Notes: a model not told the origin generated them from the letters alone. A stretch of 64,000 bases of DNA from the human T2T-CHM13v2.0 reference genome, Homo sapiens (GCF_009914755.1 NC_060925.1), one strand, 5' to 3'. Shown: positions 1 through 64,000, counted from the first letter of the stretch. Program-made: numbers and translations.

Positions 1-116
1 CAGAACTTAAAAAAAAAAATTAAGAAAAAAATGGAAAAATCCGTAGTGACGTTTTTTGGTACGTATAATATTTTGGTATGTATAACTCTTTAAAACTTTT
101 TTATGCTATTATCTTG

Positions 117-124
117 TGTATATG

Positions 125-176
<52 letters not shown>
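117..176. repeat. (TG/TA)n microsatellite
   Basis: Long uninterrupted TA run preceded by TG/TA mix. Confidence 0.95.
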
Positions 177-182
<6 letters not shown>

Positions 183-849
183 TAATGGCAAAAAAAAAGA
201 AACACCATGGTGCTTCAGGTATGGTGCCAGGTGCTGGAAGTACAGTGTTAATCAAGACTTGGAAAGCTTTCATTCTGGTGGAGAAGACAGCAAGTCAACA
301 GGAAATTACATAGAAGTGAATTGTATGTAATTTCTGAGAGTCCACTAAGAGGGAAATCTGACCCAGTTCTGGGGATGCATAAGAGGCTTCCCTGAGGAAG
401 TAACATCCAAGCTGAAAGAATATCATTCTAGGACTGAGAGATGAGCATGCACTAAGATGGAAGGCAGTTATCGTGACCATCACCATCACATCAAGATATC
501 TGTGAATAGATAATAGACATAGGATGGATTAAGAGTGGTCTGTATTTTTCTAATATAATGTTTTTCTATATATCTGTAATAATTTATTTTCTAACTAGGG
601 TTTGTATTGAACATCAACTATATTTTAGACAATGTCCATGGCCTTAGAAGAATAAAAAGGTGAATAAAGTGCATCTCTCTTAAAGACTTTAAAAAAGTCA
701 ATGTGGTAAGGGCCAGAGTAGACATAGACACAAGGAACCATAAAGACATAGAGCTGTCAAGGCGGCACATGGGTCCTTTGTCTCCTTGCCGTGTGACCGT
801 GCTGTCATCTTTCAGCTGCCTTCATTTGTCCCAGGAGGAGCAAGGGTAT

Positions 850-1010
850 AAAATGGCAGTCAAGAACCTGATCTGCAGAATCCCACACATCTGGATGAAA
901 TCTTGACTTCACCTCTTGCTAGTTGGGTGACTCTGGTCAAGTACTTAGCCTCTTTCACACTGGTAAAAAGGAGATAAAAATAATGTCCAGCTGAAGTGGA
1001 TGTTGTTATT
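850..1010 (+). mobile_element. MIR SINE fragment
   Basis: MIR core-like 'aaatcttgacttcacctcttgctagttgggtgactctggtcaagtacttagcctct'. Confidence 0.6.
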
Positions 1011-1649
1011 GATGTTTGTATGAATACATTAATGACATAGAACTCTCAGCTTAGTCCCTATGCTGAGAACTATTCTGTAATACTAGAAGTAACAAGTATA
1101 ATGAACTAAAAAGCACTTTATAATTGACATAATATCCTACCAACATTTTTGTATTCCTTATAACACTGGAAAATAGTATTTAGCATGAGTTTAGAACTCC
1201 AATATTTATTGACTGACTAAGGATTGAGGGAAGTTGAAATCATATTGCCTGTTTTCTTGTTTCTACCATAAGTTTTGCTGAATGAATAGATTTCAATTAG
1301 CAAAATAAAATTTCACATTTATGATGTTATACAAGATGTCCAAACACAAAAATCATATTTATTTACAACTACTGTGTAAATGTTTAAGTTTACGTCAGTC
1401 AAGTACTATTTTTGTTGTGGTATTTAAGTCACTGACAGAAATATTTTAGTTATTGGTGCCAGAAGTGTGGTTAGTACTTTGAAACATCAGCCAGGAAGTA
1501 CATATACCATGATTTATTAAGCAATTGCTTGACTAACCAGGAACTTTTAGATTTTATATTAACAAAGGACAAAAATAATTGTTTTCAATGAGAATGTAAG
1601 AAACTGAAATTTTTAAACTTTTCTAATTTTTTTTTGAAAAACATTTAAA

Positions 1650-2930
1650 CCTTTACAGTTTAAAAAATAAATTTTCATTTTGGGGTAATTCTAGATTTAT
1701 ATAAAATAGTAAGGATAATACAAAGAGTTCCCATATAGGAAGCCCTCACCTGTTTCAATTTCCCCTACCGTTATCATTTCACATCATGGGGGTGCATTTA
1801 TCAAAACTAAGAAACCAAGATTGCTACATTACTATTAATTACAGGCTTTATCCAGCTTTTTTCAGTTTTTCCATTGATACCTTTTTCCTCTTCTAGTATC
1901 CCTTCTAAGATACTACATTACATTTAGTTATCTTTGCTCCGTCTCTACATTACTATTAATTACAGGCTTTATCCAGCTTTTTTCAGTTTTTCCATTGATA
2001 CCTTTTTCCTCTTCTAGTATCCCTTCTAAGATACTACATTACATTTAGTTATCTTTGCTCCGTCTCTACATTACTATTAATTACAGGCTTTATCCAGCTT
2101 GTTTCAGTTTTCCATTGACACCTTTTTCCTCTTCTAGTATCCCCTCTAAGATACTACATTACATTTAGCTATCTTTGCTCACAGACGTCTCTTCTCCATC
2201 TGTGAGTTTCTCAGTGTTTCCTTGTTTTTCATGACCTTGACAGTTTTGAGGAGTACTGGCTAGGTAGTTTGCGGCGTCTTTCAATCTGGGTTTGTCTGAC
2301 GTTTTGGTCATAATTAAACTGGGGTTATGAGTTTTCACAAAGAATACTACAGCGGTAGAGTGTCCTTCTCATCACATTGGGGGTATGGAATCTCAACATG
2401 ACTTATCACTGGTAATGTAAATTGTGATCACTTGGTTAAGGTAGTGTTTGCCAGGTTTCTTCGATGTAAAATTACTGTTTGTCTTTTTCTATATTCTTTC
2501 GTTTGGGAGCAAGTCCAGCCCACAGTCAGGGTGAGAGGTGAGGTAGGGGGATTTGTCTCCTTGTTCTTATTTACTTATTCATGTATTCATCCATTCAATC
2601 ATTTATTTATATCACTATAGATTTGTATATTTACTTTAAACTTTGGTAACAATATAATGCTTTATATATTTTGTTGCTCAAATTGATCCAGCTTTGGTGA
2701 TTGGGAGCTCTTTCAGGTCAGCTTCTTCTTTGTGCCTTTGAGAAACTCTCATCATTTTCCTTGTTGGAACATTTCTGTACTGTCTGGCACTACGAGATGC
2801 TCCTGGCTCATCTTACATTTTCCTGCCCCAACTCTAGAATCAGCCACTTCTTCAAGGAGCCCCAATTCCTTTCAGTAGAGACTGATATTTAGAAACCAAG
2901 ATCTGAGTGCTGAGTATGGTCTTTACTACT
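1650..2930 (-). mobile_element. Old L1M (L1MC/ME-type) 3' region
   Basis: Degenerate L1M 3'UTR-like motifs ('catgaccttgacagttttgaggagtactggc', 'aatcagccacttcttcaaggagccc'). Confidence 0.6.
1824..2180. repeat. Tandem triplication of a 121-bp unit
   Basis: Units start 1824, 1945, 2066 ('ctacattactattaattacaggctttatccagc...'); copies 1 and 2 look identical, copy 3 has a few differences. Confidence 0.95.
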
Positions 2931-3278
2931 ACGGGAGAATCATACATTTTTAACTATGTGACAGGGAGTCTGTGGTCTTGTCAGTGCTTTATGGGTGGGA
3001 AAAATACTGGAAAGATAAATTTGTTGTTCTTGCTATTAAAAGACTCTTCTCCCAAATCAGTGGCTGTATACGTAATGATTTCTATAGCCATTTGTTAGTA
3101 ATGGAGGAACAGCCGCTTGGAGTAATCAACTTTGAACTTCAAAGAAAAGGCAGTGAAGAAGCTCAATTACATTTATTTGTAGGCTGGTGCCATCTAGAAG
3201 CCGCATTTTATTTTCCATGACTACAGATAATAATATTTCTAGCCTTCAGTGGTAAAATATAATCTCCTTTTGTTTTAG

Positions 3279-3308
3279 AGACGTTTCCGAGATGATTTCT
3301 TGTTCTAA
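3279..3308 (+). CDS. Candidate short terminal coding exon (RRFRDDFLF*) of an unidentified gene lying upstream of the window
   Basis: Polypyrimidine tract plus AG ('ctccttttgttttag|AGACGT'), 9 codons then TAA, local CpG retention in non-repeat DNA; reading phase assumed. Confidence 0.3.
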   Translation, partial: RRFRDDFLF

Positions 3309-3988
3309 GTCGAGACTCTTCTATCTTCATGAACATACAGATCTTTTTGCTCAAAAACTTGTCCAAAGTGAGAACAGAATCGCAGGTTGTTAGTGCCCTC
3401 TATTCCAGATTCACAGATCCACAGTTATGTAGTAGAGGGTGTGAAATGGACACCAGATTTGAACTCTAAGGCCTGGCTATGGTTTTGCTTCATCACTTAC
3501 AAGCTATGTAGCTGAAGGCAAATCCATTTTGTTACTTGGAGACGTTAACAAGAAAACTTTCATTTCCCCAATATTTTTATTTCAAAAAATTTTAAACCTT
3601 TCAAAAAAATGGCAAGAATAGTACAATAAATACTTACCTGCTCTTCACTGAGAGTTATCAGTTATTAACATTTAGCTATATTTGGTCAGTTTTTCCTGAG
3701 GGTTGGCCAAGGCAGTGCTGCTTGAGGGATGTGTCAGAAGCTTGGATGTGCGGGCTGGCTCGTTCCAATGTATTGTACTATGGGATGGAGCTGCGAGCAG
3801 GAATAAAAGTAGGAAGCTGTAAGCTTGAAACAGGAGACCAGAGCCTGCTTTCCTTGTCATACCTTGTTCTAGTATAAAATTCCCATTATCTTAAAATGTT
3901 ATATTTGAACCCAGACTTCTAGGTCATTATGAAGGTATATTTGTCAAAGTAGGAGAATAAAACACATCTTATTAGCTTATTAGATTAA

Positions 3989-4290
<302 letters not shown>

Positions 4291-4879
4291 GATTTATAAC
4301 TTTTAAATCCTCAGATCTATACTAGGAAGACCTCAACTTGCACTGTTGCCGGGGCCTCTGCAAAAGTTAGGGAGGGACAGAACACTTACCTAGAAGGGGA
4401 AGGGAGATACTTATTTTCCATTAATTCACTTAATGTAGAAACTGATTTTCTACTACATTCATTTCTATTAGCCAAAACTGAGTTAATTTCTTGAAAAAGA
4501 ATCACCAAAATAAAAGTTTTAAAATCATAACTTTTAGATTTCAAGATTTCTCAAACCAGGCAATTTATTAGACTGTATATTGAAGAATTTAAAAATTAGG
4601 TGTTAAAGTAAAATCATGCATCCACTGGTAAACAACATTAAGCTAAGCATTTTATGGCTTCCAAATTTTATCTGTAACTACTCATTTTTAGCTGGAACTG
4701 CACATCACAAAAACATTCAACAGAGAAGTTTGCTTTAGAGAGGTGTATTTAAAAAATTAAACTGGACGATGAGCTCCATTTCATGGGAGTGGAGGAAGTT
4801 TACGTTTTACTGATTAACCCTGGTTTGATTACTTTTTGTAGATTGGTGCCCCTGGCACCAGTTTTAATCTGATTCAGCC

Positions 4880-6115
4880 TATTTCAGGGGGGTGCAAATT
4901 CAAAACCTATGAGAGCCAGGTAGGCAATGTAGAATGAAGAAAGTAATGTGTGAGAAAAACTAACTGCCAAAATTTAATAAAATTTGATTATTTTTGCTGA
5001 GCTATTGGATATGTATGTAACTTAATACAAACATTTATTGGAGGTTATATTTTAAATCCACATTTGAAAAATACAAATTGGAATGCAGACACAATTAATT
5101 TTTAATTTTTCCTTTATTATTTATTATTTCTGAACTGGGGACTAAAAAGTTTACATCTCTTCTTTTGCACCAAGAAATCAGTGGCAAAACTTACATTTCA
5201 CAGTGTGTGTGCAATACAGGATTCAGTTTTGTATCCTTTAAATGGTTGCAATATTTAGTTTTATTGTTTTATAAAGGCAAATTGCTGTTTGCAAATGTAG
5301 GCACTCTGCCCATGGATAGAAACTTTGCACAATAGTTTTATATTTAGGATAGCTTCTTCTGAGATATTTGTAGATTTCTGGCATTCCTACATTGCCATAT
5401 TGTTTTTCAGTATTGTTTTCCCTACTTCTATAATTATTGCTCTTTGTAACTCTTCAGCCCCGCTATCAATATTAATTGAAAAAAGCCAATTCAACCATGC
5501 TGGTTTATTTTTAGATTTTTACTTTCTGAATTCACTTTTCAATTCAGCAATTTAGGATATGTAATTCAATCCTTTTATTTCTGGAAACTGATTTCAGTGA
5601 ATAGGATTATCATTTTCGGTAACTATTCATAAATGTTTATCTGAGAAAGATTCAAAGTGTTTAAATGGGTTGTATTGTTCAATAAAAAGGCCAAGTATTT
5701 GATCTAATCTTTGGTAAGGAGCCAAGACCAATGTTGTTCATTGGGTGAAATGAAGGAGTTTTTTTTTTTCAATTCACCATTCCACAAGCAAGCCACCTAG
5801 AATTCATGTATAGCTGATCACCATACTTTGCATCTAATTCATCAAGCAAAGTGCTAACCCGTCTGTGCTTCTAACCTCAGGAATATATCTAACTCATGGT
5901 TTTAATTACTGATTTTGAGATATGCTCTGTTTTTAACTCATTAGTGCAGAGTGATTCTGGTGGATAATATAATAAGATTTAAGTTATCTGTCATTACAAA
6001 ACATTACCATCTTGAATTTAAATTTCATAACAAGTTCAATGTTAGCACCAATCACAATAGGGTCACCTCTCTATCCTGTTTACTAATTTGTCCAGACTAC
6101 ATTCAACTCTTCAGG
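4880..6115 (-). mobile_element. hAT-Charlie DNA transposon remnant with degenerate transposase
   Basis: Minus strand 5772-5860 translates STLLDELDAKYGDQLYMNSRWLACGMV, resembling the Charlie8/GTF2IRD2-type 'LLYELDSQYGSLLYYTEIKWLSRG' motif; boundaries approximate. Confidence 0.6.
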
Positions 6116-6119
6116 ACCC

Positions 6120-6270
6120 ATGGTAGATTATAAAAATGGCCACAAATTCTTCCCTTCCCTGAATCCACGTATTTGCAATGTGACTTTGTAGCTATTTACA
6201 TGGAGAGGTGGAATTTGTTTCTCTAGCTCTTGAATATGTTTTGGCTTGTATCTTTGTGACATGATAAGCA
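6120..6270 (+). mobile_element. MLT1-type MaLR LTR fragment
   Basis: 'tggtagattataaaaatggccacaaattcttcc' MLT1F/G-like start. Confidence 0.5.
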
Positions 6271-6829
6271 ATATGTCTTGGTCTCTGTCAATGGTAATCA
6301 ACTTTGATGAGTAAAATCAATATCACTTGTTGTCATCATTCTTGTCTTGAGAACATTAGCAGGGCTGAAGTGGTGAGGAGACTCCTCCAATCCTCAATCC
6401 CTGGTCCCTTACCCACATGTCTTCTCCCCCTTGAGTCTAGTCCTGAAACATCAACCCAAAGGAAATAATTATCATTGCAGTACACTGGCTACAGCTGGGC
6501 AACTAGATGCTATCTAGGGCTGAGTGGACCACTATGACAGCAAGAAAAATAAAACATGATATTTTGACTGAGACATAAATGAGAATGGGAGATAAACTGA
6601 GAAGAAAGAGGGTTGAGAGAGAGGATCTCAGAAAATCAGTAGTCAAGAAAAATAAAGGTCCTCTATGAATAATGGGATAATGTAATTTGTGTAGGGCTTT
6701 TCAGCATGGACATTTAGGTGGAGGAGAAACAGGAAGAGGGCAGAGGGTGGTGGAGGGAATACCTTAGCTGGAGGAGCAGACTGGCAACTGGACACTCACA
6801 ACCACAATTCTCCACCTTGCTTGGCTTTA

Positions 6830-6912
6830 AAATTAATGATATCAGTAGGTTAAAAGTAAGAGGAGAAAAAAAAAGATATGCCATGCAAACACTCATTCAA
6901 AGAAAGCTGAAA
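6830..6912 (+). mobile_element. Old L1M ORF2 fragment (host element, resumes at 14972)
   Basis: 'aaagatatgccatgcaaacact...aagaaagctgaaa' endonuclease-region motif that continues after 14972. Confidence 0.65.
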
Positions 6913-9900
6913 CTGATCAAAGTGATGTCACCAAGATGGCAGAATAGAAGATATTCTGCGCATAGATAGGAGTTTGTAAAAGCCCAGTGGAGCTAAAGAT
7001 CTAAGAAGGTAATTTTGAGAGTGCAGACAGATATCCAGGTGGCTGATCTGCCTTGCCAGTATTGCTTCTGGGTTCAAGTCCAGAAATAATCTAGTGCCCT
7101 AAGGGGGTTAATTACTTCTCTGTTTGGCTTTGAGTTTGCAAGCAAAACTACCTGTCAAGGGTCTGAGAAGAAATTGTGCACACCAGTGCCTTGGCAGAAA
7201 GGTTCATCTGTTTGCTGACACCAGTCTTGGCAGTGAACCTGAAAGTTGCCTGGTTGCCCTGCTGCAGGCTTCTTCAGCTGAGGTCCCACATCAGAACTGC
7301 TTATATAAGGACCCAGAGGAAGATTCACCCATACCTCATAGCCTGGGAGTTTAACCCTTACCAATGGGCTCCTTAGCCTCTGTCCTGTACTGGATCCCAG
7401 GGGGACCCAGTCTCAGCTCTGGTTCCTCTTGCTACAGATGGTGAACTATCTCATCTGTTCTCAGACCTGCTAAAATAGGCATATCTGACTGGATGAATGA
7501 GATGGGCTCTCCAGGCTCTGTACTACAGAGGATCCTGAGGGGTCTCAGTCTCAGCTCTGGCACCTCCTATTGCAATTGGGGAACTATCTCAGCTGTGCAG
7601 GAACTTGCTGGGAGAGGGATGCCAATCAAGGCCAACAGGGCAGACTTTTGGCCCAAGGTCCCTGGCCAGTGTTTTCATGCAGCCCAGTACTTTCCTTGGG
7701 TCTTCTCCAGATCCACCTGGGCTGGAAAGCTGTATCGGAGTCCTCATGAGACTCACAGAAAGCCTCAGATTAGAAAATCTTCTTAGTGCTGAGACAGCTG
7801 CAGTGGTCACACAGTCAGGGAACACAACCGTCAGAAAGCTTAGAATGCCTAGAAGGAACTCTGAAAAAGGACAGGCACACAAAAAGCCAGACTGTGAGTA
7901 ATAAAACAAATACTTAACGTCTTAATGTGCACACATTGTTGCACTTCCACAAGATCAAGAAACTTCAGAAAAATATGACCTCACCAATGAGACAAAATAA
8001 GACACCAGAAACTGACCCTAAAGTAATGGAGATGTGTGATTTCTAAGACAAAAAATCCAAAATAGCTGTTTTAAGGAAACTCAAAAAACTTTAGGAAAAC
8101 ACAGAGAACCAATTCATAAATTTGTCAGATAAATTTAATAGAGAGATTGAAATAATAACAAAAATCATAATCCCTGGAGCTGAAAATGCAATAAATGAAA
8201 CAAAAAATGCAGTGGAGATTATCACAGAATTGATCAGACAGAATGATCAGTGAGCTTGAAGACAGTTTATTTGGAAGTACACAGTCAGAGGAGAAAAAAA
8301 GAAAGAATTAAAAGGAATAAACAAAGCGTATGGTATCTATGAGACAACATCAAAAGGAAATACTCAGGTTATTCAAGTGAAAAAGGGAACTGGAGAAAGG
8401 CAAAGTGGTATTATTATTGTGTTATTATAGTGTTATTACTTAAAGAAGTAATAATGGAAGGGTTTTCAAACTTTGAAAAGCTAGATATGGATAAGTAATA
8501 GATGATGATGATGATTAGATAGATAGATCCAGATATTGATGTATCTATATATTCAGGTATAGGAAGGTCAAAGATTCCAATCAGATTCAACCCAAATTGT
8601 AATGCCACAAGACAAATTGTAACTGAAAAAGAAGATCTTGAAAGCAGTGAGAGAAGAAAGCAAATAACATATGAGGGAAATCCAATACACCTGGCAGCAG
8701 ACTTCTTAGCAGAAAGTCTACAAGCCAAAAGAGAATGGGATGATATATTCAGAGTGCTAAGGGAGGGGGGAAAAAAACCCAAGAATACTGTGCCAAGCAC
8801 AGTTATCCTTTAGGAATAAAGGAGACAAACACTTTCCCAGAACCCCTTCCGGCCCCCATAAGTAAAGAAATTTATCAGACCTTTTCTATAAGAAATGCTA
8901 AATTGTGATTGTTATAGTAACAATTTGTTAATAGATAGATAATAGAAAAATAAAAGTAGACTGCAACACCGTAATAGTGGAGCACGTCAACATCCCATTT
9001 ATGGCCATATGCAGATCTTCCAGACAGAAAATCAACAAAGAAACATTAGAGTTAAACTATATCTAGGCCAATTGGACCTAACACGCATTTACAGAACATT
9101 TCATCCAACTGCTGCAAAATACAGATTTTTCTCACCAGCACATGAAACATTCTACAGGATAGACCATATTTTAGATCACAAAACAAGTCTTAACAAATTT
9201 GAAAAAGTAGAAATCATATCAAGTATCTTTTTTGACCTCAATGGAATAAAACTAGAAATAACAAGAGAAATGAAACCTGCACAAATACCTGGAAATTAGA
9301 CAACGTGTTTCTGATAGATCAATGGTTCAATGAATAAATTAAGAAATTTAAACGCTTATTGAAAAAAACGAAAATAGAAGCACAACATATTAGAATCTGT
9401 GTTATATAGCAAAAGGGGTACCAAGATTGAACCATAAAGAAACAGAAAACCAGAATATATCAATAAGAGGTAATGAGATGGAAGCAGTAATAAAAATTCT
9501 CCCATCAAAGAAAATCAAAGGACCTGATGGATTTATTGCTGAATTCCACAGAACATTTGAAGAAGAACTAATACCAATTCTACTCAAACTATTTCAATAA
9601 TCAAAGAGGAGGGAATACAACCAAACTCATTTTAGAAGGCCAGAAATACTCTGATATAAAAACCAGATAAAGAAACAACAAAAAAAGAAAATTATAGGCC
9701 AACATCTCTGATGAACATAAATGCAAAATCCACAACAAAATACTAGCAAACAGAATTCAGCAACACATTAGAAAGATCATTCACCATAGTCAAGTAGGAT
9801 ACATCCCAGGGATGCAAAAATATTTCACTATATGCAAATCAATAAACATGATAACGTTACATCAACAGAATGAAGGAGAAAAAAAGTAGGATCATTACAA

Positions 9901-10126
9901 TAGATGCTGAAAATCATTTGATAAAATTCAACACCTCTTCATGATAAAAACCCTCAACAAATTGGGTATAGAAGGAACATATTACAATGCAATAAAAGCC
10001 ATATAACAAGCCTATAGCTAATATTAAACTGAGCAAAAAAAATTGAAAGCCTTTCTACTAATATCTGGAGGCAGACAATGAGGCCTATATTGACCACTTT
10101 TAGTCAATATAGGACTGAAAGTTCTA

Positions 10127-13321
<3,195 letters not shown>

Positions 13322-14971
13322 TCCTCAAATTTGCATAGAACCACAAGAGACCTTGAATAGCTATAGCAATCTTGAGCAAAAAGAACAAAGCTGAAGGCTT
13401 CACACTATCTGATTTCAAAATTTACCAAAAAGCTATGGTAAACAAAACTGGGTAGTACTCACATAGAGAGATACACATAGACAAATGGAATAGAACAGAT
13501 AATCCAGAAGTAAATCTACACATTTACAGCCAACTCACTTTCAAAAAAGCACCAAGAACATATATTTGGGAAATGATGGCCTCCTTAAAAAATGGTGCTG
13601 GAAGAATTGGATATTCATACACAGAAGAATGAAACTAGATTCCCATCATTCGCCATATACAAAAATCAACTCTGAATGTATTAAAGATTTAAGTGTAAGA
13701 ACTGAAACTATTAAATTACTGAAACATTAAGGAAACACTCCAGGACATTGGTCTGGGCGTAGATTTTTTGGGTAAGGCCTCAAAAGCGCAAGCCACTAAA
13801 ACTAAAATAGACAAATGGGATTTTATGAAGATAAAAAGCTTCTTCACAGCAAAGAAAACAATTAAAGTGAAGAGACAACCTACAGAAGGAGAGAAAACAT
13901 TTGCAAACTATCCACCTGACAGGAGATTAATAACCAGAACGTATAAGGAATGCAAATGACTCAATAATAAAACAAACACATAATCTGATTAAAAATAAAT
14001 AATAACCTGAATAGACTTTTCTCAAAAGAAGACATGCAAATCACCAACCAGTATATGAAAAAACACTCAACATCACTTGTCATCAGGGAAATACAAATCA
14101 AAACCACAGTGAGATATTATTTTACCCCAGTTAGAATGGCTATTAACAAAAAGACAAAAAGCAGTAAATGTTGGCAAGGATGTGGAGAAAGGGAAACACC
14201 TGTGCACTGTTGATAGGAATGTAAATTAGCATAGCCACTATGGAGAACAGTATGGAAGTTTTTCAAAAAGCTTAAATGAGATCTACCATGAGATCTAACA
14301 ATCCCACTGCCTAGTATATATTCAAAAGAAGGGAAATCAATATATCAAAGAGGCATCTGCACTCTCAAGTTTATTGCAGCACTATTCACAATAGATAATA
14401 TATGGAATTGTCAACAGATTGTCAACAGATGAACAGATAATGTGGTATATATGCACAATAGGATATTATTCATCCATAAGAAAGAATGAAACCTTGTCAT
14501 TTTCAGTAACACAGATAGAGCTGGGATCATCATATCAAGTAAAATAAATCAGGCACAGAAAGATAATTATTGCATGTTCTAACTCATATGTGGGATGTTA
14601 TAAAGTGGATTTCACTGAGGTAGAGAGTAGAATGATAGTTACCAGAAGCTGGGAAAGGAAGGGGAATGAGGGAATAAAGAGAAGCTGGTTAATGGGCATT
14701 AAAATGCAGTCAGATAGAAGGAATAAGTTCTAATATTTGATAGTGCAATATAGAAATTGTAGCTAAAAATGGTTTGATGTATATTTCAAAATAGCTAGAA
14801 GAGAAAACTTTCAATGTTTCCAACAGAAAAGAAAGACAAATGTTTGAGGTGATGGATATCCCAGTTAACATGATTTGATCATTGCTTATGGTATACATGT
14901 GCCGAAATATCACATGTACCCCAAAATATATACACTATGCTGTATTAATAAAAATATAAAATTTCCCTTAA

Positions 14972-15950
14972 AAAGCTGAAATGGCTAATTAGTATCAGAG
15001 AAAGCAAACTTTATAGCACAATGAGGGAAAAACAGGGATATCACCTAATGATGAACAAGTTAACTCACCAACGAGAGAAAACAATCTTAAATGTGCATGC
15101 ACTGAAAACAGAGGTTCAAAAAATGAAGCAAAACCTGACAAAACTTAAAATAGAAATAGAGAAACCCACCATTATAATAAGAGATTTTAACACTTCTTTG
15201 AACTGGTAGAAGGAAAATCAGCAGGAATATAGAACTGAATACCACCATCAACCACCTAGACACAATTAATATTAATAAAACACTCCACCAAATAACAGCA
15301 AAAAACACATTCTTTTCAATGGCACATGAGAGGTTCACTAAGGTATGTCCTATCCTGGGTCATAAAACAAATGTGACAAATATAATGTAAGCCATATTCT
15401 CTGATTGTAATGGAATTAGACTACAACTTTCTAACAGAAAGATAACAGAAACATCTCCAAACACTTAGAAATTATATAAGATATCTCTAAGCATTCAATG
15501 GGTCAAAGAGGGAGTCTGAAAGGAAGTTACAACATAGCTGAACTAAACGAAAATGAAAATATAATGTATAAAATTAGTGGGATGAAGCTGAAAAAGTGCT
15601 TAAAGGGAAATTGGTAGGATTAAAGGCTTACATTAGATAAGAAGATATGTCTCATTAGAAATTTAAATTTGCACATTCTGAATAGAGAGAAAAGTAAAAG
15701 TAAAAACCCAGATAACGTAGAAGAAAGGAAATAGTAAAGATAGGAGTAGAAATGAATGAGACAATAAAAATACCCCATCTCACCACTTCTATTTAAAATT
15801 GTACTTCAAGTTCTATTAAGTGCAGTAAGGCAAGAAAAAGAGACAAAGTTATACAGATTGGAAAGTGGAGAAAATCCTATTGTTATCTGTAGATAACATG
15901 TTTTATCTACATAGATAAACCTTCTAGAACCAACAAATGAGCTTAGTAAG
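14972..15950 (+). mobile_element. Old L1M ORF2 remnant (continuation of 6830-6912)
   Basis: Endonuclease-like remnants (TILNVHA..., IIIRDFNTSL). Confidence 0.7.
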
Positions 15951-15951
15951 A

Positions 15952-16300
15952 TGTACTAGGCCATTCCTGTGTTGATATAAAGGAATACCTGAGACTGGAT
16001 AATTTATAAAGAAAAGAGTTTGTTTAATTGGCTCATTGTTTTGCAAACTTTATAGGAAGCGTGGTGCTGGCATCTGCTTCTGCTGTGGCCTTAGGAAGCT
16101 TACAATCATGGCAGAAGGTGACAGAGAGCCAGCATGTCACATGGCTAGAGCAGGAGCAAGAGAGAGAGAAGGGGAAGGTCCCAAACTAGTTGAGTGAGAA
16201 GTCACTTATCACCAAGGGGATGGTAGTAAACCATTCATGAGGGATCCGCCCCCATGATCTGATCACTTTCCACCAGGCCTCACTTCTAACATAGGGAAAT
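15952..16300 (-). mobile_element. MSTA/MSTB MaLR solo LTR
   Basis: 'ataaaggaatacctgagactggataatttataaagaaaagag...gaagcttacaatcatggcagaagg...ccattcatgagggatccgcccccatgatc'. Confidence 0.85.
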
Positions 16301-18552
16301 GTTTGGATTCTAAGATTTAGGAGTCCATTTGAGGTCCTTGAAGGAGTGTGCAGAGAGGAGGATAATCTTTCCAGGGCTGTAAAATGGACTAGAGGGGAGG
16401 ACAGGGCTATGATGGCATGTAGCCCTGTTAAGCTTTGTAGCACTGATCATGGACTTGTGTACCCACCTCCAATCTCATATGTCTCCCTTACCATTCAGTA
16501 TAAATTGAAAATATGAACCATTTTTTTATTCAAGTTGGGGGCACTTCCTCCATGGATTATTTGGAAAATAATATTACTGTCTATTATAGTGCATCTCAGT
16601 GTCCCCTGGAAAGAAAAATACCTGCTTCTTGCCCACCAGCAAGGCTGAACTTCTGGAACCCTGAAGGGAAAGGAGCCACGTTCAGAACATGTACTTGAAA
16701 AATTTAGGGAGAAAATGCTGCTCCCTAACTCATCTAGTAGGTGACTATGTCCTCAGGTACTTAGAATCCTTATTTAACATGTAATCTTCATAGTTTGGGA
16801 TGATCTCAGTCATAATTCACACATAGTGGCATGACTGGAAGCTGGTGTGTGTGGGTTGTGTATTTGTGTGTATTTACACATTCATGTGTCTGTGGTGCAT
16901 GTATGTGTGTCCTTTAAAGAGGCTGGGGATGAGGGATAATAAATTTGCCTGGTTCCCCTCTGATCTCTGGGAATCTGACTATTGCAGTGGGAACTGCAGG
17001 CTAAGCTGGGGAGATTGAAGAGAAGAGACAAAAGAGACAAGTTTTTTTGTTTGTTTGTTTGCATTAAAAATTGAGCATATAGCAGGTTGTCTTGTTTGCA
17101 TGAGGAATAGAGGTGGTGGTGGGGACAGGTGAGAGAAGAGGATAATTTTTAATACCTTTTTGTAGGACCAGTTTAAATCACCTGAAACTATTCTAAGCTT
17201 TCCCATGAGATGAATACCAGTTTTTTGACAGATAACACACACAATGATAGCTTCTGCTTTCATTTCCTGTAACAAATAATGCATCTTTCTTTTCTCCAAG
17301 TTCCATATAATAAAACAAAGAACCTGCCATGTTGCAAAAAAGTGTGATGAGGGACAAGTGAAGAACATCAAAAGGGCCCATGAGCAGGTCTGGGTCTAGG
17401 GACAGAGGTGAGGAAGAAGATGCCACAGAATGTGGAGAAGCTGAGATGGTGTGTGATGGCTTAGGGAGCTCTGCTACAATGTCCTCACCAATAGGTGCTA
17501 GAAACAGCCAAAGTTTAATTATTTCTTTCCTCTCTGTTAAGATTGTGACAGTAAAATGAAACCTTTGCATGTGAGGTGCTTAGCAATGGATCTGACACAT
17601 TCTAGGTCCTTGATCAATTGCCCCAGGGGGTCAGGAGAGGAAGGAGCCAAGGATAATACCCAGGTTCCTGGATGGGGCCATTTGCTGAGAATGAGAACAC
17701 AGAAATAGGCTAGAAGGTAAAGATAAAGCAGTGAACACACTGAGCGTGAGGTGCCAGTGGAGACGTCTAGTAGAGAGCTGAATGCAGGGTCTGATGCTGA
17801 GCAGAGGGTAGGGGGTGGAGATACAGACGTGGGCATTAGCAGCATGGGAATGAACATTGAAAGTAGGGAAGTAGATGTCCTAGTGAGAACACAAAATATG
17901 AGATGAAAATCGGCTCATGACAAGACCCAGTGCTTGAGGGGAGCATGGAGGTGCAGAAAGAGGAAGCAGCAAAGGAGCCAGGATCCAGGAGAGAGTGATA
18001 TCAGGGAAACCAAGGAAGAGAGTTCTCAGAAAGAGAAAGAGAAAGAGGTCAACAGTGCCAAATGCTGGGAGGTTCCTGGTCACCTGGTGGAGTTCTCAGG
18101 GGTACTTGCTGGTGGAGGAAGTCCGAGGATTCAGTGTCTTGGAGCAAGTGTAGAAGTCTAGCTGTGACATGGAAGATGAAGAAACAGGAGATAGTTGCAG
18201 GGTGAGGTTAAGGGGATGCTGAGAGGGGAGAGTCCTGAGAATGTTTAAGGGCTGTAGCAAAGGAGTGAGCAGGGTCCATGGAACACACCAGAGAAAGGGG
18301 AGCTGCATCAGAGATCAGTGTTCCTGAAACAGTGGGAGGAAAAGGGACTTGAACCACAGGAGAAGGCACTCACTTTAGATAACAGGAGCACATTGCTTTG
18401 TGTGGGGACAGGAGAGAGTTAGGACAGATGAATATAAAGGCGGGTCAGTGGGAAGTGTGCTGGTAGGAACTTGAAGACATTACTTTCTACTGTTCATTTT
18501 TCTCTGAAAAATGGGAGGTTCTGTCATTTGTCATGAGTGATAAGGTAGGTTG

Positions 18553-18972
18553 GTGTCTTAGTCTGCTCAGGCTGCCATGACAGAACACCATAGACTGAAT
18601 AGGTTAAACAACAGAAATTTATTTTTTCACAATACTGGGGGTTGGACATCCAAGATCAGGGAGCCAGCATGGTTGGGTTCTGGTGAGGTCTCTCTGGCTT
18701 GCAGATGGCTGCCTTCTTACTGTGTGCTCATATGGTGGCTAGAGAGTGATGGGGGTGGGCTGGGGGTGGGTGGGGGGGAGAGAGAGAGAGAGAGAGAGAG
18801 ATTCGTCTTATTAGAGACCACTAATCCCATCACAAAGACTCCACCCTCATGATCTCATCTAATCTAATTACTTCCCAAAGGTCTGATCTCCAAACACCAT
18901 CACACTGGGCTTTAGGATCCAATATATGAATTTTGGGAGGGGAGGATAATGCATTTCAGTCAGTCCATAGCA
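18553..18972 (-). mobile_element. MLT1A-type solo LTR
   Basis: 'gtcttagtctgctcaggctgccatgacagaacaccatagactg...aaacaacagaaatttatt...cagtccatagca'. Confidence 0.85.
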
Positions 18973-19004
18973 GATGGAAGTTTGAGAGAATGTGAGAGGC
19001 AGTC

Positions 19005-19255
19005 AGCAGAAAGATGAAAATGTGGGCTCTGGATTCAAACTACCTGGATTTAAATCCTGGTTCTGATACTTCCTAGTTGTGAGGACTTGAGAAATGACTT
19101 AGTCTTTCTATGTCTCTTCCTTCATAATTTGTAAATGGGGATAGTGACATCTATCTCACAGAGTGCTTATGAGGATTAGATGAGTTAAAACATGCAGAAT
19201 GATTAGAAGAGTCATGGCGCATAGGAAGCACTCAATATGTGATAGCTATTATTAG
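19005..19255 (+). mobile_element. MIR SINE, near full length
   Basis: MIR core plus 'gaggattagatgagttaa...aagcactcaata'. Confidence 0.8.
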
Positions 19256-20429
19256 TTTATATTATCTTTAGCTGTCATGCACTTAACTGATTGTTGAATG
19301 GTGTTAACATTTTGTTCTGGTTAGGTATCGTGAATTTGTGATAGGTCATCCAGAAGACTGGTGTTCTGTTAGGCAGTGTGAGTGTTGTGCAGAGGTTGGA
19401 TCAATACAAGGTTCATGATTTGCTAAGTAGGTAAGACCTGGTGGTAGTGAAACAGAGGTATTTAGGAGCCTGGCTGGAATGTTTGATGTGCTTATCTGTG
19501 AGGTTTTAGCAGGGTAGTAAAAGAGGTGTGCTAGATATAGTGAGCAGGTACTCAATGGAGTTCCTCTACCCTGGAGGCAGTAAAGCGAACCCCACATTTA
19601 CCAGGCTCTGCGGCAGCTGGGGCTCTGAATGTGATTTAAACTTCATTGTCAGAGGTGGGATTGGAGGTTGGAAGTGAGGCAGAAGTCACCCTTTTGCTTT
19701 ATCTGCCCTTCTGTGTTAAGGACAGCGATGGTGTCACTGGATTTTCTGCCATAGCAGAGGCCCACATGTGTCTCTCTATATCTGTGGGTGTCGGGAGAAA
19801 AGGTGTTGGTCTTTGATTTTTCTTGAATCAATGTGCATTTAGAAGGTACTGCATGGCTCTGCAGCCAGCAGTGCTGGTGGTGACTTCCTGACCCTGAATC
19901 AGAGCTGGTTATTTGCAGCCAAGTATCCTAGTTGATGCAGTCATGGGTGCTGATGTCATGCAGGGTGAGTACAGGAATTTGGCTAGAGAAAATGTCTGAG
20001 TTTGTTTTTGGTGAGAAGTGACCAGGGGGTTGGTAGATAGATAACTGCAATAAGGAGGTGTAGAGTGTGATATAGTCAGACATATCCTCAAAGGACTGGG
20101 TATCAAACATTTTGTGGAGAAACTGTGACTGGATACAACAGAGAAGAGTAAAGAAGGCTTGACTACCTCTCTATCCTAAAATATGTGAGTGTGATAAAAT
20201 GATTAACAATCTTTTGAGAAGTTCAACGGAGAGAGGGAGAGACAGTCTCCAGTTAAGAATAACCCTTTTTACATTTATTCAAAAAAATTTAGTTTTGTGC
20301 ATTGTATCTTTTCTTCTTCAGTTATGTTTTATATTTGGTTGTAATATATCATGTATTTTAATATGTTGACCTTAAATTCAGGACAGTTAAATGAATTCTG
20401 TTATGTAAATATTATATATTATATTATTA

Positions 20430-21340
20430 ATGTTTATATTAAGCTGATATTAATACAATTCAGGTACATATAAATTAATATGTCAATTGTAATCCCCAGG
20501 AAAACCACTTAGAAAATAACTACAAAATATACAGTATAAGAAAGGAACTAAAATGACACCATACAAAATAATTGTTTAATACGAAAAAGGTGACAATGTA
20601 GGAATAAAGAATTATAATAATTATAAACATACATATACGCAACTAACAAAAGAGCCTTAAAAGATGAGGCAAAAACTGACAGAATCAAAAGTATGAATAG
20701 ATAATTCAACAATAGCAATTTAAGACTTTAATAAAACAATTTCAATAATGGCTAGAAAATCTATTCAGAAAATAGAAGACAATAGAATACCCTAAACCAG
20801 TTAGACCTAACGGAAGTTTGTTGAACACTTCATCTTTCTTCTTTTGAACTGCTTGTTCGCTATTGAGCTAATCACACATTCTTTTCAACTGTACATGGAA
20901 TGTTCTTTCAAAAAGACAACATATTAGGCCATAAAACTTTATTTCATAAGCTTCAATAAACTTAAAAAGTGTGAAATCATACAAAGTATGTTCTCCAAAG
21001 CCAATGGAATGAAATTAGAAATCAGTAACAACAAGACATTGGGAAAAATCACACATCTATGAAAATTTAAAAATGAGCTCTTCAACAACTAAAGCGTCAA
21101 AGAGGAAATAACAATGGAATTAGAAAATACTTTGAGATGAAAAAGTCTGGAAACACAACACACCAAAACTTACAGGATATATTGAAAGCAGTATGCAGAG
21201 GGCAGCTTATAGCTATTAATGCCTATGTTAAACAAAAGGAAAGATCTTAGATCAATATCTTAACCTTCCAACTTAAGAATCTAGAAAAAGAATAGCAAAC
21301 CAAACCCAAAGCAAGCAGAAGGAAGAAAATATAAAGATTA
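20430..21340 (+). mobile_element. L1M ORF2 5' remnant
   Basis: 'aaatcatacaaagtatgttctcc...aatggaatgaaattagaaatc', 'aaacccaaagcaagcagaaggaag'. Confidence 0.75.
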
Positions 21341-22465
21341 AATATTCCATTGTATGCATATACTACAATTTGTTAATTCATTCATTAGATGATGAACATT
21401 TCCGTTATTTTCACCTTTATTATGAATAATGTCATGTTTTTATATAAATATGTTTTCAATTTTGTTGGAAGTTTACCAGGGAGTGGAATTGCTCAGTCAT
21501 GTGTGAGCTATATGATTAACATTTTGAGAAACTGCCAAACTGCTTTCCAATGTGGCTGCATCATTTCACATTCCCTTCAGCAATAAATGAGGGTTCTGAT
21601 TTTTCCACATGCTTGTCAGCATTTGGTATTGTGTGACTCTTAAATTATAATATCATGGTAGATATAAAGAAGTATCTCATTGTGACTTTGATTTTCATTT
21701 CTTTAATAGCTAATGATGTGAAATATTTTTTCACCTCATTTGAGATATGTCTATTCAAATTATTTGCTCATTAAAAAATATTGAGTTATTTATGTTCTTA
21801 TCATTTAGGTATAAGAGCTCTTTATATTTTCTGGATAGTAGACTCTTATAAGGTATATGATTTGCAAATATTTTGTTCCATTTCCTGGGTCATCGTTCAC
21901 TTTCTTGATAATGTTCTTTGCCGCATATAAGTTTTTAGTTTTGTTGAAGTCCAATTTATCTGTTTTTAGTTTGGTTGTTTGCGTTTTAGACATCATATCT
22001 AAGAAACTACTGCCTAATAAACAAATAATTTCATTCATGAAAGTTTTCAGCTATGTTCTTCTTAGAGTTTTTTAGTTTTAGCTCTTACAATCTAGTCTTT
22101 GATACATTTTGAATTAATTTTTGTTTATGGTATAAGGTATGTTGTATTTTCAAGGTTTTTTAAAAAATCTTAAAAGTGTTTTCTAATTCCACTGTGATTT
22201 CTTCTTTGACACATTGGTTGTTGAAGAGTACCTTTTAAAATTTTCACAGATTTGTGATTTTCCCAAACTTCTTAACATTATTGATTTCTAATTTCATCCT
22301 ATTGAATTGTTCTGTCACCCTTGTTGAAAATCAATTGACTATTGATGGGTGGATTTATTTCTGGGCTTTCAATTTTATTCCTGTTATCAATCCTCATGTC
22401 AGTGCTACATCATCTTGATTATTTTAGCTTTCTGCTGAGTTTTGAAATTGTGAAGCGTATCTTCT
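21341..22465 (-). mobile_element. L1M (L1MB-like) fragments, antisense
   Basis: Antisense L1 3' ORF2 motifs ('gagaaactgccaaactgctttccaatgtggctg', 'gatttgcaaatatttt'). Confidence 0.75.
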
Positions 22466-22894
22466 GTCTTTATTCATATATTTATGTGGGCATAAAGGAA
22501 GTCTAAAAGTTGAAACAGTTAACAGAGGTTATTTTCTGAGATTTTTTTTTGTATCATCAGATTCTCTGTAATATTTAACAGAAAAAGAGTTTGTCTATCA
22601 CAGTTTTTTAGCACACAAGTGACATGGTCAGTGCTGTGCTTCAAATGGATAAAGCCACATTATGTCAACAAGAGGCTTGTTATCTTGGTAACCAGTTACA
22701 GTTTTTATGTCCATTCTCCCCTTTTAGCATTCTATTGTGTTGAAACAACCCCTTCAGGATCTTTATTGAAATCACTCTTAATCATCTCTGGATTTGTGTA
22801 GACAGTACAGGCAAAGTGAACTTTTGGTCTAACTGATCCAAATGAACAATCCTTTGAATTGCTAACAACCCTGGCTGTTCATTAGAACACATGC

Positions 22895-22898
<4 letters not shown>

Positions 22899-22931
<33 letters not shown>

Positions 22932-23071
22932 AGATGGAGTCTTGCTCTGTCGCCCAGGCTGGAGTGCAGTGGCGTGATCTCGGCTCACTGCAAGCTCTGC
23001 CTCCCAGGTTCATGCCATTCTCCTGCCTCAGCCTCCTGAGTAGCTGGGACTACAGGTGCCCGCCACCATGC
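22899..23071 (-). mobile_element. 5'-truncated AluY (right arm only) inserted in a MER5-like fragment
   Basis: 32-nt pure polyT, AluY right-arm sequence, TSD 'catgcagag' at 22890-22898 and 23072-23080. Confidence 0.9.
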
Positions 23072-25642
23072 CATGCAGAGCTTTTAAAAACACAGATGCC
23101 TGGACCCTATCCCCAAACTGTGGATCATCTGTGTTTCTTAAAAAGTCAATATGCAATTCTCATGCATAATTGCACTTGAGAACTCAAACGTGGTTTTCAT
23201 GGAATCTTCATAAAATTCAAATGGGAATGTATGTAGCAAGGAGGGGCTGCCACATACATAAGACACAGCTTGTCTTCCAAGACAATCCTCAGCATGTCCT
23301 CAGTGTACAACACAATAATTAATGGCTGAGGAAGGAATGAATGAATGATGATACCCCACAGGTTGGCCTTATACTGGTGTGTTCACCAAGGTTCTGAGTC
23401 TGACCCTCAGACCCTGAGACTGAGCCTAGTGGCTCCATGCTCCATCAAATAATGTCCAAAGCTGACCTGTCTTGGGGATGCAAAATCTTGCTAACAGATG
23501 TGATAGACTATGAATAGATGAGTCCAGAATGCATATTTATTAATTGACAGTAAGAAGTATACTTGTCAACGTGACTGGATATTTCTGTTACCCTAACCAG
23601 TGCACCCTCTTTCCAAAGACAGACAACATGGGAAACTAAGACATCCATAAGTTGCTTGGAGAGCTGGGAGTCAGGGCCAGTGAGCAGATGCTGCTAGTGT
23701 GGATTCCACCGACAATCTGGAGTCTGAGCTTTTCTTGTACATTGTAGGACTTACCGGATCAGGGCAATACGACTTACGGGATCAGTGCAAAATAATCTCC
23801 TCCAGCTTAACAGGGCACTTTATTTGTCTCTGTCACTTACCTTTCTTTGTGCTTCATTTCTTATTATCTGTCTTTCTGATTGACATATTGTTTCTTAGGT
23901 CATGTGAGATTAAGTCTTACCCTGGATTGTAAACTAGAATTTCTATACCTCTCCTGTGATCTAGCTATACAGAATTACATTTAACTGCTAAAACACAAAC
24001 AAACAAACAAAACCACCCAACCATATTTCCCTTACTTCCAAATTCTTAGTAAAGGGAGTGGAGGAGGAGGACATCCCTCAGTGTATCACATACCATATAG
24101 TACCTGCTGAATCACCAAACTGCATTGGTAAACAGACCCAGTGAGAAAAACTGTGAACTGGTGAATGGGATTCTGTAGCTCTCAAGGTTAGAATCTTCAC
24201 CAGATTTATCACTTAGCCTTTGAGCAAGCTGCTCTCACATATGAAATAGCCAAACAACACCAAGAACAAACTCTAAGAGATATAATATACAATTAACATC
24301 TATTTAGTGTAAAATGCTCACTAAATGAACAATTTCTAGAAAAACATACATTACTTAAATTGATTTACATGTGTGTATAAACCTCAAAAAACCAACACAG
24401 GAAATATTGTAAAACTTATATTAGTCTTTCCTCTTTCAAGCACGTAAGGACCAAATCCTACTGACAGTGGATTCACTCAAACTTGTAATGAATAGATCAT
24501 TTTTGTAATAACAAATACAATGTATATCTTGGCAGAAGATAGAAAGCTTTCATTTGTGGTTCAGAAAACTTGATGAACAAGGAATAAAGTCCCATCCAGT
24601 TGTCAAGGCTGCTTGGGTAGTTCTTACTCCCCTTCTGCTGGAAACTCTTTCCTAGTGTTAGACTTCCAACTTCCCAAGGAGCCCGAGGAGCACAAGGCCT
24701 TTTGCAAGCATCGTCCACAGTAATGGGAATAAGAGTGAAGTTCCAGTCCCTGTTGGGTCAGACACAGAGCAGGGAGAGAGAGGCCGCTGGGTAACTGGGT
24801 CCTGGGGCTGCCATGCTTCCTGCAGGGGACTGGCTCAGTACCAGGCACTCTGCTCCACCTGACAGTTTGTGGCTGGGAATAAGTCTATGTGATTTTTGTC
24901 AAAGAGAGTTACCTAGAATCTAAGAATGTGCTGTTGGAAGGAAACTTACCATAAAGTCCTGCCCCCTTCTGCACTTATAACACCCCTATCAAATGGCCAT
25001 GGCCGTGCTTATGCCCCACCAATGACAGGGACCTCAGTGTGTCCTAAGGCTTCCATTCCATTTTTGTATGACTCTGACCACATAAAGATCTTCTCTAATA
25101 TTATGAGTTAAAACTTGCCTTTCTGTAATTTCTTCATGTTTCCCGGTTGAAATCACTTGCTACAAATATGACTCCTCACACACTCAGTGGCTGTTCAAGT
25201 AGGATTCAGAGCAAAGCAGAGGTAAGTGCCTAGTATAGCTGCTCTTTTCTCTTCCTAAAACCCCTGATTCCATTCCTTCCCCGGGTAGTTTCCTGGGGCA
25301 TATGCAAATTTTTACTATTGGTGGGTCTTCCCAGCTGGCTTTTATTGTCGAGAGGTGGCAAGGTTGGCATGAGATGGTCAGCACAACTCCCCTTCCCCCA
25401 GTCTCCAGGAAAAGAAGTGTCTTCTAAGCTGAGTATATTCACCTTGCTTGGCACATTTTTGAGCCCAACATACTTCCCCAAGGTTTTTGGTGGCAGTTTT
25501 CTGGTCCACATAGTTGCTGACCACACAAGTGAGGCTGGCATTGAACTGGCTCGGGGGCAGGCTCACAGCCAGAATCCATGGGTTGGAGGCTGGTCCTAGT
25601 GTCCCTATCTGCTCCAGCTCCTGGGGAGGCCCTGGCTCTCTC

Positions 25643-25659
25643 AGGTCACGTTCAGGTCA
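25643..25659 (+). promoter_or_regulatory. Consensus DR5 nuclear-receptor element (candidate RARE)
   Basis: AGGTCA-cgttc-AGGTCA, both half-sites perfect; function not shown. Confidence 0.55.
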
Positions 25660-25720
25660 TCTGTGGTCCCTGGAACCCTTCACTCCATGGTGATGTTGCA
25701 CCAGCCTGGTGTAATGGATG

Positions 25721-25730
25721 ATGACTCAGC
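25721..25730 (+). promoter_or_regulatory. AP-1 / ARE (NRF2-MAF)-type motif
   Basis: ATGACTCAGC, ~60 bp from the DR5. Confidence 0.4.
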
Positions 25731-25789
25731 CAGGATCTGGGGGAGGGGCACAGACTCTGGGAAGGAGGAAATAAAATAATAATTATTAT

Positions 25790-25970
25790 AATTCTAAGGC
25801 ATGTTCTTCATTGATTATCTAACTTAGTTTCAGAGCACATTGATGAGCAGGCAAGATATTTCACAGCCAAAGAAACCAAGATTTGAAGAAGTAAAATAGT
25901 TTGCCCAAAGTCATATCCTGAGAAAGTGATACAGAACCCCAGATTTAGAGAAGGTGTAACAGCCAAAGTC
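25790..25970 (-). mobile_element. MIR fragment
   Basis: 'attttcacagccaaagaaaccaag...gtttgcccaaagtcata'. Confidence 0.55.
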
Positions 25971-27689
25971 TTGTAGCTTCCTCCACCACTTCTGTGTCCC
26001 CTGCCTGTACTACACGCAGCTGAATCCACATTCATTGCCCTTCAAATGCCTCATCAGATCCTTTACAATCCTCAGAGAACTTGGAGGGTACAATAAAACC
26101 TCTTGGGAAAATGCCTTCCACTGAAGAATTTGCAAAGCTAGTTCTGAAAACTGGGTTTGAGACTCTTAAGCTCTCATTTATATTGAAGGCATAAAAACTT
26201 AGGATTTGGTGATCATGGGAAAAAAAGTTCTTTGGAAAGAGCTATGCTATGGGTCCCCTCCACACCCCATGGGTACCTACCCTTCACCTCAAGCTTGGTG
26301 AGAGTGGCATCAATAAGACCATTCAGAGAACTTGATGTGTGTCCCCTGCAGCTTGGGGATGCACTGGACAGGTGCTTGACTCACATCTGAGCCTATGGCC
26401 GCAGAGTCAGGACTACCAGTGAGGAAACTGCATCCCCATTGAGGAGTCAAATGAAACTGCTTTTCATCTGCTGGACACGGGACCTTAAAAGAATTTGTCA
26501 AGAGGGTCACTTGAAGGAGCAATAGAACCCTAGTAGGGAAAGTCTGTATGAAAACGGACCAGCCGGGAAACAGGGGCCAAAGAGAGAGTCATCAGTGGTC
26601 ACACTGAGAGTGCATTGTGAATGACAAAGTAGGTGACAGATTTGCAGCATGGGTGAAAAAAGCTATCTATCCAGGGAAGCTATGAAAATGCCCTGGGGGA
26701 GAAAGAATTAGCATGCACACTATCAAGCCCAGAGAACCAACTGATGACCACGTAGAACTACTCAGGAAAGCCTTTCCCATCTCTTTCATCTCCATCCTCT
26801 TTACTGCTTCTCCCTGCCTGTCCTCATGGAGTTGGGGGAAGGAGGTCCATCTTTTGGCTCTTCTTCACCATTGTAGGTGTTTGCAGGGAATTTTATCCTG
26901 GTCTTTGGGTATCACTCTCCACATCTGCTGCTGATGGGACTGGTCCTGCTTGGCTGGGGCTGGGGTGGGCAGGTGCTGCTGACACCTGTGGTTCCTGCCA
27001 CAGCCTTTGTAATGAGGTTCATGCTCTCTGATATTCCTTATTTGAGCTCAGGCTTCTTCTGGCCCACGACCCCTCTCAGTAATTCATTTCTCTATGGAGG
27101 CCCAAGAGAACTGCAGAATCTCCCAGCATCATGCACAAGCTGAGGAGAACTTGTAGCACTTCTAGAGGCCCTTGTTCTTCTGAAACATACCATGCCCCAA
27201 TTTCTGCTCAACAGGGCCCCCTGGGAGGAGGCCCTGCCCTCCCTTGTCAAAGGTAAGTGGGACCTAATCCCCGTCTTTGTTTTTCCTGTCAACCTATCTG
27301 GAGGTCCTATCACCTGGCCTGCTCTGTTACCTTCTGCCCCACAGCGCCCTCTGTTGAGTCCTAGGAAATGGTGATATCAAGTCCCTTCTGAGTCATAATC
27401 AGAGTCTCAACTTTAGGCATTTCTTCAATGCTTACTTAGATCCAGAACATTATATATAGATGGTGGAAAATTACTCATATACATATCTTACCTAGCATTT
27501 TTTAATTTTGTGACTTGGAAGAACTCTATCCTCTGAATCTGCAATCTTTGGTTTGGAACACACAAATCTATTTTTTTTTCTATCAATAAAATTTAGTTCT
27601 TGCCCATTTTGGCAGTCAAAAGGTGAACACTGAGTTCTGCGTTCTCAGTAGGGTTCTAACCTCTGCCTGAAGTAATGGCTGACTGCATC

Positions 27690-30600
27690 CCAAATGTTGT
27701 ATGCTTGTGGGCAATAAGAATTACAGAAATGGAAAAGATACTTTGGAAACTTCCAGAGAAGAAGGCACTTGAACTGACACAGTAAGCCCCTCCTAACACT
27801 CTGACCACACAATAGTGCTTGATAAAAACATAAAAAAAATTTTAATTATGTAACTTAGGTTCAGGAAAACTCCAGGTACAGAAACAAGAGGGAACTCCAT
27901 GCTAAGGAGGTGAGTGGGATTTGAAGTTCTGGAGACCCAAGAAGTTATCAGAACCAGAAGCAGAGCTTAGACGCCCATGTTTATATCCCTACATGAGGAT
28001 GAAGTCTAGGCTGTGCTTGTGCTTGTAGTGAAGCTGCGCAAAGCCAGATGAGGGGTTGGGGTGGATATAGGAGAACGAGTCTGTCTTCTCATTTAGGAAA
28101 CCAGGTTGGGGAATGCCACCTGTCCTGTCTTAAAGATGGAATCTGTGAGAAATTGGAATCCAATCCTGCACAGTGCATGAATGTGGACATTAATTTTCAT
28201 TTTGTGCTAGAACTTTGAGCCCAGAAACAACCTTAAAAATAGATGAAACCTATAGGACCCCAGCAGTGGAAACAATAAACCCATGAGGAGACTTCCTCAT
28301 CTCAGGGCACAGTGTGGGCTCTTGTAAAGAACAATCACTGCTGAAGATATGATAACAGTAAAAAATTACCAACATGTTAGGAAATGCACAAGCTTCTGAT
28401 AGAGAGTTAGCAAAGGCCACTAACCAGAAGTCTTAGTCTGGCAACCACAGTTAACAGAGAAATTTGCAACGGAGCTTCAGAAAACCATGCTTAAACTCTA
28501 GAAAGAGCTAAAGGGAGAAGTCAAGCCTGTAATACAAAACAAAACATTTTGAAGAAAAAACAGGCAGGAGGGAATGAGAAGGAAAAATCTTAAGCGAAGA
28601 AACAGGTAAAAGACATGGCAAATATTAAAAAGTATTGATGGTAAATATATATCTATATAGTCAGATAATATTTCAAACTTACTTACTCAATAGGGAAGTA
28701 AATCCAGGGAGTCATAACTCGGGAGCCTGTGCCTGTCAGAAGTGGACCTCTATTGACTGAGAATATCTCACTAAGGGCCACAGTGGGATCAGGTGCCTTC
28801 AGGAACCACTGGGGCAGGAGATGCTCTATCCCCAGCGATGGAAGCAGAAGGCTTGCTTAGCCCCAGACACCTTCTCTAGACATGGGCTCCTCACTTTTCC
28901 CAAGGGTCTTTAGTCATTTCTTATACACATTGTTTTCTTGGAAGCATTGATTGTATCATAAATATTATATTATTAATTTTCTGTTTTTTAAACTTATTGA
29001 TTGTTCTAACTCAGATCTTCATTTGGCACTGGTTTTGCCTATGATTGGGTCAGCTATCAACCTGAATAAATATATTATACACTATAGACAAAGATAAAAT
29101 TGTACAATAGACAGAGGTAGAAAAGATAGGTTATCTACAAAAGAATGAAAGGAAAATTACAACACAGCAGGATTATAAATGTATAATGTCATTAGACATT
29201 ATACATTCAATTCAATTAATCTTTGAATTATATATTCAATTGAACTATTACTCAACAAGGATAAAATAAAAAGATTTCCAGGCAAATTAAAACTGAGAAT
29301 GCACACTACCGTTAGATAAGCACTAAAGAACTTCTTCATGACAAAGAAAAATGGTCCTAGAAGGAAAGTTTGAAAAGGGATAAGAAATAGTGAGCAGAGA
29401 AATTGGCAAACAAGGAATAAGTCTGAACACTGATTTCATAAAAAAAAAAAATTTATAACTGTGGTAGTGGAAATACAGAAAAATAATATTGGATAAGACA
29501 AGAGGAAGATGAAAAGTTTGAAAGTGCTCCAAAGTCCTTTAATTTCTAGGAAGCGGATATAAAGAGATATTTATATAGGCTTTGTGTTAGAGATACATAT
29601 AAAAATTTCAGGTCAAATCTCTACATGAATAGAAATACAGTGTATAAATTCCAAAAAAAGTAGAGAAAAAAATAGAATAAAGGTTTAAATTTAATGAAGT
29701 TAGAAAAGAAAAATAGGTAAAACGTGACAAATAGAAGGAAATAATAAGGTGATAGAAATAATTCCATACACATCAGCAGTCACAATACCTTAAATGGGAA
29801 AAAGCTCACCAATTAGACACCAGAAATGAAGAGATTTGAGAGAAAGCTTTTATAAGAGACATGACAGAGTGAAAGGAGATTGTCTGAGTTCATTTGGGCT
29901 GCAGTAATAAAATACCGCAGACTGGGTAACTTATAAACAACAGAAATTTATTTTTCACAGTTGGAGGCTGGAAAGTCTAAGATCAAAGCACCCACAGATT
30001 CAGTGTCTGGTGAGAACTTGCTTTCTGTTTCAGAGATGGTACCTTCTCACTATGTCCTTACATGGTGAAGGGGGTAACTAGCTCTTTAGTGTCTCTTTTA
30101 TGAGGGCACTAACCCCATTCATGAGATCTCTGCATGACCTAATCACCTCCCAAAGACCCTACCACCTATTACCATCATCTTAGGGGTTAAGTTTCAATGT
30201 ATGAATTTGGAGAGGACACATATATTTAGACCACAGCATGGATCATATAATAATTCTTCATCTACTAGCAATGCGTAACAACAGTTGCAATAATATAGCC
30301 TTACAATATATAACACAAAATTGACAGAATTGCAAGAACTGAAAAACAAATCTATTTTCACAGTAGGGGATCTTAACAGGAATCTCAGTAATTGAAAAAT
30401 ACACATAAAAATATATAAGGAGAAAAATTCTAATTTGATTTAATAGGTAAATACCAAAACTAACACTCAATAACTAAAGGAAGGATTTTATTTTCAGGTA
30501 CAAATGGAACATTTATAAACATTGACTATCACTACTAGTAGTCCACAAAGCAAATTTCAATGAATATTAAATAGTACTCTCTTTCTTTTCCAACTATAAT
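27690..30600 (+). mobile_element. Highly degraded L1M fragments (5'UTR/ORF1/ORF2)
   Basis: A-rich L1-like remnants ('acacaaaattgacagaattgcaag', 'atggaacatttataaacattgac'). Confidence 0.5.
29881..30238 (-). mobile_element. MLT1A-type solo LTR
   Basis: 'tgtctgagttcatttgggctgcagtaataaaataccgcagactgggtaacttataaacaacagaaatttatt...agaccacagca'. Confidence 0.85.
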
Positions 30601-30951
30601 GTCAGTTGTTTCCTGTCTGTAGGGATAATGCTTCATATATCATCTGTGTCCTCCACAGCCTCTATAGCACAATTATGGACACTCAATAAATATCTGATTA
30701 CTTTGCAATATGAAAGGGCAAATTTAGAGAGATTTAGCAAAGATCCAGAAGTCTTGAGATTTCTTGGAGTCTGTTGATAATCATTCCACTCCTAATGCAC
30801 TAGCAGGAAGAAGAGCTCAAGATAGCACCAGAATCTGTCTAGAATAGACCCCTGCTCCCCACTTAAAGGAAAAAAGGAACTAAGGTGTAAGCAATGTCCC
30901 TACTCTACCCTCCTCTTTCTGTCTCCAATATCCCCTTTTACAAAAATTTAC

Positions 30952-31236
30952 TCTGCACACAAATTTGGGATCTCAGGCTCCGTTTTCTGACCGTGTGAGC
31001 CACAGTATCTATCTCACACCAGAAGGACCATGAATCTTCACTCCGCATGGCACTGATCTGGAACTTCGGGGAGCTGCTCCAGCCTGATCCCAGGGTCTGG
31101 CCATCTCCGAAGAAGCAGAACTGGAGCTGGACTTCTGATCTCTCTAGAGAGAGCCGGGTCTCACAGATCAGGGTCACTGGGCTCCCTTTGGTGGGCTGGG
31201 AGGAGCTGGCTCTCAGCACTGGACGTGAAAACAGCT
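30952..31236 (-). pseudogene. FCRL D3-type Ig exon (285 nt, open)
   Basis: ttctctctag|AG...CAGA|gtaaat; (E)LFSRPVLRASSSQPTKGSPVTLICETRLS...FWCEIDTVAHTVRKRSLRSQICVQ; both Ig cysteines present. Confidence 0.9.
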
Positions 31237-31521
31237 CTAGAGAGAAGAATCACAACAGGCCCAGAGCAATGAGGCTGAGATGTGCTCTGGAGAAAAACAC
31301 ACTTCAAGCAGCAGCACATCCAAAAGCAGGCAAAGAAACGGATGCCATCGATCCCTGACTTCCTTCAGCCCAAAGCAATACTGTACTTCTTTTGGTCCTT
31401 GTAGGAGTATACCCTGAGGTTTAATGGTATTCCAGCCCACCCTGTTCCTCCTGTTCTACCTCTGTGTCCCCAGGGAGTCTCCTTTTGACCAACTCACTTC
31501 ACAAAATAATGAAGGCTTTAC

Positions 31522-31770
31522 CTTGGACTTGGATTTTGACTATGTTGGAAGAAACAGAGAAATTACTTCCGTTAAATCCAGTAAAGTGATATGCACCATT
31601 GTCTTTGAGACTTGCGTGATGAATATGGAAGTCAGAGCTTTTATTAAGGAATGTCAGGACGTTACCATTCTTGTACATAGTATTCAGTGTTACTTCCGCC
31701 TTTGCCCGGCACCTCAGAACCACGAAGTCTCCTTCAAACACAGAAAGTGGAGCTTGCAGGATCAGTGAAG
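31522..31770 (-). pseudogene. FCRL5 D2-type Ig exon (249 nt, open; second Cys replaced by Phe)
   Basis: tttctcatag|CT...CAAG|gtaaag; (A)SLILQAPLSVFEGDFVVLRCRAKAEVTL...DNGAYHFTG...VKIQVQ. Confidence 0.9.
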
Positions 31771-32619
31771 CTATGAGAAACACAACAGCAGTTATTTGGT
31801 TCATCTCATCGTTTCCCTTTTCCTCTCATTGTTTTTCAAAATAGACTGTATTTCAAAAAATGGGTTGGGAAAAAGGATTGTTACAATAATTATAATTTAT
31901 TTTTTTCTGTTTAAACACTTGAGCTTTGAGAAAAGTTCAAAAGCAAAAAGTTGAAAGGTAAAAATCATCTAATGTCTCACCAGCCACATTTTGGCATATG
32001 TTTTTCCAGTTTTCTCTTCCATCTTCATATACTTGACAGTCTATGTGTATTTTTTATGGAATGGGAATTATAATTATAGATTTGATAACTTGTTTTTCAA
32101 TTAGTATATTATGAAAATTTTTCTGTGCTATTAATATCATTCCTGAATCTGACTTTCAGTGGCCACAAAATGTTCCCTAAATGGCCGTAACGTAATTTAT
32201 TGAATGAGTCTTATTCTTGACCATTTACAGTCTGCAGTTTTCAGGGATGGACATCTATGATTGTTTCAGAAGGCAAATTCTTAAGAGAGAGATTGTTAAG
32301 TCAAAGAGCATAAGCATTTTATTTGTTCCTTGCTACCACACTGCTTCTTTTCTCACTAAATTAAAGGACTTTAGGATGACATGGTTTCAATTTCAAAACA
32401 GGTGGTTTTAGGGCAAAAAAAGGAAATGTCTCTTCCTTTATCTCTCATTCTCTCTCTACTTCTCCATCATCTATCTCTCTCTCTCACTTTTTCTTTCTCT
32501 AAATAGAAAATAATACTCCTGCTACTTATTATTGCAAACAAATAATATAGCTTAAAACTATACATAGATTCAGGAACCCTTCAAATAAATTACTCCTCAA
32601 ATATTCTTTTACTAAAGCA

Positions 32620-32760
32620 GCTTGCAAAAATACAAATTCCTGGGCCCTACTCTCATAGCATTTTACTCAGTAAATATAGGGTAGGTCCTCAGTATCTGCG
32701 TGATTAATAAGCTGCACAGGATATGTGACACAAATTGATCTTTAAGAACCACGAGTTTAG
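32620..32760 (+). mobile_element. MER5A-like DNA transposon fragment
   Basis: 'aaaaatacaaattcctgggccctactc...tttaagaaccac'. Confidence 0.55.
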
Positions 32761-33041
32761 AGACATTAATGCACTCAGTAGAAATTGCAGTGTTTGCATG
32801 GTTCATCCATGTAAACTTTAGTTGATATTTATGAGAATTATATCCGTCTAGATACACTACTTGAAGTCAGTGTCCCATGGGCTGAATGAGTTTTATACAG
32901 ATAATTTAAATTTTCATCATTTTAATATTTAAACTTAAGCAGCTAATCTCATTCCCTGTCTGGTTGTATTCTGAGGTTTGTACTCTCTCCCTGTCTTACT
33001 ACAGTGTGAAATAAAATTGTCCACTCACAAAAGGTCTGAAG

Positions 33042-33109
33042 CAAACTTACTCATGTAACCAAACAGCACTTGTTCCCCAAAACTATTGAAATTAAAAAAA
33101 AAAGAAAAA
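33042..33109 (+). mobile_element. Short 5'-truncated L1PB 3' end with polyA
   Basis: 'acttactcatgtaaccaaacagcacttgttccccaaaactattgaaattaaaaaaa'. Confidence 0.75.
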
Positions 33110-33759
33110 CCCAGCTCTTCATTTAATAAAGTCAAACTTTGCAGAATTACCTAAGTAAAAATAAAAAGTTTTACCATTTTCTTTATTTTTCAGAAATTAT
33201 CTTTGTTGAGTATTTGGTGATACTTTCTTGATCTTTTCTATGTGTAAGTACACTTATATAGACACACAAATAAATACATTAAAAGCACACATGTGCATGG
33301 GATCACAATAACATAGTGGTCTACAACCTGCTTTTTCCCCTTGGCAATATATTATGGGCATCTTTCTGTGGTATTACTTAAAGATCTAAATCACTAATTT
33401 TTAAAATTCATCTGTATTAAGGCATAATTTACACACAATAAAGTACAACTCTTAAATTTGCAACTTGATAATTTTGGATAAGTATTACCTGATTATTCTT
33501 AGCAATGACAAAGTATTCCATTGTATAGGTATGCTATAATACATTTAAGCATTTTTCCATTAATGGATATTTGGGATGTTGCTGCTTCTTAAATGTCAAG
33601 TAATGTTGTTTTAAGTAATTCTGTAGATATATTATTGTATATTTACACATGCATTTCTTAGGATAAATTCTTAAACATGGAATTTCTGGGATGAAGTATA
33701 CAAACATTTTAAGTAATATCATATATTGTCAAATTGTTCTTCTAAAAGACTGGACCTTT

Positions 33760-34962
33760 TAAAATACAAAAGTACAGGCAACAAAAGCAAACATTGGACA
33801 AGTGGGATTACATCAAGCTGAAAAGAATTTGCACAGCAAAGGAAACAATTAACAGAGTAAAGAGACAACTTATAGAATGGGAGAAAATATTTGCAAAGTA
33901 TATGCCTGACAAGGTGTTAATATCCAGAATATATAAAGAACTTAAGGAACTCAACAGCAAAAAAAAGAAAAAAAAAGAAACGGATTTAAAAACGGGAAAA
34001 ATACTTTAACAGACATTTCTCTAAAGAAGACATAAAAATAAACAACAGGTGCATGAGAAAACATGCTCAATATCACTAATTATTGGAGAAACACAAATCA
34101 AAACTCCAATGAGGTACCACCTCATTCCAGTTAGAATGACTGTTATCAAAATGTCAAAAGAAAACAAGTGTTGGTTAGGTTGTGGAGAGGAAGGAACCCT
34201 TACATTGCTGGTGGCATTGTAAATTAGTACAGCCACTAAAAGAAACAGCATGGAAGTTTCTCAATAAAATAAAAATAGAGCTATCATATTATCCAGCAAT
34301 TTCACTGCTGGGTTGATATTCAGAGGAAATAAAGTTGCTATGTTAAAGAGATATCTGCACTCTGAAGTTTATTGCAGCACTATTCACAATAGCCAAGATG
34401 TAGAAACAATCTAAGTGTCCACCAACAGATGAATAGATAAATAAAATGTGGTATATATACACAATGGAATAGTATTCAGCCATAAAAAATAATGAAATCC
34501 TGTGATTTGTAGCAATATGAAAAGACCTGGAGGATGTCATATTTAATGAAATTAGCTAGGCACAGAAAGACTGATACTGCATAATTTCACTCATATTTTG
34601 AATCTAAAAAAACCAAAGTTGATATTATAGAAGCAGAGAGTAGAACAGTGGTTATCAAAGATTGGGGAGGGGAGAGGGAAGAGGAGGATAGGGAGAAGTT
34701 GGTCAATGTGTACAAAGTTATAATTAGGAGGAATAAATTCTGTTCTATTGGACAGGAGGGTGATGATGGTTAACAGTCAGGTACAGTATATTACAAAAGA
34801 GCTAGAAAAGAGGCTTTTGAATGTTTTTATCCCAAAGAAATGATAAATGCATGAGATGATGGGTAGAGTAAATCTCCTAATTTGATCATTATACACCATG
34901 TATATGTATCAAAACATCACTTCTATAAATATATACAATTACAATGTGTCAATTAAGAAGAA
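33760..34962 (+). mobile_element. L1MA 3' portion inserted in an antisense L1ME
   Basis: ORF 33794-34009 [24 protein letters not shown]; L1MA 3'UTR. Confidence 0.85.
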
Positions 34963-35482
34963 AATGTTGAACCAATTTACACTTGTAATAATGGTGTACA
35001 AGAGTTTCTGTTTCTTCTTTCCCTGATCATTTATGGCCATATCAATGCACAGGTTTATTTTTATTATTTATTTTTTGTCAGTCCTAATATCTATGGTTGC
35101 TCGACCCGAAGAATTCACTTGTTCTATCCTATGTGACATTACAGGCTGCTAGTTGGTTTTCCATGGAATTTTAGTGAAGTATAAACCATTAATGATGAGT
35201 TACTGTTGCCAAAGTATTCAGAAATGATTTACAAAATGGAGATTTTGAAATCTGTCATTAATTTTTAAAAACTGTCCATTCTTTTTCAATTGTGAAATAA
35301 TTCACAATTTACTCTGAAATAATAATAATCATGAGAAAATGATTGTTCCTTTGCTTCCTCTCCTTCCTCTGAACAAGTGATTATTCTTTGTTACATTTTT
35401 TTTTATATTTTCAGTGTTTATAATAGTTACTTTCTATTCTGTGACCATAATTCGCACAGTTGATTAGCCTTTGTTTCTGTAT

Positions 35483-35665
35483 CTAAATCAGTGGTTTCCA
35501 GTCTTGTTCACAGAATATTCTCACCTGAGGATATGTCAAAAAATATTGATTCTGTGGCCCCATCTGTGAGATTCTGAATTGAATTAGTCTGGAGAGGGGC
35601 TTAGTAATGTGTCTTTTGCAAAGTTCTTTGATGGTTCTAATGTGCAGCCAGGGTTGAGAGCCAGT
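35483..35665. mobile_element. MER5A DNA transposon
   Basis: 'cagtggtttcca...gatggttctaatgtgcagccagggttgagagcca'. Confidence 0.75.
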
Positions 35666-37334
35666 CATAATGCGGTTTCCTCATTATGAGTCCTTTATAT
35701 TCATTTACATCTTGTTGGACTAGATTTTGTCATTAGGTGATTTTTCAAGAAGGGTTAGTGCATTCTCATTTTCCTGAATCCCTGTATTTTTGACAACGCC
35801 TTTTTGATTTCATATAAAATTCTCAGTGGTTATTCCTCCCTTGGAGGTCCAAGTCTGGACATCATTCCTCTCTTTTTGGCACTGAGTGCTCTGCAAAGTC
35901 TAAGACTAACTTGATATTTTTCTTTCTGAGATGACTGTTTTTTCCCCATGATCATAAACACATACGTATATTTTTAACCTCAAAGTTCAATAACCTCATC
36001 AACACATATGTTCTGATCTACCTATTCAAGTTTTCTTTACTTCCCAACAATTTCTACTACATCTTTGAGTTTAATTTTACTCTTTGGTTCAATTTTCTGA
36101 GGGTCTCCATTTTAATTATCCACATAACTGGATAATTGGGGGGGGCTCCATTGTCTGATTTCCATATTATAATTTTTCCTTTATTTCTGTATCTTTCTAC
36201 TTTGCATTCTGTATTGTTTTCTCAGATTGGTTCTTCATTCAATTAACAGTTTTCAAAGGTATCCATAAATCACAAATATTGACTGAGGACCTACTGTGTG
36301 CCAAACACTAAGTAGGCACAAGGATGTTGTGGAGACCAAGATGGATGCAGTTCTGTTCTCATGAATCTTACATTCCATTGGCATTAAGGGTAACAGTCAA
36401 GAAACAGAAAATAAAGAGGCTTAAGATGCTGCTAAACATGAGAAGAAAGTAAAACATGGACAAAAACATGGTAATGGGATACAGAATGCATGAAGTGTAG
36501 AAGCTTCCTAGATAGATTTGGCTCTGACTTTGGAGTAGTCTCAGAACATTTAAACTTTAAAAATAACCTCTTTACTCAACAAGTTATACCACGAGCATGT
36601 CTGACACATCAGGCTCAAGATTTTTCTATCATACTATTTTGCTTCTCTGAAAAGAAAATAAACTTTCCCCCAGTTTCTACTAAACAAAGATTCAAGTAAA
36701 AAAAGAAGCAACTTAGCTCCCAAGAAGACACCAAATCATACAATTTGCATACGTTTCTTGAATGTATGTCACACTTCAATAAAAGTTTTTTTAATAATGC
36801 AATAAAATGATACTGATTTTAGTGGATTAGAAAACAAGGGATCATAAAAACTCTGGAAGTCTGAGGAGCTGGTTCCTAGGGAGCCATTTCCCCCTTTGTT
36901 CAAAAGCAGCCTTCTCCAAATCTACCATAGGAGTTCTAACTGCTTGGAAATCCTTTGGAGAATTTAAGGTCTTGACCAATATTTATCTATAAGACTGTTC
37001 TTGTAGCTAAGTTAATATGTAAATGTCAGTAGAGAAATAGGACATGCTCTGTGCATCAAGAAAAATTGGAGTACTGATATAACATGCAATAAATGAGAAG
37101 AAAATACAGTAAAGAAATTCATTTGCTAAAAGCTAGGGAAGCTACTGAGCTACTTTAGGGGTCTGGCTGAGCCAGGACTTATAAGTACTGAGAACCCCAG
37201 CTAGTTAGTTGAAGAGGAAGCCAAGAAGGGGATTAAGTTGATTAGGGGAGGAAACTGGACAGACAGATTTTTAAAGGAATGGGTGAGAGAGAACTGGGCC
37301 AGGGGTGGGTGATTGGCAGGAACCCAGCACTTAC

Positions 37335-37613
37335 CAGTGACAAAGAGGCTCACCACCTCACTGCGCTGGGGACCAAAGCCATTGTCAGCTGTGCAGTAGT
37401 AATTCTCTGAATGTCCTTCAGTCAGAGAGAAGCTGAAGGACACTCTTCCCACAGAGGGTGTTGAGCTGCTCCCCAGGGGCACATCCTCATGATAAAACTG
37501 ATATGGGATTCATGGAGAACCTCTCTGGACCTTACAGTGAAGAGTCACAGTGGCTCCTTCAAAAGTCAGGGCCTCAGCAGAGCTGAGGGTGAGGACAGGA
37601 TGAGACACAGGGA
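37335..37613 (-). pseudogene. FCRL5 D6-type Ig exon (279 nt) with premature TGA at 37510-37512
   Basis: cctcag|TC...ACTG|gtaagt; VPVSHPVLTLSSAEALTFEGATVTLHCKVQRGSP*IPYQFYHED...YYCTADNGFGPQRSEVVSLFVT. Confidence 0.93.
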
Positions 37614-38692
37614 CTGAGGAAGAGAAAAAATGAGTCAAGAGTTGCTTTTGCCTCTTATTGTAGATTTTGCCTCTTATTATAGATTTCAATGCTTGGCCAG
37701 TGCCCAGATGCCCAGTCTCCAGTCCAGGATCTCCAGGCTTCACCTATCTGGAGGGCAGCCAAGCAACTTCTCAGGTTTCTTTGACCAGCTCCCCTATCCT
37801 CCATGCCTGTCTTTCCCTATCTGTTCATTTTTCCAGCAGACCAATAGTCTCTTCTTCTCTCATGGCTCCCTTTATACTGTGGTCTGCCTTCCTTTTGCAG
37901 AGGAGAGGATGCTTTCAAGGAAGAAATTCCTTGTCTTACCACCACCAGACTCACTTGCACCAGCTCTTCACTCCTTCCTGCAACCATGCAGGCTTCCCTG
38001 CAACCATGGAAGACCCATGCCTGGCCTGCCCAAGGGGGATTTTCCTATGTCTCTTGACCTACACACACCTGCCTCTGTCCCAGACATGAAGTTCTTACCT
38101 CTACTGGCTTCTTCCAAACACCATTTTGATGTGTTTAACCATCTCCATATAAGAAAAACTATCGGACAATATAAAAACAACCTTATTTGTATTTGAAGTT
38201 CCTCACAATCTGTTTCTCCACTTTTCTGTGGACAAACTTCTGGAAGAAGTGACCTACATTTATCATCTCTACTTCATTATCTTATATCTCGTATGCACAT
38301 TTTGTCCATTACAACTTGGATTTTACCCCCAATAATCTACTAAAGCTGATTTTTCATGTTTATTAATGTAGTAATGACGATAATGATAAAAATAAAAAAG
38401 ATATTTGTTATAAGACACTATAGTACCTTTAAGTTCTGGTGTATGTATATTTGTTGGATGTAATTTATAAATATTGATATGTATACAGACATTAATTTAT
38501 TCATGAAAACAATTCAATGAGGTGAGTACTATTGTTGTCCCTACTTCACAGATGAAGATGCTGAGGCCCCGAATGGTTGAGTCGCACAGCTAGTAAGTGA
38601 AGAGGCAGCAGTCAAACCCAGGTATTGTGGTTCTAGTCTGTGTTCTTCTGCCAAAGAGTACTTTGTGGCTAAATTCACTGGATGTGACTCAG

Positions 38693-38988
38693 TTTTGTTT
38701 TTGTTTTTGAGACAGAGTCTCACTCTGTCGCCCAGGCTGGAGTGCAGTGGCAATCTCAACTCACTGCAACATTCGCCTCCTGAATTCAAGCGATTCTCCT
38801 GCCTCAGCCTCTCGAGTAGCTGGGATTACAGGTGCCTGCCATCATGCCCAGCTAATTTTTGTATTTTTAGTAGAGACGGGGTTTCACTATGTTGGCCAGG
38901 CTGGTCTCGAACTCCTGACCTCAGGTGATCCACCTACCTCGACCTCCCAAAGTGCTGAGATTACAGAAGCGAGCCACTGCGCCTGGCT
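38693..38988 (-). mobile_element. AluSx-type element
   Basis: Full Alu; TSD 'tga(c/t)tcagtttt'; absent from the paralogous intron copy near 43060. Confidence 0.9.
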
Positions 38989-40074
38989 CTGATTCAGTTT
39001 TTATCATTCATCATCTCTTGGCTTTGCCTTATCCAATCTGGCTCACTATCTTCTGCTTAGAACACGTTCTGCCCTTGGTGACAGTGGTACCCACTCTCAT
39101 AGCGCCTCTTCCCTCAGCCAGAGTCCTTCCTTCTCATGTCTCATCTCCCATACTGGGACTGGCCTGGGGTTTCTGTCCCACTGGACACTCTCTTGTTGGG
39201 CCCCCTCCTTCACTCCTGGCTGCTCCCCAAACTGTCTACTCTATGACCTGATCCTCACTGTGCTGCTGGAGTGGTTTTCCCCAACATTTAAAACCTTCAT
39301 GGAGCCCAAATTCCCCTGTAGAATATGGCCCAAACCCTTACTCTGCTTCTAAGTAGGTTCTAACGATGTCATCTTCCCCAACCTTATCCTGCATTTCTCC
39401 ACTGTTCCGTCTATGCTTCAGTCATCAAGAACTGACCACTCTCCAGTTCCTGGAAAGTGTCCTCCCTCCCTCACCACAATCCTCTTCTCCTGCAGGTCTC
39501 AACTCACCCATGAGCTCTTCTAAGAAATTTTTTCTCACTTCCCAACTCAGATTGGCCTGCCTTTCTATCTGCTCCTGCAGCCACCAGGTACTTCTATCCT
39601 CAGATTGATGTTTTCTCTATTACTTGTCTGCATTTGCTATTAGCCCCTATGAACCATGTGGGCAGGGCCAGTTTAGTCTAGTCTTAGATGCATCCTTAGA
39701 TGTCAGTACAGTCTGGTCCATGAAATATATGCAATCAGTATTAGGTGAAGAAATGAGTCATTGAATAGGACTTTAAACATCTCTGACTGAGTTTGATCAC
39801 GATGTCACTGTCTCCACTTTCCTTAGGCCTTTGGATGTCAGGGGCACAGTTCTCTTTCTAAGTCATGTGATATCTTCCCCCAGGTTCCCTGGTCCTCTCC
39901 TCCACAATCTCACACATCCATGTGGGAGGGACTGGACTCTCCCTCGTCTTCCAAGCTGGTATTATTGTTTCACAGGAGAGGAAACTGAGACTGCTTCCAG
40001 GCCCAGCGAAGACTGGACACTCTGTCAAAAGTATAGGCCCAAATCACACTGTCTCCTTAAAAATTGAACCTACC

Positions 40075-40365
40075 GGCCAGGCGCGGTGGCTCACACTTGT
40101 AATTCCAGCACTTTGGGAGGCTGAGGCAGTTGGAAAACAAGGTCAGGAGTTCAAGACCAGCCTGACCAACATGGTGAAACCCCGTCTCTACTAAAAACAC
40201 AAAAATTAGCCAGGTGTGGTGGCAGGTGCCTATAATCCCAGCTACTCGGGAGGCTGAGGTAGAGAACTGCTTGAACCCAGGAGAGAGAGGTTGCAGTGAG
40301 CCGAGATCATGCCACTGCACTCCAGCCTAGGTGACAGAGTAAGACTCCGTCTTAAAAAAAAAAAA
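40075..40365 (+). mobile_element. AluS (Sg-like) element
   Basis: Full Alu with polyA; TSD 'aaaaattgaacct'. Confidence 0.9.
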
Positions 40366-41063
40366 TTGAACCTGGCATTTAGCCACACACGGATAGTTCA
40401 AAACTGAGACCCAAAGCACCACATAAACTTTTTTGATGTCATAAGTATTTGACAGCTACTTGAATAGCTGTGAGGGCACTAAGCCAAGCAAGCAGAGGTG
40501 AAGCTGTCTTCTGGCCTGCCCCCAGCCCACCCCTGCCTGTGCCTTTCTTACCTAGTGCCCAATCAACTCTAAAAAAGGCTTAAGCAAGAGGCACATGCTG
40601 AGGTAACTGATCCAGCTATTTGTCTTTGTATCTTACATGACTTTGCATCTGGTTATTCATTGATGTCTGAAATTAACTGGACAGAGGACATTTCTGTGCT
40701 CCTGGGAACTGAGTCTGAGTCTATATCTACTAAGAACAATTTAGTGAATGAAAATCAGGCATCAGTGGGATCTACAGGACAAGTGGAGAGCACAAGAAAA
40801 GCACTTGCCTGCTCAGAATTTGAGGAGCAGGGAAGAGAAAGCTGCTGTATCATTAGGCAGGGGTGGGAAGGCACCAAGACTGCAATGAGACGAGGCTGAA
40901 GGTGGCGGACAGCAGGTTCAGTGAGCCAGAGAGTGGAGGAGGACATTAGGTTGTCCCAAAGAGGAAGCAGAGGAAACCGGAAGGTACATGCTGACTTCTG
41001 AAGGACTGGGTTAGAGAGGACTCTTGGCCAGGAGTGGGTGATTGGCAGGAACCCAGGGCTTAC

Positions 41064-41342
41064 CAGTGACAGAGAGACTCACCACCTCACTGTGCTGGGG
41101 GCCAAAGCCATTGTCAGCTGTGCAGTAGTAGTTCCCTGAATGCTCTGCAGTCAGAGGGAAGCTGATGGCCACTCCTCCTGCAGAGTGGGCTCACCTACTC
41201 CCCAGGGTGACATCCTCATGTTGAAACTGGTACACGATGGGGAGTGAACCTCTCTGGGCTTCACAGTGAAGTGTCACCTTGGCTCCCTCAAAATTCAAGT
41301 CCTTAGCAGAGCTGAGGGTGAGGACAGGATGAGACACGGGGA
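41064..41342 (-). pseudogene. FCRL5 D5-type Ig exon (279 nt) with premature TGA at 41191-41193
   Basis: ctctcag|TC...ACTG|gtaagc; VPVSHPVLTLSSAKDLNFEGAKVTLHCEAQRGSLPIVYQFQHEDVTLGSR*AHSAGGVAISFPLTAEHSGNYYCTADNGFGPQHSEVVSLSVT. Confidence 0.93.
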
Positions 41343-41396
41343 CTGAGAGAGAGAAAAAATTAGTCAAGATTTGTTTCTGCCTCTTACTGTAGATTT

Positions 41397-42056
41397 TGTA
41401 AAAGGAAAATAAATCTTGGGAACCCCAAATCACTAAGCCAAAGGGAAAGGTCAAGCTGGGAACTGTTTCAGGCAAACCTGCCTTTTATTTTATTCCTTAA
41501 TATGATAACTTCAAAGACTTTTTTAAAAGCTACATACCTCCCTCAAAATTTGTCCACTGAAATATTTCTTTGTGGGCCCCAAGATCTTTACCCTAAAATG
41601 GTTCTGTTTTAAAGGGTCCTGTTTTATCCTAACAGTGTAAATTGACAGCTGATTTTCACAAGTGCAGGACAAAAGACAGAACTTTAAGTCATTGCTGCTT
41701 ACAGGAGACAAATGCATATCTGATTGTTTCCCTGACTTAAAAATGCAGACTCCTGGGCTAGAGGAAGACAGAAGTGACTATTTCCTCTGCCCTGCCTTTC
41801 ACATGTAAATCGTAGATTCTGATAAAGGCTGATCAAAGACTCAAATGAGTGAAACTGTTTGTCTCTTACGTATGGACACCTTTTAAAAATTTCTTCCTCT
41901 TTCTCCAATATCTGCTCTTCCCTCTTTAAATATTGATGCCTTCAAAATCATCTTTGGAGAAGGCAGAGAGCTGAATCTGGGGCACATGTGTTTAACCATG
42001 GCAAACTAATCTTTCCAAATTGATTGAGACCTGTCTCAGGTAGTTTTTGGCTCAAA
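41397..42056 (+). mobile_element. MER4A-type ERV1 solo LTR
   Basis: 'tgtaaaaggaaaataaatcttgggaaccccaaatcactaagccaaagggaaaggtcaagctgggaactg'; absent from the paralogous intron near 37685. Confidence 0.8.
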
Positions 42057-43696
42057 GATTCAATGTTTGGCCAATGCAGATGTTCAGTCTCCAGTCCACA
42101 GCCTCCAGGTTCCACATACCCACAGGGTGACCCAGCCACTTCCCAGGCTTCTTTCACCAGCTCTCCTATCCTCCATGCTGGTCTTTCCCTGCCTGTTCCA
42201 TTTCCACCAGACCTCTCGTCTTTTCTCCCCTCCCAGCTCCCCTTGTTGTATGACCTGCCTCTCTCTTGCAGAGATGTTGCTTTCAAGGAAGAATTCCCTT
42301 GTCTTGCCACCAGCTGAACCACACCCTTACCTGCACCAGCTCCTCACTCAGTACTGTGCCCTGAGACCATGGAAGAGCCTCCCTGGCCTGACTGTGGGGG
42401 ATTCTCTTCAGTCTCTTGATCCTGTGCACACCTGCCTCTGTCCTAGAAAAAACGTTCTTACCTCCACTGGCTTCTTGCAAACACCATTTGCATGTGTTTA
42501 ACCCTCTCCATGTTAGAAAAACCATGAGACAATAGAAAAACAACCCTATTTGCATTTGAAGTTCCTCACAGTCTGTTTCTCCACTTTTCTGTGGTCAGTC
42601 TTCTGGAATAAGTGACCAACATTTATCATCTCTACTTCTTTATCTCATATCTCATATGCACATTTTCTTCATTCCAACTCTGTTTTTATCCCCAACAATC
42701 TACTAAAGCTGATTTTCATGTTTCTGAATATAATTATGATGATAATGATAAAAATAATAAAATAGATGTTTGTTTTAATGACACTACAGTGTCTTTAACT
42801 AAGTTCTGGTGTTTGTATATTTGTTGGATGTAATTTGTAAATATTGATATATATACAGACACTAATTTAATCATCAAAGCAATTCATTGAGGTGGGTACT
42901 ATTGTTGTCCCTATTTCACAGGTGAAGATGCTGAGGCCCCGAGTGGGTGAGTCACACAGCTAGTAAGTGAAGAGGCAGCAGTCAAACCCAGGTATTCTGG
43001 GTCTAGTCGGTGTTCTTCTGCCAAAGAGTACTTTGTGGCTAAATTCACTGGATGTGACTCAGTTTTTATCTTTCGTCATCTCTTAGCTTTGCCTTATCCA
43101 AACCGGATCACTCTCTTCTGCTTAGAACTCGTTCTGCTCTTGGTGACAGTGGTACATACTCTCATACTGCCTCTTCCCTTGCCCAGAGTCCTTCCTTCTC
43201 ATGTTCCACCTCCTCTACTGGGACCGGCCTGGGTGTGCTGTCCAATCGGACACTATTTTGTTGGGCCCTCTCCTTCACTCCTGGCTGCTCCCCAAACTGG
43301 CTACTCTGTGACCCATTTCTCACTGTGCTGCTGGAGTGGTTTTCCCCAACATGTAAACGATTCATGGAGCCCAGATTGCCCTGCAGAATGTGGCCCAAGC
43401 CCTTACTCTACTTCTAAGTATAGTCTAACCATGTCTTCTTCCCCAACCTTATCCTTCCTTTCTCCACTGTTCAGTCTATGCTGCACTCATCAAGAAGTGA
43501 CCCCTGTCCATTTCCTGGAACATGTCCTCCCTCCCTCACCACGATCCTCTTCTCCTGAAATGTTCCCACTCATCCTCAGGTCTCAACTCACACATGAGCT
43601 CTTCTAAGACATTTGTTCTAACTTCCCAACTGAGATTGGCATGCCTTTCTATCTGCTCCTGCAGCCACCAAGTATTTCTATCGTCAGGTTGATGAT

Positions 43697-43791
43697 GAAA
43701 CAAAATCCCTTGCAAGTCGGAGTCACTCTCTCTCCTTGGAAGACTGTGGTCCATTGAGGCTGGAGGAAAATAACGGACTTGTGTGTCCTTG
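43697..43791 (-). pseudogene. FCRL5 D1-type exon, 5' part only
   Basis: ctttccttgtcag|CA AGG...; (A)RTHKSVIFLQPQWTTVFQGERVTPTCKGFCF, then abrupt switch to intronic sequence. Confidence 0.88.
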
Positions 43792-44997
43792 CTGACAAGG
43801 AAAGAGAAAAGGAGTCTGAGGTGTAGGTACCTGCAGATCCAGCCTCAGGGCCTCCTGATGCATAGGCTGAAGGACCTGGGTTTGGAGGATCTGAAAGAGG
43901 TCCTCTGGGAGGGTCACTGATAACTTAAAGCTCCCTGTCAGTCTATGGCCCTCACCTCGCCCAAGGGAGAAATTGACCAGGGATGGCAATGAGCAAAATG
44001 ATTTCAGGAAGGTGACACCAGCAGGATTCGCCATCAAATATCACAGTTAGGTAGCCTTACATGGGAGTGGGTCCCAGAGAAAATCAACACTACGCTGCCA
44101 TTTCATCATGTTCATACACTCATAAAAAACTCCAAAGGTGATGATAAAATCACAATTTTGCACTTTCCCTAAGAGAATAAATCATATTATCTTAAGATTT
44201 GTCCCTGAGAAAACCTTGAGAGCTCAACTTACCTAACATCTTTATTTTGTAAATGATGATTCAAATGCCCAGAAGAATCCCACCATAGCTAATTGTGTCA
44301 GAGCAAAGAAGAGACAAGTCACTCACTGACATCCAGAGGTGACCAGGACAAGGTTACAGCTGGGGCCACTGATTTGGACAAGGAGAGCGGTAGTAGAGGG
44401 TTCTTGCTGTTCATGGATTCTCAATTATCCACTCTGAGCCAAAGGAATGGCAGTGAGAGCCAGAACTAATTAAATGTGGGATGCAGATAACTTGTCTTCT
44501 CCCCATCTCCCCTTTCTGTGCCTTTCTTTTTTGTAAGGACCCAGTTATTGGATGTCCTGGAGGATTAACTCCAAAGTGTAGAAAATGCAGCATTCCTGCT
44601 GGCATCAGCACAGTGGAATGTTTTCAGAGGATTTTTCTGGCTCGCTGATTGGAGAGGATCCTATCCTGAGTCCAGCACACTTGCCATGGAGTTGAAGATG
44701 TCCTGCCTGGCTAAATGGGGTCTGTTGGCAATAACAGTAAATGCAGGGCCTAGCAAAAGCCAGGAGCTGCTTGGGCATTCATCCCTTCCCCCAGGGAGGG
44801 TCAGGGGGTGACCATGGAGCTATCCTGGCCCTTGGGCGATGCCAGTAAACCAGGCATCACTTTCAAATCCCTGCTGACCTCAGCAAGAAAACAGGAGATA
44901 TTAGAGAGCTCAGGCAGCCATCACAAATGTTTTCTATTTATTAGGAAGAGACACTCTTTACCAGAGATGCTGAAGAGCCAAAGACAGGAGAACTCAC

Positions 44998-45018
44998 CAA
45001 GCTGTCCACTGACAGGAG
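44998..45018 (-). pseudogene. FCRL S2 21-nt signal mini-exon (APVSGQL)
   Basis: tatttttgcag|CTCCTGTCAGTGGACAGCTTG|gtgagt; a 21-nt S2 exon is a hallmark of FcR/FCRL genes. Confidence 0.9.
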
Positions 45019-45129
45019 CTGCAAAAATAAGAGCCAGAGATGAACATAGAGCCAAGAGCATTTTGTTTTAAGAAGGTAATTCCTTTTTTTCCCATGCATG
45101 TATTACCTCTCCCATTAAAAAATTCATTT

Positions 45130-45810
45130 TTAAAAAATCTAATAATTATTCATCAAATGTTCATATATACTAAGGCATGGTGCTTGGATTTTTTAAATGA
45201 ATTTTAAAAATGGTATCCGCCTTCAAGAAGTTGACTGGTGGAAAAACAGAAACACAATGTAAAGTAATATAATTGTAACACAAGGTGTAAGTGCAATAAC
45301 AGAAATACACATCGGGAATCTTGGGGGCAGAAGAGCCACCTAGCCCAGTGTATAGGACATATGAGTGTGTGTAGGGTATGTGTTTGTGTGTATATTTGTT
45401 GAAGGGGGCAGATGGATCCTTGAAGGTACCTGAAGGAGATGATACTTCACAAAACTGTGAGTGAGAACATGAGTCTGCAGGTGGATGTTAGCATTTGTGT
45501 GTGGAGAGAGGTGATGGGGAGAGTAATCAAGGCAGAAAGGGCACAGAGGTGGAGAAATGACATTAGTACTCAGGAGTTGGGAGTGTTGGGGGAAATAAGA
45601 TCATAGAAGCTTGCAGGGCCCACATAAGTGGCTCTAATTTTATTATAAAAGCCACAAGGTGTCATGGAAAGGTTTCAAGGAGGAGATTGAGAGGGATAGA
45701 ATTTGAACTTCGATGGAGCACTCTGTCAGTGGATAGACTTCAGTGAGACACAATATGAAGCAGGGAGACTGATTAGAAGGCAGGGCAAGGAAATGGACAT
45801 GAATTAAGCC
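45130..45810 (-). mobile_element. L2 remnant
   Basis: L2 antisense motifs ('catggaaaggtttcaaggagg', 'gaagcagggagactgattagaagg'). Confidence 0.6.
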
Positions 45811-47499
45811 TCATTTGGGCACCAGACTCCAGGCTATATTCTTTTCATGAGATCATTGAATCCAAGGGCTCATAATCATCATATTTAATTTTTAAATAAT
45901 TAAATTAGCCTCAGGTCACTTTGCCTCTGGTCACAGAGCTAGAATGTTACAAAGATAGGATAAACCTCATTGTCTCTAAATTTTAGTACCATGATCTTTT
46001 TATTAAACTATGCTCTCTGAGAAAGTCAGAGAAAGAGACCCTAACATTAAGTAGGTTAGCAAAAGCCTTATCTCTTGCTCGGGGATGGCCAAGGAACCAG
46101 GGAGTACACATGGTGTAGGGTAGTTATGGGACTTTCTTCATATGATTTCATGTATCAGGGTCTCAAATGGATCAGAACAAATAAGTAAATATTTGGGGAC
46201 AGGATGTTTCCCTTTTACATCCAAATGGCTTCTGACCCTTGTGCAGACTAGGGGCTAGGAAGTTGAACAAGGGTCAGTATCAAATACTGACTATGTAAGT
46301 AAAAAAGGAAGAGATGAAAGGAATTTGTTCTGAGCCTGGACCAAAGATTTGGATATAAGACCATTCCTGCGAATATCTTTTTTTCCAGAGTTGCCTCCCT
46401 GCTCCCCAGTATGGACTTCCAACTGGGTAGTCCCCAGAAGCCTCAGTGCATCTGTGACCAGGGGAAGAGGCTGTCTCGATGCCTGCCCTTCCTTTGTCAG
46501 GTGTACAATATTCCCTTTGTAGAAGGCATCAGAAATCACAACTCTTGTGCAGTGCAGAGCAGGAAGGTGTCAGAGAGAGTGAGTGAGGTAGGCAGAACCA
46601 AAGTGACTGGGCCCGGTGGAAAGGAGTACAGTTCCCTGCAGCTGTTGGGGACATGGGTTGGTGTGGACTTCCCAGGCTCCTCTGCTGGGCACTATTACTC
46701 CAAAGCCAAGGAGAAGAAACAGAGGGGATCTTACAGGACTGTCCTCTGATGGGAACTGCAGGAGGGACAGGCATGAGAAATTAGCCTCGGCTGCACACTC
46801 ACACTTTCCCTTCTGTGCCTTCTCTGTGTCACTCTACTCCAACCCAAACAGCAAAGAACACTTCTCCAGTTCAACATCAGGACGGATTGGCACCTCTGCA
46901 GTTCTCTTTTTTTGGTATCAGATGCTGATGTGGAATTTCACGGAGGCAGGAAGGACAGAGGAGAAGGACGTCCAACCCTTCCCTTTCCTCAGCAGCTGGT
47001 TTCCCTAACTGCTCTCTGGTTTGGCTTTACTACACAAAGTGGGGTTTAGCAGATGCCTGATCTTACTAAGATCTTACCTGGCAGACAGTGCCTTTGCAAG
47101 AGCGCTCAGTGGAGGCAACTTCCTTGATCATTCATTCATTCACTCACTCTTCCAACAAACATTCTTTAAGCACTTACTATGCAGGCATTGGCCTAAATAT
47201 TGTAGTTACCAAGAAGAATGAAATACTGCTCCTACCCTCAAGAAACTTATAATCTACTGGAGGAGAAACTAAGTTAATAAGCAGTATAACATAGTGTGGT
47301 AGGGCTATGATAAGGGGAAGTATAGAGCATTGTAAGAGCACTGAAAAGAATATCCAACTTCCCCCTTTTGCTGAATAAGAAAAGACCATTTATGCAGCTT
47401 GTGATATAACAGGAGTAAGTCAGAGTCAAAATGTTGAGCCTGTTTTGTTGAAACCTGAGATTCAGTTTTTCTATCATTTTTCAAATGTTTTAAATACTG

Positions 47500-49790
47500 T
47501 TTGTATTTTAAAAAGTGAAACAATCCATGCATACTCTCAATTTCATAGTTGATCTGGTTTCACTACTTGTTCCCTTCCAAACATTAACCTTGTATGTGCA
47601 TAATCTTAACCTAGTTTTCGTGTTAAGACTCTGTTTTTTATTCTGCTCTTTTTCTCTCAATATTATCATAATAACTACAATGAATATCATTGTGTATATT
47701 ATCTTCTGCAGTCTTACCCCTTTATCTTAGCTTTCTGGAACTGGGGGTACTGAGTCAAAATATACTTATTTATGTTATTTCTTGTTAACTGGCTTTCTAA
47801 ATGAGCTTTACCATTTCCACTGCCACAGCAATGTATAACTTATCCAACCTTCCTACACTGTACAGTATCCAGCATTTGGGGGTTGTTGTTGCTGCAAATT
47901 TAATGACTGCAAATTGTACCTCTGTGTGCATTTCCTGAATGCATTTATTCATTAATATAAGACATATTTATTGAATGCCAGCTATGTGCCAGGCACTCTG
48001 CTAGGTTTGGAGGATAAGCAACGGGTTTTATGAAGCTTGCAGACAAGTAAGCAGCAGCTACAAAGAGTGTTTGTGTATTCTATAATTCTGACATTTATCC
48101 TTTTACCCAATAACATTTTCAAGTTTTTTTGGCCAATGAACATGAATTCTTTATATCATATCTCAATTATTTGCCTTACTTGCTGCAAATATCCTAATGC
48201 AACATTAGTTGCTATTAAGGTTATGTTATTATTGTAATACAAAATTTTTTAAGTTTTAGATTTAAAATCTCTAATCCTTCTACTACTTCAATGTTTAGGA
48301 AGAAATAATTTATATTAAAAAATAGTCTTAATTTTATTTTCTATCATGTTTTTGATAATTAAAAAATATAATTATAATTATCTGAACTTTATTTTTAAAT
48401 TTGTAGGAGAATTGTAAATATCTATTGTATTATGATGTCTATTTTTTGTATATTAAATAACATGTAATTAGATATATTTCTGGGTTTGTATTATTTTCCA
48501 TTGACCTATATTTATATGGAATCTATTCTTTAATGTATATAATTAGATTTCCAATGTTTCTGTTTTTTTAGAAAAGAATCTATCTTTTGGCATTCTTACC
48601 AACATATTTTTCAAGATACACTTTTGAATATTTTATTGAGTTCCAAGGAAAATTCCACAGGTAGTTTGAAATTATACAGAATCTACAAATTCACTTGGGG
48701 AGAACTGATCTCTTTATAACATCTTTAATATTTCTATCCAGGCTAATGATATGTCCTTATACATTGAAGTATCCTTTGTACAGTTTTATATATTTCCTTT
48801 TCTTGGTTAAAAAACTCTAATTATTCCTATGTTTTCACTTTTATTGCTATTGTAGATGATATTTCTTTATTATAATCTCCAAGTGGTAATTAATAATATT
48901 CACAGATTTCATAAGTTTTGATATTTATGGTCAATCTTCCTAATTCATGAATATTCATAAATTTATAACTATACCACATAGATGATATGATCAAGAGCAG
49001 GGGCTGTATAATTCATAGCAATAATAGCAAACAAGCTGGTGATAAATAAATGCACTGGGAATGATTAAAGAATAAATAATACTTTTTAAAATCTTGGCTT
49101 CCTATATGTATGCTTCCTATTTTTGTTACTAATTTAGTGTGTTGGCCAGGATCTAAAAACTATTGCATATGATGATGATTGCAATCATCTTGGTTCTAGC
49201 TCCAATTTGAATGGCAATTTTAGTCTTGTTTTTAAGGTGTAATATTGGCTGTCAGTCTAGAACACATTCTTTATCATGTTAAGTAAGGATTCTTCTGGCT
49301 TAAGAATAATTATTTTTGGAATGGATATTGATTTTTAATACTTATGTCAATACTTTTGACACCTGTTGTCATTATATAATTTCTTTTGTTTGTTTTTTGT
49401 TTTGAGAGACAGGGTCTCAGTCTGTTGTCCAGACTGGAGTGCAGTGGTGTGATAACAGCTGACTGCAGCCTCAACCCCCCAGGCTTAAGTGATCCTGCCA
49501 CCTCAGCTTCCTGAGTAGCTGGGACTACAGGCACACAACACCACACCTGGCTAATTGTTTCTGTAGAGATGAGGTTTCGCCATGCTGCCCAGGCTGGTCG
49601 CAAACTCCTGGGCTCAAGCGATCTGCACATCTCAGCCTTCCAAAGTGCTAGGATTATGAGTCACTGTGCCTAACCAACATAGTTTCTTTTACTTAGCATT
49701 TTGATGTGTTTTTTTTTCATATAATAACAGTGAATTTCCATATAGTCTTCAATTCTGATACAAATCCTACTTGGTAGTATTTAGTGTAAA
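47500..49790 (-). mobile_element. Degraded L1ME fragments with nested L2 and Alu
   Basis: AT-rich antisense L1 motifs ('gaatctacaaattcacttggggagaactga', 'ttctttatcatgttaag'). Confidence 0.55.
49385..49677 (-). mobile_element. AluJ element
   Basis: 'gagacagggtctcagtctgttgtccag...ctcctgggctcaagcgatc' AluJ diagnostics. Confidence 0.9.
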
Positions 49791-50050
49791 GATTTAAATG
49801 GATTAAAACATATAAATTACTAGTGAGCACTCAACAAATACTAACATTTCTATTATCATCATTTTGGTTTTGATGTGCTGCTAAATTCTTATTTAAGAGG
49901 CCAGGAGCTTATAGTCCAAAAACATTTGCCCAGTCCCCTCTCAGCCTAGAGACTGCCTTAGGACAAAATACAACAGAAGATTTTGTGAGCATCTGAGGTT
50001 AGCGCTCAGTGCCCACCCAATCCAGGTCTAGATTCACGGTGTCCACTCAC

Positions 50051-50081
50051 CTAGAACCAGCATCAAAGGCCACAGCAACAT
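50051..50081 (-). pseudogene. FCRL S1 exon coding part (MLLWPLMLVL)
   Basis: caggtcctcATGTTGCTGTGGCCTTTGATGCTGGTTCTAG|gtgagt; MLLW start typical of FCRL proteins, 31 nt, phase 1. Confidence 0.9.
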
Positions 50082-51914
50082 GAGGACCTGTCCTGGAAAA
50101 CCCAAAGGAAGTTTATCTTGGAGAATGACCATACAATTCAGGTCTGAGTACAGATGCTCTCCACAGTGGCACCCATGAGCATTGCCTAGAAGATTTCGAA
50201 AAAGGGAAGCCAAGGATACTGCTATTTGCTAATTGCCTTTCTTCTGCCATGGGTCCTAAGGAAATGAAGTTGTTTTCTTGTTTTTAAGTCTTCTTAAATA
50301 CAGGGTGACATTATGGCTGAAGTAGACAAGAAGCTATCCAGGAACTTTAAGACCTGCTATCCTGTTAGAAAGTTTCAAGTCTCCTTAGCTTCTGTGTCTG
50401 GGGGACTTCATTCACTCATTTAACAATTATCTACTGAGTATTCACTGTGTTTCACTGGTTGCACAGTATTGACAAAAGTGACATGATCCTTATCTTTATG
50501 TAATTTCTAGTCTAATAAGGGTAGAAAGACTTTATAGAGAATAACATGTCCTCTATTTCCTATTAGAATCTAAAAACTTGATATCTTTCGAGAGTACTTC
50601 TTATCTGCCATTTTCTATATACCATTTGGTTCCTTATAGATTCTATTTTGCCTACACCTTGCAAAAAGTCCTATGCTCTAAAAGCTATTGGCTCTCTCCT
50701 TGGGCAAAAATCTCAACTTCTTCATCACTATTAAATGAGTTAATATGTGAAAGCCCTTCAAATAGTGCCTGGCATATATGATACATAAATAAATAAAAAA
50801 GAGACGACTATTTGTCTCAAACTTGGCATGCACTAAACTGCTCCAGTCCACTTCCAGAGTATATACTGCCCAGCTTTTCCTCACCCAGTGGGTCCTTAGT
50901 GCTCCATCGATTTTACAAGTATCCCAGGTTTCTTCTATGACAGTTCCATGGCTGAGTGTGTGGCCAGTGCTCTGAAGCTTGTGGGTGACAATGATACCAT
51001 AACAGTGTCCAGGAAGCTTCTTTGGAAAGAATGTAAAATGGTCTTCCCAGTAGTGGATTCTACGGTTGAATGACCCTGGCGCTTCCTGAGATATAGACAG
51101 GCCCTGAAAACAGTGTCAGGGAGACACTGAGGAGCACTATCTGTTCAGGAGCAGATGACTACCTTCCTCCTTGACCCAAATCTTATTTTTCTTTCCTTTC
51201 CCCTCATTCTCATTCCAGGTCCATCCATCAGTGCTTTTGACTGCTGAACTCAAGACATTTATTCTCTTTTCCAAAGTAGAGATTAGTTGTCTATTAGAGA
51301 GCCCATAGAGGCTCCTAAAGAGCTATTTCTTCTAGAATTAAGGAGGGTTAAGTTCTTCAATCCCAAAGACCTGTTTATCTTCTTGTAGGTGGAGGCCACT
51401 GTTCCCCGAGCCATTCTCCACACTCCTTCCCAGACTACAAGTTCACACAAACATATGGAATCAGTACGGAGTGAGGACACTTTCTGTCACATTTTTGTTA
51501 AAAACCATAAAGTGGTCTAAGACTTTACTGGAACATATTGTTACATGTAAAATGATTCAGCACATAACAACTGTTTGCACAGGTAGAACTGACTTCTTGA
51601 ATTTGATATCTACTTTTTATGAAGAGATATAGATACAATTACTTCTACCTCAGACATTATTTCTATTCTTTTACTCCTCTGATTGCAGTATGTTGCAGTT
51701 GGGAGGTGGAGAAGGGAAGGTTTTGGAAATCTAAAAAGGCCTTCTCTATGCAGTCTTGCTTAAATTTCAAGTATGGTAGTAATAATAAACATAATTGTCA
51801 TCATCATCATAGCTCATACTTATTAAGCACTTACTTAATGTCATGTGTTGGGCTAAGGAATTCATTTTCTTCTCAGGAAACCCCTATAAGTTAGATTATG
51901 CTGTTATTCACATG

Positions 51915-52810
51915 TCAGAATGTCTTCAGAGTTAAAACAAATTGCTGCATCTTGCACCTTCTTATTACTAAAGAAGAGGCACAATACCTGGTGGATATCT
52001 TTGGAATTTGGATGCAATATATCCTCATTTACGTGCACAACTCTTACCCATTTGCTGAGGAGCCCATAACACTATTAATTCTGAGTGAGGCTCAGGGCAA
52101 GAGAAGGCTCTGCAATAATTCCAGATTGCCTTGAAAGCTGCTTGACCACTTGAGACTTGTGGTGTGGTAGATCCGATGTAGCCTGAAATGACTATAGAAA
52201 ATATGGATGTTGTATAGTGCTTCTAAGGGTCAGAAAAGGAAAATTAGAGCACAGACTTCTAGAATTTTAGATAAAAGTTATACTCTCTTCTGGAGATAAT
52301 GTTCTTTTAGGATACAGCATCAAGTTTGCCTAGACCTTACTAAAAACTTAATACTTAACATGGGACATCAAGTGACCACGCAATCTGCAATTCGAACTGC
52401 TCATCATGAGTGGGGTTTTATGTAGCCACAAGATTGTACATGCACAGCAGCAATACATCTATATATATATGATGTATATATGACTGGTTTTAACAAGGCA
52501 TAAGTAAGTTGTATGAGCAGGTGGCTCAGACTGCTAAGGTACCAACTTTTACTGCATTCCCTCCTCTCCTGCAGTTCACATCTATAGCCTCATGTGGAAC
52601 TCCTTTTAACTAGATAACTACAGAAGGAAAACCAGGGCTTGCTTCACAGATGATTTAGTAAAATATGTTAGCAAAACTGGAAGTGGACTGTTGTATTACT
52701 GCAACCACAATTAGTATTGTTCTTGAAAGAAAGTGATGAAGGAAATCCTTCAAAGGGGGCAGAACCTAAAGTAGTAGCAGTAGTAATGGTCATCTACTCA
52801 GTCTGGCTTG
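51915..52810 (+). mobile_element. ERVL internal pol (RT/RNase H) remnant
   Basis: ORF 51898-52134 includes TKEEAQYLVDIFGIWMQYI, like ERVL 'TKKEAQCLVGLFGFWRQHI'; an FTD motif near 52644. Confidence 0.7.
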
Positions 52811-53214
52811 AAACTACATTAATCCTGATTGATTCAGCCTTATAGTTGAGGTTCACTGAGCTCCCCTCCTTGGGCTAGGAAGTCTGGCTTTTGGCTAAGG
52901 AGATAGAAACAGCCCTGGGAAAGAGAGACAGTTACAACTTTCAGAGCAGAGGTACTCAGAGGACTGGGTCAGAAACAGGCTGAAAGTTCTCCGCTCCAGC
53001 AAACAGGACATGTAGCAGAACACTCATTGCCTTCCCTCTACTGAGGGTGTGATAAACCTTAAATACTAGAGGAGAAGACCCATGCTTTACAAGTCAGCAA
53101 TTAGGTAAATTAGACAATTTCAGAAAGTGGCAAATTATTTAAAAGAAACAAAATAGAAGTCAACATACGTGGGCAGAAAATATGAAACAACCAATGAAAT
53201 AACTAGTATTTGAG

Positions 53215-53400
53215 TGGCTAGCAAATTTCAGACCTAGATCCAATCTCTTTACTTGTTTAATTCATTCAATCCTCACAAAAATCTTAAAAGATGGATATCA
53301 TTGTTCCCATTTTACAGATGAGGAAACTGACGCATAGGGAGGTTGAGCAGTTTGTCCAAGGACACAGAGGGCAGGTAGAGGAGTCTGTCTGATTGCAGGG
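53215..53400 (-). mobile_element. MIR SINE
   Basis: 'cccattttacagatgaggaaactgacgcatagggaggttgagcagtttgtccaagg'. Confidence 0.8.
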
Positions 53401-54693
53401 TCGAGGTAGTTCCAAGGATCCCAACAACCTCCCACTTTCTGATTCCAGCTTGTTTATGACCTTCCTGCTTAGAATTCTGACAGCTATCCATTTTCCTTTA
53501 CCATAAATTACCGTTTTTACTTAAGGTTGCATAAGTGGGTCCATGTTCCCTGCTACCAAAAGAGTCCTATCAGTATTTATAAATAAAAGAGTAATTTCCA
53601 CTTTCAGTAGACTTAAACCTGCATGGAGAGGAAGGCTCTTCTCTTTTCCTTATTAGCATTGGACGCCTTTCTTTCCAACAGGTCCTGAGGGACAAAAGGA
53701 GATTGTATGAAGAAATATTTGAAGGATCCGGTGGACCTGAAGCTGAAACTAAATGGCAGGGTTGGATATTGAAAGCAGATAATGATTATAATGGTATTAC
53801 TTTATTCTAGGCATGGAACACGGATTTATCTGTAAAATTCCTTTTGTGCATATTTGTTTTCAGGGTCCATCTCAATGGAGTTATATCAACTACTGCACCC
53901 TGAGAAGATTTATAACATGGAATTTGGTCCATCAACAACCACTTACAAAATCTGCCTTTCCCTTTGAAGATCTCTTCTGTCTCCCTCATTGGCATTTCTC
54001 AGCAGATACGTTTATTTTGTAAGGCAGGACCTGCTCGCATAAAATGGAAAGCAGGTGACCGGAGTGGAGATGAGTGTAACCACTGCGCTTCCTTGGCCTG
54101 AGATGATAGAAGACCAAACTCTGGCAGCTGTTAGAGAGAAAGGGCTTAGATAGATATTGATGAGTCTCCTGTGCACTGGTCAGAGAGTCAGTCTTGCCCG
54201 GTGGTCATGAAGAAGGTACAGAAGTCACAGATTATTTTTTCTTCCTCATGGAGCTGCCAAAAAGGAGAAACCAGAGATTAGCATAGAACTGTTAATTTTT
54301 CAATCTTTTCAGTTTGTAACCTTTGGAGAACTTTCTCAAGAACCCACTAACCACTACTTCCTCTTTTTGTGACTACTTCTCTCTGTTCTTTTTTGACTCC
54401 ACATGGTGTATGTAAAGCAGCCCTATCCTAGCAGAAGGGCTGAAGAAACAGTAGCTGCTAAAGAATAATCACAGTAATTGCCCATGGACAGGAAAGAGGG
54501 TAAAGGTCCATTTTAAGAGTAGTTTGTGTAGATAGGTTCACTCAACGAATCCAAGGAAGGGAGAGATAAGAATTTATAATTGTCAGGAAGAGAAGAATTT
54601 GTAAATATGATTTTACCACAAAAAGCAGAGTAAACAGAGGAAACTGAAGCATCAAGGGAACCTGTAAGAGGCTCCTACATTGTCAGTTATATT

Positions 54694-54694
54694 C

Positions 54695-54729
<35 letters not shown>

Positions 54730-54855
54730 TTTTTTAGTAGAGTTGGGGTTTTGCCATGTTGCCCAGGCTGCTCTTGAAATTCTGGGCTCAAGCAATCTAC
54801 TGGCCTCAGCTTCCCAAAGTGCTGGGTTTATAGGCGTGAGCCACCATGCCCGGCC
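54694..54855 (-). mobile_element. FLAM / free left Alu monomer with (TTTA)n tail
   Basis: Single monomer flanked by 14-bp TSD 'ttgtcagttatatt' (54680-54693, 54858-54871). Confidence 0.85.
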
Positions 54856-56089
54856 TTTTGTCAGTTATATTTTTGACACACATGTCTCTTCATTCATCAG
54901 CAAGGCACTGTTTTTGTCTTGGATATTAAGAGTTTTCTCCTGTAAGTGTGTAGCACAGAAAATAATTAATACTTTAATCTATATGCCACCATATTCACTT
55001 TTGCAAAAAATGAAGCTGCTCTATAGACTGGGTGGCCCAAGGGTTATAGTTCTCTTGAACGGTAACCCTCAGTCCATGATTCTGAAATGGTCTTTTTCTG
55101 TTAGCAATTCCTATTTCTAATTCTTTCTCTCCTGGACCTAATTTTATGAGGTTTTGACCATCAAAACACCACACTTTAGAGAACACAATTGGAGAAGTGA
55201 CTTGTCTCCACATTACCTGTGATAATTTCTTCTCTTAATCTCAAACTCAGATGAAGTCTTGGTTCCATATTTAGAGAAGTTTCAGTAGAAGTCCTCATGT
55301 CTTAACCTATGGCTAAGCAAGATATCTTGGTAAATTAGCACATGTTCATAATCTATTAAATAACCTTGGTAGGTTAAAGATACCATAAACAAAAGTAAAA
55401 GGCAAAAGACATACCATAGATATCTATATCACACATAATTAATTAAAGATTACTATCCTTAGTTCATTAAAAAACTCACATAATTTGTTAGGAAAAGAGT
55501 ATCTTAACTTGTTGAAAATGTGAAAAATTTTTATCCTAAATGGACTATTGATTAAAAAAAGAACACTCCCTGAAACACATAAGATTATATTCTACTTCAC
55601 TAATAGTCAAGTAAATTAAAATTTAAACAATAAAATGTAATTTCTGTTATCATTTTTGCAAAAACAATAAAGAAAGTACAGCACCCAGTGTTGGAACTCA
55701 TAAATGATTTCCTGCTGGTGCCATACAATGTAAAAACTTTCTGGATTATGAGATGCAAAGTTCCGTATACTACTTTTCACAATAAAAGTTTATTCTGAGG
55801 AAGAGAGGAAAAGATTTCATCTCAAAGTTTTTACAAAAGCAAAAAAACAAAAATATACAGAAGAATGGTAAATTAGGGTACGTATATAGATGCAGTATTA
55901 TAAAGCTATTAAACTCGCGTCTTAGAAGAATATTTTTAAAGCATGAAAAGTGTTCAAATATGTAAAATAAGCATTTAATACAATTGCAGTCCAAGTACGT
56001 AAAATGCATATACACACATATGTAGATACATCCTGAATAATGCAGACCTTACTGACCAATGAGTATAAATATGTCCATTCATAGTTAAG

Positions 56090-59320
<3,231 letters not shown>

Positions 59321-59962
59321 TATGCAGAAGAATGAAACTAGACACCTATCTCTCACCATATACAATAAACAACTCAAAATGATTAAAGACTTAAATGTAA
59401 GACCTGAAACTAAAACTACTGGGAAAAAAAAACAAAGGGAAAATACTTCAGGACATTTGTCCAGGCAAAAATTTTATGAATGAGGCATTAAAAACAAAGG
59501 CCACAAAAGCAAAAATAGGCAAATGGGATTTTATCAAACTAAAAAGCTTCTGCACAGCAAAGGAAACACTCAACAGAATAAAGAGACAAACTATTCGTCT
59601 GTCAAATGATCAATATACAGGATATACAAGGAACTCAAACAACTCAACAGCAAAAATGAACCAAACAAAAACAATCTGATTTAAAAATGGACAAAAATCT
59701 GAATACACATTTCTCAAAAGAAGACATGCACATGACCAAACCAGCATATGAAAAAATTCTCAACATCATTAATTATCAGAGAAATGCAAGCCAAAACCAC
59801 AACGAGACATCATGTCACTCCAGTTAGAATGGCTGTTATGAAAAGGACAAAAAGTAACAAATGCTGGTGAGGATGCAAAGAAAAAGGAACTATTGGTGAG
59901 AATATAAATTAGTATATCCACTATTGAAAAGAGTATGAAGGTTTTTCAAAAAACTACAAATA
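59321..59962 (+). mobile_element. L1MA/PB ORF2 3' fragment
   Basis: [18 protein letters not shown] (ORF 59476-59679). Confidence 0.8.
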
Positions 59963-60235
<273 letters not shown>

Positions 60236-60714
60236 TAAGTGGGTTCCCTGCTTTAGCATAAATGGAAGAGAATAATACAGAAGTACACCCACATTTATAT
60301 AGGTAATTGGTTGTTGACAACAATGACAAGGTAATTCAAAGGAAAAACAAAAAACAGGTAATCTTCAAAACAGAGTGCTAAGATCATTGGATATTTGCAG
60401 GGGAGAAAAAATGACATCAACCCTGACCTCATGCCGTGATAAAAATTTACTTAGGATGCCTTACATAGCTAAACACAAGAGCTAAAAATATTACATTTCA
60501 TAAGAAAATCTTTATGACATTTGGTCAGAGAAATAGTTCTAAACAGGACACATAAGGCATGAACTACAAGAAAAAAATGATAAATTCCATTAAACGAAAA
60601 AATTTGAAATTACAAATTACGGTTAAGAAACTGTAAAGGCAAGTCACCAAATGGGAGAAAATACTTGGTAGGCATTTATCTGACAAAGTTATATTGTATT
60701 GTATATTTTAAAAC

Positions 60715-61143
60715 TTCATATTTTCTTGCTTCCTCAACAACCCACAAACAGGCTGAGAGCATCCTACCCAGACAACCAGGTGCAACAGTGTGGTAAGATT
60801 GGCCCCTGCCACAAGTTTCCTTTCCCAACCTCTCCTGACCATAACCTAGTAACATTTCAACACACCAGTAAAATTTTTCTTGTGTATCCCTTTTCTTGTG
60901 TGTCTCAACCTGAGTTCCAATAAAGGCACTTACCCTCTGGTGTTTGCCCGCTCTCTGCTCCCCACTTGCTTGGCTGAGCCTTTTTCCTTGGTGCTCTTTT
61001 CCACATCACTCCCTGTCAGCATGCAGTGACTCTGTCCCTCTAGGACCTTGAGTATAAGAAACTTGTTTTTTCCTTTGCCTCCTCTGTGTCTCCCTTGTGG
61101 TTGACCAGACTGACCATCACCAAAAATAACTCCTGCAACCACA
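60715..61143 (+). mobile_element. Probable ERV solo-LTR fragment
   Basis: GC-richer insert in L1 with AATAAA (60919), pyrimidine-rich U5-like region and ...CA end; family not recognised. Confidence 0.5.
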
Positions 61144-61344
61144 TACTAAGAAGACAACCCAAATTAACAAGAGGCAAAATAAAGTTTATTCAGTAAATAG
61201 TGTTGGAACAACAGGGTACTTATAAGAAAAACAAACAAACTTTTTTTTCTCACTATACGCAACATGAAAAAAATCACTTTATGTGGATTATAGATTTAAG
61301 TGTAAAAGTGAAAATATAATATTTCTAGAAAACAGACAAAGGAA

Positions 61345-63175
61345 TTTTTTGTGTGTTTTAAATTAATACATCATAGTTGTACATTTTTGGGGGTATGTGT
61401 AATATTTGATACATGTATACATTGTGTAATAATCAAACAAGTGTGATTGGGATATCCATCACCTCAAACATTTATCTTGCTTCATGTTGGAAACATTATA
61501 TTTCTTCTGGATATTTTAAAATGTACAATATATTATTTTATTTTTAAATATATAATTTATTATTTAACTAAAATTTCCCCACTTTGCTATTGAATACTAG
61601 AATTTATTCTTTCTAGCTAACTGTATTTTTGCACACATTAACCAACTTCTCTTCATACCTCTCTCTCCCCTTCCCTTCCAAGCCTCTGGTAACTATCATT
61701 CCACTCTCTCTTCATGAAATCCAGTTTTTGGCTCCCACATATGAGTGAGAACATGCAATAACTGTTTTTCTGTGCCTGGCTTATTTAGCTTGATATGATG
61801 ACCTCCACTTCCATCCATGTTGCTGCAAATGACAGGATTTCATTCTTTCTTATGGCTGTATAATATTCCATTGTGTATATGTACCACATTTTCTCCATTC
61901 ATTTGTTGATGGGTACTTAGGTTTATTCTATATCTTTTCTATTGTTCATAATGCTGTGATAAACATGGGAGTGTCGGTATCCCTTCAATATATTGATTTT
62001 CTTTCTTTTGGATATACACAGTAGCAGGATTCCTGGATGGTAGAGCAGTTCTATTTTTAGTTTTTTGAGGAATCTCCATACTATTCTCCATTGTGACTTT
62101 CCTAATTTATATTCCCACCAAAAGTGTATGAGGGTTCCCCTTTCTCCACATCATCGCCAGCACCTGTTATTTCCTGTCTTTTTGATAAAAGCAATTTTAT
62201 CTGGAGTAAGATAATACCTCACTGTAATTTTGATTTGCATTCTCCTGATGATTAGTGATGTTGAGCATATTTTTCATATATTTGTTGGCCATTGTATGTC
62301 TTCTTTTGAGAAATGTCTATTCAGGTCTTTTGTGCATTTTTTAATTAAATTATTTGCTGGGTTTTTTTTCTACTGAGTTTTTTGAGCTCCTTATAAACTC
62401 TGGTTTATTAATCCCTTGTCAGGTTGGTAGTTTGCAAATATTTTCTCCTATTCTATAGGTTGTGTCTTCCTTCGCTTGCTGATTGTTTCCTTTGCTGTGC
62501 AGAAGCTTCTTAGCTTGATGGAATAACATTTGTCTATTTCTTGCTTTGATTGACTGTGCTTGTGAGGTTTTACACAGAAAATTTTTGCCTAGACCAATGT
62601 CCTGGAGCATTTTCCCAATGCTTTCTTCTAGTAGTTTCACAGTTTCAGGTCTTAGATTTAAACCTTTAATCTATTTTTGTTTGTGGATGGTAAGAGATTT
62701 AGATCTAAGGTTCATTCTTTTGATTATAGTTAACCAAATTTCCCAGCACCATTTATTAAAGAGGTGGTCCTTCTTAGCACATTTGTTGAAGATGAATTTG
62801 CTATAAATGTGTGGATTCATAAATGAATTTTCTGTTCTACTCCATTGGTCTGTGTGTCTATTCTTGTGCCAGTACCATGCTGATTTGGTTACTATAGCTT
62901 TGTCATAAATTTTAAAGTTATACAGTGTGATGCCTCCAGATTTGTTCTTTTTTCTCAGAATTGCTTCAGCTAATTAGGGTCTTTTATGGTTCCACATAAA
63001 TTGTAAGACTTTTAAAAATTTCTGTGAAGAATGTCATTGGTATTTTGATAGGGATTGCATTGAATCTATAAATTGTTTGGGGGTAGTATTGTCATTCTGA
63101 TAGTATCAATTCTTCCAACTGATAATGAGTTTTTTTTTCATTTTTGTGTCCTTTTCAATTTTATTCATCAGTATT
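61345..63175 (-). mobile_element. L1MA 3' portion, antisense
   Basis: 'gctcccacatatgagtgagaacatgc', 'tttgctgtgcagaagctt' and other L1MA motifs. Confidence 0.85.
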
Positions 63176-64000
63176 TCCAGTCAAGGGCTTATAGATATAA
63201 CTCCCATCTCCCTGGGGCAGAGCACCTGGGGGAAGGGGCGGCTGTGGGCACAGCTTTGGCAGACTTGTTCTTGCCTGCTGGCTCTGAAGAGAGCAGTGGA
63301 TCTCCCAGCACAGTGCCTCCTCAGATGGCAGTCTGACCCCTGTGCCTCCTGACTGGGAGAAAGCTCCCAGCAGGGGTCAACAGACACCTCCTACAGGAGA
63401 GCTCCAGCTTTCATCTGGTGGGTGCTCCTCTGGAACAAAGCTTCCAGAGGAAGAAACAGGCAGCAATCGTTGCTCTTCTGCAGCCTCTGCTGGTGATACC
63501 CAGGCAAACAGGGTCTGGAGTGGACCTCCAGCAAACTCCAACAGACCTGCAACAGAGGGGTCTGACTGTTAGAAGGAAAACTAACAAATAAAAAGGAATA
63601 GCATCAACATCAACAGAAAGAACTTCCACACCGAAACCCCATCCTAAGGTCACCAACACCGGAGATAGAGATCAAAGATAGATCAATCCATGAAGACGAG
63701 GAAAAACCAGAGCAAAAAGCTGAAAATTCAAAAAAGTAGAATGTCTCTTCTCCTCCAAAGGATCATAACTCCTCACCACCAAGGGAACAAAACTAGATGG
63801 CAAATGAGTTTGACGAATTGACAGAGGTAGGCTTCAGAAGATGGGTAATAACAAACTCCTCCGAGCTAAAGGAGCATGTTCTAACCCAATGAAAGGAAGC
63901 TAAGAACCCTGGAAAAAAGGTTAGGGGAATTGCTAACTCAAATAACCAGTTTAGAGAAGAACATAAATGACCTGATGGAGCTGAAAAACACAGCACGAGA
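63176..64000 (+). mobile_element. L1PA (PA7/8-like) 5'UTR and start of ORF1, continues beyond the window
   Basis: 'cccaggcaaacagggtctggagtggacctccagcaaactcc'; ORF1 motifs 'gagtttgacgaattgacagaggtaggcttcagaag'. Confidence 0.9.

What the first reader, a model, noticed from the sequence alone, without database searches (positions are those of the whole stretch)
30938..50081. Exon-scrambled FCRL5-like gene: S1-S2-D1(half)-D5-D6-D2-D3
Seen: a complete FCRL leader architecture and five Ig-type exons with canonical splice sites. Knowledge (recalled FCRL5 sequence): the D5/D6-like exons should follow D2-D3-D4. Here they precede D2/D3; D4, D7-9, TM and ITIM exons are absent. Inference: either a D5-D6 block landed in and destroyed D1 of one gene, or two tandem FCRL paralogues were fused by deletions. 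Either way it records an extra FCRL family member and a snapshot of phase-1 exon shuffling.
Basis: partly seen in the sequence, partly recalled or inferred. Interest (0 to 1): 0.8.

Follow-up and report, generated by a model that had tools for sequence, protein, structure and literature searches.

The report
Dead chimeric FCRL5-like receptor gene
Between FCRL4 and FCRL3 lies the unannotated wreck of an extra Fc-receptor-like gene, whose first immunoglobulin-domain exon was split by a 10.7-kb copy of two later FCRL5 exons; New World monkey gene models suggest it is still whole there.

Summary
On the minus strand the window holds S1 (50081-50051), S2 (45018-44998), the first 95 of 255 nt of D1 (43791-43697), D5 (41342-41064), D6 (37613-37335), D2 (31770-31522) and D3 (31236-30952). 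Exons and introns are colinear with FCRL5 in three blocks.

D5-D6 is a 10,651-bp copy of FCRL5 intron 4 to intron 6. It replaces 232 bp of D1 and its intron. One junction has 2 unassigned nt and the other 3 nt of microhomology. It diverges 5-18% from FCRL5, so it is not an assembly artefact.

A SLAM-like C2 exon (25757-25443) and a transmembrane exon (24749-24625) follow, both broken. Predicted New World monkey proteins (Saimiri, Cebus and one unnamed record) join S1-S2-D1-D2-D3 to this C2 and transmembrane part, with D1 whole and no D5/D6. The human D3 groups with them (99/91).

So this is the unprocessed pseudogene of an FCRL5/SLAM-like chimeric gene that predates the New World monkey split. 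The D5-D6 insertion came later on the human lineage; its timing relative to Old World monkeys is unresolved. RefSeq annotates no gene here and none was found in the searched papers. Interest is moderate.

The parts
50051..50081 (-). S1 leader exon, coding part: ATG at 50081, 31 nt (MLLWPLMLVL + G), GTGAGT donor. An upstream in-frame ATG lies at 50132.
   Evidence: same 31-nt layout as FCRL5, FCRL4 and FCRL2 S1; 76% identical to FCRL5 S1 over 46 bp and 78% to FCRL2; flanking DNA is not alignable to any FCRL gene. Cebus P0002 residues 1-28 map to 50132-50049 at 86%.
44998..45018 (-). S2 leader mini-exon, 21 nt (APVSGQL), with AG and GT.
   Evidence: 20 of 21 nt identical to FCRL5 S2 (156686641-156686621). 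The New World monkey proteins read APVSGQL, APLSGQL or APVNGQL.
43697..45914 (-). 5' FCRL5-derived block: 3' part of intron 1, S2, intron 2 and the first 95 nt of D1. It matches FCRL5 156687557-156684164, minus 1.14 kb that only FCRL5 has.
   Evidence: non-CpG K2P is 0.105 for 45914-44885 and 0.055 for 44902-43697. No FCRL5 homology upstream of 45914.
43697..43791 (-). D1 exon stump: 95 of 255 nt, CAG acceptor kept, no donor.
   Evidence: 85 of 95 nt identical to FCRL5 D1 (156684258-156684164); homology stops at 43697.
43694..43697 (-). Junction 1: D1 (FCRL5 156684164) joined to FCRL5 intron 4 (156678755), with 2 unassigned nt (AT) between them.
   Evidence: three-way view of the sequences.
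33044..43694 (-). Inserted block of 10,651 bp: a copy of FCRL5 156678755-156666950 (intron 4 part, D5, intron 5, D6, intron 6 part). It holds one Alu of its own (40071-40365) and one Alu shared with FCRL5 (38693-38987).
   Evidence: pooled non-CpG K2P 0.0887 +/- 0.0028 over 10,077 sites; 300-column alignment windows range 0.05-0.18.
41064..41342 (-). D5 exon, 279 nt, CAG/GTAAGC, one in-frame TGA.
   Evidence: 255 of 277 aligned nt identical to FCRL5 D5. Pfam Ig_2 E 7.5e-10 when read with X at the stop.
37335..37613 (-). D6 exon, 279 nt, CAG/GTAAGT, one in-frame TGA.
   Evidence: 265 of 279 nt identical to FCRL5 D6. Pfam Ig_2 E 5.1e-12.
33044..33046 (-). Junction 2: FCRL5 intron 6 (156666950, inside an L1-like stretch) joined to the D1-D2 intron (156683931) across 3 nt of microhomology (GTT).
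   Evidence: the two alignments overlap by 3 nt.
30890..33046 (-). 3' FCRL5-derived host block: rest of the D1-D2 intron, D2, D3 and about 50 nt of the D3-D4 intron. It matches FCRL5 156683931 to about 156681250. Two FCRL5 Alus are absent here.
   Evidence: non-CpG K2P 0.175 +/- 0.010 for the D2-D3 block; intron pieces 0.14-0.25 (up to 0.35 in one 300-column window).
31522..31770 (-). D2 exon, 249 nt, TAG/GTAAAG, open, 3-nt in-frame deletion, second Ig cysteine changed to Phe.
   Evidence: 225/252; 90% to FCRL5; groups with the New World monkey chimeric proteins (94/95).
30952..31236 (-). D3 exon, 285 nt, TAG/GTAAAT, open.
   Evidence: 231/285; 81% amino-acid identity to Cebus P0002 and to P0006, against 63-69% to anthropoid FCRL5; tree support 99/91.
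25443..25757 (-). SLAM-like C2-set Ig pseudo-exon (CAG acceptor, GTGAAT donor) with two in-frame TGA and a 1-nt deletion.
   Evidence: 70-80% amino-acid identity to residues 235-338 of P0006 and the matching parts of P0024 and P0063; sequence read directly.
24625..24749 (-). Transmembrane and short-tail terminal pseudo-exon (GTGTSLLFPLLWTMLAKGLVLLGLLGKLEV, then a frameshift, then NTRKEFPAEGE-stop).
   Evidence: compared by eye with the C-termini of P0006, P0024 and P0063 printed.
23297..30609 (-). SLAM-like gene body (V-C2 intron onward). It is paralogous, at about 71% and in inverted orientation, to chr1:156403351-156409690, whose V exon lies 1 kb before the start of the homology.

Best explanation
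The interval is a non-functional, unprocessed pseudogene of about 25.5 kb (50081 to 24625, minus strand), and it records two successive exon-shuffling events. (1) Before the catarrhine/platyrrhine split, a 5' piece of FCRL5, from intron 1 through S2, D1, D2 and D3 to about 50 nt beyond D3, came to lie between an FCRL-type S1 leader of unresolved origin and the V-C2 intron of a SLAM-like gene upstream of FCRL4. This made a chimeric gene, S1-S2-D1-D2-D3-C2-TM, which gene models of New World monkeys still predict as open. (2) Later, on the lineage to humans, an 11.8-kb stretch of FCRL5 itself (intron 4, D5, D6, intron 6), about 85 kb away and in the same orientation, was copied into the D1 exon. 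It replaced 232 bp: 160 nt of exon and 72 nt of intron. The junctions show 0-3 nt of homology. There is no poly(A), no target-site duplication and no long homology. The return point lies only 232 bp from the departure point. I therefore infer one replication-based template-switching event (FoSTeS/MMBIR type) or an end-joining insertion, rather than retrotransposition or unequal crossing-over. The gene has since decayed: stops in D5 and D6, a lost cysteine in D2, two stops and a frameshift in C2, and a frameshift in the TM exon. Patches of low divergence next to D1 suggest later gene conversion with FCRL5. Shown here: the anatomy, the junctions, the divergences, the orthology and the lesions. 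Inferred: the molecular mechanism, the order of inactivating events and the dates.
For: Colinearity with FCRL5, introns included, in three blocks with two sharp junctions. FCRL5 exon map of nine Ig exons. All of the 300-column alignment windows with enough aligned sites to score differ from FCRL5 by K2P 0.04 or more, and the windows flanking the junctions by 0.10-0.15. Inserted block K2P 0.089 against host D2-D3 0.175. The block shares one Alu with FCRL5 and has one Alu of its own. The New World monkey proteins P0006, P0024, P0063 and P0002 carry the same S1 and S2 peptides, a whole D1, D2 and/or D3, then a C2 and TM part that map to window 25757-25414 and 24749-24625. Trees: the human D3 groups with these proteins at 99/91, and that group is sister to anthropoid FCRL5 D3 (100/99); both together exclude the non-primate sequences (99/95). 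D2 groups likewise at 94/95. The Cebus model reads through into FCRL4, matching the human gene order (hub table). The C2-TM part belongs to a SLAM-like family found across mammals; elephant P0066 and armadillo P0067 have the same tail. The human paralogue at chr1:156402068-156409690 has a V exon where the window now has FCRL5-derived sequence. FCRL5 residues 840-977 have no match in the window.
Against: The New World monkey evidence consists of automatic gene models and one unnamed record, seen as proteins only. I could not look at their DNA, so absence of the D5-D6 block there is inferred from their whole D1 and from the absence of D5/D6 in four models. With 18 primate FCRL5 proteins, the D5+D6 tree leaves the human copy in an unresolved polytomy: the group of catarrhines plus the copy has only 46/18 support, and AU p is 0.48 for catarrhine FCRL5 held together without the copy. 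The 97/92 support seen with fewer taxa is therefore not robust. Divergence is patchy (0.04-0.35), so clock dates are rough and gene conversion blurs them. The S1 exon and the 3.4 kb of DNA between the Alu beside it and 45914 match nothing else in the genome, so the origin of the 5' end is open. No long-read or population data were available to check the assembly directly.
Confidence: 0.85

Rival explanations
1. Two or three tandem FCRL5-like copies were fused by two independent deletions.
For: Segments differ in divergence from FCRL5: 0.055, 0.089, 0.105 and 0.175. A mixture of copies of different age could produce this.
Against: The second deletion would have to end 232 bp from where the first began, in paralogous coordinates of a 39-kb gene; by my estimate the chance is about 1%. 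The New World monkey orthologues have D1-D2-D3 contiguous and end in C2-TM. No remnant of D4, D7-D9 or the FCRL transmembrane and cytoplasmic exons exists in the window.
Confidence: 0.04
2. The scrambled order is an assembly artefact, with FCRL5 reads joined wrongly.
For: None found. The region is paralogous to FCRL5, which in principle invites misassembly.
Against: The inserted block differs from FCRL5 by K2P 0.05-0.18 in every scored 300-column window. It carries its own Alu, 13-16 gap runs in each of its three large aligned sub-blocks (2-3 in the two short ones), and its own stop codons. A misjoin of FCRL5 reads would be about 100% identical. Both junctions lie in diverged sequence.
Confidence: 0.01
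3. The D5-D6 block is as old as the chimeric gene and was later homogenised with FCRL5 by gene conversion. The New World monkey models merely skip it.
For: Gene conversion does occur here. There is a low-divergence tract of 0.04-0.07 next to D1, and the D1 of P0006 groups with Callithrix FCRL5 D1 at 97/97. The D5+D6 tree does not resolve the timing.
Against: The insertion removed 160 nt of the D1 exon, yet P0006, P0024 and P0063 have a complete 84-residue D1. A lineage that inherited the insertion could not have this.
Confidence: 0.05
4. The locus is still used in humans as a non-coding RNA or a regulatory element rather than being inert.
For: The RefSeq enhancer at 25014-26213 (hub table) overlaps the C2 pseudo-exon. 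D2 and D3 are still open. Papers list clone-named transcripts of uncertain position that go with FCRL3 or B-cell genes (passages only).
Against: RefSeq has no transcript here (hub table). No expression data could be examined. Open frames of 82-94 codons after this much decay are not unusual.
Confidence: 0.1

Closest known systems
FCRL5 (human, chr1:156650413-156689576 in this assembly)
   Same: Source of S2, D1, D2, D3, D5 and D6 with their introns (81-95% exon identity). Split leader and phase-1 Ig exons. Same strand and same gene cluster.
   Different: No D4, D7-D9, or FCRL transmembrane and ITIM exons. The promoter and S1 are not copies of FCRL5's. The exon order is scrambled. The 3' end comes from another family. 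The frame is broken.
FCRLS, the chimeric FCRL/SRCR gene of mouse, rat, dog and other mammals (PMC7940838; abstract and passages seen)
   Same: FCRL Ig exons joined to exons of an unrelated neighbouring receptor family. Present in some mammalian lineages and lost in others, including most primates.
   Different: The partner there is a scavenger-receptor cysteine-rich domain, and the gene lies next to CD5L. Here the partner is a SLAM-like C2 plus transmembrane part, the gene lies between FCRL4 and FCRL3, and the Ig part comes from FCRL5.
SLAM-like genes that NCBI names 'SLAM family member 9-like', '8-like', '5-like' or 'CD48 antigen-like' in many mammals
   Same: The C2 and transmembrane exons at 25757-24625 belong to this family (131 proteins at E <= 0.001 among 756 candidates). 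Elephant P0066 and armadillo P0067 share the LLLLGLLGKLGV...FPAE tail.
   Different: The leader and V exon are absent from the window. The nearest solved structure is only distantly related: SLAMF6, 2if7, E 1e-5. Whether these genes are true SLAM-family members was not tested.
Complex rearrangements by replication template switching (FoSTeS/MMBIR; recalled, no paper read here)
   Same: A templated insertion from a nearby locus in direct orientation. Junctions of 0-3 nt. Return to within 232 bp of the departure point.
   Different: This is a fixed, tens-of-millions-of-years-old event inferred from sequence alone. End-joining capture of a fragment cannot be told apart from it.

Membership tests
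FCRL gene family | Split leader: S1 with 31 coding nt up to a GT donor, then a 21-nt S2 mini-exon | tested here: met
   same lengths as in FCRL5, FCRL4 and FCRL2; S2 is 20/21 identical to FCRL5.
FCRL gene family | One Ig domain per phase-1 exon, homologous to the FCRL/FcgammaRI domain subtypes | tested here: met
   (AG/GT, lengths 249-285, multiples of 3). (Pfam Ig_2/Ig_3). (P0063 matches FCRL5 9loc_A at E 9.6e-94).
FCRL gene family | FCRL-type transmembrane exon and cytoplasmic exons with ITIM/ITAM-like tyrosines | tested here: not met
   FCRL5 residues 840-977 have no match; no tblastx hit to the FCRL 3' exons. The 3' end is SLAM-like.
FCRL gene family | Position inside the 1q FCRL cluster, on the same strand as its neighbours | tested here: met
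   Hub table; one search gives the window's place; all exons are on the minus strand.
Unprocessed (duplicated) pseudogene | Introns retained and homologous to the parent's introns; no poly(A) tail | tested here: met
   kilobases of intron colinearity with FCRL5.
Unprocessed (duplicated) pseudogene | Lesions that preclude the ancestral protein | tested here: met
   D1 truncated. TGA in D5 and in D6. Two TGA and a 1-nt deletion in C2, and a frameshift in the TM exon.
Unprocessed (duplicated) pseudogene | No transcript or protein in humans | not testable with these tools
   Only the RefSeq table from the hub, which shows no gene there. No expression data.
SLAM/CD2 family | N-terminal V-set domain followed by a C2-set domain | tested here: not met
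   seven proteins (six SLAM-like and the Saimiri chimera P0063) find only the C2 exon in the window. The V exon's expected place is occupied by FCRL5-derived D2 and D3.
SLAM/CD2 family | Cytoplasmic ITSM (TxYxxV/I) motifs | tested here: not met
   The tail of P0006, P0024 and P0063 and of the human exon is 17 residues without tyrosine. A paralogue outside the window does have TPIYSEV.
Template-switch (FoSTeS/MMBIR) insertion | Microhomology or blunt junctions, templated copy from nearby, no target-site duplication or poly(A) | tested here: inconclusive
   3-nt microhomology at junction 2 and 2 unassigned nt at junction 1. This is compatible with the mechanism but is not proof of it.

The most novel reading that the evidence does not exclude
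New World monkeys keep a working tenth mammalian FCRL-type receptor that catarrhines lost. It would place the IgG-complex-binding D1-D3 module of FCRL5 on a SLAM-like stalk and a transmembrane helix with lysines inside it and a 17-residue tail, which would suggest an adaptor-coupled, activating counterpart of inhibitory FCRL5. The human locus would then be its carcass, killed by a templated insertion of FCRL5's own D5-D6 exons.
Probability: 0.3. Interest if true: 0.6.

Novelty: new variant of a known kind. Interest (0 to 1): 0.45.

Why it matters
[quoted passage not shown] This locus would add a further, lineage-restricted member and a second case, after FCRLS, of FCRL Ig exons fused to a neighbouring receptor family.

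It also gives base-pair-resolved junctions for two natural shuffling events of phase-1 Ig exons, one that created a gene and one that destroyed it. The donor, the recipient and a likely intact outgroup copy are all available for comparison.

There are practical consequences. The locus holds 10.7 kb that is 89-91% identical (BLAST, gaps counted) to FCRL5 introns and to exons D5 and D6, plus D1-D3 copies. These lie unannotated in RefSeq inside an autoimmunity-associated gene cluster, where they can attract mis-mapped reads or probes. A RefSeq 'enhancer' overlaps one of the pseudo-exons.

If the New World monkey gene is expressed, its D1-D3 module corresponds to the part of FCRL5 that binds two IgG Fc (PMC12757038, abstract only).

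Tried and rejected
1. I looked for FCRL5-type D4, D7-D9, transmembrane and cytoplasmic exons in the whole window by tblastx against four FCRL loci and by tblastn with full-length FCRL5 and a gibbon FCRL3. None were found.

2. I looked for DNA homology of S1, its promoter and the 5' part of intron 1 to FCRL5, FCRL4, FCRL3 or FCRL2 (one search was run on the wrong strand and repeated). Only 45-55 bp around S1 aligns (69-78%). The window's 45900-53500 matches nothing else in the genome except an Alu, and FCRL5's own promoter, S1 and intron-1 start is unique. The origin of the 5' end stays open.

3. I looked for the SLAM-like leader and V exon in the window. They are absent.

4. I tried to date the D5-D6 copy by protein trees. 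With 7 species it looked catarrhine (D6 97/92, D5 82/72). With 18 hand-picked primate FCRL5 proteins, out of the 120 listed of 288 hits, the position collapsed to a polytomy. I do not use the tree for the date.

5. Tandem fusion and assembly artefact were considered and rejected (see the rival explanations).

6. Literature. Searches for an FCRL or FcRH pseudogene, FCRL5-like names, clone names, SLAM-like plus FCRL5, SLAM family plus ETV3 plus FCRL, and FCRL exon shuffling found no description of this locus. The 2001 PNAS paper on the FcRH family, the 2002 Immunological Reviews article and the 2007 Annual Review of Immunology article are not held, so an early mention there cannot be excluded. 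Akula et al. 2014 mention an extra chimpanzee 'FcRL5L' gene (passages); whether it is this locus is unknown.

Full report
**What is there**

Stop-to-stop frames on the minus strand of 30-51 kb contain Ig-like peptides and an MLLW leader. Searching the window's own genome with 19.9 kb of this strand gave strong matches, apart from dispersed repeats, only inside FCRL5 (chr1:156650413-156689576, minus strand), and these fall in three colinear groups. I fetched the FCRL5, FCRL4, FCRL3 and FCRL2 loci and ran local BLASTN, which gave the same picture:

| Window | FCRL5 |
|---|---|
| 45914-43697 | 156687557-156684164 |
| 43694-33044 | 156678755-156666950 |
| 33046-30940 | 156683931-156681296 |

FCRL4, FCRL3 and FCRL2 share only repeats with the window.

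**Domain numbering**

The FCRL5 genomic sequence holds nine Ig exons in a row. I fixed their AG/GT borders. The window's exons align to D1, D5, D6, D2 and D3, in that order:

| Exon | Window | Identity to FCRL5 | State |
|---|---|---|---|
| D1 | 43791-43697 | 85/95 | only 95 of 255 nt |
| D5 | 41342-41064 | 255/277 aligned | one TGA |
| D6 | 37613-37335 | 265/279 | one TGA |
| D2 | 31770-31522 | 225/252 | 3-nt deletion, second Ig cysteine now Phe |
| D3 | 31236-30952 | 231/285 | open |

Each exon keeps an AG acceptor, and all but the D1 stump keep a GT donor. S1 has its ATG at 50081 and 31 coding nt before GTGAGT, exactly as in FCRL5, FCRL4 and FCRL2. The 21-nt S2 at 45018-44998 is 20/21 identical to FCRL5 S2. 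Pfam calls the four full exons Ig_2/Ig_3. Full-length human FCRL5 (P0188) finds only these five places in the window, and nothing matches its transmembrane and cytoplasmic residues 840-977. tblastx agrees.

**The junctions**

- Junction 1: D1 homology ends at window 43697 (FCRL5 156684164), and intron-4 homology begins at 43694 (156678755). Two nt between them cannot be assigned.
- Junction 2: intron-6 homology ends at 33044 (156666950, in an L1-like stretch), and D1-D2-intron homology begins at 33046 (156683931). The two alignments overlap by 3 nt.

Relative to FCRL5, the gene therefore lacks only 156684163-156683932. That is 232 bp: 160 nt of the D1 exon and 72 nt of intron. In their place stand 10,651 bp copied from an 11,806-bp stretch of FCRL5. 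There is no poly(A), no target-site duplication and no long homology at the ends.

Leaving a template, copying a stretch 5.4 kb further along the paralogue, and returning 232 bp from the starting point is what a single template-switching or end-joining insertion predicts. Two independent deletions in tandem copies would need that coincidence by chance.

**Not an artefact, and not young**

Kimura two-parameter distances to FCRL5 at non-CpG sites:

| Segment | K2P |
|---|---|
| Intron-1/S2 block | 0.105 |
| 1.2 kb before junction 1 | 0.055 |
| Inserted block, pooled (10,077 sites) | 0.0887 +/- 0.0028 |
| D1-D2 intron pieces | 0.14-0.25 |
| D2-D3 block | 0.175 +/- 0.010 |

In 300-column windows of the alignment the values run from 0.04 to 0.35, so divergence is patchy. 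The tract 45045-43806 (0.04-0.07) looks like later gene conversion.

The inserted block shares one Alu with FCRL5 (38693-38987) and has one of its own (40071-40365). FCRL5 has Alus that the copy lacks. A misassembly of FCRL5 reads would be essentially identical to FCRL5, and this is not.

FCRL5 homology fades about 50 nt past the D3 donor. A protein search with D3 (62 proteins at E <= 0.001 among 133 candidates) found its best relatives outside FCRL5 proper. FCRL5 of anthropoid primates is 63-69% identical. The best hits are a Cebus model named 'FCRL4 isoform X3' (P0002, 81%), an unnamed 380-residue record (P0006, 81%) and a Saimiri 'FCRL5 isoform X2' of 345 residues (P0024, 77%). Their sequences read MLLWPLMLVL-APVSGQL-D1-(D2)-(D3), followed by a different Ig domain and a hydrophobic tail.

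tblastn places that Ig domain at window 25757-25414 and shows two TGA and a frameshift. Reading the DNA gives:

- the exon 25757-25443 (CAG acceptor, GTGAAT donor);
- a terminal exon 24749-24625 that encodes GTGTSLLFPLLWTMLAKGLVLLGLLGKLEV, then a frameshift, then NTRKEFPAEGE-stop. The Saimiri tail reads GTGTSLVLPLLCTMLVKGLLLLGLLGKLGVEFTRKKFPAEEGK.

The pseudogene therefore spans 50081-24625.

**What the 3' part is**

Residues 233-380 of P0006 find 131 proteins (E <= 0.001 among 756 candidates). NCBI names them SLAM family member 9-like, 8-like, 5-like or CD48-like, and they come from carnivores, ungulates, whales, an elephant, an armadillo, a rabbit, a lemur and New World monkeys. Elephant P0066 and armadillo P0067 have leader-V-C2 and then the same LLLLGLLGKLGV...FPAE tail. 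The nearest solved structure is SLAMF6, and only at E 1e-5, so 'SLAM-like' is a resemblance and not a tested membership.

In the human genome P0066 matches 16 places. All lie at chr1:156.32-156.62 Mb, between the window and ETV3 by my recalled map, except the two matches in the window. Window 30609-23297 is paralogous at about 71%, in inverted orientation, to chr1:156403351-156409690. That paralogue's V exon lies 1 kb before the start of the homology. The corresponding place in the window is occupied by the FCRL5-derived D2 and D3. So the FCRL5 piece replaced the leader and V exon of a SLAM-like gene, with the breakpoint in its V-C2 intron.

**Orthology and order of events**

For the trees I chose 24 of the proteins by hand, one or two per species and gene.

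- D3 (28 rows; two segments under 45% identity were dropped). The human exon joins P0006, P0024 and P0002 at 99/91. This group is sister to FCRL5 D3 of apes and New World monkeys (100/99). Both together exclude the colugo, rodent, carnivore, pangolin and whale sequences (99/95).
- D2. The human exon joins the Saimiri and Cebus chimeras at 94/95.
- D1 is unresolved; there P0006 groups with Callithrix FCRL5 (97/97), a sign of gene conversion.

The Cebus model continues from the C2 domain into a complete FCRL4. This fits the human map, in which FCRL4 starts 25.5 kb downstream of the terminal exon on the same strand (hub table). The chimeric gene therefore existed before the catarrhine/platyrrhine split.

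P0006, P0024 and P0063 all have a complete 84-residue D1, so the insertion that removed 160 nt of D1 must have happened afterwards, on the lineage to humans. Its K2P of 0.089 lies between the recalled human-macaque divergence (about 0.065) and human-marmoset divergence (about 0.11), which suggests the catarrhine stem.

The protein trees do not settle this. With 7 species, D6 joined the great-ape FCRL5 D6 at 97/92 and D5 at 82/72. With 18 primate FCRL5 proteins, picked from the 120 listed, the copy sits in a polytomy outside the great-ape (95/92), Old World monkey (95/96) and New World monkey (99/96) groups.

**Open points**

- The S1 exon is FCRL-like but only 76% identical to FCRL5 over 46 bp. 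The 3.4 kb between the Alu beside it and 45914 match nothing, and FCRL5's own promoter and S1 have no second copy.
- A second S2-like mini-exon at 46755-46735 (14/21 to FCRL5 S2, AG and GT) hints that the FCRL5 piece landed in an older FCRL-type relic. This is weak evidence.
- I saw no primate DNA, no expression data and no GENCODE annotation.

**Comparison with what is known**

[quoted passage not shown] FCRLS is the known precedent for an FCRL chimera, with an SRCR domain as partner. Eight literature searches found no account of a pseudogene between FCRL4 and FCRL3 or of an FCRL/SLAM-like fusion. The early FcRH papers and reviews were not readable. RefSeq lists no gene at 24.6-50.1 kb (hub table).

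**Verdict**

This is a real, old, unprocessed pseudogene of an extra FCRL-type chimeric gene. Its scrambled exon order is explained at base-pair level. The finding is of moderate interest: pseudogenes are common in immune-receptor clusters, but the doubly shuffled history and the possibly living New World monkey orthologue are new as far as I could check.

Noticed in passing
L022, chr1:156424143-156428857, minus strand (outside the window): A SLAM-like paralogue whose V, C2, transmembrane and two cytoplasmic exon equivalents align to New World monkey proteins P0120 and P0169 without stop codons inside the exon parts. Its tail contains TPIYSEV, an ITSM-like motif. It may be an open gene in humans. 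The leader exon was not found, the splice sites were not checked, and its annotation status is unknown to me.
   Followed up: partly
chr1:156.32-156.62 Mb (outside the window) and window 25384-25760: The elephant 'SLAMF9-like' protein P0066 matches 16 places in the human genome. Fourteen cluster on the far side of FCRL5 from the window and two lie in the window. Nine of the sixteen carry stop codons. This looks like a decayed gene family that is expanded in other mammals.
   Followed up: partly
window 46735-46755, minus strand: A second 21-nt AG...GT mini-exon (reads VPIRGQS), 14/21 identical to FCRL5 S2, inside a 73-bp alignment at 67% (E 0.12) to the FCRL5 S2 region. It may be the S2 of an older FCRL relic to which S1 belonged. 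The New World monkey proteins do not use it.
   Followed up: partly
window 25014-26213: The RefSeq 'enhancer' in the hub table overlaps the SLAM-like C2 pseudo-exon (25757-25443). The 'silencer' at 27334-27403 lies in the intron upstream of it.
   Followed up: no
window 43806-45045: A tract with K2P of only 0.04-0.07 to FCRL5, flanked by 0.11-0.13 on both sides. In the D1 tree the unnamed chimeric protein P0006 groups with Callithrix FCRL5 (97/97). Together these suggest recurrent gene conversion between FCRL5 and this gene around D1.
   Followed up: partly
window 53226-61130, minus strand: The lncRNA LOC105371457 (hub table) ends 3.1 kb upstream of the pseudogene's S1 on the same strand. I did not examine whether its transcription relates to the dead gene's promoter region.
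   Followed up: no
window 7800-14900: Long stretches similar to many places in the FCRL5, FCRL3 and FCRL2 loci (L1-like, 68-96% identity). Window 7867-11357 is also similar (68-83% nt; up to 78% aa) to chr1:156801568-156807235, just beyond the window. I took these to be interspersed repeats.
   Followed up: no
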